Assembly: GCA_958009085.1 (NCBI GenBank)
Contig: OY253668.1
Coordinates: 1,922,001-1,986,000 of the forward strand
Length of the DNA stretch: 64,000 nt
Source of the DNA: Protoeuglena noctilucae
Lineage: Eukaryota
Reading direction: 5' to 3'
Part shown: positions 1 through 64,000 of the stretch, piece by piece
Layout of the letters: each line of letters opens with the position of its first letter
Numbering within the stretch: the stretch's first letter is position 1
Notes under the pieces: model-generated
Seen by the model: only the letters and a program-made list of their open reading frames with translations
Databases searched by the model: none
What the model was told of the DNA's origin: nothing
Translations under genes and position numbers: made by a program

Positions 1-3000
1 GAGAAGGTGATGACCGCGGGGAGCGGCTCAAGCCGGAGGATGCCCAGTCGCACGACCGGGTCCGAGGCAGCGGCGGCGGTGGTGGGGCCGGCGCTGGGGA
101 ACACCGCGGCGAGGGAGTTGGAGAAGGAAAAGAGGCGCCAGACCAGGGGCTCGTCGATCATCAGGTGCGGACCGCCCACGACCTGCGATGGAAGGTGGGT
201 GGGCGAGCGCAGTGGGTGGGTACGGGGTGGGATGAGGTGGGCAGCGAGTGCGGAAGTGGCATACAACGGGGTAGCACATTGTAGATACGTGGCGAAGGAG
301 GGGACTCGCCTGGAGTAGGAGGAATGGGACGTGCGTGACGGCATGGGTGCGGGTGGAGGTGTGCTGCACGGACACGCTCACGGCCGGCCAGGCGTCGTGG
401 CAGGGCTCGGGGCGGACCCAGTGGAGCGCGACGGGGTGCGCGGTGCGGAGCATGTTGTCCACCTGCGAAGGGACGGGGCGGGGGGTGGGCGATTGTCAAC
501 CTCATGATTGTTGGCAGGGGCGCACTGGTGGTGAGCATGGGTGATTATGGGCGTGGTGGTGGGTTAGTGTTAGCAGCGCCGAGCGTCGGCCCAGTGCCAC
601 CGCTCGTGCAGCAGGCGGCTAGCGACTTGCCTGGAGGCTGTGGAGCGACGCCCGGAGGCGCGTGCTGGCCTGGATGCCTAGGCCCGTGCGAAGGTGCACT
701 TGGACCCCCGTTACTGACACCAGCACCAACTCCTGCAACTGCTGGTCGATTACTGCGGGTGCGAAGAGGGCTGGCCAGTTGCTGAGCCCCTAAGGACGGT
801 CGCTCAAGGGCAGCATACCCGTCCCATCGCTGTGCGTGCCAAGAGACAAGTGCTTGCAGTACCAGCAGTGCTGCCCACATTGCCACCTCAGTCTCACCGG
901 ACAGGTCCATGGCCGCGACGGCCACGTGCAGCGTCACGGGCGTGGCGGGCCCCGCCTTGGGAGCGCGGGACTCGAGGGTGGCCGCCCCCGCCGGCTGCAG
1001 CACGAGCACTTGCGTTACGGCACGAGGGCCGCCCACGGCGGCCGCCCACTTCTCCGATGCAGAAGCGCCCTCCTCGGGGCTGCGGAATCCAAAAGAGGCA
1101 ATTAAATATTGCAATCAAATACACTAGCAGCGATGCAACAGTGACCGGACTTCAGCCCTCCCAAACGCCCTGCCACGCATCGCCCTCCACCGCCACACCC
1201 TCGCAGCCCTTCAACGCAGCCCCACAGCGCCTTGCCACCCCCACCACCCCCGACATCTCACCCGTACGACAGCAGGGCCCCCTTGGCCACCATCACGTCC
1301 GCACGCACCCCCGCCGCGTGACCTGGCACCCCCCCGACCTCATCCGCACTGGCAAGGTCCTCCAGTCGCGCGTGGCCCAGGCTCATCAGCGCCTCGCTCT
1401 CCACGTCCGCGTCGCCGGGCACACCTCCCGTGGGGGTGGCGCATGCACCCAGGATATAGGTGCGTGGTGCGTGCACCATCGGCGCACCCGTGTCGTCCTG
1501 GAGCGCCACCTCCGCCACCGGCCACGCCCCCGGCACCTGCCACGACACGCCCGCCGCGTGCATCGGCGGCACGCGCAGGGGAGGCAGGCGGCCTCGGGGC
1601 GTGCACGGGCGCAGGGACGCCGGGAGCGCTGCGGGCGTGGGCAATGACATGTGCGTGACTGACATGACATGTGGAAGATATGTGATGTGGCGAGTAACTA
1701 TCGATCAATTGGTCGTCCACCAGTGCACTCGTTCGCAGCATACCAGCAAGGAACCATGCATGCGCTGCAATGCGACTTGCTCGGCAAGCACCCAGCTGCC
1801 GTGTGTTGCATGAAAGCGTCTCACCGGTGGCGTTGACGATGATGTGTAAGGGATCGATCGCCACGGGTCCCACCTCCACGCGCACCACCCCGCTGGCCGT
1901 CCGGCCCACACGCACCGTCACCATGACCCAAGCGCCAGAGACCGAAGCGCCCATCACCAGCACCCCGCGCGCGCGCTTGGCGGCGCGAGAGAGCAGCTCC
2001 GCCAGGGACAGCGGGTGCAAAAAACCCACTGCACGCGCCTGGCCCGAAGCATGGGTCTGCGAGTGGCGGGGGTGGCGGGGTAGCGTAATGTAGCATGGGG
2101 TGGTAGCTTCGGGCAGCAAAGCGCGGGGCATCTAAAAGCAATGGGAAAACGCAGCCAAACCCCTCGGCCCCTCACCTGCGCGTCTCCCGGTGCAGACGCC
2201 GTCGCCTGTGCCAGGACCGACTCTGGCACTTGCAAACCCACGTCACGCACCGACGATGACGTCGCCAGCATGAACGGCACGTCCAGCGGCGGCGCCCAGT
2301 CCAGCGCGGACCCCTCCCTGCCGTGCACCGAGCCTGAAACCGAGCCCGATGGTGCCACACCCCCACCTCCCGACGTGCGCGCCGTCTCAGGCACAGACGG
2401 CCCCGCCCCGCCCGAGGCCCGCCCCTGCTCCTCCCACGCGGGCCGGGGCAGCGCAGGCGCGGCTCCCGTCGCCGCTGCTTGCACCCTGCCCCCAGGCAGT
2501 GCCCTCGGATCCAAGGCCAGGGTCATCCCCACACAGTCGGGTGCCGTCACGCTCCACAGCAGCGGGACGGGCACGGCGTCCGGGGTAACGACGCCGGAGA
2601 TGGCGGGGACCGCGGCGAGGTGCGCGCCTGACGCAGCGGCAGGGCGTGTGGGGTCCGGTGGGACCGGTCTTGCCGCCAGCACCTGGAAGTGCAGGGGCAG
2701 CCCGGATCGGTTGATGAGCTGGGCGCTGGGGAGCAGGAGGAGCTCGTAGGCGAGCTTGGAGGCCCCCCGCCCCTCGCTGACGTGCGCAATCAGGTCCAGG
2801 GTGCCACCCAGCCGGGACTCGGGCAGCGTGTCGAGGCGGAGGAGCATGCTGGTGAGCTCGTGGTGGCCCACGACGGGGGACCAGCAGGTGCCGCGGAGAC
2901 GCAGCACGACGCCGAATTCGTGCTCCGGGACCGTGGGGAAGGAGAGGAGGCCCACGCGGCCGGCGGGGACCACAGACGTCGAATGCACGACGCTCCGCGT

Positions 3001-6000
3001 GCCCTCGGGGTGAGGGTGCGTGGCCAGCGACACGAGCGGCAGCGACGCCGCGCCCTCCCCGCCCTCTCCCTGCGCCTCTTCCACCACGCTGGCGCTGCTT
3101 GAGGGACCCGCACCCCCCCGCCCCCNNNNNNNNNNNNNNNNNNNNNNNNNNNNNNNNNNNNNNNNNNNNNNNNNNNNNNNNNNNNNNNNNNNNNNNNNNN
3201 NNNNNNNNNNNNNNNNNNNNNNNNNNNNNNNNNNNNNNNNNNNNNNNNNNNNNNNNNNNNNNNNNNNNNNNNNNNNNNNNNNNNNNNNNNNNNNNNNNNN
3301 NNNNNNNNNNNNNNNNNNNNNNNNNACCACCAGCGGCGCCCACACCGTCATCCGCACACGACGGAACAGCGCCGCGCCAGCCGCAGATTCCGAAACAGCC
3401 CCGCGCCCGCGCCCACGCCCCCGGCCACGCCGCCCCCGCCCGCCCCGCCCGCCGGCGCCGCGGCCTCCTCGCCCGCGCCCCCGACCACCTGCCAGTCGAA
3501 ACCGATCTCGTACCGCGCCTCGGGGCTCGCGGCAGGCGCGACCTCCACCGCCAGTGACCCCGACCCGGCCGAAACCACCGTGTGGGGCGCGGGGAGCTTG
3601 ATGGGGGCTCCCGGCCGCGAACCTGTGCCCCTGCGGCTCGACCACCACGCACATCTCCTGCATGGGGTTGACCGTAAACACCGCCCCGACGTCCCCAGGC
3701 CCCACGGCAGCTTGTGCCAGGGCACTATCCCCAGCAGCCCCCGCGCCCAGCAGCGTGAATGCAAGGGGCACGGGGAGGGTAGTTGGCGACTTCCAGGGGC
3801 GGGCCGATGACGAGGTCCCAACTGGGAACGGCACGGCCCCCACCGCCCCCGTGCACCTGGTGCATGCGCCTGACGCACTCCAAAGCCAGCCAGACGTGAG
3901 AGTCAAAGGCGGTGGAGCGGGAACGCTGCGGCGGCGAGCGCGCGTTAGGCGGCGCGCCGGGCGGGGGCAACCGGGCGCAGTGGAGCAGCACGAAGCCGCC
4001 TGGCACGAGGGCGGTGAGGTCGACACAGCTGTCGGCGCTTCCCGCCTGTGCGGCGCCCCACTCGTACTCGGACGCGGGTCCGGGACCGCCGGGGGGCTCG
4101 CGGGGCCGCAGGAGGACCACGGAGGCGGCGTTGCGTGCCAGGAACTGCAGGGGAACGCTGGCGGACTCCCCCGGGCTTAGTACGCCCAGGTAGCCTGGGC
4201 TCGCGGCCTCAGAAGCCCTCTGGAGCTGGGATGTGATGGGCACGTCCGTAGCACTGCGGGAGGGATGAAGGGGGGGGGCTGGCGGGTGGGTGGGAGTAGC
4301 CAGAGAGAGGGTAGCAGGGGCAACGCATTACATGGGCAACATTGATGCATGGTCCAAACCCATACAAGCATAGATGTGCCTCCCTCGCCTGGCGGACTCG
4401 TCGCCCTCCTCGTCGTCTGCGTGGCCGTGGTTGCCCGCCAACACCACCCGCACGCGGCGGCGGACCCACCGACGCCTCCTGCAATGACGTTCATGGGGTG
4501 CTTTTGATATTGTGAGCATTCACAGCGAAGGGCTTGTAAACAGACATCTGTCGCTCCCATCCCTCACTCGCCTGACGAAGTGGTAAGCCCGCCGGACGGC
4601 GTTGTGCGGCGTGGGGGGCCAGGAGAGGTCCTGGAAGCTGATGCTGTAGGCCCAGCCATCGGCATCGGTGTTAGCATGCACCTCCGCCTCCCAAGGGCCC
4701 TCCCAGCGCCACCCCGCGGGCAGTGCCACCTGTGGGAAGTCGTTGCTGCTGGCGGGGAAGGCGTGGGAGTAGGGGCGACACGAATCAAAGGGAAGGAGGA
4801 ACCCACGGCCACCCCAGCCCCTGCAAGCGACGACGACGGTAGGGGCACATGAGCTTGCGGGAGCTCAGCGACTCGCTGCTGTGGATGTAAGAGGCAGATT
4901 AAGCGGTGGAAAAGCGATGCTAGGACACGATATTGCCCCTCAATGTTAATGTGTTTGTTACCGCCGCCTTGGAAAGGTCGGCGCGATCGCCATAAAACAC
5001 TCGCCACCATGCATCACTCCCATCATCCAGCACTCGCCTGAGGGGCTTGAACCGCTGGTTCTCAAAGACCTCCAGCTCGTCCCGCGGTTCTCCCGACTCC
5101 GGCGGAGGCACCACAAACACCCCTGGCCCGCTCGCCCGCCTCGCACGACCCCGACCCTCCCTTTGCCCCGTATGCGCCTCCACTTCCGACCCCGCCCGGC
5201 TGTGGCCCGGCCCCTGAGCCCCTCCCTCTGACGAGGGCCACCGCCCATAGTCGGAAAGGCTGTCCCGGCTGCCATACGCCGCTTGGAAAGGCCCCGGCTG
5301 GCCCTCGTGGTTGCCCTCCAGCAACACCATCACCTCGACATCGAACGGCGCTGTGTTGGTGACGCGGCAGCGGGACGACACCACGTCCACCGCACGCCCG
5401 TCGCGCACGGCTCGCTCCAGCAGCAGCACCTGGCTGCCCACCTGCACGGCTCGGCAGTCTTGTGCCGGGGCTGCACCGCTCTCGCCCTTCACACCCTTGC
5501 CCCTCGCACCGCCCTTGGCACCTGCACCTGTGCCGTCCCCCACCGCAGCTCCCGCGTCGCCCAGGGCCGGCAGCACGCCCCAAAGCAAACCCTGGATGTC
5601 CTCTTCGCCCTCAATCGCCAGCGCCCGCGCCCCCACCGCCGCCGCCCTCCCGCCCCCTCGGCCGCCCTCCACCACATCCTCCACCCACACCTCGCACTCC
5701 ACCACCGCACCCCCGCGTCCCACCGCCGCCGACACCCTATGCTTCCTTGGAGCCTGCCCTGTCCCCGCCAGCCGCGCCGCCACCCCCTCAGCTATCGCGT
5801 CCCTGTCCAGGTCCACCACGCACTCCCCCAGCTCCACCAGGACCCCTCCCGTGCCCTCGGCCCGCGCCGTCACGCGCAGCAGGCACGGCCGCACGGCGCC
5901 GCCCGTGAGCCGGGCGCCGGGGTCGTCGATCGCCAGCGTCGCCAGAAACACGTCCCCGAGGTCCGCCGAGGCGCGGCGGCCGGCCGCCAGGGCCGCGGGG

Positions 6001-9000
6001 GCCAGGCGGACGGTGCGGGTGCGCGCGGCGGTGAGGATGGGGGCGCGCTGGTTGCTGTCAGGCAGCAGCACGGCCAAATCAACACCGCACGTCACCAGCA
6101 CATCTGCCGAGAGCGTCCCGGGCGCAACAGCAGGCAATGCGAGCGCAGCGGCGGGGGCCTCGAGGCGCGTGACCCGCAGAGCTAGGACCGCGCGGAGAGG
6201 GCGGACCATGGCGCGGCGGGGCGGGGCAGTGCGTGCGGGTGCGGCCGCCTCTACGGCTGACCCGGGTGCCAGCGGCCGCTCCGAGACGCCCGCGGGGCCG
6301 TTCCCGTCAAACACCCGCAGCCGCAGGGGCACTCCCGTGGCGTTGAGGACGTCGACGCTCCGCGCTGTCTCTCGCCGGCGGGCCGATGCAGCCTCGTCCG
6401 CACGATGCTTGGCTGCGCAGAGGGAAGGAGAGCAGCAGTCCTCTCACGCTCTAATGGTCACGAGAACACAGCGCGGAACCGAACAACGATGTATCCTAAA
6501 CTCCCAGCAAGGCAGAGCGCGCCCTCACCGCCCAGCCTGCCCCTGCCCGCCGCCTCGCTCTGTTGCCCGAACCGCGCCTCGGCCCACTCAGCATACGTGC
6601 GCAGGAGTGCGTCAGCTGTGCGGAACGCCGCCGTCAGGTGCAGGGCCTTATCACCACCCGACTCAATTGTCGCGTGCAGGCCGGGCGCCACGCTGTGCTC
6701 CTCGGTGCTTTGGGGGTTATACCTTGTCTTGCTCACCACGTCCCACCGCTCAACCACCGGCTCCCACTCGCGCGCAGGGGCGTTGTAGGCCCACGCCTCA
6801 ACTGCCACCCTCGCCACGGACGTCAGGAGGCCCGAGGGGAGGCGGTTGGCGCCCGCGTGACCGTCTGAGGGGAATGGGTGGGTGGGGAGCAGTGTCGATG
6901 CAAGGTGGGGGTGGGTGGGGAGCAGTGTGGCGGGCAGTGTGGTTGGTGAGGGCCAACGTGGGAGAGCTGGTGCAGGCAGTGAAAAAGCAGTGCGGGGACA
7001 GCATCGGAAGGCAGTGGGAAGGATAGGGCGATTGGGACAGTGAGGGCACACTCGTCGACTAACCTGCACTGCATTACATGTCCTTACCTAGGACGCAGAC
7101 GTCGAGAACGGGTGCGCCGGAGAGGTCCCCGAGAACGACGCTGACGTCAGGGAGCAGCAACTCCACACGCTGTGGGGTGGCGGAGGCCGCTTGGGGTGGG
7201 CGGGGCGCCTTGAGAGCCAACACCTCATCCAGCTCGGGTGTGAGGCGCTGCATGGGCCCCACGAGGCGCTCGGTGCGCACGGTGAAGGAGTGGGTGCGTT
7301 CATTGAGTAGGAAGGCCTCGAGTCGGAGATAGCCCATCGTGGTCAGGGCCCGAGCCCCAGGGCGCCATGCACGCAGGGTGTTGAGACCTGTCCCCTGTGC
7401 CAGCTCGCTGACGACGACGCAGTAGTCGAGAGCGCGGGGTGCGACGAGCGAGGTGGTGACCATGCAGCCCACGGCTAAGTAGCCGGGTGGGGCGTCAGGG
7501 GCCCAGACGTAGACGTGGCGGATGTCGTCACGGAAGAGCAGGTGGAAGCCTGAGAGGGTGAGTGATAAGGGGAGAGGATGAGAGAGGAAAGATGGGTACT
7601 GAGTGGTGAGGTGAGGGGTGAGGGCTGAGTTACGAGGGATGTGGGGTGAGTGGACGGTGAGTGAGGGGACGGCAAGCGGTGAGCAAGAAGGGAACTGCCA
7701 CAGTTGCCCAACTACCAGCCCTTTCTCACCCGTGGGCCTCGCGACCAGGTCCCCCAGCCGCTCCATGTTGAGCAGCAAGCAAGCAGCGGGGGGCTCCTTG
7801 CCCCCAAACGACAGGCAGTCGCCGACAGCACCGAACCCGTGCGGCACGACCGGGCGCCACAGCGACGCCACGCTCGCGGGGTCCACGTCCGACCGCGGGG
7901 GCTCCCAGAACACCAGACGGAACTCCGCGGTGTGCCCGAAGAGCTGTTTCTCAGCCGGGTTGCCCCCCGCGCCACGCGCGCCCTCGCGCTCGCGCCCCGC
8001 CTTCAGCAATCGGTCCAGCATGTAGAGGTGCACGCGCGCGCCCGCCCACTCCCGCGACCCGGGCCGGCGCTGTGCGGGCGCGGCCCTGCCACGCGGCCGG
8101 CTGGCGCAGAGCTTGGCCCACGAGCCCGCAGGTGCCAGGCCCCTCTGCTCCGTCAGCTGCAGCATGTTCCACAGCTGCTCGGGCGTCGCGCCGGGCGGGT
8201 GCGCCAGCCGCGCCACGGGCGGCACGCGGCCGGGGAAGGCCCTGCCCTCGTGGCCCCGAGACGCCTCCCCGACCCAAAAGGTCCCGGCATCGGTACCCGC
8301 TGCCCAGACGGTCACTGCGCTGCGGCGCCCGCGGCCCACGGGACCGGAGTGACCCGCCGCGTGCGCCCCGGCCGGGCCTGGCCCCGCTAAGCCCGCGCTT
8401 TCAGCCCCACCGTGCGCGAGGGGGGCGCTGGGCGGTCCGAAGGCGAGCATCGACGCGGCATCGACAACAGCGCCCGCACCCGCGGCCTTGGGCGTGCCGC
8501 AGAAGAGCACAGCGGCGGACGCGCAGGGATCAGCGGCAGAGGCCAGGATGCAAGCGACGGACGTCTCTGCAGGCGGCAGTCCGTCAGCGCTCGCCACGCA
8601 CCCCAGCGCGCAGTAGCCCGGGGGCGGCTGGGGCGCCCAGAGGGCCAGCGGCGGTGCCGCGCCGCCCCAGTCGCGCCACGCGACCTCCGCGTCGGCCCCC
8701 TGCATGCCAGCGCGTGTGACCAGAGGGGCCTCACGGGCCCATGTGCTGAGAGAGTGGGGCTCGGGAGGGGGCCAAACGAGGTGGAATCCCAGAGGATGCG
8801 CAGCGAGACCTGATGCCATCGACACGGCGGCTGCGGGGACGGGTGGCGGGTCCGGCCCAGCACTGGCCACGTCGCCGAGGGCGCAGTAGCCGGAGGGCGG
8901 CTGGGGGCGCCAGAAGGAGAGGGACGGCGGGGGCGGGGCGGCGGCTGCGTGGGCGTCCGTGGCAGCGGCGTCCTCCCCGCAGAAGAGGAGGGCGAACTGG

Positions 9001-12000
9001 CCGCACGGCGCGAGGGGCTCGGCGGCGGGCGGGGGGGAGAGCGACGCGAGGACCTGCGGGGGTGAATGAAGTGGATAATTCTGGTAAGTCAACGGGTGAC
9101 ATAGGTGAGGGAGACGGGCATGCACTGCAGTCGATAGCACCAGACATGACAGGAACGGGTTGGCGTGGGCACGGCACGGCGCGGCGTGTCTGGCGCTCGA
9201 AACCCCCCGCGTCAGGTGCCAGGTGTCCCTCACCTCCTCTTGCAGCGCGAGGATGCGGTCGAGGAGGTCCAGGTTGACGCTGAGCCGCACGGGTCCGATG
9301 TTGGCGGAGACGTCGGTCACGTCCGTGCGAACGTGGTACGCGAGCGTGAGGTCCACGGGCTGGGGACAGGGGCGAGGGTGGCAAGGGTTGTGAGAAGTGG
9401 TCACAGGTAAAAAGAGTGAGTTACAGAGAAGGAGAGAATGAGCTGTGGGGCGGGGTTTGCAGTGCTACCATCACAGCGCAAGCGGACACTCGCGCCCAGC
9501 TCCTGCCCTTGCCTCCAGGATGACTTGCCGGGAGAGCAGCCCGCGCTCCGCCGACCCCGCCCACGTCCCCGCCCACGCAATGCCACCCCGCTCGTCCTCA
9601 CGCCTGCTGTCCCTGGGCCCTCCAGCCCCCGAGGGCTCCCGGCCCATGCCACCCAACGCATCCCCGCCCCCCTCCGCCAGCACCAGCGACGCCGCTTGGA
9701 GACCCCCGACGCGGCAATCGACGCTCACTTCTGCCCCCTGCTGCGCGTACCTCGCTCCCAGGTCCGCCTCCCACCGCACCACCCGCCGCTCCCCCGTTGC
9801 GGCCGGCCGCGCCCTCGTTTCCAACGCCAGCCCCAGCGCGAGGCCCACCACGTCCACCGCCACCCGCACCTTGGCACCCGCGGCCCCAGCGCCCCCTGCG
9901 ACCGCCCGCTCCCCCCGCGCGCCTCCCTCATGGGCTGCGCTCGTCATCGCCACCTGCGCCTCCGTCACAGTCGCACGCAGCACCAGCCGGTGGTCCAGCG
10001 CCGGCACCACCGCCCAGGGCAGCAGCACGTCGCCCGGCAACACATCGCCCGCCACGCCCGGCGCCTCCGCCTCCCCACGGCCCTCCACCGCCTCCCGAAA
10101 GTCCGCCGGACCAAACTTGTGCCTCCGGGGCACCACGCGCGCCCCGTCGGCCACGTCCGCCGCCAGCCGCGCGCCCGGGGCCAGGCTCAGGCACGCGGAG
10201 AGGTTGTGCCCGTTCATCACAGTGGCGTCGGTCACGCGCAGGGTGTGCCCGGCGCCCACCACGATGCATGGCGCAGCAGCACCCGGGGCCTCGACCGTTT
10301 CTGGCAAGAAGACTTTGAACCCCGCACCGTCCAGGACAAACTCCGAGCCCTCCGGGGCCCAGGGGTCCGTGACGAGGCGGGCGGCGCGGGAGAGGTGGAG
10401 GGGCCCCGAGAGTCGCGTGCGGCCGGGGCGCAAGACGAGGTCCAAAGAGTCGGGAGCGCCTTTGGGACGGGCGGCGGAGCGTGGGCCGAGTGGGAGGAGG
10501 AAGTCGGCGACTGCCACGAGGAAGGAGGGGTCCGTGAAGACGAGGGGGCGCTGCAGGCGGACGCGCGCTGAGAGGGGCGACATGCCGGGGGATGCGTCAA
10601 CCAGGACGGCGACCAGGGGTGCTGCGTCCAGGCACGGAGCGGCGTGCGGGGACGGGGACTCGCTTGGGGTAGCCGCGCCGGGCCCGGGCGCCGCGCTGAG
10701 GACCAGGCGGCGTGCGGCGGGCACATCTGGGCGGGCGTCGATGACGCGGAGGGTCGGAAGCAGCACCGACGCCGACAGCGACCCGTCCACGCCCTGCCGC
10801 ACCGCTGCGCGGGCCCCGGCGACCACTACGGACGCCAGCGGCAGCGTCCGCGCCACGGGATCGCCCCCAGTCACGCCCGCGGTCGGCCGCAGGGGCGTGG
10901 GCTCGTCCACGCCATCCGCGCCGCGTGCCACGTCAGCCCCACCGGACCGGACACCTTTGCGCGCCGGTCCCCGCCCCGCATCCGCGCCGGCGGTGCCCCG
11001 GGGGCTCTGCAGCAGGTCCAGCTGCATGCCCCGCACCTCGAGCGTCCCCAGCAAAGCGGCCTGCGTGGTCGATGCGCCACGCGGGCCCGAGGGCGTGAGG
11101 GTGTCACTGCGTGGCATCGCCTCCGCCGGGGATCGGGGCGCTCCGAGGGGCGCGCCGGGCGCCGAGGGCCGGCGAACGGGGGCCTGCGACTGTGGTGCGT
11201 GGCTCTCTGCGAGGAGGCTGACGTCTCCGGCGCTTGACCTGGCCTCGTCAGTCGCACCGCAGGGCCGGGAGGCGTGGTGAGCTGGCGTGTCCGGCACGGG
11301 GCCCCCCAGGGTAAAGTAGGTCCCCTCGGGAAGCTGCAGAGGCTCCGCGAAGTTCTCAGCGATAACAGCAGAAATGACGGCCAGGTCGTCGTCCCTTAGC
11401 GCGGCCGTGGCGCCCTCAATGACGGCGTCCAGGCACATCTGGGGCGCGAGGGCGGCGGGGGCGACGGGCTGCGAGGCGCGTCGGTCCAGGAGGAGCCGCG
11501 TGGCCTTGACTTGGATGCTCGTGTCGCCCTGGAGGATCTTGGGACCAAAAACACCCCCCGCCACCGCCCGCACCGACACCTGAGTCAGGGACAGGTCCAT
11601 CGCGTCCACCTGCAAGGGGCAAATCGCTTTTTTGGTTGTGACCACGCCCCTACCCTCACACCTACCCTCGCACCTACACCCTCGCACCTACCCCTGCGCG
11701 CCCACCATCATGCACGGTAATGCCCGCTAATGCCCCTCACCAGGACTGCGCCTGGGTCGTCCATGTCCGCGCCCGTCCCCTCCAGAACCCCCACGCGGTT
11801 GCGCACCGTCAGCTTGCCCAGATCCAGCTCCAGCCAGTCAGTGGCCGCGCTGTCCCGGGGAACCGTAATCACCGGCGCATCGATGTCCACATCCAACAAA
11901 AGCAGCATGGGCGCCGCAGCAGCCGACGACGAGTCCTGTCGCGTGTCCAGCGACGGCTCCTGCTGAGAGCGCGGGGAAGCCAGCTGCCCAGTGCCTTGCG

Positions 12001-15000
12001 CACCCGCGCCGTCGCCGTCGTTCGCACCCCTGCCCCCGCCCAGCCTAGGTCGATACTCCTTGGCAGCGAGGGTCCACATCTCCAGGAATCCGTACAGCCA
12101 CGTGAGACATTCCTGGTAGAAGCGGTGAAGGAACACGACATCCACGGCCCGAACGTTGACCGATAGCGAGTAGTGCTGCCGGCCCTGGGGCACGCGGCCG
12201 CGATGGGAGGCGTCCCATGGCTGGTGGATTTTGAACGACACGGAGGCGAGGGGCGCGCCGGGGGACCCGGGCGGGCTCTGCTGCCCCTGCGTCAGGCCCT
12301 GACTCAGGGCCACGACCTGACGGCAGGGGTGGCCCTCGGGCAGGGCGCAGTCCTCAGCCACCACGTCCGCCACCGTCACGGTCGTGTCCAGCGACGTGTA
12401 TCTGTGGGAATGAAAGAGAGAGTGCAAAGTGAGGTCAGAGCTGCTTGTCGTGGCGAAGACGACGAGGGCCGACAGTCACGACAGCGTATGTGTGCATGCC
12501 ATCCAGGTACACAGCCATGCATGCCATGCAACATGCAACATTGCCAGCCTCGCCTGAGGTCAGCCGAGACCGTCCATCCCTGCACCGTCATGACCGCCAG
12601 CGGCCTTGCGCCTGGACCCTCGTGCCGCACGCACAGCGACCCCTCGTGCACACGCACGTCCGTCCGCACCGCGCTGCGCCGCACCATCCACGCCGGCAGC
12701 TCCTCCGCCCGCGACCCGAATCCCTCTCCCTGCCCCGCACCCTCTGCACCCTCTGCCCCTGCCTGGGGCGACCCAGGTGACCCCGGCATCCCTGCCACCC
12801 CATCGTCATCCCCACCTCCTGACCCCCTCGTCGCCTCCGCACCCTCCTCGGGCGGCGCAGCCTCCATCCCCGCAAACAGCGCGTCCAGATTCGCCGTCAG
12901 CGACGCCAGCCCCGCCGCCAGCAGCGGCCGGTGCACGTCAACCGTCACCCCCCACAAATCCACCTCCACCGTCCCCTCCTTGTCGTCAAACATCGGGTGC
13001 GATGGGTCCAATGCCTCGTACACCACACGCAGCACCTCGGGACCCCCGCTCTCCGCGTTATCCCCGCTGCCCTGACCCACCGCCCACCCCGACGGCGGCA
13101 GGGGAGGCGGGGGTACATCGTCCGGTTCCTCGACGACTGGCGAAGCAGCCGAGTCGCTACTGTGGCCTCGCCCGGATTTTTCTGCACCCTTGGCCTTGCG
13201 CGGGGGTGGCGTGGCAGATGGGGGGTTCTCCAGAGCATCGTGAAACTCGTCAGTGTCCTCTGAAGGGTCAGCGGGCGTTGATTGGCCCTGCTGGGCCGGG
13301 GTAGCGTCGGGGGCGAGGTGGGGCGGGGGCGTGGCGGTGACAGGGGGGGTTGTGGGGTGGGGGGCCTCGAGAGCTGAGGCTGGTGGCGCGGTGGGGCGGT
13401 GCGCGGAGTCGGTGGCGGGGGCGCGGATGACGCGATGGCGAAGGCGAGCGAATAGGGCGGCCAGGAGAGCCTGCGAGCGAGGGGAGGAGAGATAGCGTTA
13501 GTTGAGATGAAAGAGGTGTGCAAGAGAGACGCCGCTTGGATGACGCCAAGTGATGACACAGCGTATCAAGCGTTGCGACCAGTCACACACTTAGTACAAA
13601 CTATAAGTACTCTTCATGTCCCGCTCCCTTTATTCACCTGTGTGGCGGTGGCCCGTTCGTCCGCAGCCCTGGCACGCTCCGGCATGTCCCTTTGGAAGGC
13701 GTCCAACTCCGCCACGCCACGCGATGCCAATGCCAATCGAGTCTCCGCCTGCCCCGACCGCCCCGCCACCAAATCCTCCACCCACGCCTGCCCAACGCGA
13801 GCCTCGACGCGCAGGCTGCGTGCGCCCACGCGCAGCGCCCCGGCCACCCCCACCGCCGTCATCGCCAGCACCCCGCTCTCGCCCGCTACTCCCTCCCCGT
13901 CGCCCTCCGCCACCCCCGCAGCCCCGGCGGACGCACGCACGCACTCCTCGATCACCGCGCAGCGCACCACGCCCCTCGGGCCCCGCACGCTCGCCCGGCA
14001 AGCCCCCATCCTTGCCGTCACCTCCACGATTGGCGCATCACCCGCACCTGCACCCAGGGCCCCTTTCGCCACGCCCGGCGTGCCCGGGGTCCCAGGCCAC
14101 GCTCCGCTCGACACCCGGCCCTCCCTGGGCGTGGCCAGCGCCTCGAAATCCGCCCGGCCCTCCAGCGTAGTCGCGACGTCCGCCATCGACCGCCTCGACT
14201 CAATCAGCGCTGCCGCCCACTTCCCCAGCGCCGCCTCCGTCGGCGCCTGCAACACGAGCGCGTCGCGGCTGGCGATGCAGTGCGAGGGCGGCACCGAGGC
14301 GTCGTGGATGGCTAGCAGGTTGCGCTGCCCGGCGGACGCGGCGGGTGCCAGGCGCGTGACCCGGACGTTCCGGCCCAGGAACACCGCGCGAGAGTAGGTG
14401 GGGGAGGCGAGAGAGGGGAGGATGTAGAGGGTGGAACCCTTCAGAACCGCCACGGAGGGCTGCGGGGGCAGAGGTGTGAGAGAAGTGAGCAAGGGACAGC
14501 GCGATGTGGACAGTGACAGTCAACCCCACGCCCTGCTCCTCAATACACCTCTTCTGCACCCCACCAATGCTAACCCACTTTCTAGCACCCACCCCTGCAC
14601 TCACCTCCCACCGCGTGACCCCCGTCCGGTACCCCGCCCTCTGCAGCACACGCAGGGGCCCGGACAGCGTCGTCTGCTCGAGCCACCTCGGCCGCGTCGT
14701 CGCAGTCGTCATGTCCGTGACCACCCGCATGACCCCCTCAATCGCCCCTGGCCCCGCGTGCACCGTCAGCGCAGGCGCCTCGACGTGCAGCTTCACCGCA
14801 GCCAGGCCCTCCGCTGGGGCAGGCGACACCCCCACCGCCGCGTGCATCCCGAAGTCCTCCAGCACCGTCGTCAGCTGGGGCAACCCATGGGATCCCTTGT
14901 CCTCCAGGTCTCCCGATCGAATCCCGCTGCCGAGCCCAAACGGAGCCCCCACGTCGCGCCACGAAAAGCGCCCGTCTGCCGGGAGGTCGGTGACGTGCAG

Positions 15001-18000
15001 GGACGTGTCGCTGCTCGCAAAGGTGAAGAGCTCGTAGGAGGGGCGGGCACGGGCGGGGAGGTTGAGTGGGGCTGCGGCGTCGGAGTCCGAGACGAGCTGA
15101 AAGCGACCCAGGTTGACCTGAGAGGGTGGGGGTGTGGGTGGCAGTGAGGGTGGCAGTGAGGGTGGCGGTGGGGGTGGCAGTGGGGTGGCAGTGGGGGTGG
15201 CAGTGGGGTGGCAGTGGGGGTGGCAGTGAGGGTGGCAGTGGGGTGGCAGTGGGGGTGGTAGTGGGGGTGGCAGTGAGGGTGGCAGTGAGGGTGGCAGTGG
15301 GGGTGAGAACAAAGGGTGTCGCAGCAACACTGAGCCCCTCACCAGCACGGCTGGCACGCGGTCGGCCCCGGGCCTCGGGGTGGCGATCAGGGCGACGCGT
15401 GGGGCGGCCCAGTCGAGGCAAACGCGCAGCCGAGGCCTCTCCTCCAACCCCGCGGCTTTCAGAGAAGCCAGCGCCGCGTCTCTCGCGGACTGGTACGTGG
15501 CCGTCGCTTGCTCCGTCAGGGGCGACTGATCCACCTCCTCGTCCACACTGCGAGAATGCAAGAGGGTTGAATGCTATGATTGCAAGCGAATGACTGCAAG
15601 CACTGCAGAAAGCATGTGACCAGACATCACATCGTCAGCACTGCTAGCGTCGCGATCGCATCAACCAATGCGCCACCACACTTGACCATCGCTCATCGCC
15701 CAGGGGTGGTGCATGTCTCCATCACTGCCCCACTGCACTGTCCCACTCGCCTGAAGAACGCCAACACTTCGTCCATGGTCCTCCGATCGAGGGCCACAAA
15801 GGAAGGCGCCACCGTCACGCCGACCTCGTACACCGCAACCCCCGTCCCCTCCTCCGTGCTCGCCGCCAGCACCAACTCCGCCAGCGCCGGGCCCTCCAGC
15901 AGCGCCTCGGGCGCAGGCCTGCCCTTGTGTCCGTCACCACCACCCGCCTCCTTCCCTCGTGGCCCGCCCTTACCCCCGGCGACCTTGCTGCCGCCGTTCT
16001 TGCCTCCCGCGCTCTTGGCCCCCGCTCCCTTGCCACCCGCGTCCTTTGCCGCATCCTTTGCCGGTTCCTTTGCCCCAGCGTCTTTGACACCGGCGTGCAC
16101 CGCTTCCTTGCCACCTATGTCCTTCCCACTCGCTCCCTTCCCACTCGTGTCTTTCCCAGCTACTTCCATGCCACTCGCACCCTCGGGTGCCGGGGCAGGT
16201 AGCGCAGCGGGCGCCTGCTTCTCGCTGCCGTGGATAATGACACCCCGTGGACCCACCAGGCTGAAATCCACCAGGCGCACCAACCCCTGCTGCCTCTCTG
16301 CAAGGAACAAGGAGAAAGGGGCGAGTTAGACATCAGTCATCATGATCGTACGTATCACTAGCAAATGCGGTTTGGATCGAAATGGCTGACGACGGAGAGA
16401 GCAAGCGTTCGGCAAGGCCACCCTCTCGTAATTGGGGCACACGCACGCCCTGCAGAAAAACCCCCACACACATCCGCGTCTCCCACTCACCGGGGAACAC
16501 GCACGCCCGGCAGAAGAACCCCGAAGCGCGCGACTGTGCCAGCTCCGCCCCATTGCGACCGGACAGCGACACGGCCGCCTCCGCCACCGCCGCGTCCACC
16601 CGCACGACCATCTTGCCCCGATCAGCCCACGCGGCCTTCTGCGCCTCCTCGTGCTGCCTCACCAGGTCCTGCAGGGCCCCCACCTCCCGGTCGCTGAGCT
16701 CGGGGGCGTCGGAGGGGCGCGCGGCGGTGTTGGCCGGGACCCAGGAGCTGCGGGGTGGGTGAGGGGGGTGAGAGGGGTGAGAGAGATGGGAGGCAAAAGG
16801 ACGTGACCAGTGGAGACCTCGCTGTTGATGTGTGCATGTAACGATGGCAGCGACTGGGTGTGCACTCCACTATTGCCCGCCACGCTCACCCCATCCACGA
16901 CTGCTACCCACCCACAGCCGTGCTCACCCCAGCCACCCCATCCACGACTGCCGCGCCTGCGCTTCCTGCTCCTTCTTCATCCTTCCCCTCCGCGCCTGCT
17001 CCCCCATCCACCGCGCCTGCGCCAGTTTCCGGAACAGCAGCGCCACCCCTTCCTCCAGCTCAGCATCCATCCGACGGATCTCCACGTCCTCGCGAGGGTC
17101 GCCCCCGCGCTCCAGAGCCTCGAAATACTGCTGGACGTACAGACGCCTGTGGGAGGGAGGGGCGGGGGTGGCCTTGTAGGGGTGTTGGGGTGCGTTGCGG
17201 TGCAGGGGTGGCAAGAGGTGAGGAGAGATGAAGACAGGGTGGTAGAGGTAGTGCGCAGAGCTAAGCCAAAGTGTGCACGAGCAGCCCTCTTCCTGTGCCT
17301 CTGCCACGTGCGCTGCCACCGCAGCCGCAGCCTCGGCCCCACCTGCACACGACGGCCTTCTGCATAGCTTCCCAGGAAATGCGCGTCCCCAAACGCCGCT
17401 TGAGAGCCACCTGCGCCGCGTACCGCCACCACTGCCGGGCTGCCCCTGGCTCGGCCCCGGGCCGCGCCGAAGGGCGCAGCTGGGCGTGGGGCAGTCGCCG
17501 CTGGTACATGGAGACGGCGTCGGCGATGCGCGTCAGAGCCGCGAAGTGCGCGGCGCCCAGGCGGAGGCGCAGGGAATCCACGGAAAGCGAGGCCTGGGGA
17601 AGAGAGGAGCAAGCGCGGTGTCAGCGAGGGTGCCCATGTGTGTCAGGGGTGGAGCTGAAAGGGGTGGTGTTAAGGGGAGCTCAGGGGTTCGTCAGAAGTC
17701 GGGAGCAGTGAACATAGATTGCTGAGGGTGCCGATGGCATGCTAGCAGCCAACAGCGAACGCCCGCCATGCCACAATTGCCCCTGTTTGCTCGCCTCATG
17801 GAGGGCGTCCCCCGCCAGCACCCGTTCCTGGCTGCCGCGTCGCAGGTAGAGCAGCGTCAGAGTCAGCGGCTCCAGCAGGTGGCTCTTGGGCACCGTTCCT
17901 GGCTCTTTGTGCACGGGGCCATCCGTCTGAGACCCCGCACGGCACACGATGCCGGGCAGGAACCACCGATCCCAGTCGTCGCTGAAAACACACAGACACA

Positions 18001-19358
18001 CGATCGAATGAAATGCGATACACCAATACATGGTCTGGTTGGCAGCGAGTGGGTGCGCGGCAGACGTGAGGTGGGTCGCAATGCGTGCCTTCGCTCAGCA
18101 AGCGCTCTCAAAAGCGCCCCAGCGATGAGCAACTGCTTACCACCTCCTCCTCTCACCGGTTCATCTCCTTCCAAAGCTTCTTGGGCCGCCACTGCGCCTG
18201 GGGGCCCCCGTCGAGGTCGCAGTAGACAGCCAGTCGGTCCAAGGACACCATCTTGCGCATGCGGCCGGACGGGTCCGCGGCAGCGAACACGGGCGTCCCC
18301 GCCTCGTCCACCGTCACGGCCTTGAGGCCCCGCAACGTGAGGCCCAGCGCCACCGTGTGGCCCTGCAGGCTGCGGGTGTCCTCGTATCGCACGTGCAGGT
18401 GGGTCACCACCACCTGGATGTTGGAGAGCACTGCGGGGGAGACCAGGACGTCGCTCGGTTGGGAGGGATGCCGCATGCTGGGACGAAGGGAGCCCGCATG
18501 TGAGTACCACGCACGCACCCGTCTGCAGCAGCGCCGACCAGTAGCCCGGCTCCTCGCTCTTGCCCTGCTCCGCCTTGAACACCTGCTGCGCCTGCTCCTT
18601 CATCGCGCGCACAAACGCATCCTCCGCCTCCGCGATGCGCCGGAGCTTCTGCGGGTGAGGCGAGAAAGGCTGCCCTGGGTTGTGCGCCCTATGCAGCCAG
18701 CGTGCCTCGTCGGCCGGGCCTCGCGCATGGCCGGTAGGGCGGACGTCACCTCAGCGAGCAAGTCCTGAGCCGTGGTTGCATGGCTGCGGGGAGAATCGTC
18801 CCTCTCGCGGCAAAGAACGTAGACGCGGTCGAATTCCACCACCACGGGCTCCTTCCCGAGGGACATGTACGGGACGCGAAGCGTCAACTTGCCCAGGCGC
18901 CCCTCATCGATGGAAATCGGGAGCTCCAAGTCCTGCGGATATCGTTCCGGCGCGGGGGAGCGCCCTCGGCTGTGCGGACCCCCATGCCTCCTCGGCCGCG
19001 CGCGCGAGCCTCGCGAACGCGGGAAAAAGGGCCATCGCGCACCTTCAAAGCATCAGGATTCAGCTGCAGGTCCGTGAGCTCCACGTTTCCGCTGAATAGG
19101 CCCAGCCTGAGCTTGTCCTGCGGGCGGGGTTGCTACACCGTCGGGGCGCGGGACGGACCAGCGGTCCGGGACGCCAACGTTCGCGTCTCCCTTGATCTTC
19201 ATGATGAAACGGATCCGCGTGCACGCAATGCCTTCATACTCCTCCATCGCGCAAGGACACCGCTTCCCCCATGCCTGCGATCCGCGCACCTTGTCCAGCC
19301 CGCGGACGTACTTCCCCAAATAGAGGTTGAGGTAGTAGCTCGCGTATCTCTCCAACAT
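1..19358 (-). CDS. VPS13: VPS13 bridge-like lipid transfer protein, plant VPS13M-type (multi-exon; 3' end beyond window start)
   Basis: Chorein-N start MLERYASYYLNLYLGKYVRGLDK and LPISIDEGRLGKLTLRVPY; WWRYA motif (~17420); PH-like segment (~14200-14460); four Vps62/DUF946-like repeats (FWRPQPPSGYCALGD, LWAPQPPPGYCALGC, LWRPVVPHGFGAVGD, VWAPDAPPGYLAVGC); EWEPVVERW; DysF motifs (ENQRF, GWRWEGPW, DGWAY, RRRWVR); VAB-like repeats. Exons are bounded by GT/GC-AG sites. Confidence 0.93.
3126..3325. other. Assembly gap (200 N) inside VPS13 coding region
   Basis: Run of exactly 200 N. Confidence 1.
15137..15304 (+). repeat. Intronic minisatellite, ~12-nt unit GTGGCAGTG(A/G)GG
   Basis: Directly visible tandem array with some 11-nt variants, filling most of a VPS13 intron. 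Confidence 0.9.
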
Positions 19359-19626
19359 CTCGTTCCCGCCCTCCTGTCCCTACCCGGCCCTCGCCGCTTC
19401 GACGAGGGCGCGGTTCTAGCTGCGCCCCTCGCCCCTGCCCATGCAAGTCGAGTTCAAATGCAGCTTTGCGACAACGGAACGCGGGAACCCAAAGATGTCT
19501 CAAAAACGGCTCCGCGCACGCACTGGTGTGGCAAAGCACACCAGGGCTTGCCGGGTCGCGTGCCCTCGCCAGAGAGGTCGGCGTCAGTGAATGCTTCGAC
19601 TGACCCCAGCCGATCCCCCAGCTGCT

Positions 19627-21341
19627 CTAGTCACACACCGCCTGGCACCGTGCTGCCACCATGCCCTGCATCTGCTCAGCCAGCGTCTGCCAGGTCGCTG
19701 TCGCGATCTGCGCCCCCGCCACGCTCACGGCCTCCCGCCCCACCATGCAACCCGCCACGGCGCACTGCTGAAGGGAGCCTCCCCGGAGAAGCACGGACAG
19801 AAACCCCGCGCAGAATCCGTCCCCAGCACCCACCGTGTCGACCACGGGCACGTGGCACGCTGGGGACAAACCCCAGGACCCGTCTGCGCAAAAGGCGATG
19901 CTGGGTGGGTCCCAGAGGTCCCAGACATATGGGACTAAGTGAAGAGAGCCAAGTAAAGCCGTTAATCTCATTTTGCGAGGATCAGCCATGCATCTGCGCG
20001 CGTCCCACCTGTGCCACGCGCCACGCACCCCCGCCTCCCGAGAGACACCACACACACGCGCACGCCACCCGTGGCCAGGACGGCCTCCATGGCCTCCCGC
20101 ACCGCCCATCCCTCCCAGGGCTGCTCGCCCGTCGACGCCGCGTCCTCCTCCTCCTCCCCTGTCACCTCGCCCGAGCCAGGCACGGTCCCGGCGCTGTCGT
20201 CGCCCTCGGTACCCAGAGAGTCGCGCGGCGCCACCGCCACCCGCTCTCCCGCGCACGCCCGCGTCGAGGTGGCCGACAGGCTGTCCACCTGCACGTGAGA
20301 CTCGACCCCCTCTGCAGGACGGGACTCTGCGGGACGACCTCGCATGTGACCCCACGGCCCGCCCGGCTCGAGGACGTCCCTCAGTGCCCGCGCCTCGTCC
20401 TCATTGGCGAACACCACGTCGACGAGTCCCCCTCCCAGCGCCTCCCCCAGGGCGCCCACGCACGTGCGCACGACCTCAAACGACGCAAGATCAATGCTCG
20501 TCGTCAAGCCGCGAGCCTTGGCCTCCCGCAGAGCACCGAGCAACAGCGCCGGCCGGTACAACGCGTAGCCCTCTGCGACAGAAAGGTCCTGGCTTGCTGG
20601 AGTGTCACAGGGTGACACAGTAAACAAGAAGGCGCTCGCTCACCGACGTGGAGGTGCGTGGCGTCGTGGCCCAGCCATCTGGTGGGGAGGTGGTCCAGGC
20701 TCGTGAGCCCCCCCGCAGCCCCCAGGCACGTGCGCATCGTGCGCTGCCCGTCCGGCGTCACCAGACACCCGCACCGGGCGGTCGGCAGCGAGGGGTCCGG
20801 GCACACAGCCAGCGCGACATCCACGCCCTGCTCTTGCAGGCGGTCGCGGAAGCGCCAACCGCTGTCGTCGTTACCCACAGCGCCGCAGAAGCGCACCCCA
20901 CCGCCAAGGAGCTGCGCGAGCCCCCGGGCGACGTTTGCCGCCGAACCGCCCACGTACTCGTGGCTACTTGCGGCCGACAGCGCCAGCACCGGACGCAGGG
21001 CCGCAGGGTCCAGGGTCGCGCATCCCCCCGGGGCCATACCCAGCCGCGCCAGGTCCCCCGGCGTGACGCGCGCGATCACGTCCAGCACGGGGTCCCCGAG
21101 GCAGGTCACGGACGGGCGCCGAGGCCATGGGCGGTCCTGCGCGGGCCGGGGAGCGCACGGGCTGCGAAGGCCACCGAGGCAGCGAGATGGAGGACCGAAA
21201 AATCCTCGAGAACACGCTCGCGGCTCCACAGGGGTTGCACTTGCCGCATCGCACGGCATCGGCGCCCTCAGCACATCCCACCCCTTGCGCCCCCCGATCC
21301 GCGCGTCGTCTCTTGGGCAAGGGCCGACAGGGCCATCGCAT
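19627..21341 (-). CDS. PfkB/ribokinase-family carbohydrate or nucleoside kinase
   Basis: GDPVLD, GGSAANVARGLA, GAVGNDDSG, LVTPDGQRTMRTCLG, DLASFEVVR, FANEDEA and PfkB signature DTVGAGDGFCAGFL. Start codon uncertain. Confidence 0.9.
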
Positions 21342-21857
21342 TGTCTTCCACAAAGACTTCGCAAAGCATCCGAACAGGCTCAAATCCCCCTTGTCGCGTG
21401 CGCGGCAACGCGGGGAGCTCGTGAGCTCACCACGCTGGGGACCGCGAGCGCGGGGGCGGTCCCGAAGCCTGGCCGCGCCACTTTCGGGAAGTCACTGTTG
21501 TAACGCGCCGAGTCGGCCGGGTCGATTGTCGATTTGTTCCTGCAGGAAGGACTTCTTGTGGACAATGCAGCTTGCGTTGAACCAATCACGAAGTTTATCC
21601 TTTCGACGGACAATCTGAGATGACGCAGGCATGTCTGAGCGGTGCGTGTGGGGGAGCGCCCCCAGTTCTCTGACGGGCAGCCGGGCACGTGAAACCGGGC
21701 GGTTTCGCTCTAAGTGGAGCTAAACGACGCTTGATTGCTTCCTGTGATCAATTTGATCCCCCAACTCATGCAGCCGCTTCGCTAGAACGCGGAGGCTGCG
21801 CGGTCAACTATGGGCCGGCTTTGGCCGGGTCACGCGACGGGCCCGGCAACTCGAGCC

Positions 21858-24686
21858 ATGCTGGGCGCGTACGTTCTCGCGTCAGCAGCGCAGGCAGCTC
21901 AGGGTGAGCGCGCGGTCCGTAGGGAGGCTGGAAACGTGCGGCTTTGCTTCGGCTTGACCGGCCCACCCCCGTCGCTCGCAGGGGGCCAAGAATGCAACCG
22001 ATGGATCATGAAAGTCATGGGGGATTGTGTGAGCACGCCGAGGCAATACGTCGCCTTCGCTTGTGGCCTGGGTGAGCCACTCGGGGCACTCGTCGCAATG
22101 GGAGGCCTCGCCTCCTCTGAACAGTCGGCAGACATCTCATAGCTCTCCACACCGCGAATCCTTCGCACTTAAAGACCGCTCTGCGCCGTTCCCTCCCGAC
22201 ACTCCTCCCCGCATAGTAGCACGACGGTCCGTTGCTCCTACCCGCAGCGTCGATGACGAGCTGGAGCTTCGCTGAGCTTCCCCAGATCTACGCCAACTTC
22301 CAGAACGGGTCGTCGGAAGCCATGTCGTACGGCTTCATCCTGTCGTGGATCGCCGGCGACGTGATGAGCGTGTACGGGCTGCACCTCATCGGTGCCACGA
22401 CCTTGCAGATGGGAGTGGCCGTCATGTACTTGTCTGTGACGCTTATCCTCTTCTTCCAGCATATCTGGTATAACGAGCTTAAGGGACGGTGGTTGCGACG
22501 CCAAGCCGCCAAGGCCGCAGGTGCGGACGGCGTCGCTGCCACGGCCTCCGACCTCGAGGCGCCCCTCCTGGCGGCCCCGAGCATCCCGGCGCGCAAGGCG
22601 GCGGCGGCGGCGGCGGCCGACGACGAGCAGCTGGCGCCCGCGTCCTTCTCGGACCAGTGGGCTCCCCGGAAGGGCGGGTCCGCCGAGCCCAGCCCACCCG
22701 CCCCCTGGGGCGCCGCGCAGCCGGGGCTGCTCGCGATGGCCATGGCCGAGCAGGGCGCGGCGGGGCAGACGCCCGTGGCCGTCCCCTCGCAGGACTCGGC
22801 CGGCCGCCCCACTGCCCCGGCGCTGCAGGTGGTGGTGGGGAGCTGGGACCCCCGGTCGTTGGGGGGGCGCCGCGGAGGCCTGACCTCCCCCATGCACGGC
22901 GAGGGGTGGGAGTCGGGCGTCGTCGAGACCCCCGGGGGTGCGCCGTGGGTGGCGGACGAGGACTGGAGCCCCGAAGGCACCCCGCGCATCAGGGTGGGGC
23001 CGGGGCGGTCGGTGCCCCTGCCGCACGACGGCTCGCTGTCGCGCGGGCGCCCGCCCCTGCCGCCTTCCGCGGCCGCGATGGCCGGGTCGCTGCGGCACTC
23101 ACGCGGGGTGGGGCTGGACGCGTCGCACCCCCCGGCTGGCACGTCCCCTGCGCGTGTCACGGTGCTCATGCGGCAGGAGTCGGTGCGCAAGCTCCCCGCC
23201 GTCTTCCAGGTCGACGCCGAGTCCGTCGACCGCATTCGCGAGGCCGTGATGCAGGGGCGGGCTGCTGAGGCCCCGCCCACACCCGCGGCACCAGCCGAGC
23301 CGCACGGCATCCCGATGGCACGGGCGGCGGCGGTGGAGGTCGAGGTGCGGGTTGGTGGGAAGGGGACCTGCGCTGCGGCAAACCCCGCAGTCTGCACTGT
23401 TGGCGGATGGTGCCTGTGCTGCGGCGAAAATCCACGGACTCTCTGCAGCATTTGCCGAGACCCCACGTCGTTGCGTCATCCGCAGGCCCACGTCTCGGCT
23501 CGGTCCTTCTCCCTCCGCTCCTTCCGCATGCCCAGCTCGCTGCCCACGGTGCGCTTCACGATGCGGCACGCGCCGGGGGACAGCTCGCACCCCTCGCGAC
23601 CCAGCACCCAGGGCGGGCCGTCCTCGCACCCGCCCACGGTCCCGGAGGAGGGGAGTGGGGCGCAGGAGACGCGATCGCACGAGGGGGACGGGACGGGGCG
23701 CGGGGGCGGGGGAGCGGGGCGCGGTGGGGCACGGAAGGGGCGCGGGGGCGGGCCTGGGCCGGTGGTGGGGTCGGAGGGGGCGACGGTGCTGGGTGTCTTG
23801 GGCGTGGCGGGCGTGGCGTGCGTGGGCCTGGTGGCTGTGGGGGCGGGCGGGGCGTCTGGCGCGCCTTCGCGGCGTCTGGCGGCGGCGGGGCTGTCGCAGT
23901 GGATGTCACGGGAAGCGCTGGGGGAGCTCATGGGCTGGATCATGACGTGCATCTACCTGTCCAGCCGCGTGCCCCAGATCCTGCGCAACATCCAGCGCGG
24001 CACCGTCGAGGGCCTCTCGCTGGGAATGTTCAGCCTGGCGATCGTGGGCAACGCCACGTATGCGGCGCAGATTCTCGTGCGGGACTCGTCGTGGGATGCC
24101 ATCCGTCACAACCTCCCCTGGATCACGGACTGCTTCGTGTGCCTGGCTCTGGACTTCGTCATCCTGGGCCAGTTCCTTGTTTACGCCTTAGAGAAGCCCA
24201 GCGACGGGGCCAAGGGCGCCGCAGAAGAGGTGAGGTTGCGGGTGGGAGACAGCTGGGCGCGGTGTGCGACACGCGAAGCTGGCCGCGGTGCAGCACGGTG
24301 CAGCACAGTGCAGCGTGACGTGTATGCTGGCACCCCGCCCGCAGGCATTAGACGCGGCGCTCAATGGCACTGTCCACACGCACACCACACGCCGCACGTC
24401 CCTGGCGGGGTCGCACGTGGATGGCGCCGACAGCGCAGGGCCGCGCGCGGCAGCGGACGCGCACGCGGGGGATGGGCACGTGCCCGTGGAGCTGTCGCTG
24501 GCTCACGACGCGCGGGCGACCGGCCGTGGCGTCGGCATCCCCGCCGTCCTCCGCCGGCCCTGGAGTTTCCAAGGCTCAACGCCCCGGTTTGGATCTCTGG
24601 GCTCGTCGCAATGGGGCGGGGCCGACGATGGCGGCCCGGCCGCCAACAGTTACCGCCACAGCAGCATGGTGTACTGGCGTTCCTGA
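21858..24686 (+). CDS. PQ-loop repeat membrane protein (YPQ/PQLC2-like vacuolar amino acid transporter)
   Basis: Two PQ repeats: SWSFAELPQIYANFQNGSSEAMS and YLSSRVPQILRNIQRGTVEGLS, each followed by TM helices. Plant-like N-terminal exon CNRWIMKVMGDCV. Confidence 0.9.
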
Positions 24687-24985
24687 GTCGTCCGGACTGA
24701 CCCCCGCTGGCATGTTTCATGCATCCTAGGCACCCATCCCTCGGTCGGTGTGCCCGTCGCACGTCACCACGCCTGTCCCTTTCAAACGCCCGCGCTGGGC
24801 TTGAACGCCACGCGCGCATACGCGCACAGAACGGCAACGAAGCGAACGCTCGATCGTCTGGGCACGGCAAACCCTGCGCATCTCATCTAATCGACTCCCA
24901 TCTCATCTGATCAACCCCTGGTGCCCAGGTGTTTGCTTGAAGTGCGGTGAGTCAGTCAGTGCCACCAGGCGTCCATCCCGGCGCG

Positions 24986-26495
24986 TCAAGTGGCCTGCCA
25001 ACGCGACGGTCGATGGCCCCCAAAGACGGCCGGCAGCACGGGCGCCCTGTGCTTGTCCTTCCCGGGCAGCGCCTCGCCAACCACAAAAGCCTCCAGACGG
25101 GGCAAGACGCGCGACATCCACGAGGGCGTAACCCAGATCGTGAACAGGCACAACGCCACGATCATCAGCATCTGCGTGTGAACAGGCACAGCGCCACGAT
25201 CATCAGCATAGCGTGGCAAAGACCGCAGAGTCGAGCTGGCTCAAGCGGGGCGACCACGTTGCCATCCGCCACACCGCAGCTGCCCTGACACCAGCGCTCA
25301 CCAGCATGGCTGCGTCCAGGGGCAGGAACCCTGCCATCCGCATCAGCACGATGTGATACTCCATTCGCGTCGGGAAGGAGAGGCCCGAGAAGTGGACCCC
25401 GTCGCGCGCCGCGTGCAGGATCACAGCCGGCTTGCCCCCGCGCACCCCGCCGCGGGCATCCGTGCGGAATATCACTTTCTCCACGTCCATCAACGAGCGG
25501 CCCATCCGCACCGGCAGCGCCCACCCCTGCAGCGCCGTGGCCCCCCCGCCCTGCCCCGAGGGAACGCCCCCGTTCGAGCCCGGGCCAGGCCCCGCCCCAT
25601 CCCCGCGCTCGGCGTCCGCTCCGCCGGCCTGGCCGGTCTCGGCCCCTCCCTCCTCTGCACCCCCTGCGCCTGTGTCCTGCCCCGCCAGCCCCCGGTTGCC
25701 ACGCGTCCGCCGCAGGAGGTCCTGGTCGGCGGCGAAGCTGTTGATCTTGGACTGGTACGAGTCCGATAGCTTGATGGTCTGACCCTGCGCGGAGGGGGCG
25801 GAGGGGCGAGTTTTGCGGGATGACTTTCCTTTGTGCAGCCCCATTTCCCTCATCCTCAGCCCATCTGACGCGAACTCACCCTGTGATCGACGACGTGGAT
25901 GATCTCTTTCCCCACCATGAACACTCCAGCGGGCGTGAGGTTGACGCGGATGCGGGAGGTGCCCGTGTAGGCGACGCGGACCTCGTAGGTGCTGTTGGGG
26001 AGCATCCCTGCGCGAACGTGGAGAATGTGTGATCCAGCGGAGAGCGATATGGCATCATCTGCAAAGCGCGGCACGATACCCGCGCATCGCCCTCCACTCC
26101 GCGCCCTATTCCCTGACGCCCACCTTCCAACCAGTACAGGCGGACGCCCAGGGCCAAGTCGATTTCGATGTTTCTGTGGAAGGTTCCGGGATTCAAGACG
26201 TACTGATCCGGAGCGTCTCCGCCCGCGAGCCACTGCGAGGCGGGGCAGAAGGGCAGCGTGATGCCCACGAGGTCTTGCGAAAGGCTGGGGAGACGACCAG
26301 CGCGACGAGAACCGAGTTGAAGCGCGACATCGTTCAGCTGGCTTGACAAGCTTTCACCTCGGATAGCCGCGCCACGACGGCTTCGTCGTAGTGAGGTGCC
26401 ACGTCCGAGGACCGGGCGTGATGGAAGGCCCCAGCCGCCGCCAGCGCCAGGACCAGCAGCCAGCGGGGCGATCTCCACCTCATTGGCCTTGCCAT
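24986..26495 (-). CDS. Signal-peptide, C-terminally membrane-anchored protein of a conserved plant/algal family (possibly Pga1-like)
   Basis: Five exons join in frame: signal peptide MARPMRWRSPRWLLVLALAAAGA, LGVRLYWLEGMLPNSTYEVRVAY, RSLMDVEKVIFRTD, and TM MLMIVALCLFTIWV. Family assignment is from recalled motif resemblance only. Confidence 0.65.
25140..25209. repeat. Tandem direct repeat, 2 x 32 nt (31/32 identical), straddling a 3' splice site
   Basis: gtgaacaggcaca(a/g)cgccacgatcatcagcat at 25140-25171 and 25178-25209. Confidence 0.95.
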
Positions 26496-26840
26496 GCCCG
26501 GGATTGCGCAAGCATGAAGGGCGCCAATATGCTTATTCAGAGAGGAACTGCGCGTGATCTGTCAAAGGGCAGATTCGCTCGGGAAGGAGAGTAGAGCGTC
26601 TGGAGTGGGCTGAATAACACGGCGTCGTTCACGGACGTAGCTTGTGGGGTCCGACCGGTCGTAACCTGTCGCACCTGGCGCTTCACCCCCGTGCGCACCG
26701 CACCTGTCGCTGACAGACCAGCGCTTTGGCGCCCTTAAACTGCTTTTGGTGTAAAATTTGAACCTGGGGAGACGGCAGGCTTGCTCAACGGCAGAATCGG
26801 CTTCAGGAACTTGCGGCGCGTGGCGTCGACAGCTGGGGCG

Positions 26841-28169
26841 ATGGCCGCGGAGTGGGGCCCCGCTGTCAGTCGCTGCGATGACGGTGAGGATGGAGTAACA
26901 ATGTTTAAGACGCGGGCATGGCAGAAGACTGGATCTCTGGCCGGAGAGGCTCGTCGAGTGAAAACGCTCGCGCTCGCGCACAAGTCTTCGTGCTCGTCAC
27001 TCCCCCGCGCCTGTGGTCGACGCCGCAGGCATAACGTCGGTCCGATGGTCGCCGGACGGCCATCACCTGGCCGTGTCGTCGTGGGACGGGACGCTGCGCG
27101 TGGTGCACGCGGCTGACGGCGTCGAGGTGGATGCGTTCCGTCTCAGCGGACCCGTCCTGTGCGCCGAGTGGGCCCACGGATGGGTCGCGGCGGGCACAGC
27201 GGGCGCGGGCGTGGTCCTCTGCGACCCGACGTCAGGGTCGCGTTCGCTCCTGGGCCACCACGACGCCCCCGTCTCTGCGGTCGGGCCCCTCCCCGGCTCA
27301 GCCCTCGTCTACTCAGCCTCATGGGACGCCACCCTTGCTCTCTGGGATCCCAGGTGAGCCGACTGCCCGCACATGCACCTCTCTGGGCCATGCTAGGATG
27401 TGAGCGCCATGAGGGTGACATGGGGTTGCATCCCGGCAAGCGCAGGCTCCCTGACGGCTCCCGCTGTGTGGCCCGCGCCGCCCTGCCCGGCAAGTGCTTC
27501 TCTGCCTCGGCGGGTCCCGACCGTATCGTCGCCGCCACCTGGTCTCTCGGTGTGAGCGTCTACCGTGCCCAGGACCTCTCAGCGGGCCGCGTGCACGCCC
27601 CTGAGGCCCAACGATCCTCGAAAGCCAAGAGCCAGACGAGGGAGGTGCGATGCGACCCCAAGGGTGCTGGCTACGCCCTCGCCGCCGTCGACGGCAAGGT
27701 GTCGGTGGAGTATTTCGACTCCGAGGGGCGCCGGCCGTTCGCCTTCAAGTGCCACAGGCGAGCGGCGGGAGCAACCAGCGCTGGGTGGGGACTAAGTGGC
27801 GGAGGTAAGACAAGCAGCCCCAGCGCCCAGCGTGGCCCTCTGTCCCTCTCTCGCAGAGACAAGCGGCCTGACGGGGAGGCTACGGTGCACCCCGTCAACG
27901 CAGTGGCGTTTCACCCGATGGCCACCTTCGCCACCGGTGGCTGCGACGGCGCCGTGCACGTCTGGGACCCCCATCACCAAAAGCGCATCCACTCGTTCCC
28001 CGTGCTGCCGGCGCCCGTGGCGTCGCTGGACGTCAGCCCGGACGGCACTGCTGTGGCCGTGGCGGCGTCATATACGTACGAGCTGGGAGAGATGGGAGAG
28101 AGGGACGCGCCTGCTGAGCACCGAGTGTTCGTCATGCCGGTGACCGGCAGGGAATTCCACCCGCGATGA
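26841..28169 (+). CDS. BUB3: BUB3/RAE1-family WD40 protein, most like mitotic checkpoint BUB3
   Basis: DDGITSVRWSP, SSWDGTLR, HDAPV, SASWDATLALWDPR, VDGKVSVEYFD, FAFKCHR, HPVNAVAFHP, FATGGCDG, AASYTYELGE. Confidence 0.85.
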
Positions 28170-28332
28170 ACCATAGGCGGGCTGGCGACGCCACGGTCTG
28201 ACCTACGTGCTAACACGTGCTAAGCTCGCTGTCCGTCCCGCAAATACGCAAGCATTGAAATCCTTCAGACTGGTGTAGTCAGAATCGCGCGGGGCGCAGA
28301 GAAGCCGGCCCCTAGGGCCAAGGGCCGAGAGC

Positions 28333-31300
28333 ATGGGTCCTTGGCACCGTACGCAGCGCTCGCTTGCAGCGCTCGCTGCGCTGTGCGCCCTTCTGGGCAT
28401 CACTGCGCATGGTTTCGCTGCTCTAAAATCCCGGGAGCTCCTGAGCAAGCATCCTCTCGAAGCGATACGGCCGGACAGCATCCGCGAGTCGTGGAGTGAT
28501 GCCGTCACCGTCCGCGTGAGCCCGAAAGATCCCTTGCCTGCATCCGGCTCCTACGTCGAGGTGTCTTGGAGCGGATTCGCGGGTAAGGAGCGTTTCAAAC
28601 CCTGCGGATTCGCGGGAGAGAATCCAAGCGAGGGAGGTACCCAATGCGGACGTCTTTCTCTCTTCGCAGAGCCCAACGACGACGATTTCATGGCTGTCTA
28701 CGTGGAGGGCTACAGCATGCAGGAGACCTCGCCTGTCAAGTACCGCAAGCTCTCCCAGGCATCGCCAGAGCACGTCCGGTCCGGGTCGGGGTGAATCGCG
28801 TGCCTTTGCATCCGCTCCCACCAAAGCAGCAGGGCATCTGGGCAACGCTCCCCTCCCCACCAGCGACACAACGGCCTAAGTGTAGTGCAGCTTGTCAACC
28901 TGCGCGCCCCATCCCCACCCTCGCAGTTCGGCCGAAGTACAGCTGCTCAACCTGCGCGCCCCTCTGCGCATCGTGCTCTTCACCGGTGGATTCGACCGGC
29001 CCGTGGCCGTGGCGCAGTCGGGCCCCATCCAGTTCGCCACTTACAACGAGCCGACCGGCGTGCACCTCATGCTCGCCCACGGGGGCGACGTCCTCGTGCA
29101 ATGGACCACCCGCGACTCCGCGAGGCCTCTGGTGCAGTTCGCACGATCGGACAGCCACGGGCAGAGCGACGCTGCTCCGTCAGAGGCGGCTGCGTCAAAC
29201 GCATCATATGTTGCAGAGGACATGTGCGGGGGAGCGGCGGCCGGACGGGGGTGGATCCACCCCGGCCAGCTGCACACGGCGCGGATGGCGGGCCTCGAGC
29301 CGGGCATGCGGTACCGGTTCCGAGTGGGGGACCCTGACCTGCCCGACGCCCCCTGGAGCGCCTGGCGAGAGTTTTTGGCGCCCCCCGCCACGGGCCCTGA
29401 CGCCCACGTGCACATGGTGGCGTTCGCAGACGTGGGCACCGACGAGGCCGACGGGTCCAACCAGGCGAGCAGTCACGCGGTGGTGGAGGCAGAGGCTGTG
29501 CATGGTGGCTGCAGCTGCACCGACACACTCTCACACTCTCAGACCCCCCACGCACCCCCACTCCGCCCCGTGGGTCCCGCAGGTGCCGGGATGGGACCAC
29601 TATTTCCACGGTGCGCTAAACGTGGCCTCTGCCATCCGGGACGCCTTCCCTGGGGCCTCGTATGCGCCCTTGGGGCAGGAGCCAAGCGAGGTGGTGGCGT
29701 ACGGGCGCAAGGGGGGTCTGCAGGGTGCGATGGTGGTGGACGGTGCTAAGGCAGCACATACAGACAGTGTGCCAAGGGGTGGCAGTCACGACGGGGACCT
29801 GCCGCAGCTGGTGGTGCTTAACGGGGACGTGTCGTATGGTATGGGGGTGAGTCTGAGCACCCAGTGTGGCTCGTACCATGCGGCCTGCCACGGCCCAGGG
29901 CTGGGGGTGTTGCGTATCACCTCCCCTTGCATATCAGCCCGTCTTGCGAGTGCCTCTCCTTGCGTATCGCCTCGTCTCATGTTCCCGTTGCAGTTCGTGA
30001 GTACGTGGGACTCGTGGCTGGACGTTTTCTCCACACCACTCAGCTGGGCGCCGTGGCTCACGACAATCGGCAACCACGAGCGCGACTGGCCCGGGTCGGG
30101 GGACCTCTTCGGTGGCAACGACTCGGGGGGCGAGTGCGGGGTCGCATACATGGCCCGCATGGTCATGCCAACCGCAGAGGAGAGCCTGAGCAAGGGCCCG
30201 GGTGCCGAGAGAGCGGAGAGCGCCAAGGGCGAGCAGGAGGGGCGAGGGGGGCTAGAGGGCGTGAGAGAGAAGAAGAAAGACAAGGACCATGGAGGGGCAT
30301 CACACGCAGACGGGGCATGGCTGGATGAGGTGCTGTCGGCACCTGCGGGGGATGGGATGAAGCGGTCAGACGTGGCCGCACTGGGGTACGGCGCAGCACT
30401 GGCGGCGACCACGAGGGCGGCGTGGCGCGTGGGCGGAGGCGCGGGGCTCATCGCTCGTCACGTCGCGGGAGACCGTCCGTGGTTCTCTGTGGACTTTGGG
30501 CGAGTGCTGGCGTGGGGTACTGGGGTCGTGCTCAGTGCTTGTGGAGGCGATCACAGCGTCGATCTCTGGAGACTGTGGGGCTGCTTCGTGTTTGTCGATA
30601 CGATCACTCCGTGACGCAGCGGATGCCCTCTCGCCCCCGCAGGCCCATCCACTTCACGCAGATCAGCACGGAGCACGACTTCTCCAAAGGGTCGCCCCAG
30701 TACGACTTCATCCAGGCGAGGGTCCTGGCACTACAATATGGGTCGCCAGCTGCCTGTTTGCAACCATGAAGGCAATTGCAGTAACCCACGCGTGCCTTGA
30801 CTGCACCCACCAGCGACCCCAGTCACCTTTTCGCCCCTAGTTACCCTCGCGCCCCTCATCAAGTGCCCCCCGTCACCCACCCACCACTCTTCTGTTCCCA
30901 GCGCGACCTGGCTGCCGTGGACCGCTGCCGCACGCCCTGGCTCATCGTCGGTGGCCACCGTCCCTTCTACATCGACAGCCAGGACGTGACGCCCATCTCT
31001 GGGGACGCCACGGTGGCCAAGTGGCTCACGAAAGACCTTGAGCCACTCCTCCAGTGAGAATAGAATAACAAGCGCCGCGCTGTGTATGGGTCTACCGTCT
31101 CTTTGCCACTGCGCCTTCCCATGTCGCCTCGCATCTCAGTATTGCTACCGCTATCCCAGGTCAGGCATATCTCTTGCTAAGTCGAGGACATGTCACATGT
31201 CCTTCTCTTGCCTTTCAGGCAGTACATGGTGGACATGACGTGGACGGGCCACAACCACTCGTACCAGCGCACCTGTCCCGTGCTGGGCGGCGCATGTGTG

Positions 31301-31688
31301 GGGTACGCGGCCGACGGCACTGCCAAGGGACCCGTGCATGTGGTGATGGGGTTCGGGGGCGCGGGGCTCAGCACGGAAGTCGAGCCCAAGCAACCGCCCA
31401 TGTTCGAGAAGGCAGGGGCTTTGATATGCGATATGCTCTGTCGAAGGTGCGGTGTGCGCAGCTACACGTATGTTCATGACTATGCCCCTCTGCGGATTGC
31501 AGGTGTTTTTGGGATACGGCTATGCGATCGTGGACGCGTGGACCGAGGGTGACGCCCGCAAGATTCGCGTTCGTGCTGTGGCGGCCGACGACGGAAGCAC
31601 GATCGACGAGGTGGTGCTGGTGCGGCCCATGGACCCGGGGTGCCCCAAGGGAGCGGGGCACGAGCAGGGCGTGGCTGAGGTCTCCTGA
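28333..31688 (+). CDS. Secreted purple acid phosphatase (nucleotide pyrophosphatase/PAP27-like group)
   Basis: Signal peptide and all five PAP blocks: ADVG (DxG), NGDVSY (GDxxY), GNHERD, GGHRPFY, GHNHSYQRTC. Also DSGGECGV and STEHDF. Confidence 0.93.
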
Positions 31689-31965
31689 TGCCAAGGGATT
31701 GCACCAAGTCACCTTGCACCTGCCAACCGTGCTGCATTTCGTCGCAAGTCTCTGCATGTGGCTGCATGCCTGCTTCCGTTCCCAGAAAGCATTCGCTGAT
31801 TCCACACAACGCTGAGCGCTTCAATTCAATTCAACACCGCCAGCTGCGAATGGAAAATAAATAGGGACAACCATGCTGCCGCAAGTCTGCTCAGGAAACC
31901 CTGCCGCTCTGCCAATGGCTCACAATGGCCTATTTTGGCACTTACAAGCAATACGCTTTGTTCAT

Positions 31966-33102
31966 TCACTCTAAAAATGCGACGGCCTCGTGGTCCCCCT
32001 TGCCGCCCTTCTTCCTGCCCTGTCCACGTCCGCGCTTCCCGCGGCCCCTGCCCCTCCCGCCCTTGGCCCTCTTGCGCTCTGGCGGCTGCGCCCCCCTCTC
32101 CCCACCCTCCTCCTCCCCCTCTCCCTCTCCCTCTCCCTCCTCTCCGCTGCCACCCTCGGGCATCGCCAGCGCCGCCACTCCCACTGCCCGGTCCACGCCC
32201 TCCCTCCACTCCCGCCACTGCTCCGGCCCCAGCCCCAGGCTCTTCCAGATCATGTGGATGTGCTTGCAGTTCCGCTTCCGCACGCGATGGTCCACGCATT
32301 GGCACCCCTGCAGCTCCTGGTCGGACTGCAGAGTCACCACATAGTGGTTGCCGGTCGACCCAATGCACACGAACTTCGCATGCTCCTCCGTCACGTCCAC
32401 CAGGCCGCCCACGGCTGCGTTTGAGGATGGACGCGGAAATCGACATGCCCCGCATGCAATACAAACCCGTGAGCAGGAAAGGCGCAGCTGACGCAGGGGC
32501 AGGGCAGGCACTTGCCACGCACAGGCGGGCGCTGCTGCCCCCGAGCCCCATCGCTGCTCACCCAGCTCCCCCAGCTTCTCCTCCATCGACCGCCCCGGCT
32601 TCCGCTTAGGCTCTCGCGCCCCCTTCCGCTCCTGCTCCTGCTCCTCATGTGGTGCCGCCTCGCACGCAGCGAGGTGGGCGCTAAAATCTTCCGTCAAAAG
32701 CTCGTGGCACCGAGGGCAGCGGCCCTCCGTGATCGCGCGGTGCAACTCCGTCCCTTCCTCCGCACCCTCGCGCTCCAAAAGCTCCCGCACGTGCTCTGCG
32801 TCGCGCAGTCGCGTGCTCCTTCGCGTGGGCTCTGCTGGAGGCCGCTTTTGCCTCGATCGCAGGGCCTTAAGGTCTTGCTGGATGTCTCGAAGCTCATTGA
32901 CTGCATCGATGATGCCGAGGGCTGCGGCGGACGGAGGGTTTGGCGGGAGTTGACGCTTGTTGAAACTTGTTCGGCCGCAGCGGCGTCCTCCGGGCACCTA
33001 GGTGTCACCTATGAGCCTCTCGCGATTGCGGCGAATGATCTCCAGCCTCTGGATCTCCAAATCCGTCAGCGGCGCCTCTACGGCGCCGGCCGGTTCCGTC
33101 AT
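31966..33102 (-). CDS. SWIM zinc-finger protein with putative UBZ-like finger
   Basis: First exon MTEPAG...EIQRLEIIRRNRERLI joins ALGII; CPRC-x10-HLAAC; GSTGNHYVV...CQCVDHRVRKRNCKHI (SWIM CxC...CxH); acidic then basic tail. Confidence 0.8.
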
Positions 33103-33509
33103 CCTCCCTCGTTCCCCCTCGCGGCCCGGCGGGTGGGTCCGCGGGCGCTTCAAGCTGATCCTCGAGACGATAGTCACGGATGTTTCAAGAAAAGTCTCTT
33201 AATCGGCTGCGGCTCCGGGCTCTGGCAGGGCAATGACGGCTCGCCAGAGGCGACTTGCCGCCAACTGGATGCCATCGCTACCCCTCCCACCTACCGAGGT
33301 GCCCGGCGTTTCCCTGGGTCCCCCCCGGTCGCGGACGGCGACCACATCCCCTCCGACACCCAGTGGCCCACCGTGAAGGCGCCCTTGCGTGGCGACCCTC
33401 GCGTCCCCACACCTTGCCCGGCGCCTGTGGTCCCAGGCACCCCTCGACCGGACCCCAGAGGCGACCGCGCTGAGCCACCTGGCAGCGAGCGACGGAGCAT
33501 GGGAAGGCG

Positions 33510-36139
33510 TCATCGACCGCCCGCCAACCAGCTGACCGCGGCAGCCGCGCCAAACCCCGCACCGCGCCGCTCACCGGCCCCACTCGGCCCGGCCTCGCTC
33601 CCCGACGCGCCCCGCTTCTCCCTCTCGGCGTCGCCCCAGCCGCCGCGCAGGATCCGCTCCCACAGGTCCCTCCCCGCACTGCGGTCCGTGTCGCCGGCCG
33701 CCCCCACTTCGATGTCTGCTCGGCGGAATGCTCCCGGACCATCCACCACGGAGGCAGGCACGAATGGCGCCTCAGGCTTTGCCCTTGCCGAGTTTTCTGT
33801 GTCAATGGGGTGCCGCGGCTCGTGGGTCGCTCGGGGCCCGGTGACGACGTGGACGGGGCGGGCGGGGGACGGCAGCGCGTGGCTGGCATCCAGGTCGTCT
33901 CGGGTGAAGCGAGGGCCGGTGCCGGGACGCAGCGCGTGCGCCCTCAGGCTGTCCATACTCGTCGCCACCTCCCTGTGTTGGCCGGCCGTCAAGCGGGGGG
34001 CGTGGCTTGGGGAGCGGGGCGCGCCGACTGCACGTCGAAGCTCCGCCCTCTGGCCCGGACTGGCCGACGCCTCGCGGGCGTGCGGGTGCGAGCGCGAGTG
34101 CGGGGGCGATTGCGGGGGCGAGTGCAGGTGTGAGTGGGAGGGTGCTCCATGGGATGGTTGCCGTTCCACAGTCTTTGGTGATTGGCCACCGCGACTGGCA
34201 GCGGACATCGCGCTCCCGAGGCGCCGGGGAGGGGATCTGAGGGCGGAGTGGGGCCACAGGGTCAGTTGGCCCATTTTCTAATCCGACCATCGGATGCCCA
34301 GTCACTTTGCGCAGCCGCTCACCGCTCGTGCTCCATCGCTGGCCCCTTGTCGACGCTCCTGTGGCGACCCAGGCCCCCCGGGGACGCCCGCGTGCTGGGT
34401 TTTGCCAACGACCAGCCCGCCCCTTCCCGACCCCCCCGTGATCCCTCCCTTGGTCCCCGCGAGGGTGACTGCTGGTACCGGTCGCCCTCGATCTCCCCCA
34501 CCAGGTCCGCCAGTGCGGCGTCGAGGCCTCGGTCTTGCATGTACTTGCAGCGCTGCGTAGACGCACGCCACGGATGGGGTGCGTTTCGTACTGTGGAATG
34601 GCACCAGGCTGCCTGACAGCAGCGAGTGTAGCTGACCTTACAAACAACGCTAACGCACACCGCCCTTACCTCCGTCATGACCAGCTGGGCGAAGTCCCTA
34701 TTGCCCTCGAGTGCCCCCGCCGCACGCTCTGCTGCCCGCGCCACCTCGCTCCCCAAATCCACGCCTCCCAAACCGCCTGGCCCGTCATCGGCACCCTTGG
34801 TCGCCTCGGATGCACGTGCCCTCCCACCGATCGGGCCAGCCGCGACCCCGCCTCCACCCACCATGCTGGCAGCCCTGGGCGGGGATGGGCTGCCACCCCC
34901 GACCGGCGTCAGCAGCACCGGCACCAGCGCACCCCCCGGTCCCTGCAGATGCGCCACCATGGCACCGGCCCCGGCACCCGTGGCGGGCAGGGGCGACGGT
35001 GGGGCCGGCAGAGCGAGGGAGGCCATTGCCTCTGCTTGTGCAGGCGTCGGGGACTCGTCGAGCACAAAGGCGCCCCCCGGGCCGGCGAGGGGGTCGAAAC
35101 GGAGCTTGCGGAAGGCCAGGATGGGACTGGGAGTGCCACCCGGCGCAGCGGCCTGGCTGGGCTCCGTCGGGCCTGCGGCACAAGGGCCAACTTGCGTGCA
35201 TATGTCACCGATGGTCAGAAACGGAGAGGTTGACAAGGCAGCCACAAAATACGCAGCCGGCTCACGGGGGCTAAGCAGGGCGCTCACCCGGTGTCTCTGC
35301 GTTGCGGGTACTGGTGGGCCTTGCGCCGTCACCCTCCTCTGCTCGTGCCTGCACCCCCGCATCCCGCGCCGTGGCGTCGTCCTCGCTCGCCTCCTCCGCC
35401 CGTCCCGGTAGCGCTGCCGCCCCGCCCTTCTTGCCCCCCACGGGTGCCCAGGCCGCCAGCAGCGCTAGTTGCTGCTGCGTCAGCACCTGAGCCGCCTTGC
35501 GAAGGGACTTCTCCTGGGCTGCCTTGTGCTGGTACGTCTGCGGAGCAGCGGCCGACACGACGCGCGTCTGGGTCCTGCGACGAACGACGGGCAAGGGCTC
35601 GAAGCGCGGGATAGCCAACGTAACGTACCTTGGCCACCGAGACGGTACGGACCAGGTTGGACTTGAGCTGGTCCCTCTCGGATCGCAGCCGCTCCAACTC
35701 GGCTTCTGCCGCCTCTGCGCGTCGCAAGAGCTCCCTCTCGCGCGCGGCGTGGTCTGCTTCCCGGCGCTCCAGCTCGCCGATCCGCGCGTGGGCCTCCGCC
35801 AGCTCCCGCGACAGCTGAGCGACCTGCGCGGAAGTGCGCCCACGCGTCTATGATGCGACTGAAGCGGAGTCCACGCGCCGCGGAGCCTGCATCGAGTGCG
35901 CAGGGCAGCATAATCAGGAGCGTGATGGTGGGCATGCAGCTCCGCGCCTTGGGGCCGTCATCGTCGCTCGATCGCGCCGCCACCGAGAGAGCTTGCCCAG
36001 ATCGCGGTGCGGCGGCGGCGGCCTGTCCAGGCCCGTCCGCATTGGCGCTGTCCTGGCGAGCCCAGCGGTCCGGGAGCAGCTCGGCCAGAATCGCCTTGCG
36101 CTTCCGCTCCAGCGCCCCGGGCGACAGGGGCGCGCTCAT
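33510..36139 (-). CDS. Hypothetical coiled-coil/low-complexity protein
   Basis: Chain of splice-bounded open segments, including the coiled coil RRAEAAEAELERLRSERDQLKSNL. No family recognised. Confidence 0.6.
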
Positions 36140-36549
36140 CGCGCATCCCCCGTTGCGTCACTGCCCAGCGAATCGCAGGCGCGCCGCGAGAATCTCCAAC
36201 AATTTCGAAAAGGCGTCCTCCACTTAACGGCCCCTGCCAAGACGCAAGCGCGGTCTCGCCCTCTAAATGCGCTGGCCCAGAAGAGCTTATGCGTCTGCGG
36301 TTGGAATGCATGTGACGAGCAGCAGCGTGGCGTAACGGATGCTCTCCCTCTGGCATTGCGGACGCCAGGACTCGGCGCCAAGCGACCAAGAGTGCCCTGT
36401 TCTTCGTACTGGGGCAGAAGAGCCCAACACCTATTCATACTCGCGAGCTGCGCATCTGCGACAGTGGCCTTTAGCGCACATTGCTGAACGGCGCAGTCAG
36501 CGCTGCGACACCATCGCACAGTTGGTCCAAGGCAGCAGTGGCAGCCGTC

Positions 36550-37862
36550 CTACTTGGACTTCTTGGCGTTCGCCTCCGCGTTCGCGAGCCGAGTGACGAA
36601 CGTCGACATGCCCTCCTTCTGCGGCACGCATGTCGGAAGAGGGCCGTCTTGCTGGGGGACGTCTCCCATGTCGCCAGCTGCGGCCAACTCCGCGGGCGCG
36701 CGCGCACCTTCCACTCCTCGACCTGCCTCTTGCTCACGACGTTGGCCTCGATGAGCTTGTCGGCCTTGGCGACCCACACGGAGACGGACTTCATCGCCGT
36801 GGCCACCGCCTTCTCGAGCTGCTCCCTGCGTGCCAGAAACAACCAGGAGGAGATCGGCCACACCGAGCCAGGGCACGATGACGGCAGGGATCGCGCCGGC
36901 GGTGCGGGGCCTCACGGCTTCACGCCCTCGATCTGCTTCACGGCGCTCTTGTTGAACTGGTTGTTGGCCAGGAACTCCTCCATCCGCTTGTCGTAGCGCT
37001 CGAGGTTCTTCGCCCACTGCGGCAACGGAGAGACAACGACGCGTCGCACGCCTCGCCCCCATCCGGCAGGGTTGGGCGGGTCATGCTGCCCATGAGGGCC
37101 CAAGCCTTGCTGAAGAGGGGAAGGAGCAGCGAGGCGATGTGGCCGGCGCCGTTGTACACCGGGTTGATGAGGTAGAGGATGATCACGAGCTTGCCCACGT
37201 AGTAGAAGGGGATGCCCTTGAACACGAAGCCCCACAGCGGCACGGCGCGCGCAAAGTCCTGCGGGGCCAGGGATTGCGGAGCCCGATCGGCCCCACACCG
37301 CAGCTACGTCGCGGCGTCGACCACAGCCACCCGATGCGACTCGTGCGGGGCCCGGGGGGCTGCCCCAGCGCCCGGCCCAGGCGACATGCCACGCGCCTGC
37401 GCGAAGTCGAGGATGTTGAGGAGCGAGAAGACGATCCAGTAGGTGAGCCAGTGGCCGTCGTCCTCCGTCCCCTTGGTGGAGACCGCCTGCATCGACTTGT
37501 AGATCGGGTACAGCGTCCCGAAGACGTAGCAGAGGAACCTGCGGGCAGCGCGCGCGCCTCGCCGTGGCCGCGGGAGCTAAAGGGGCTTTCCCCCGGCACA
37601 TTTACTTCCCATCATGCCACTCGTCCACCGATACCGCGCCCCGGCGGGCCCCCCGCGACGATCGGGCAGCCTTGTTAGCGGGCGACCGGTCGGAGCCCCG
37701 GGTCGATTCCGGGAGCGCAAAGCGCCCTCTCGCGACAACGAAAGGACGGGGGATGGCGCGTGACGGGTCCCGGGGGCCCCCGCGGGAGGGCCAGCGTCGC
37801 GCGGCTCACCTGGGCAGGCCCATGAAGTTGCCGCTGATGATCTCGGTGAAGAAACCGAACAT
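36550..37862 (-). CDS. TB2/DP1/HVA22 (REEP/Yop1) family ER-shaping protein
   Basis: YVFGTLYPIYKSMQAV, DDGHWLTYWIVFSLL, IPFYYVGKLVIILYLINPVYNGA; helical C-terminal extension ending AKKSK. Confidence 0.9.
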
Positions 37863-38117
37863 GGTTCCCGAGGAGGCGCTGGCCGGCTGTCGCGGGGGTC
37901 CGCGGGTCTGAACTCGAAAAAGCGCCCTCTCCGACGCTGTGCCGATCGGTGGCAGGGACCGCAATCTCTGAAGCAATTGAGGGGAAGGGACGGGACGCTT
38001 TAGGGCAAGGCTTTCACACGTCTGACTCTGGCTTGGTCAGGGCAGGCCGCGTCCACTTATTGCCGCGCTGCCACGCTGCCACGATTTAAATGGCCGAGAT
38101 GGACCCCGATTACGTCG

Positions 38118-39561
38118 CTACTTGCGCCTGGGAGGGTCTACGTCTACCGTTCCACCCCCCGATCGCGCGCTGCCGTAGAGGTTGCCGTGGGCGTCCATGG
38201 GCAGCGGCGGATTGAGCCAGAAGGACCCAGGCGTCGTGAGGTCGCTCACTTCGAAGCTGATCTCGTCAAACACGGCGTCTGCGGGGGTCAGGCCCTCGCC
38301 GACACGGTGGAGAAGCTCCACGCGTCCGTCGCCAGGTCCTTGAGCGTGAAGCGCTCATCGCCGGCATCGCCAATGCAGTCCACCACCGCGTCTGCGGCCG
38401 CGGCACCTCGCATGCCTGCCCACGTGGGCCCCAAATCGCCACAAGCACAGTTCATCTGCTTAGCGCTCACCGGCAATGTCGAAGTTCTCGTTCTGGGTGT
38501 AGCTGCTCTTCGTCACGACCACCCGCATCCCCGCCGCCTTCCCCGCGAGCAGGCCGATGCGCGAGTCCTCAATCACCACGCACCGTGCAGGCTCCACGGC
38601 ATACTTCTCGGCGGCTAGCAGGTAGATGGCGGGGTCCGGCTTCTTCTTCGGCACCACGTCGCCGGCGAACACCTGGTGGTTATGAAGGAAGGAGGAGGGC
38701 ATGTGACCCCGGGAGCCGGCCGCATGCGGAAAGGTCTGCGGCACCCGCTCGCCGCTCGCCTTGACGTGCTTGGAGATCTCCGGGCCGAGCATGACGTCCA
38801 CGATCGTCTGCACGGCCTTCTCGTTCGACGTGCTGCAGACAGCCACCTTCACGTCGCTGTCCAGCGCCTCCTGGATGAGGCGCTGGACCCCCGGGCGGAG
38901 GGGCATGCTGCCCGCCTCGATCATGGCTTGGAAGATGCCCGTTTTAAGCAAGTGCAGCTCCTTCAGGAACTCCCAGCGCTCCTCCTTGCCCTTGATGGAC
39001 TTGAAAGGCTCCCGATCCTCACAGGCTGCGCGCAGCAGTGGGAGGGCGTCGCACATTGCACTCCCGAGCGCGAGGCGGGCCCAGCGGCCCACGCGGGCAG
39101 GGCACTCACTCGAGAAGTAGTGCAGCATCCTCTCCTTGCCCCCTCCAATCTCGAGGAGCTTGCCGTACTGCTCCACGCCCCACTGCGAAGCAGGAAATCC
39201 GGGCTTTCCACGTTTGTCGGACCCCAGGATGCCGAGCGCCTCGTGCATCGCCCACGACCGAGCCCTAGCAAACAGGTGCGACTGCTGTCGGAACGTGTCC
39301 GCGCACCTCGTGGTCGAGCCCGCGCTCCTTGAACGCGGCGTTGAACGACACGCGATGCCCGTCCTTCTCCGTGTCCACGAGCACGCCGTCGCAGTCAAAG
39401 AAAAGCGCTTGCGGCCAGTCGATGTTCCGCAAGCCGAAGGCCACCAGCGAGCGCGCCCTCGCGACCGGCATCGCGACGCGCGTCCCAATCCTCCCACGGG
39501 GCGCGGGGCACCCCGTCCTGAGGCCCGCGCCCGGCGCCCGAGCGACGGACGGAGACGTCAT
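38118..39561 (-). CDS. CBBY: CbbY-like HAD phosphatase (xylulose-1,5-bisphosphate phosphatase), plastid transit peptide; two candidate last exons
   Basis: ALFFDCDGVLVDTEKDGHRVSFN, LLEIGGGKERM, LRPGV, VCSTSNEKAV, FAGDVVPKKKPDPAIY, VVIEDSRIG, TKSSYTQNENF. Confidence 0.92.
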
Positions 39562-39849
39562 GCCAGCTCCCGAGCAAACTCCGAAGCCCGACGGCCGGTT
39601 GGGCACTGCTCTCAGCGGCGATCACAGTGCGGCCTTCAAAAGAGCAGAGGGTAGAACGTCCGTCGCCCCAGATGCTCGATTGGCAACGGTGTCACTGACT
39701 GCGCTTCCAGCCGTCAGGGCGCGGTGATGAGCACGCCTGTGGGAGCCAGGCCTGCGACGTGCGCTGGCGCGGGGTCTCCCTCAAAGAAAATGTCCGATTT
39801 GTACGCCTCCTCCTCCCAAGATTACGGCATATTGGCCGTGACCGAGGCG

Positions 39850-41539
39850 ATGCAAGTCCTGCGCGGCGCATTGCCTGCGCGGTGCCTGCCGCTTCGCCCG
39901 TCCAAGCCCCGCTCGCGCCCCTTCACCACCCTCCGCGCCCTCCCTCGCCTTCTGCACAAAGTGACGGGGCCAGGACCGAAAGAGGCTGCCCTCGACAACG
40001 GGTTCCGGGTCCCTCCGAAGCAACGGGGGGCGGACGTCTTGCTAGTAGACGCCAACAACATTGCTATCGGCGTCCGTCGCGGCCTGGCGAAGCGCTACGC
40101 GAAGAAAGCAGCGGGCGAAATCATCGCGGCGTACCTCGACTTCTTCACGGCATACACGGGGGCAGGCGTCGTGCTCTCGGTTTCCGACCCTCCGCCGTTG
40201 CAGCGCTCGTACCGGCAGTCCCTCAGCGAGAGGTACAAGGCCCGGCCTGGACCTCTGGCGAGCCAGGGGGCGCCGAGGGGTCATGCGGCGCATTTCGCTG
40301 TCGACTCCCGCGAGGGGCACTTCGCATGGCAGGTCTTGGATGGCAGCGAGGGCGACGACGGGATGAGGGCGGCGGCCGCCGCCATTACGGAGGCGTTCCC
40401 GGGGAAAGCGCGGGTCGCCGTGGTGTCTGGCGACGAGGATATGGCTTCAGTTGGTGGGTAGCACGCTGGCGTGCGATTGCCGGCTCGTGGGTGGGAAGGC
40501 ACTTGGGACCTGACACCGTGGTCACCCCTCGCTGCCTGCAGTGGGCCCACAGGTGTTCTGGCTGCGCATGTGCACGACGCCGTCGACGACCGATGCGTCC
40601 CACGTGCGTGTCATCGACGAGGCTGCCCTGGAGAAGGAGTGGGGTGTCAAGTGGGTGGCCGCTCGTGTCCCTGGCTGCCCTCGCGGATCCCTTCCATTCA
40701 CTGACTCAGGGCATCCACCCGTGGTATGCAGGCCGGCGAGCTGGGACATGTTTTGCGCCCTCCGCGGGAAGAAATCGGTCGGTATCCAGGGTCTGGGCGT
40801 CTCGACACCGTCGGCGAGGAATCTGTCGTCGAAGTTCCCCACGGTGGAGGCGCTGCAGCAGGCCGTTCAAGACGGGTCGCTTTCGGCGGTCCGTTCTCCG
40901 TTCCAGGACCGCACGTGGGAAGAGGCGCTGCAGGCGCTGGAGACCAATATGGCGCTGGTCAAAGGTCCCAGCGTGGATCGCGTGCTGCCCGGCGACGTCA
41001 TCGCAAGTCTGCAGGAGAACGGTGCCATACACCGCTCGATACAGGCAAGGGGTGTGCGGGTGCCCAGCGGGCGCAACGCAGTCGTTATTGTCAGGTTCTA
41101 GTCGTCGTTCAGCGACGTTGCCAATGTGGAAAGCGCGCAGGAGAGCATGGCGAAGAGGCGCTCCCCAGCGTCCCTGGCGAACCTGCCCGCCCTCGTTCCA
41201 GAGACTGCCGTCCACTTCCGGGTCATGGAGCCATCGCTCGTGCGGCTGGCGGACGTGTGCGCCTCGCAGGGGCTGCGTGCGGACCTGGCATGGTGCGACC
41301 GGGCGGGCAACGTCTTCGATGCCGTCGTGGACGCAAAAGGCGGCCCAGTCGCCCTGCTTCTCTGCCCGGACCACACCTACTCTGACCAGGTGGCCCAGAT
41401 GCCGGCCTGGGTCAGAATCCGCGTGCGCAAAGCCCGGCAGGCGGGGCTCCGCCCAGTTGTCCTGAGCCCCGCAACGGTCCTCAAGATGGCTCACTCCCCA
41501 CGGCTGCTGCTCGACGCCCTGCAACGTGCCCCCGGCTAG
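39850..41539 (+). CDS. Organelle-targeted 5'-3' exonuclease/flap endonuclease (Pol I 5'-nuclease, Xni-like) with C-terminal extra domain
   Basis: Basic transit-like N-terminus MQVLRGALPARCL; LLVDANN, VSD, YRQSLSERYKAR, EGDD, VSGDEDM; H3TH-like ALRGKKSVGIQGLG...ARNLSSKFPTVEAL. Confidence 0.8.
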
Positions 41540-41704
41540 CCACGTGCCTGCGTCGGGATTTTGCCAGAAATGCCGGCCGTGGCTCACATGCTTTCTCGCC
41601 AAACACCGCGCATTAGTTGTCTCTGCACGTTGTGTTTGTTTACGAGCTGTGGTTGTTGCTTCTCAGCAAGTTCCCAGCACGGGTGTGATTCCCACCTGTT
41701 CAAG

Positions 41705-43015
41705 ATGTTCGCGCTGGCAGCCCTCTTCGCGCTCCTCGCTGTGAGCCAAATGGCAGGTGAAAGCTGGGCCGCGGCGCCGGGCCGCGCGGCTGCGCCGGGC
41801 CGCACGCCCCCAGCAGCACTTGAGTGCTTCGCCTTTCACGCTGGATCTGCACCCGCTAGACGCCGCTGCGTTGCTTTCGCCGACACCTGCACGTTTGTTA
41901 TCTTTTATTCATGCTGCGTTCAAAGCGTCATGGCCTGTCTATCGCCGCGCTCGCGAGTCAGGTGCGCAGGGTACCACCCGCGGCATGCCATGCCTGCAGG
42001 TGCTCGACGCATGCACCAGGCCGCCGTGGCGGGCGTGACCACCGTTGTGCCTTGCAACACCATCGTGGCCTCCCTCGCGGCCAAAGGTCAGACCTTCGCC
42101 ACGATCCCCATCGCGCAGCAGGTCACGCTGCTCGAGACCTGCGGCTGTGTCCCAACCATCCTCACGGCGAGTGACGCTTGCTGTGCCTCGCTGACGTCTT
42201 GGTTCAATGCCGCCGTGCCTCTCCCGCGCGAGCGCCCGCCTTGTGCTTGCAGCTGACCCAGTCAGGGTACGCCGAAGCCGCCATCAAGGCTGCACGTGTG
42301 GCCAGTTGCCCGGACCTCAGCGGGTCCGCCACGGCGACGCCGGGATCCCTCCCAGTCGCGACGATCGCTGCGACAACCGCCCCGCTGCCGGCCGTCGCCA
42401 CAGCGCCAGTGACCGTCGCTGCTGCGCCCGTCCCCATGCCGGCCGTCGCAGCAGCAGCCGCCGTCCCGGTTGCCACGCCTGTGGTCCCTGCCACGCCTGT
42501 GGTCGCCGCGACGCCGCTCTCTGTGCCTGCGGCCCCAGCCGTGCCGCCCACAGTGGCGGCCGTCCCGGCCCCCACGGTCGCCACGAGCGTCGCCCCCGTG
42601 CCGCTGCCTGCCAGCGAGAAGACGGGCAACGCGGCCGTGGACGCGGCAAACGCCAAGCTCGCGGGCGTTTACGACGCGCTCAAGAAGGCCTACGCGGGAC
42701 TCGCCACCGCCCACGCCAAGCTGCAGGCCGCATTCAAGGCGCAGGCCGCGGTGAGCCCCACCGCAAGCTGCGACGTGAAGCTGGCTGCGTCAAAGGACGT
42801 GGTGGACGCGTACAAGGGAGTCGACGAGTCATACAAAGCTTTGGACGACGTTTACAAGGTGGGATACCTTGGGCGGCAGGAATCGCGCATCACGACTGTC
42901 GATGCCCGGGCATCGACCAAAAAGTGGGTCTATTGGCTACCTGCAGGCCCTCGACAACGCGTACAAGGACCTGGACGTCGGGTACCAGGGCTTTGTCGCC
43001 AAGCTCCGGGCATGA
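41705..43015 (+). CDS. Secreted protein: Cys-rich domain, A/P/T/V-rich linker, Tyr-heptad helical tail
   Basis: Signal peptide MFALAALFALLAVS; C...CGC...CC...C; long PAVA/PVVPAT stretch; YKxLD repeats, ending KLRA-TGA. Confidence 0.75.
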
Positions 43016-43395
43016 CGGCACGGAACCTAGTCCTTCGTGCTACTGCGCTCACGCATAGCGGCTGCGGCTTCTCGGATCACTTGCAAGGACGTGCTTTGAA
43101 CTCATCAGGGGCTCAGGACGACACCCGGCAGTGACGCACCCCCCGGCGAGATCAGTCGGACGCCTGATAACGTCACGTTGGAGAAGCGTGCGCTTCGATG
43201 GAGCACCACCAGCGCCGGAGGCGGGCTGCGGACGGCACGGGCGCATTGCATGACACATCCAACGCATCGCAAGGCAGCCCCGGCAGGAGGCGAAGCGGTG
43301 CGGGGGGCCCCGCATCTCGCAGTGCCAGGCCAAGGCTCAGAGATTGAGATGGGCGGCCAGAACGTGCTGTCACTCGTGGCAAAGACACCTCTTCC

Positions 43396-44420
43396 TCACC
43401 TCAGCCACGCCACAAACGCCTCCGCTCTGCCCGCCAGCGTCAGCCCCGCCCTCGACGTGGCCCCCATTGCCCACGAGCCCCCCGGGACTCTGACCAGCAC
43501 ATGCCACGATGCTAGGAGCACGTGCCGCACGCCGGGGAGCCCCCCTAATAGGACGGCCACCTGCCGAGCCATCCGCACGACCCAGAGGAGCAGCGTTGCC
43601 ATGGCGTTCCTCCGACCCGTCAGCACGAAGTCGGACAGCTTGGCCGGGCCGTCGAGGACGACCTGCACGCGGCGGGCGAACCGCATGGAACCTTGGTGAG
43701 GTTTTAGACGGGCCATCATGGGCGGTGACGAGTTCCTCAGTCCCTCACCTGTTCAGCCACGTCCAGCTCCAGTCGCTTGCCACCCAGACTCTTGTTGCGC
43801 ATGCGGGGCTCGGATTCGATGGCCGCGTGCACCAACCACGTCCCGCTCGACACGCTGTCCGAGGTGAGGATCTCCGCCAGGCTCCGCTGCGGGCGATGGG
43901 GCACTCGCATGGCTGCCAGCGCCGGGTCACGCACGTTGGAAGCAGTCCATGCGTGCTACACCGGCCACGGGCTACCTGCGCGGAGATGTCGCCGGACGCG
44001 GCGCTGGCTTTGAGGTCCCGTAGGACGCTGTTGGGGAGAGACACCGGGCTGGAGCCGAAGGAGAGGACGAGGGGACAGTAAACGAGCCATAAGAGGGCCA
44101 CGCACACCAGCGTCCACACCACCATCTGCCGGAGGGACCGGTCGTCCTCGTCCTCACTCGCTGCGGCACCCGGCAGGGCGCCCTTCCACGTCGAGGTGGA
44201 CGCGGGACCCGCAGCGTCTGCGCGCGCAGGCCCGGGGCTGCCTGTGCTCGCGGGTGTGGGCGGACTGCAGGCTCGCATGCCCAGGCAGCCCTGGGAGCCC
44301 CTTATCAAGGTGAGCCTCACCCTGGCTGCTCGAGCCCATATCCCAGTCGGCGCTGCTTCGCTCGCTGCCGTCCAGCATGGAGCCCCCCCGGCCAGGGACA
44401 GTCGTCAGGGACCTCCACAT
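43396..44420 (-). CDS. Hypothetical membrane protein (ends uncertain)
   Basis: Three or more splice-bounded in-frame exons with hydrophobic segments MVVWTLVCVALLWLVYCPLVL and MATLLLWVVRMARQVAVLLGGL. Confidence 0.5.
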
Positions 44421-44969
44421 GGCCGGGGTATGTCCCACCGACGCACTGCGGGCAAGCCTGGTCGCTCCTGGGAAACGACAGGACACTCCTGCCGTGCTGT
44501 GCAAGAGACAACAGTCATTACAACTGCATGCCGTGGAAATGGCGCCTCATCTCGCCTCAAGGGCATGAAGCCAAAACTTCGCGTGCGCAGCTCTGCTGGC
44601 CGCCCCCGCATGCTCGGTATCTGCCCTTGCTGGCGCACGCAGGCCTCGCAGCCAACTCAGAGATGTTGAAACCTAGCAGCCAACAGCCTGGCGGGCTGGC
44701 ATTACGAGGGAAGGGCGAGGTCACGTTTTCGATTGAGGGAGGCGGGCGATTGGCTTTTTCCTGCTCCCCGCACTCCAAGCTTTGTCGTTATCGACGAGAC
44801 GTAGCAGGGAATGCGCAGATTTCCTGCGTGGGATAGATGGGTCGAGCCCTGGGGTCATACCGCAGCCCGGCAGCCAGTGGGGGCTGCTGGCGTGGGGCCC
44901 AACCGACCAACCTCGCTCGTCGACGATATTTCTGCGCGACAGTCGCGCCCCTCACCGTCGTCTTGGGCC

Positions 44970-47696
44970 ATGGCGAGCGCGGGGCTGCGGGACAAGCTCG
45001 CGAGGGCCGCGCGGTCGCTCCTGGGGGCCCGTGGCATGAGCACTTCTACCCTTGATATCAGGCAGGCGGTCGCGGCGAAGATCCCGGAGGAGCAGGTGAC
45101 GCGAGGGGCGTGGCAAGGGCAGCTCCTCCCACGACGCATGCCGTTCTCAGCTTTCCTTTTCCAGGCGCTCCTTTGGCCCTTTAGTTTCCGAAAACGCTGC
45201 GGCAAAGGCCATCGGAACGCTGAGATGTCACCCGCGGTGCGCTAACACTGCGCGGACAAGGAGCCGGCCGCGCCCGCCGATGATGGGTCCGGCCGCCTCG
45301 CGCTGCGGTCGGGAAAGTGTCTATGCGATCCTCGGACCAGATACGCTCGCAAACGCTGCAACCGCTCCTCCGGTGTGGACCTTTGCCTCCTCCGCACCCT
45401 TACGCCGTTCCGTGCGTCCCCCGCGCTCTTGGCCGATGTACTGCGGGGTTCACGTGGAGGGGAGCACGTTGATCAATTGATGAATTCCCTCGTCCCACTC
45501 ATCCGTCCACCGATGGCGTCGTTGCGCCTCGGCCGGCCTCGCTCCAAGGGATGACATTTGCCAACCCTGGAGCCGCTCTGGCCTCTCCGCAGGAGCGCCT
45601 GAAGCAGATCAAGGCCGAGTACGGGCAGCGCTCTCTTGGGGAGGTCACAGGTGCGCACTCGCGAGCCCTTTGCCGGCAGGGCGCATGCTCTGGACTGCAT
45701 CCCCACGGCAGGACCGCAGCCTCCGCCCACCCGCGCCCGCCGTTTCGTGCCGCAGTGAACATGGCCGTCGGTGGCATGCGCGGCATCAAGGGGATGCTCT
45801 GGGAGACGTCGTTACTGGACGCGGACGAGGGCATTCGCTTCCGGGGCCACTCGATCCCCGAGCTGCAGGCTGTCCTGCCCACGGCGGGCGGCGGGCACGA
45901 GCCCCTCCCCGAGGTGAGCGCCTGCTCAGCCAGGGACACGCCCATTCGCTGCAGTGAGCTCTCACCCTCTTGGGAAGAGACGCGCGTGACGGATCAGTGT
46001 CCCGTTCGCAGGGCCTCCTGTGGCTCCTGCTCACCGGGGACATCCCGAGCGTGGCGCAAGTGTCCGAGCTCTCTGCAGAGCTCCAGATCAAGTCGGCTTT
46101 GCCCCCGCACGTCCTCAAGGTCCTCAAGAGCCTCCCCGAGCGCACGCACCCCATGACGCAGGCGCGGCCGCTGCCCCGCGGGAGATAGACCCGATGGACT
46201 TATGTGCCATGCAGCCTTGACAAGCGTGCTAGCAGTGCCGCCGTCTACAAGGATTACAATTCTCCACCCGCAGTTCAGCATCGGGGTGATGGCAATGCAG
46301 GATCAGTCCGTCTTTGCACGTGCGTACCAGGCGGGCATGAACAAGAGGTGAGGGCCGTGAGGGAGCAGGGTGGTCATGCCGGTGTTGCTTTGCTAAGGAT
46401 GAGTGTGATAAATTGCACAATTTCTTGCGTTGCAGCAAGTTCTGGCAGCCGGTGCTCGAGGACTCAATCCACTTTATCGCCAAGCTCCCCACGCTCGCGG
46501 CTACCATCTACCGGCAGACGTACTACCGCGGAAACCTCATCGACCGGGAGCCCGGCAGCGACTGGGCGGGGGGACTGGCGCAGATGATGGGGTTCCCTGC
46601 CCCGGAGGCCAAGGTGAGGGGCGCATCCGTGCCACTGCGCGAGCCCCGCCAGCCGCCTGGGGCGTGTGGGCGATTGCCGACCCCCGACCCACGCGCAAGA
46701 GATGCCCACGCAACAAATGGCACTTCTCCCTGCCCCTCGCGCGCCCGCAGGAGATGATGCGCCTGTACCAGACCATCCACGCCGACCACGAGGGCGGCAA
46801 CGTCTCGGCTCACACGGCGCACGTGGTGGCGTCGGCCCTTTCCGACCCCTACCTGTCCTTCGCCGCAGCCATAAACGGCCTCGCGGGCCCCCTCCACGGG
46901 TGAGTCTCCTATCCACATCCCCCGCGCACGCTCTCGCTGACCTGGGGTCTGTTCGTTTGTAGTGGCTTGACGCGTCGGGCACTGACGAAGGACCCCGCAT
47001 CGCGTGCGCCCGCAGCCTCGCGAACCAAGAGGTGCTCCGGTGGCTCAAAGACCTCACCCGGGACCTCGGGGAGAACCCCAGCGCGGAGCAGCTGGCCAAG
47101 TACTGCCGGGACACGCTCGCGGCGGGTCACGTGGTCCCGGGGTACGGCCACGCCGTCCTCCGCAAGACGGACCCCCGCTACACGTGCCAGCGCGAGTTCG
47201 CCCTCAAGCACCTGCCAGACTACCCGCTCTTCCAGGTGAGCGCTCGCCTGGGGCTGGTTCTGTTGGGAGGTGCCCCATGCGGCGGTGCCCTGCCCACTGC
47301 TCGCTTCGATTGTGAATTCGTGGGGGGACATGAGTGCCCATTGTGGGACTGTGACGTCCTTGACAAGCGCCTCCGAGCACGCCCAGCTTGCCCGCCACCG
47401 TCGCCCACCCGCCCCGACCCCGCGCCCCGCAGATCGTGTCGAGGTTGTACGAGGTCGTCCCCAACATCCTCCTCGAGACGGGCAAGGTGAAGAACCCCTG
47501 GCCGAACGTCGACGCGCACTCGGGCGTCCTGCTGCAGTACTACGGCATCAAGGAGGAGAACTTCTACACGGTGCTCTTCGGGGTCTCTCGCGCCCTCGGC
47601 GTGCTCAGTCAGGGCGTGTGGTCGCGCGCGCTGGGGCTGCCCATCGAGCGGCCCAAGAGCCTGACCATGTCGTCTATCAGCCAGTGGTTCCGCTGA
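44970..47696 (+). CDS. CS: Mitochondrial citrate synthase
   Basis: Presequence [111 protein letters not shown]. Confidence 0.98.
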
Positions 47697-47995
47697 AAAG
47701 CCATGGGTCGCGGGCGGCGGGGCGGGCCACGCAGCGCTGCGCAGATGGGTCCCGAGGGCCCCCATCGCCTCGTCGGCGCGCCAGTGTCAGTGCCAGCGTC
47801 GCTGATGACGCCGTGATCCGTGCACCCGTGCCCGTCTGCGCCCGCCCGCTGCGTCAGTTGGTTCTTGAACGGTGGAATGGACGCAGGAAGGGCAATAACT
47901 GCTGGGATGACGAATGACACCGAATGCTCCGGCAAGTGCCTATGACAGCGGCTGGGCGCGACGCTGCAAATCTCGTCGTGGCCTCTCTAGCTCTC

Positions 47996-49645
47996 CTAGC
48001 TCCGGTAGACGCGGATGGCTCGCGACCGCGACCGGCAGACGGGGCACTGCATCGTGTGGGCCGTGCACTCGGCACAGCAGACCATGTGCCCGCAGGACGT
48101 GTAGACCATGTTGCGGGGGCGGTCAGGCACACGCAGCACACCTCGTTCTGCGGGCGCGGGCGGCGCACGCAACGTGTGGTTGCAAGCGACGCGAGCGTCC
48201 CCCGGCCTCCCCAGCCCGGGCCCTCTCGCGCACGGCAGCTCACCGCTTCGTTTGCCAGCTGATCCGAGGCCTGGTCGCTGCCACGCTGCTGCCTCAGGGA
48301 CTCGGTCACGTGGGCCATGAGCTTGTTCGCGCGACGCTGGGGACAGAGGAAGGCAGCTAGACGTCTTGCTGGGTGCGGCGAGGTCGTATTGCCCCACTCG
48401 CCAAGCGCAGGCAAACAGACTCGGGCGCCGCCTCGCGAGCCAGAGACTCGCGTTGTCTGCACGCCATGACGCGCTTCACCTGGGCGACCCAGTTGCGGAA
48501 CAGGCGGAAGGCGATGAGCGCCGCGCCCGTGACCCCCGTCGCGATGGCCGCCCATTTGAAGACGCGCGCGCTGGTCTCGAGCCCCTCGCACAGCTCCTTG
48601 AGGGACTTGCGAGACAGGTAGAAGGGCCCGCCACCCGTTGGTTTGCCCAGCTCCATGTCGAGTCCCAACCCGGACCCCTTTTTGGCCCGAAGCTGGCCCA
48701 CGGCCGTCACTGGCGTCTCCAGGGGCAGGATGCGCTCCGTTCGGTGGATGCCCACGAGCTGTATGCCGCGAAGGATGTCAGAGGCCGCCTGGAGCACCCC
48801 CGCCGCGCCTCGCATCGTGTCGTTCTCTGCAGCACGAGGTGAGGACTGGCCAGGCTGCAGGTCCCCAGGCTGCTGCACCTTCCAACGAGCGCCGGCCCGT
48901 CCCCTCCCATTCTGAGGGCCTGGAGCTCTCACCCAGCCGGTCCAGCACGGTGACGAGCAGGGACGAGACGCCCTCCGCATTGCAGCCGTCCTTCACGGGC
49001 AGCGTCACTTTGCCGTCCGTCAGGTGGAAATCCACAAAGTTCACCGCCGTTTCCGCGGGTCGCGACGTCATGACCCACTCCCCCGACTGCGGTGGCAACG
49101 GCAGCGCGGCCGCTGAAACGATTCTCCCGCCAAGATGCCTTCCGTCAGGCTCTGCGTGGCTGACGACTCGCCTCGACCTGCTTGTGATACCGCGCCTCGG
49201 TGCTGACGGTGTGCAGGACGGCCTTGTAAATGCTGCTGTTGTTGTTCACCGGCACCTCAATCGGAGTGTCCGTGTCAATGCGGCCTGTGACAAGGTAGGG
49301 GATGCGTCAGGGCCGTCCACAGCGCCATGCCTTCGATGCAAGGTGAGCACGTACCTGTCACGGCGACGAGCAGCGGAAGGAGATGTCGAAGCTTCTTCAG
49401 GTCGCTGACGGTGTCCACCTCCCTAGCCTCAGCAAGCTTCTTGCTTTCGCGCCCTTCGAACGCCGCGGCGGCCGCCAGGAGAGCGGACTGCGCAGCGAAA
49501 CGAAGGAAGTGCGAGGCAGCCTAGCCAAGCTGCGAGTGCGCTCGAGCCGGCCCCCGAGGGCACGAGACCGGTCGCAACGACTCACCATCGCAAGGCAGGC
49601 CAGGCCCGGGAAAGACCAGTGTTCCAGCATATCCGCCGGGGCCAT
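47996..49645 (-). CDS. SP1/MUL1-like organellar outer-membrane E3 ubiquitin ligase (GIDE + RING); 1-nt frameshift in RING
   Basis: N-terminal TM; LVAVTG; RTERILPLETPVTAVG; GPFYLSRKS; second TM; C3HC4 RING CCVC...CGHMVCCAEC...CPVCR split over two frames. Confidence 0.88.
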
Positions 49646-49815
49646 CGTGGCCCCTCCAGGCCTCAAATGCGCGGTGCGCTGGCCACGATGCGGTTCCCGC
49701 GCAGTGTCACAGCATGTGTGTGGCTGTCATGTTCGCGTGTGCAGGCTCGCGAGCGTCGGGTGTCATCCGAGAAGACCAAAGGGCACGTCAGAGTCCCATG
49801 CGCCAGTGGACGGTG

Positions 49816-51174
49816 ATGCAAGCGCGCGAATGCCACGACAACCCAGCCAGATCCGATCTATGCGAGTCTCTGCTCCGTTGGGCCCTTGCGGGCTTGAGGC
49901 CTGAGCATCGGGGGTCGGGGGTCTCTCGAGGTGGCGCCCGCTGCGAGTGCGCGTTGCCTCCTGTAGATGCGTACGAATTGATGACTTCGTTCGATCCGTC
50001 TGTCGCTGAGGAGCCGGAGGACGGCAGCGTCGAGGGGCAAGGCGGCTCACGCAATCGGCTCAACGCGGCGTTTTTTGCCCGCTTCGTAAAGGGCGTCCAG
50101 CGGACGAACGACAGGGTCGTCACGGACCTCCACGTGGACAACGCGCACTGCGCTTTGGCGCGAACGGCCACGGCGGGGCTGCGGCGTCGCGTGAGCCACG
50201 CCCTGACTGCAGCGGGCACGGCCCCGATGGCGGAGGATGTTGCCAGCCGGGCCGTCCTGGGGGTCGCGGAGGCCCAGCGGAAGGTCCGCTGCACCGCGCT
50301 GCTCAAGGAGGTGGCGAGGATGTACGGCTTTGAGTTGCGCTTGGAGGGGGACGACGATGAGGGGACGCGTCCCGAGGCAAACCGGCTGACGGAGGTGACA
50401 GGGGTGGATGGCTCGCGTTGTGACTAGCTGATAAGTTCTGCCTGGTCTTTGCGGTGACCTGAGACGCGGTTAAGACCAGCAATGCGCACCGCCAGAGCCT
50501 CCACTGTGCGCAGATGGCAGGGACGCTGCAGCGTGCGGGTTCAACGCCAGCGACGACGCCCAGGGCCAGAGGGCGGCCACGGGTGGCGTCGACCGGCAAC
50601 CGCTTGCTGGCGGGGGCGCTGGGGCTGGTGCAGCGCGGCGGGGCTGCGGCGAATCGGCTCAAGCAGGTGGCGACGTCCCCGACGCCAGCCACGCCAGCCG
50701 ACGCAGTTGCAGGGCCAGCCCGCGAGGCGGAGGACGGCGCTGGTCTGTCGGAGGGTCCGGCCAGGAAGCGGAAGCGCATTCAGGTGGGCCCAGCGACAGA
50801 GTTGGACGGGGTGGTGTCGAGGGGTCGTGGGCTGGCCAAGGCGGCAGAGCCAAGCGAGAGCAGGGTGGAGGCTGCTTCCGAAGTCGTCGGGTGCGTGCGT
50901 GGCGCGTGGACGGCGGGGAGGCGCGCAAACGTTGCGCGAAGGGCGCTTGACCCTGTCCTCAAACACGCCTCGCAGGCAAGCGGCTGCCCGAGCGCTGGCG
51001 GGTGTGCTGCTCGACACCACACCGCGCAGCGGGGGAGACGTGGGCAAAGCGTCTGCAGAGGCAGCAGGGACGCAGCAGGCGCAGCGCAGTGAGGCAGCGC
51101 AGCGCGGGAGGGGTCGGCTGGCTGTCGGGGCGGGGCGTGGTCGCGGGCGGGAGCTTCTTGCAGCCGCCATTTGA
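49816..51174 (+). CDS. Hypothetical protein with basic NLS-like motif
   Basis: Three splice-bounded open segments; globular-looking N-terminal part, then low complexity with PARKRKR. No family recognised. Confidence 0.5.
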
Positions 51175-51355
51175 GGGATCACGAAGGGGAGCAGCTAATG
51201 CAAGCTAATTTTTCACGGTGCCATTCTTTTGCGTGAAACAAAAAGGCAGTGCTGTTTCATTTGCTTTGCTCTTTGAATTGAGTCGTTTCTCGGCCGCCAT
51301 TCGGCCAGCGATGGAAGCTTCCTGATGATGTGGCGTTGAGTAACGCCGGGGGAGA

Positions 51356-51547
51356 TGGGTGCACCGGCAAGGCTGAAGTGCAGTGCCAAGCCAATGCTGG
51401 GACCCCGAAGCCGCAAGCGACTCCGTGTGGGGCCCCCCCTCAAAAAACTGGAGTAATGACAATGGGGGACTATGTCCCCCAATCGAGTCATTACACTCGA
51501 TAGAACAGATACTACACTTGATCTTAGCCAAATGGCCGAGAAAGGTT
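51356..51547 (-). ncRNA. U2: U2 spliceosomal snRNA
   Basis: Minus strand reads AACCTTTCTCGGCCATTTGGCTAAGATCAAGTGTAGTATCTGTTCT (branch-point helix GTAGTA). Stem IIa ATCGAGT/ACTCGAT with loop GTAATG complementary to downstream CATTAC; U-rich Sm site; stems III and IV with loop ACTGCAC. Confidence 0.98.
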
Positions 51548-51574
51548 ACCCATGTGGTGGCCTGCTGGCGGCCC

Positions 51575-51579
51575 TTATA
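51575..51579 (-). promoter_or_regulatory. TATA box of U2 gene
   Basis: TATAA about 30 nt upstream of the U2 5' end within very GC-rich sequence, as in plant/algal snRNA promoters. Confidence 0.7.
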
Positions 51580-51897
51580 CCTCGGGGCCCAGGGTCCGAG
51601 CCCACCCCCACCGAGCGGGGGCCGGCGTCGGAGCTCCTGCGCCGTCGACGGAGACTGTGCCTTCGATCGTTCTGAAATGCAATAATCGTCACCCCGCGCG
51701 CATCTCCGGACGGAGCCACGCGCTCTCGCCGAGCGCGCGGGCAAGGGTAAAACAACAAGATTGCCAAAGACTCTCTTCGCCCTCCAAACAGCCTGCCATC
51801 GGTGCATCGTGAGAGGACTCGCATCGGCGCTGTCGTGGACAACGCTGATTCGCGCCGATCGGCGCCGATCTGCACGCAGCGTGCTCTGCAACCTGCG

Positions 51898-54245
51898 ATG
51901 GCGGCCATGGCCGTGGGTTTGCTCGACTTGCCCGCAGAACTCGTGCAAATCATCGGCGTGAAGCTCCTGGAGCAGGCCCGTGAGGCCCGGGACCCGCAGC
52001 TAAGGTGGGCCGTTCGTCCCACCGCTTCAATGCGAGCGTTCGCTCCGCGACAAAGGCACGGAAGCACAGTGCCCCCGAACCGACCCTGGCCGGCGCAGGG
52101 AGGAGTGTCGGAGGGGTTTCAAGAGTTTCCGCGCGACATGCACGTTTGTGCGCTCCAGCGTCGACGCGGGCGTCTCGAGCGTGGCGGTGCTGTCGTGGCC
52201 CGACTTCCGCGTGGCGATGGGGGGCCTCCACCCCTCCCTGCCGTGGAGCGAGGAGGAGCTGGGCGCCGCGACCGTCCGTGCTGAGGCGGACCGTACAATC
52301 CAAGCCCTCGCTCGCCTGCCGGCCCTCCGGTGCCTGGGCATCGTCGGCGTGCACGACTACAACGCCACGCTGAGCCGTCACTCGGCCCCCTTCCGGAGCC
52401 TCTTTGACGAAGGCCGGTCGCCTGCACGCCTGGACGCGTGGGTTGCCGGGCAGCAGGCTCTCTTCGGCCTCTCCAGGTGACAGCCGGACCGACCAACCAC
52501 CTGGGCCCAGCGCCAGCCCTCATTACACGCCCTGCCTGGGACGCCTCCGCAGACTCCAAGACCTCACTCGGCTCGAGTTGCTCAACTTCGCGTCGGACGC
52601 TGTCTTCCATGTGGCAGCGTCGCTGCGCTCCCTGCGCGACCTGCACCTGATGGGCGTCGGGGGCCTGACCGACATGCATCTCCTGACCCTCGCGGCGCTG
52701 ACCGGTCTGACCCGCCTGGCCCTGAAGGCCCCTGAACTGTCCGGCCCCGCCTTCACGGTCCGCACCGAGGTCGAGAGTCCCGAGGACGCGGCACGGCGGC
52801 ACTTCACCGCAGCCGTCACGCCCCTCGGCACGCGAGCACTGGCCGCCATGCCCCACCTAGAGGAGCTCATCATCGCCAAGCCAGCGTGCGCCTTCTGGGC
52901 CATCTCCTTCGCTCCCATGCCCGGTGAGGCATATGCGTGCCTGCCCTGCCAGACCCTGCCATGGGAGGCACCACGGGACACATCCAGGACCACACCTCTG
53001 TCCCATGCCCACAGCTCTCCGGACCCTCGAGCTCGACACCGTCACGCTTCGTGTCGGCTGCGACGCCGTCGATTTCACGCCCCTCGCTGGCCTCGAAAGC
53101 CTCACCCTGCGTCGGATAGGGCTCTCTCGGGGGGTCGCCACCGCCCTCGTGCAGCTCACCCAGCTAAGGTCCCTGCGCCTCCCGGGCTGCTACGCGCTGG
53201 AAGCGGATACCTCCCCCGACGGTACCGCCCTCACCCTCGAGCCTCTCGCGGGCGTCTCGCGCCTGCAGCAGGTGGGACATGCCGCGCACAGCGCTCACAG
53301 GTCGGGATACTCATGCAATTGTGCTTGCCTCGCTTTGGTCCTGACACCCTCCTTCGCGCCGTTGGTCCCCTAGAGCGATCGACCCTCGGCTCCGACCTCA
53401 ACCCCTACCCCGCCATCCGCAGCTGACGGAGCTCGACGTGTCGTGGTTCACGGAGGCGACCCCCGTGACGCGCGGCCTCGCGGCGCTCACGGGGCTGCGG
53501 GACCTTGCGCTCCCTCACGCGGCCTTCCGTGTGGCCCCCTTCGCCGCCCTTGACGCTCGGGACCTGCAGGCGGCACTGGCGCCCGTGACGCGTCTCGTCG
53601 TGGAGGAGTTCGACGGGGTGCCGTAAGGGCTGCTCCAGACCTTGGCGGGGTGCTCTCAGCTGAGCAGCCTGACCGTGACGGGCCACAGCCACTTCGCCGG
53701 GGGTACTGGGGATGAGGCGCCACGGGGGGTGCACCTCGAGGCCCACAACGTCTTGCAGCTGCTGCGGGGGATCCCCGGTCTGCTGAGCCTGGACGTGTTC
53801 GTCGACGGCGGCTTCCCGCTGAAGGCCATCGACGTTCTCACGGAGCTCTGCAGCTCGGAGCGGCAGAGCTGGCCGGAAGTCACGCTGCGGTTCCGACACG
53901 CAGATGGACCCAAGCCGGCGATGCAGGATCTCGACAATCTGGTGAGCGGTGGGCAGGGGGGCCGACGCGAGCTGCGTGGTGTGCCTTAGTGCTGGCATGG
54001 AGCTCCCATCATGGCGCCGTGCGTCGCAGTCGCCCGATTTGGCACAGATGGCGCAAGAGACGGACCCATTGGACGCAGCGCGGACCGTGGTGTGCTTCCA
54101 GGCACTCGTAGACGGGCTTTTCGTGGACGCCTCGCTGCCGCCGGGGACGTGCCGACTCGTGGCCGTCCAGGGCAACACGAGGGTCAACGTTGCGGGGCTG
54201 GAGTCCCCCATCCTACTCAACCCTGATGGCGGGGAGGTGGTCTGA
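51898..54245 (+). CDS. F-box-like/leucine-rich-repeat protein with one in-frame TAA (possible pseudogene or error)
   Basis: LLDLPAELVQII...FRATCTFVR; LRRs (LRSLRDLHL, LTGLTRLAL, LTQLRSLRLPGC, LTGLRDLAL). Six exons join in frame; TAA at 53624-53626. Confidence 0.8.
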
Positions 54246-54585
54246 CGCCCCACACCGCTGGAAGCCACGTTGGCTTGGCGCTGTGCCACGGGCGACTTGC
54301 TGACGTGTTTCTGACTATTCAGGACCCTACCCGTTTCTGCCGCGCCCTTGAATGCTGGGTTTGACGGCAACGATAGCTGGAAAGATCCGCCACATGCGAT
54401 CAGGCTTTGTTTACGTTGCAAATACCTCCCAATTCACAGGTCACAGCAGACCCTCCCTCAGCCAAAGCCAGGGGCCTGGCCGCAGTCTTCCCTTGGACGC
54501 TTGCACATTTGTTGACCTCTTAGCCTGGCCGCTGGGCATCGCGCGTCGCAATCGGGGCTCCTCCTATCGGCTGCCGGTGGGCCAC

Positions 54586-57340
54586 ATGGCCCGCTCCGCG
54601 CTCGTGACGGCCCAGGGCCTCCTGGCGCGCGCCTGCGAGTCGCTCACGGCTGAGGCAGGACCCCTCTCGAAGCTCTCCGCGCTTTCCACGCCCATCACGG
54701 GAGGACGCGCCTGGCCACGGTGCGTCATGACGAGACACCCTCCGTTCTTCGCGCCGGGGTCGCGGTATCCGCGGAGCTTTTCGACATCCTCTTCTTTGGA
54801 GCCACTGTACTTTTGTGGTGAGTACCCAGGCGTGGGGGTCGCGCCTCACCGCGGCCACAGCTGTCCATTCAGCGAGGAGCCCTGAGGAAGTCCGCGATCA
54901 CCCCCGGCGCTCCCCGGAGCCTGGCTGACCTCATTACTTACAGCCAAAACGATGCGTAGTGGCGCTGAGATGCCTGCGGTCTCATCACGGCTTGGGGCTT
55001 GCTTACGCGCAGTAGTCGGGAGTGGCCCAGCTGGGATGTACGCTGCGGACAAGCTTCTGCGCCGTTACGGTGACTTTGCCCGCGTGGATATCATCGAGCG
55101 CCTCCCCACTCCCTTTGGCCTCGTGCGGACGGGCGTGGCGCCGGACCATCAGGAGTCCAAGGCAGTGCTGGGCCAGTTCAGCAAGATTTTCGCGGATCCC
55201 AGGTGATGATCCCGTGCCGCAGGTAGCTTATGAGATGCAGATTCAGGATATCGCCATCCGCGCGGCTGCGGGGGCCCCTGGGGACCTTGGCAGCTTCGCA
55301 CTGTGGCCTCGCAGGTGCAGCTACTTCGGCAACGTCCGCGTGGGCGTGGACGTCAGCGTGTCGGAGCTGCGGGAGCTCTACAACGTCATCCTTTTGGCCT
55401 ACGGCGCGGAGGCCGACCGGGACCTCGGCATCCCCGGAGAGTCGCTCTCGGGCGTCATCCCAGCCCGCGAGTTCGTCTGGTGAAGCCCGGCGCGCTGCCC
55501 CGGACGCCCTCCGCCCCGCTCTCGGTCCGCACCGGCGCCTGACCTGTCGCTTTTTCGTCTCCTCTGCTCGCAGGTGGTACAACGGCCACCCCGAGTTCAG
55601 CCGCCCGCCCGTGGATCTCTCGGCTGTGCGCTCGGTCGCCGTCCTGGGCGTCGGCAACGTGTCGCTGGACATCGCGCGATTGCTGCTGAGCAACCCTGCC
55701 GAGCTCGCCTTCACGGACATGCCCTCGCCCGGTGACACGCACACGCGCCCCTGTGCCACTGTGCGGGCACTGCACCCACACCCTGCATATGGGGTGCTCC
55801 TGACACCGACGGTGGCGTGCTGAGACCGAAATTCTCTTCTCTCGCTGCAGTGCTGGAGCACTTCAAGAAGAACAGCGTGGAGGTGGTCCACCTGATCGGC
55901 AGGCGGGGCCCCGTGCAGGCGGCATACACGCCCAAGGAGCTGCGGGAGGTCCTTTCTCGTGAGAATCTTTGAACTGGGTTCTTTGTGAGCCATTGGGATG
56001 CTTTCTCAAACAGGTTCGAGAGAGGCGGTCCCTGTTTGTGTTCACGCAGTGCCCGAGGCAGTCCCGGAGGCAGATGCGGGCAGCCTGGCGCTGACGGAGG
56101 CGGACCGGGAGGAGATGAAGACGCACCGCATCCGGCGACGCAACTACGAGGTGCTGAGCAAGGCCGTCTTTGATGCGCAGCAGCGGGCGGCGTCGGGCCC
56201 AGTGCGCCGCACGAGCGGGGCGGCCCCCAAACGCCTCGTCTTCCGATTCCTGCGGTGAGAGGCCGCGGTGGACGTTTGCGATGCGCAGCTCGGCGACGAG
56301 CTACTGCGAAGGCGCAGCGGGCTGCAGAGGGCTTCAGCAGCCCTGACTGCCCTACCAGGGCACCTGTGTGTGCTACCCGTCAGGACGGGCATTGGTTCTC
56401 GTCGCAGATCGCCGGTGGAGATTCGGCAAGGGGCGGCGGGCGGCAAGGAGCTCGTTCTGGAGAAGACGCGACTGGAGCCGGGGCAGAAGGCGAGGGCAGG
56501 GTGCACGCCTTGACACCTGTGCTTGATTTGTAGTGCCCGACTCACACTGCGCTGGTGGCAACATTCTTACCAATATAAACGAAGCAAATCGCTGGGTTGG
56601 TGCTCCCGCAGGGACAGGAGCAGCGGGCGGTGGGGACCGGGGAGACGGAGACGCTCGGTGTGGATTTGGTGCTGAAGAGCATTGGGTACAAGAGCGTGCC
56701 TGTGGAGGGTATCCCGTGGGACGACCGCCGCTCGGTGGCGCGCAACGTCGCGGGGAGGGTCGTGGAGGCCGACGGCTCGCCTGTCGCGGGCATGTACGTG
56801 TGCGGGTGGCTTCGGTGAGGGGGCGCGCACGCGGCAGGGCCCCCGTAGCCGGTGCATGTCGGAATCTCGGCAGACAGGGTTGATTTACTTTTCTCCAACG
56901 CAGGCGTGGCCCGACGGGTATCATTGGGACCAATTTGATCGACGCTGAGGAGACGGTGGACGTCATCACGGACGATGTCAACAACAAGCGACTCCCTGCC
57001 GTCCAGGCCATCCAGCCGGGGGGCGCGGTGCGAGATGCGCGACGCATTGTTGCGTTCCTTTACTGTTCCGCGCACATGGTTGACTGCTGGGGCATGCGGG
57101 TCACAGTTAAGGTCAAGGCTTGGACACACAAGCCCAGCATCGATCCCCACCACCCTGCCCTTCTCCCTGCCCTCGCAGGGTTTGTTAGAGAAGCTCAAGG
57201 AGCGCCGCGTGCAGCACGTTTCCAAGGAGGACTGGCAGGTGATCGACTCGGTGGAGGTGCAGCACGGCCGGAGCAACGGAAAGGTCCGAGAGAAGTTTAC
57301 CAGCACCAAGCAGATGCTGGACCTGGTGTGCTGTGCGTGA
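54586..57340 (+). CDS. FDXR: Mitochondrial NADPH:adrenodoxin (ferredoxin) oxidoreductase
   Basis: VVGSGPAGMY, ERLPTPFGLVRTGVAPDH, AREFVWWYNGHP, GVGNVSLDIAR, GRRGPVQAAYT, SIGYKS, GWLRRGPTGIIGTN, REKF. Confidence 0.96.
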
Positions 57341-57478
57341 AGGTGCAAGGGGAGCAGCGCCGGGGGCGAGCAGTCCTTGAGTGACGGTCAGGCCAGCTGC
57401 ACAGTTGCCACATGTGGGCTCGGTTGAAAGCGCGACGGATCAACGGGGCTGCCACGCGACAGCCGGCGAGGCGGACAG

Positions 57479-58824
57479 TCACGACCCAGAGTGCGCCGTG
57501 CGGGCGGGCGCGGCCTTGGCCGCCGGCTGCCGCTTGCTGGGGTCCGGGAGGGCGGCGCACCGGCTCTCAAAGGCGGTGATCATGCGCCTCACGACCTCGT
57601 CTCGGAACAGCTGGGATATGTGCGAGTAGAGCTCGCTGCGGAAAGCGAAGTCCACGTGCACCGACAGCTGCGGCACAATGGGAACAGGGTCGGGTCTCAC
57701 ATCAAAGGGGAGGTGCACTTGCGAGGGACGTATCGTACATGAGCAGCGAACTGGCGGTGCTGTTCGGAAAATTGCGGGCGATGCGGCGCGCTCGGCCTCA
57801 CCCAGGTGGTCCCAGGGGTGGGTCCAGGTGCGATGCGCCAGGTGCTCTTGAGGTGCCGGAACAGGGCAGAGTCTCGCACCGTGCTCGCCACCGCCCCCGG
57901 CCTCTGCGCGGACGGCATCTCCAGCGACACCAGCGACACGTACCTCTCCTGCGACACACACGCGGATGCACACACATAGCATGCACGCACACATTGGGCC
58001 CCGCGCTCCACGCTGGCCAGTCGAAGTCGCGCGGGTGGGTGAGGGGCCCAAAGACTGAGTTGGCCGCCCTTGTTGCCACTCGCCTTGAACACCTGGAACC
58101 CCACGTCCAGCTCCGCCTCCATGTAGCTGTCCCCCACACGCTTGAGGATCACGCTCCGGCGGCACCACGGCACGAAGAGGTGGTAGTCCTCGACGCAGGC
58201 GACCACGGAGAAAACGTGCCCTGCGAGAAGGCCATTGGATATTACGGGCTGCCTGCTGCTTAACCACGGTGCGGGGCAAGGGGGACTCTTGTGAAGTGAC
58301 GCCCAATACCCACCTGGGGAGTACGGCACCAGGCGACGCTCGGAGAAGGTCACAGACTTGGACGGTCCCAGCGCCGAGCCAAAAATGGACCTGCTCTGCG
58401 CGCGCGCATCGCTCCATGCGCTCCGCCCGGTCGCCGCGGCGTGGCGTCCAAGGAGAGACGGAGGAGAGCATGACCTCATGTCCCATCGGCTAGTCCCACC
58501 ACTCAGCGGCGATGTCCCTACTCGCACAGCCGACGCGTTGCATTTCCCGACGCAGGAATGCAGCTCCCTGACACCGCTTCCGCTCGCGCGATTGCAGGGA
58601 GGGCCAGCGCGGACCCCGCATGAACCCCGCCCAGCGAACGCGCCACCCCAGACATCCTCGACGACCCGCGCTCCTAATACGTGAGAAGAACAAGCGGAGG
58701 ACGACGTAATGGCGGCGCTATCCGCCCTGAGCGCGGAGCTATTGCCAGACGATGTTTGGGCACCGCGAGCAAGCCATAGGGACGGATCTGGCCATCGTAT
58801 CCTTCTGCTCAAGCATGTTGACAT
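57479..58824 (-). CDS. COQ10: Coenzyme Q-binding protein COQ10 (START/polyketide-cyclase fold), long presequence
   Basis: FSERRLVPYSP, VFSVVACVEDYHLFVPWC, AELDVGF...ERYVSLV, LFRHLKSTW, VDFAFRSELY, MITAFESRC. Start uncertain. Confidence 0.92.
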
Positions 58825-59316
58825 GCCCCCGAGGAATGCGACGTAGCTGGAAGCAATCGCAAAGCGCCCGCAGGCAGCAGCGGGCCTGGGGACGGATGCG
58901 CAAGATACAAGTCGCGGCAGCGAGGCGATGCGCGGCTCCTCAATCCCACACGGCACTCTGGCTAATGTCGATGAACGCGTCGCGATGCCCCAGCGCGCAA
59001 GAGAGGCCAATGGGGCCTGGGGCCACACGTCAGTCACTGGCACGGGGTCCACCCCAGCTTGCAGAGCACCGGGGTCTCGCCCGTACCCGGCATTCCGCAT
59101 CAGATCCGAAGCGCGGTCACTTGGTGCTTGCGACACGTGCTAGATTATCTCAGCCAGGGCCATCAACGTGCATTCTCTCTTGCTGCGGGGTTTTGCGTTG
59201 CTGGGCGGCTCCGAGGATCTGCCGCGACGAGCTACACAGAGAGATCTTAGCGGAGCTCGCTTGGGGCGTCCCGCCCGGCTGGGGGACCTCGGGCTAGGGG
59301 GAGGGGGTCGGCCATC

Positions 59317-61259
59317 ATGACCGACGACCGGGCCCGGGCCTTACGGGAGTACCGGTCCGTGCTTCTGAAGCACAAGGAGGCGGAGGCCAAGGTCAAGCGG
59401 TTGCGGCAGGAGATCAAGGAGAAGGAGAAGGAGTACGACAAGACGGAAGCGGACCTCACGGCCCTGCAGTCCGTCGGGCAGATCATCGGAGAAGTCCTCA
59501 GACAGCTTGATGACGAAAGATGTGAGCGATTGCCTGGATCTGGCGCGAAGGCTCGCCGGGTGGCCCGGCTGACCGTCGTTCGCTTGCGTGCGCTTGCCGG
59601 GCCTCTGCCGACGCCCCGCTGCCGCCTGAGCGACGCCGCCCCCGCCGTGCAGTAGATCTTGGCTGTCGCGATATGTCAGTGTCGAGGCGGGCCTCATAAC
59701 TCCCTGTGCCTATGCGCAGGGGCTTTGCGAACGCCAACCAGCATGTCTCCGCCCACAGTTCGTGACAGTCCCCTCCCGCTCGCCCGCAGTCATCGTCAAG
59801 GCGAGCAGTGGTCCACGCTATGTCGTCGGATGCCGCTCAAAGATCGAGCGGGAGTCGCTGAAGCCCGGCACGCGCGTCGCGCTCGAAACCATCACGCTGA
59901 CCATCATGCGCAAGCTCCCGAGGGAGGTGGACCCCACGGTGTTCAACATGCTCCAGGTTCGAACGCGTGCGCGGTCCGCGCCGGCAACGAGGCTGCGCGG
60001 GGGACGCACTTTGCTGTTGTCGAGTGATGCGACTGGCCTTGGCCGCAGGAGGATCCCGGCAATGTGGACTACTCGTCCATCGGAGGGCTTTCCGAACAGA
60101 TCCGGGCGATTCGCGAGGCCGTGGAGCTCCCGCTCCTCAACCCAGAGATCTTCCAGCGCGTCGGCATCGCTCCTCCCAAGGTCCGCGGCGCGCACTCGAT
60201 CGCCGGTTGCGCTTTCCGTGGTCATGATCCGCTTCTCAGCCCCACGCGCTCCTCCTCCTCCCAGGGCGTGCTGCTGTATGGTCCCCCGGGGACGGGCAAG
60301 ACGCTCCTGGCCCGTGCCATCGCATCCAACATGGATGCCAACTTCCTCAAGGTGGTGGCCTCCGCCATCGTCGACAAGTTCATCGGAGAGTCGGCGCGGA
60401 TCGTCCGCGAGGTGGGTGGCACGGGAACTGACGCGCGCCCGCTCGACCCTCGCATGCAAGCCGTGTTGTACGGTGGTGCATGCGTGGATGTTTGGCGAGC
60501 CCGGCAGCCTGTGATTTCCGCAGATGTTCGGCTACGCTAAGGAGCACCAGCCCTGCATTATTTTCATGGATGAGATCGACGCGATCGGCGGCCGGCGTTT
60601 CTCAGAGGGCACGTCGGCCGACCGAGAAATCCAGCGCACGCTGATGGAGCTCCTGGCGCAGCTGGATGGCTTCGAGCAGGTCGGCAAGGTCAAGATGATC
60701 ATGGCCACCAATCGCCCAGGTATGAGCTTCCTGGGATGTTGTTCATGCAAAGTACGGAGCAGGATGCGGGTGATGTTACATGGGCATGTGTGAGCTCTGT
60801 CCTCTTCGTAATGCCTGCGTAGACGTGCTGGACCCTGCGCTCCTGCGCCCCGGGCGCCTGGACCGCAAGATCGAGATCCCGCTGCCCAACGAGGCGTCAC
60901 GTATGGAGATCCTTAAGATCCACGCCGCGCCCCTGGCCAAGAAGGGCGACATCGATTTCGAGGCCGTCGTCAAGCTCGCGGAGAACTTCAACGGTGCCGA
61001 TCTGCGGTGCGTGGCGCGGCGGGCGCACCGCTGGGTCACCACATGCGCGGCCCCATGCCAGCAGCTCCAGGGTCGACGTTTGTGCCGCGCTTGCAGGAAC
61101 ATCTGCACGGAGGCGGGGATGTTCGCTATTCGCGACGACCGCGACTACGTGGTCCACGAGGACTTCATGAAGGCGGTCCGCAAGCTGCTGGATGCGAAAA
61201 AGCTCGAGGGCAGCCTGTCGTATGACTCGGCATTCGGGACGGGGGGCAAGAAGGAGTGA
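59317..61259 (+). CDS. RPT4: 26S proteasome AAA-ATPase subunit RPT4 (PSMC6)
   Basis: [100 protein letters not shown]. Confidence 0.98.
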
Positions 61260-61393
61260 GGAGGGACTGGGGGCGGGGCGCTGCCGGTTGAAGCAGGCCG
61301 CTGCAGGGAACATGTTTGGCTAAGCGCGGCAGATGCGCACCACGCCACAGCTGAGGAGCACGCACTCGCTGCTCCTCGCGGCATGGCAGCGGA

Positions 61394-62264
61394 TCATGCG
61401 AGGTCTTTCCAGTCGGGAAAGTCCAAAGGCATGTTCTCGGGCCAGCACTCGGTGGGGAGGTGGTCCCGCACCGTGCGCATGACGGTGGCAAAGACCACGT
61501 CACTGCCGGCAGGGCTCAGGTGCAGGCCGTCGCTCAGGAGAGCCTTGTAGTCCGGCGTCGACAGGAAAGCCCCGCGCACATCCACCATCGTCACGTTGCA
61601 CGCCGCTGCGACCTGCGCGCGTCACGAGCGCCTCTCGCCGTCACCGTCCTCTGGCCACTGACGACCGGACAAGTGACTGTTCGTGTCCCCTCTAGCCCGG
61701 CTCACCTGCCGGCACGCGTCGGCGTATCGAGCCGCGCTCGCGTCGGTGCGCTCCGGTCCAGTGCTCTGCCCGAGGGTGTTGCGCTGCCACTGCATACGGG
61801 CCTCCTCGTCCACTGGTGGCGGCGTGAGCAGGAGGACGAACCGAGCATGCGCCTGGACCTCCCTCACGATCTGCGTCAGGAATCCGGGAACCGTGGGCGT
61901 CCCTAGGCAGGAACCGTGGCTAGCAGATATGCCATGGCTGGGAGCAGGACACGCACAGCCTCTGTGGCGTCACCTGTGTAAGCGTGCTGGTGAACTGCGG
62001 AAGCGGGACATGCTGCGCGCTCCCGGTCTCTGCCAACACCGCGTCGTTGGCACCGAACCACACAGTGGCGAAAAGGGGCGGATCTGCTTGCGAGAGTACG
62101 TGGGAGATGACCGGCTGCGCCCAGCGCGTGTTGTAGCCCGATAGGCCCCGATTCAGCACCAGGGCTTTGCGCACATAGGCATTCGCGATTTGTGCCACCC
62201 AGCCGTTCTCCTGGTAGCCCTGCTGGGTCAGCGAGTCCCCCAGGAGGAGCAAGGTCGCGGGCAT
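61394..62264 (-). CDS. SGNH/GDSL esterase, IAH1-like
   Basis: LLGDSLTQ, NRGLSGYNTRWA, WFGANDA, QHVPL, LLTPPPVDE, LSDGLHLS, DFPDW. Confidence 0.93.
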
Positions 62265-63447
62265 GGGCTGGAGAAGCTGCTTTGCTGATGAGGCGATGAA
62301 TCGATGCTAGGAAAACCCGCTCGCGCTTCACAGCGAGGGCCTGGAATGCAGGCAAGCATGAATGAACACAAGCTCCAGCATGTTTCCCTGGCGTGTTCAC
62401 GTCAGGTTTCGCTTTGCTCCTCCCACCTCGCTCGTCGATGAGGCTCGCAACGCGTCGCACCAGAAAGCAACAGGCATAGCATGAATCTCAAGGAGCCATC
62501 GCACTCGTCGGGCGTCGGAACTTTAGGTCGACGCCGTTGCACTTACGATGCGGATACAGTGGCGAGAGAGGCTGCGCTATGAATGTGAGAAGGACACGCT
62601 GTACTGAGAAGCGACCCATCGCGAGCGCGGTGGGCTGTCGCGGCAGCCGGGCTTGCCAACGTCTGCAGTTCATCTTCGCAGCTCAACGTCTCCTCGTTCC
62701 TGTCCGCAGGAGGGCGCCGGCAGGGGCAGGTGCGAGATGCTTCAACGCGCTAACATGGAGAGAAGCGTTCCTTCGCGTCTGACGCGAGGATCGGACGCAG
62801 GACTGTCCTCTTCGCTTTGCCCAGGCCTACGTCTCGCTGTGACCCGCCCTGCGCAGGCTGATGGGTGTACCATATGCTGACCTCTTCTCGCACACAGGGG
62901 CAGGGGTGGACGTGGCGGAGCGTGGGGCGGCCGGGCGACGCGAGGTGCGTCACACATCTGCAACCTCGCGCGCCTCGCAAGCCTCGCGCGAGCGCCTCAC
63001 GCGCCGCGCATGTCCTCATTCGCAGAAAGGGGGTTTCCACTGACGTCGCCCGGAAGGGGATCGGCGGCGCAGGGCGGCCAGGATGCGAAGCTCAGCGCTG
63101 GCAACCGGGTGAGCACGCTCCCTTTCGCTCTGCACCGCCAGCGCTTTCTCGATTTCATGGTCGCGCCTTGTCGACGTCCATCGCCTCCGCTCACTGCAGC
63201 TCCTGTCGAAGGCAGGGAGGTCGCCAGCAGGGTTTGGTCGGTCGAACTGGCGAGGCAAGCGCGGGGGCGCCACGGCTGGGAACGGGCGCGGCGAACCGCC
63301 CTCAGCAGATGGACCCAGAAAGGGTCTTTCACCGCCTAAGGTATGCGTGCGTCGCGCTGACGGGCAGAAGCGCCGGCAGGCTGGCGGGGCACTGGCCATG
63401 TCGGCAGCGACGCCCTAGACCTGCCCACCACACGCACCCTGCCGCAG

Positions 63448-64000
63448 GTGGACAAGGCTGAGGTGGCACGGATGGCCCAGGCAAAGCTGCGGGCCTTGGC
63501 GGGGCAGCAGGGGGCCCCTGGGCCCACGGGCGGCCAAAGCGGCGTGGACGCTTTGCTGGACCGATCCTCAGCAGCCGCCTCGGCAGTCGCAGGCCCCAGG
63601 AAAGGGTTCGGCGCACCGGCTGCCGTGACCAAGGGTTTCGGCGCCGCGCCCGCCGTGAGCGGCTTCGGTGCTGCACCTGCCCTGGGGACCACCCCTGGCG
63701 TGCCATCCGCGGGCATCCGGCCTGTGTTGGGCTCTCCCGAGGTGCTCCCAGCGCACGGGCCACGTGTGGGCTTCGGCGGGTCCCCTCCGCAATCGACTGC
63801 GGGGGCGGGCGTGTCGACGTTCGGCGCCGTGACGGGGCCATCGACGGGGTTTGGGGCGGTTGCTGCTTTGTCGGGGACGGCCGCGCCTTTCCGCCCTGCC
63901 CAGGCAGCGACTCCGCCACAGCCGGCGATGTCGTCGTCGCCGTTCCAGACGCAGCCAGCCGTGGCAACGAGCTCGTCGTCTCCACAACCTGCGTTCGGGT
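63448..64000 (+). CDS. Partial exon of an FG-repeat protein (nucleoporin- or GANP-like); upstream exons probably from ~62750, gene continues beyond window
   Basis: After a CAG acceptor an open frame runs to the window end: KGFGAPAAVTKGFGAAPAVSGFGAAP...VGFGG...TFGAV...GFGAV...PAFG. It is absent from the ORF track because it has no stop. Confidence 0.6.
   Translation, partial: MDKAEVARMAQAKLRALAGQQGAPGPTGGQSGVDALLDRSSAAASAVAGPRKGFGAPAAVTKGFGAAPAVSGFGAAPALGTTPGVPSAGIRPVLGSPEVLPAHGPRVGFGGSPPQSTAGAGVSTFGAVTGPSTGFGAVAALSGTAAPFRPAQAATPPQPAMSSSPFQTQPAVATSSSSPQPAFG

Follow-up and report, generated by a model that had tools for sequence, protein, structure and literature searches.

Frequent GC-AG introns in a 64-kb genomic window of the green alga Protoeuglena noctilucae

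About one fifth to one quarter of the introns in a 64,000-nucleotide stretch of the Protoeuglena noctilucae genome (contig OY253668.1, positions 1,922,001 to 1,986,000; referred to here as the window) are of the GC-AG type, as judged from this one 64-kb window and the RNA contigs of one study. An initial annotation, made from the sequence alone, had listed 17 GC donors and put the share at no fewer than 16 of very roughly 100–130 introns, compared to about 1% in plants and animals. Within the window a frequency far above 1–2% is borne out both by RNA joints (4/17) and by the introns of completely resolved genes (8/31).

Spliced RNA and the frequency of GC donors

We aligned contigs from four marine metatranscriptome runs, all from one study, to positions 27001–47000 of the window. 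Of the 37 joints reported, 15 are listed, comprising 11 GT-AG and four GC-AG introns. Two further GT-AG joints were recovered, one from neighbouring contig pieces (43226–43399) and one from a contig loose end that could be located at 47016 (46900–47015); 12 of the 13 loose-end strings had no match in the window. Thus, among the 17 joints listed or recovered in the 27–47 kb region, 13 are GT-AG and four are GC-AG (95% interval 7–50%; P = 2e-5 against a 1% rate). All 17 have an AG acceptor, followed by G in eight of the 15 listed joints, and the donors are GT or GC only, with no GA, GG or AT donor among the 17. The GC-AG joints coincide exactly with the proposed donors 30500, 37396, 38759 and 46162. 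None can be shifted, within what the alignment permits, to yield GT, which for these sites contradicts the possibility, raised with the initial annotation, that junction reads would use nearby GT donors. In addition, ends of contig pieces match the GC donors at 27758, 29465, 31412 and 41045 when placed leftmost.

Five genes were resolved end to end, and in these GC-AG introns account for 8 of 31 (interval 12–45%): two of five in HVA22, one of four in CbbY, one of seven in citrate synthase, none of six in Rpt4 and four of nine in the purple acid phosphatase gene. Introns number 4–9 in typical genes of the window, with about 32 predicted in a VPS13-like gene.

Base composition is strongly skewed, with a GC content of 0.64–0.73 in the window and 0.68 in verified introns, and a GC3 of 0.82 in coding sequence. 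Since the share of C among intronic C+T is 0.64 and that of GC among donors is 0.24, T at +2 is still favoured about 6-fold over the intron C:T composition (odds ratio 0.17). Neither the 17 GC introns nor the 21 GT introns examined contain U12-type signals (a TATCCT-like donor or a TCCTTRAY branch site), and the acceptor reads CGCAG in 11/17 GC introns versus 17/21 GT introns.

GC-AG introns gene by gene

By sequence inspection, GC is present on the expected strand at all 17 proposed positions, and RNA, homolog colinearity or reading frame supports their assignment as GC donors. Exonic AG lies upstream of 16 of the 17, and the donors read GCGAG in 12 cases, GCGCG in two and otherwise in three, in agreement with the earlier description that almost all follow exonic AG and most read GCGAG or GCGCG. 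The sites had also been described as spread across unrelated genes; they do occupy nine genes, and five of the 17 belong to a single VPS13-like gene.

The five GC-AG introns of the VPS13-like gene lie on the minus strand, and in each the GC donor belongs to the first-ranked frame-compatible donor/acceptor pair (margins in bits are over the best GT pair). The predicted intron 4254..4388 (CAG|GCGAGG) ranks first of nine (+7.2 bits), and the linker that flanks it does not align to VPS13 homologs. Splicing of 4479..4571 (CAG|GCGAGT; first of 10 pairs, +6.4 bits) joins a segment ending in HFV to RRRRWVRRR, as in the colinear V-RRRR-W motif found in homologs P0037 and P0046, and read-through of this intron meets a stop. 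The peptide that results from splicing of 4821..5037 (CAG|GCGAGT; first of 16 pairs, +9.4 bits), ENQRFKPL-R-GWGGRG, aligns without gaps to P0037 (both repeats), P0018 and P0046; the alternative GT at 5052 would remove five residues. The flanks of 15548..15750 (CAG|GCGAGT; first of 19 pairs, +9.2 bits) are gaplessly colinear with P0018 and differ by three residues from P0013. At 17594..17794 (GAG|GCGAGC; first of nine pairs, +7.9 bits) the alignments to P0013 and P0018 stop at 17795 and restart without a gap past 17594, and a 62-residue exon at this intron fits the gap at VPS13_N profile positions 226–283. The closest named homolog of the gene is from Gonium, and the representative of a Prasinoderma coloniale VPS13 cluster is only 44% identical to the query exon, which, like the 2.2 exons per gene annotated in that species (PMC7455551, Supplementary Table 7), speaks against P. 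coloniale as the source. Nephroselmis pyriformis, at 64.2% GC and 0.27 genes per kb, would be compatible in these traits. A homologous-protein search with a VPS13-like exon returned no homolog.

The gene that had been labelled PAP was located, and its identity is purple acid phosphatase. Its four GC-AG introns lie on the plus strand. For 29465..29582 (CAG|GCGAGC; first of nine pairs, +8.5 bits), RNA pieces in X1 and X3 stop at 29461, so that neither 29480 nor 29483 can be the GT donor, and the length after splicing equals that of homolog P0001 exactly. Intron 30500..30642 (TGG|GCGAGT) is an RNA joint in all four runs and is canonical only as GC..AG. Homolog colinearity supports 30716..30901 (CAG|GCGAGG), which does not appear among the listed RNA joints: the length across the junction is the same as in P0001, and the in-frame GT at 30722 would give two residues more than the P0001-matching splice and scores 11.3 bits lower. 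The donor of 31412..31502 (AAG|GCAGGG) is weak and by signals alone is part of the second of three pairs; RNA pieces begin at 31501, as expected for an AG-ending exon, and colinearity with P0001 holds across the junction FEK|V. A homologous-protein search with a purple acid phosphatase exon returned one homolog (55%), a scan of metagenome contigs with this exon found no relative, and the ESM Atlas yielded only bacterial PAP-domain clusters.

HVA22 contains two GC-AG introns on the minus strand. The first, 37259..37396 (CAG|GCGCGT), is an RNA joint in all four runs. The second, 37017..37105 (AAG|GCTTGG), has a weak donor and is retained in the listed contigs, where pieces covering 36915–37257 run through it uninterrupted in 4/4 runs. 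When this intron is spliced, HVA22 has a 211-residue ORF that continues through two RNA-proven downstream introns, and the GC3 of the tail is 0.99 compared to 0.66 if the intron is retained; no GT alternative is compatible with the frame. Splicing of 37017..37105 is therefore required for the HVA22 reading frame despite its retention in the listed contigs, which suggests that weak GC donors can splice inefficiently.

RNA joints in all four runs likewise define the GC-AG introns of the CbbY-like HAD hydrolase (38673..38759, minus strand, AAG|GCGAGC) and of citrate synthase (46162..46273, plus strand, CAG|GCGCGG), the remaining six RNA joints of the latter gene all being GT-AG. In the BUB3-like WD40 gene (27758..27856, plus strand, CAG|GCGAGC; first of 22 pairs, +6.7 bits) a contig piece begins at 27854, as leftmost placement predicts when the exon ends in CAG; a homologous-protein search with a BUB3-like exon returned only unrelated WD40 kinases. 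Similarly, in a gene without family assignment (41045..41140, plus strand, CAG|GCAAGG) an RNA piece begins at 41138, which is the leftmost placement when exon and intron both end in CAG and fits the acceptor side of the intron.

The donors at 4388, 56490 and 58083 are supported by reading frame and signal strength. As judged from the sequence, each belongs to the top frame-compatible donor/acceptor pair, with margins of 5.4–16.5 bits over the best GT pair, and these sites are accordingly the best frame-compatible donors of candidate introns. The predicted intron of the ferredoxin-reductase-like gene (56490..56611, plus strand, AAG|GCGAGG) is first of 15 pairs; the sole GT that keeps the frame, at 56454, is 16.5 bits weaker and would cost 12 upstream residues. 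The predicted COQ10-like intron (57949..58083, minus strand, AAG|GCGAGT) is in frame, stop-free and first of 21 pairs (+5.4 bits); GT donors at 58092 and 58104 would also keep the frame and may be used instead. The Pfam Polyketide_cyc match extends to the end of the COQ10-like exon, and the region had no match in the PDB.

Donor flanks and gene prediction

Using a flank matrix trained on the 21 GT introns only, we found that GC donors score equal to or above GT donors: 11 of the 12 proposed GC sites that were scored rank first among frame-compatible pairs, and the median flank score is 7.4 for predicted GC donors, 4.6 for GT donors and 3.35 for GG decoys. Compensation on the exon side, which the initial annotation had put forward, is suggestive only. 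Exonic AG is upstream of 16/17 proposed GC donors versus 13/21 GT donors (P = 0.026), a comparison biased by the fact that the GC set had been picked partly via the AG motif, and in the RNA-supported subset the difference is 7/8 versus 9/14 (P = 0.35).

The prediction that GT-only methods would mis-annotate these genes is supported. A GT-only parse recovered 17 of 29 verified introns, missing the eight verified GC introns as well as four of 21 verified GT introns, compared to 26 of 29 when GC was allowed. Ab initio parses that allow GC recovered 25–26 of 29 and placed 29–30 GC introns among 119–120 predicted. The parser also accepts decoys, taking 20 GG of 130 or 27 GA of 122 introns when these replace GC, and 8–12 GG when offered alongside it; we therefore take from it no more than an approximate control on the GC share and on a total of about 100–130 introns. 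One extra GC intron called by the parser, 12402–12553, conflicts with homolog alignments beginning at 12511, 12460 and 12457.

GT-only or strongly GT-weighted gene models of this organism will thus be wrong in many genes, and because many introns are stop-free and in frame, such errors remain hidden.

Comparison with other lineages and possible causes

Within the window we find the features of a GC-donor-rich regime, namely a GC-AG share (4/17 RNA joints, 8/31 introns of resolved genes) above a threshold of 10%, a very GC-rich sequence and AG acceptors. Dinoflagellates also use frequent GC donors, together with GA donors and a G that almost always follows the acceptor AG. Unlike dinoflagellates, the RNA joints of the window show neither GA donors (0/17) nor an invariant G after AG (8/15 listed joints), and genome GC and gene density are also different.

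In plants and animals GT-AG introns make up 97.9–98.7% and GC-AG introns about 1%, and splice-site GC correlates with genome GC (PMC7072748). In Chlamydomonas reinhardtii, a green alga, there are 532 GC-AG versus 25,053 GT-AG introns, or 2.1% (PMC2846911, Table 2). Such introns in plants, animals and Chlamydomonas belong to the same class as those described here (U2-type, GC donor, AG acceptor, GT-like flanks), but here they are far more frequent. Coupling to high genomic GC, as initially proposed, is plausible and has parallels in the literature, but it is insufficient: Chlamydomonas has a comparable GC content of about 64% and a roughly 10-fold lower GC-AG level, so GC content alone does not predict that level.

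The closest parallels come from other algal lineages. In Emiliania huxleyi about 55–65% of donors are reported as GC, attributed to the 65% genomic GC (Feldmesser et al. 2014, PMC4028052). This haptophyte (PMC4028052, PMC7779022) is likewise a marine alga of high GC in which many U2-type introns have GC donors and AG acceptors, gene models biased towards GT are incorrect and introns are commonly retained. The differences are that GC donors form a majority near the neutral expectation in E. huxleyi, whereas here they reach about 24% with T still favoured, and that E. huxleyi has about 4% GA donors compared to 0/17 joints here; the organism studied here is, moreover, a green alga. Among pelagophytes, Aureococcus anophagefferens and Pelagomonas calceolata are given as having GC-AG at 14–17% of predicted introns, and their low-GC relative 0.32% (bioRxiv 10.1101/2024.10.30.620910). 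These two are high-GC marine picoalgae whose GC-AG introns that report attributes to GC content, and the order of magnitude is similar; however, they are intron-poor stramenopiles (0.1–0.9 introns per gene), whereas the window is intron-rich and of the green lineage. Among the texts covered by our literature search, none gave such a GC-AG level for a green alga. This kind of enrichment is already known in haptophytes and pelagophytes, and the present case would add to them a further independent lineage, a green one, with common GC donors in a GC-rich genome. The intermediate level (about 24%, versus 2% in Chlamydomonas and about 60% in E. huxleyi) would offer a handle on the strength of selection for U at +2, and would allow a test of which of the two, base composition or machinery, determines the level of GC donors.

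We consider it probable that the GC-AG introns described here are of the ordinary U2 type and have built up through GC-biased substitution, with T at +2 weakly selected and the machinery unchanged. Mutation bias and/or biased gene conversion would keep converting the donor +2 T to C, and the machinery would tolerate C at this position and not other bases, so that selection for T would be weak but not absent; weak GC donors would at times splice inefficiently. An altered machinery, in line with the relaxed +2 recognition that the initial annotation had suggested, would read C and U almost equally and let GC donors drift up; it could involve a U1 snRNA copy able to base-pair with a +2 C, or changes in U1-C, PRP8 or U6. 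The GC-AG share (4/17, 8/31) of about 10 times that of Chlamydomonas at comparable GC indicates that something besides base composition differs, and poorly flanked GC donors are used at 30500 (after TGG) and 31412 (GCAGGG). This alternative is nevertheless unlikely, given that T is still favoured about 6-fold over composition, that no other non-canonical donor occurs in 17 joints, that the weakest GC donor is retained in contigs, and that the U2 snRNA gene (51354–51547), the sole snRNA found in the window, is fully conventional. A narrower version, in which a modified 5′-splice-site reader (a U1 copy, U1-C or PRP8) arose independently of the haptophyte and pelagophyte cases and weak donors such as 37105 might serve regulated retention, is slightly less likely still.

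That GC donors were selected as deliberately weak sites for regulated intron retention or alternative splicing appears improbable. GC donors have been linked with alternative splicing in animals and plants (PMC3488318), and HVA22 37017–37105 is unspliced in the best-supported contigs of four runs although the full ORF needs splicing. It is, however, a single example; the other four RNA-proven GC introns appear spliced in the same contigs, most GC donors are strongly flanked, as the median scores indicate, and the genes are housekeeping genes with no evident regulatory pattern. Least credible by far is an artefact, in which nearby GT sites are the true donors, the genomic C is erroneous, or C-to-U editing precedes splicing. 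Chance alone makes the motif AGGCG[AC]G frequent, with 30 sense copies, 22 antisense copies and 13 outside mapped genes, including a copy at 59801 within an Rpt4 exon. By itself it is unspecific for donors, its background being too high for strand asymmetry to discriminate them, and the parser takes GG decoys beside GC. Against this, the four GC-AG joints permit no GT placement in any of the four runs, and the ends of contig pieces are incompatible with use of the in-frame GT at 29480 or 29483. The RNA contigs match the window at every letter, including the GC donor of the retained intron, and four runs labelled with the organism contain the 27–32 kb stretch at a share of 1.00. For the RNA-covered sites the artefact reading is already contradicted by these observations.

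GC-AG junctions in assembled RNA

The initial annotation had placed GC donors at 17 positions (4388, 4571, 5037, 15750, 17794, 27758, 29465, 30500, 30716, 31412, 37105, 37396, 38759, 41045, 46162, 56490 and 58083). A 5-kb probe matched eight of the 12 listed sequencing runs: four labelled with the organism, in each of which the probe share was 1.00, and four marine metatranscriptomes from one study (X1–X4). Placing the X1–X4 contigs (not reads) on 27001–47000 resolved 15 of 37 joints, that is, exact splice junctions read from an RNA contig, of which 11 were GT-AG and four GC-AG. The GC-AG joints fall exactly at the predicted donors 30500, 37396, 38759 and 46162. All four runs contain each of them, and the allowed shifts yield a GT donor at none. 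Two extra GT-AG joints were read from adjacent pieces of one contig (43226–43399) and from a loose contig end whose sequence sits at 47016 (46900–47015). GC donors thus account for 4 of 17 RNA joints (27–47 kb, one study; 95% interval 7–50%), and if the rate were 1%, four or more among 17 would have a probability of 2e-5, or of 3e-4 if it were 2%. Among these joints no donors besides GT and GC were seen, and the acceptor was AG in all 17. The RNA contigs show zero letter differences from the window, including across a retained HVA22 intron whose donor is GC, which speaks against errors in the assembly, or editing of this unspliced transcript.

Contig piece ends support four further claims: 27758, 29465, 31412 and 41045. 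As is evident from the resolved joints, ambiguous letters at contig breaks are placed leftmost; on this placement, piece starts at 27854, 31501 and 41138 are as expected for introns 27758–27856, 31412–31502 and 41045–41140, and piece ends at 29461 as expected for intron 29465–29582, with three of the four sites showing the acceptor side and last exon letters only. The in-frame GT alternatives to 29465, at 29480 and 29483, are ruled out because the contigs cease matching before both.

In all four runs, the contigs with the best support contain the HVA22 intron at 37017–37105 (−) unspliced. Excising these 89 bases extends the HVA22 ORF from 171 to 211 residues, continuing across two RNA-proven downstream introns, and raises the GC3 of its tail from 0.66 to 0.99; the intron is therefore real, though retained in the assembled transcripts. 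Its donor is poor (AAG/GCTTGG), and there is no frame-compatible GT alternative to 37105. Retention would cut the ORF short 19 bases upstream of the following exon junction, so that both spliced introns would fall in the 3′ UTR.

Twelve of the 13 loose-end sequences of RNA contigs in 27–47 kb are absent from the whole window, two of them (46637, 46775) sitting inside citrate synthase exons; possible sources of such ends are chimeric contigs, an allele or a further copy of the gene. In X3, one contig links 33867 to 44181 across 38 foreign letters.

Homologs, reading frames and splice signals

The purple acid phosphatase (the PAP of the initial annotation) aligns exon by exon with its homolog P0001 (n = 1, 55%), and at junctions 29465, 30716 and 31412 the spliced length equals that of P0001. 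An in-frame GT at 30722, considered as an alternative to 30716, gives two residues more than the GC donor. For the VPS13-like gene, a HMMER search of the protein library with the N-terminal exon returned 259 hits, and alignments to the window were made with 21 proteins of more than 2,400 residues. Splicing at 5037 yields a peptide colinear without gaps with the homologs P0037 (both repeats), P0018 and P0046, while splicing at 4571 creates their V-RRRR-W motif, where read-through meets a stop. The homologs P0013 and P0018 align on both sides of the introns at 17794 and 15750 with no gap between, apart from three residues by which P0013 differs at 15750. The linker around 4388 gave no alignment to the 21 VPS13 homologs.

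Donor and acceptor matrices trained on 21 verified GT introns only were used to score every frame-compatible donor/acceptor pair for the 12 claims outside resolved RNA joints. The claimed GC donor was the top pair in 11 of 12, leading the best GT pair by 5.4–16.5 bits; the weak donor at 31412 ranked second of three frame-compatible pairs.

Frequency and class of the GC-AG introns

Five genes were resolved end to end. GC introns number 2 of 5 in HVA22, 1 of 4 in CbbY, 1 of 7 in citrate synthase, 0 of 6 in Rpt4 and 4 of 9 in the phosphatase, which was read over the whole gene with an ambiguous donor near 29660 taken as GT and a candidate tenth intron (30229–30396) omitted. The Rpt4 model, read by hand from frames, rests in part on presumed conservation; one intron was confirmed by PDB alignment and all six were recovered by a self-trained simple parser. 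In total 8 of 31 introns are GC (interval 12–45%), and the prediction that such introns are frequent is borne out both here and in the RNA joints. The phosphatase exon 29994–30499 (+) carries a low-complexity insert, about 65 residues more than P0001, which may hide that further in-frame GC-AG intron (AGG/GCGAGC ... GGCGCAG).

The parser recovered 25–26 of 29 verified introns and predicted 119–120 in all, in line with the roughly 100–130 estimated initially; 29–30 were GC. It is permissive: offered decoy donors instead of GC, it uses 20 GG or 27 GA, and it uses 8–12 GG when these are offered alongside GC. At least one of its GC introns is contradicted by homologs. The bare donor motif is likewise frequent by chance, occurring 30 times in sense and 22 in antisense, and one copy (59801) falls within an Rpt4 exon. 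We claim no GC introns beyond the 17.

U12-type signals are absent from all 17 GC and all 21 GT introns. Median lengths are similar (122 for GC, 103 for GT), the acceptor consensus is CGCAG, and both donor kinds share the flanks G[T/C]GAG or G[T/C]GCG. Exonic AG, proposed initially as exon-side compensation, does precede 16 of 17 claimed GC donors versus 13 of 21 GT donors (P = 0.026). Since the claimed set was partly picked by this motif, and the RNA-supported subset gives 7 of 8 versus 9 of 14 (P = 0.35), compensation is suggested rather than shown. C accounts for 0.64 of C+T in verified introns, against 0.24 for GC donors, so that T at +2 is still favoured about 6-fold (odds ratio 0.17). 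The constraint on T at +2 is weakened, not absent.

Origin of the GC donors and the surrounding genes

Across plants, animals and fungi, 97.9–98.7% of introns are GT-AG; the GC of splice sites is correlated with that of the genome (PMC7072748). In E. huxleyi about 56–65% of donors are GC, confirmed by RT-PCR and ascribed by the authors to a genomic GC of 65%; gene models biased towards GT are misleading in this species (PMC4028052; PMC7779022). Aureococcus and Pelagomonas have 14–17% GC-AG and a low-GC relative 0.32% (bioRxiv 10.1101/2024.10.30.620910). Most likely, the introns described here are ordinary U2-type GC-AG introns that would have accumulated under GC-biased substitution with weakened selection at donor +2. 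A pure composition effect is argued against by Chlamydomonas reinhardtii, whose GC is described as comparable to 64.2% and whose EST-supported introns include 532 GC-AG versus 25,053 GT-AG, or 2.1% (PMC2846911 Table 2), compared with 4/17 and 8/31 in the window. This gap leaves room for a candidate lineage-specific change in 5′-splice-site recognition, which, if true, would be the most interesting reading.

Among the papers searched, none reported a comparable GC-AG level in a green alga, and the main text of the P. coloniale and N. pyriformis genome papers leaves splice sites unmentioned. The window most likely adds a green-lineage case to a phenomenon known from haptophytes and pelagophytes. 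The named long VPS13 homologs are all from green plants: Gonium pectorale (top summed score), Auxenochlorella, Cymbomonas and land plants. In the VPS13 exon search the sole 100% library match was a 107-residue ORF, and the Prasinoderma coloniale cluster representative had 44% identity to the query exon; the annotation of that species has 2.2 exons per gene (PMC7455551), and on both counts it is ruled out as the source of the window. Nephroselmis pyriformis would be a compatible candidate by its GC and gene density. The CbbY-like protein has an Ala/Arg/Ser-rich N-terminal extension without a signal peptide, which fits a primary plastid.

The window is nuclear, gene-dense and rich in introns (GC 0.64–0.73). 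Pfam on stop-to-stop ORFs identified a 19-kb VPS13-like gene (−), a PfkB kinase (−), a PQ-loop protein (+), a BUB3-like WD40 protein (+), the phosphatase (+), HVA22 (−), a CbbY-like HAD hydrolase (−), citrate synthase (+), a RING/GIDE ligase (−), a ferredoxin-reductase-like gene (+), a COQ10-like gene (−), the proteasome ATPase Rpt4 (+) and a GDSL lipase (−); a gene without assigned family (+) lies next to the CbbY-like gene. On this map the 17 GC sites are spread over nine genes, five of them in the VPS13-like gene. Several introns are in frame without stops, such as 60181–60264 (+; 84 nt) in Rpt4 and 57949–58083 (−; 135 nt) in COQ10; stop-to-stop ORFs continue across them, and gene calls based on ORFs would therefore gain spurious residues. 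Of the initial interpretation, the high frequency of GC donors and the annotation hazard foreseen for GT-only predictors hold, and its relaxed spliceosome is a candidate explanation.

An Rfam scan identified a complete U2 snRNA gene at 51354–51547 (−; RF00004, 146 bits, model positions 1–192) with its branch-point-binding GUAGUA box intact; just 3′ of it is a weak hairpin (Histone3 model, E = 0.042, below threshold). One RNA contig (39307–40443) crosses without a break from the first CbbY exon (−) to the beginning of the family-less gene (+), so these two head-to-head genes have 5′ ends that overlap or almost meet. A 200-N assembly gap (3126–3325) lies within the VPS13-like gene, and the parser intron across it (3095–3357) is meaningless. 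In the stretches 4560–5110 (−) and 7077–9464 (−), the VPS13-like protein has a Vps62 domain and a module, ENQR...GW...LPxGWxW...DGW...VRRRRW, of which the Gonium homolog (UniRef: Peroxin/Ferlin domain protein) has two copies.
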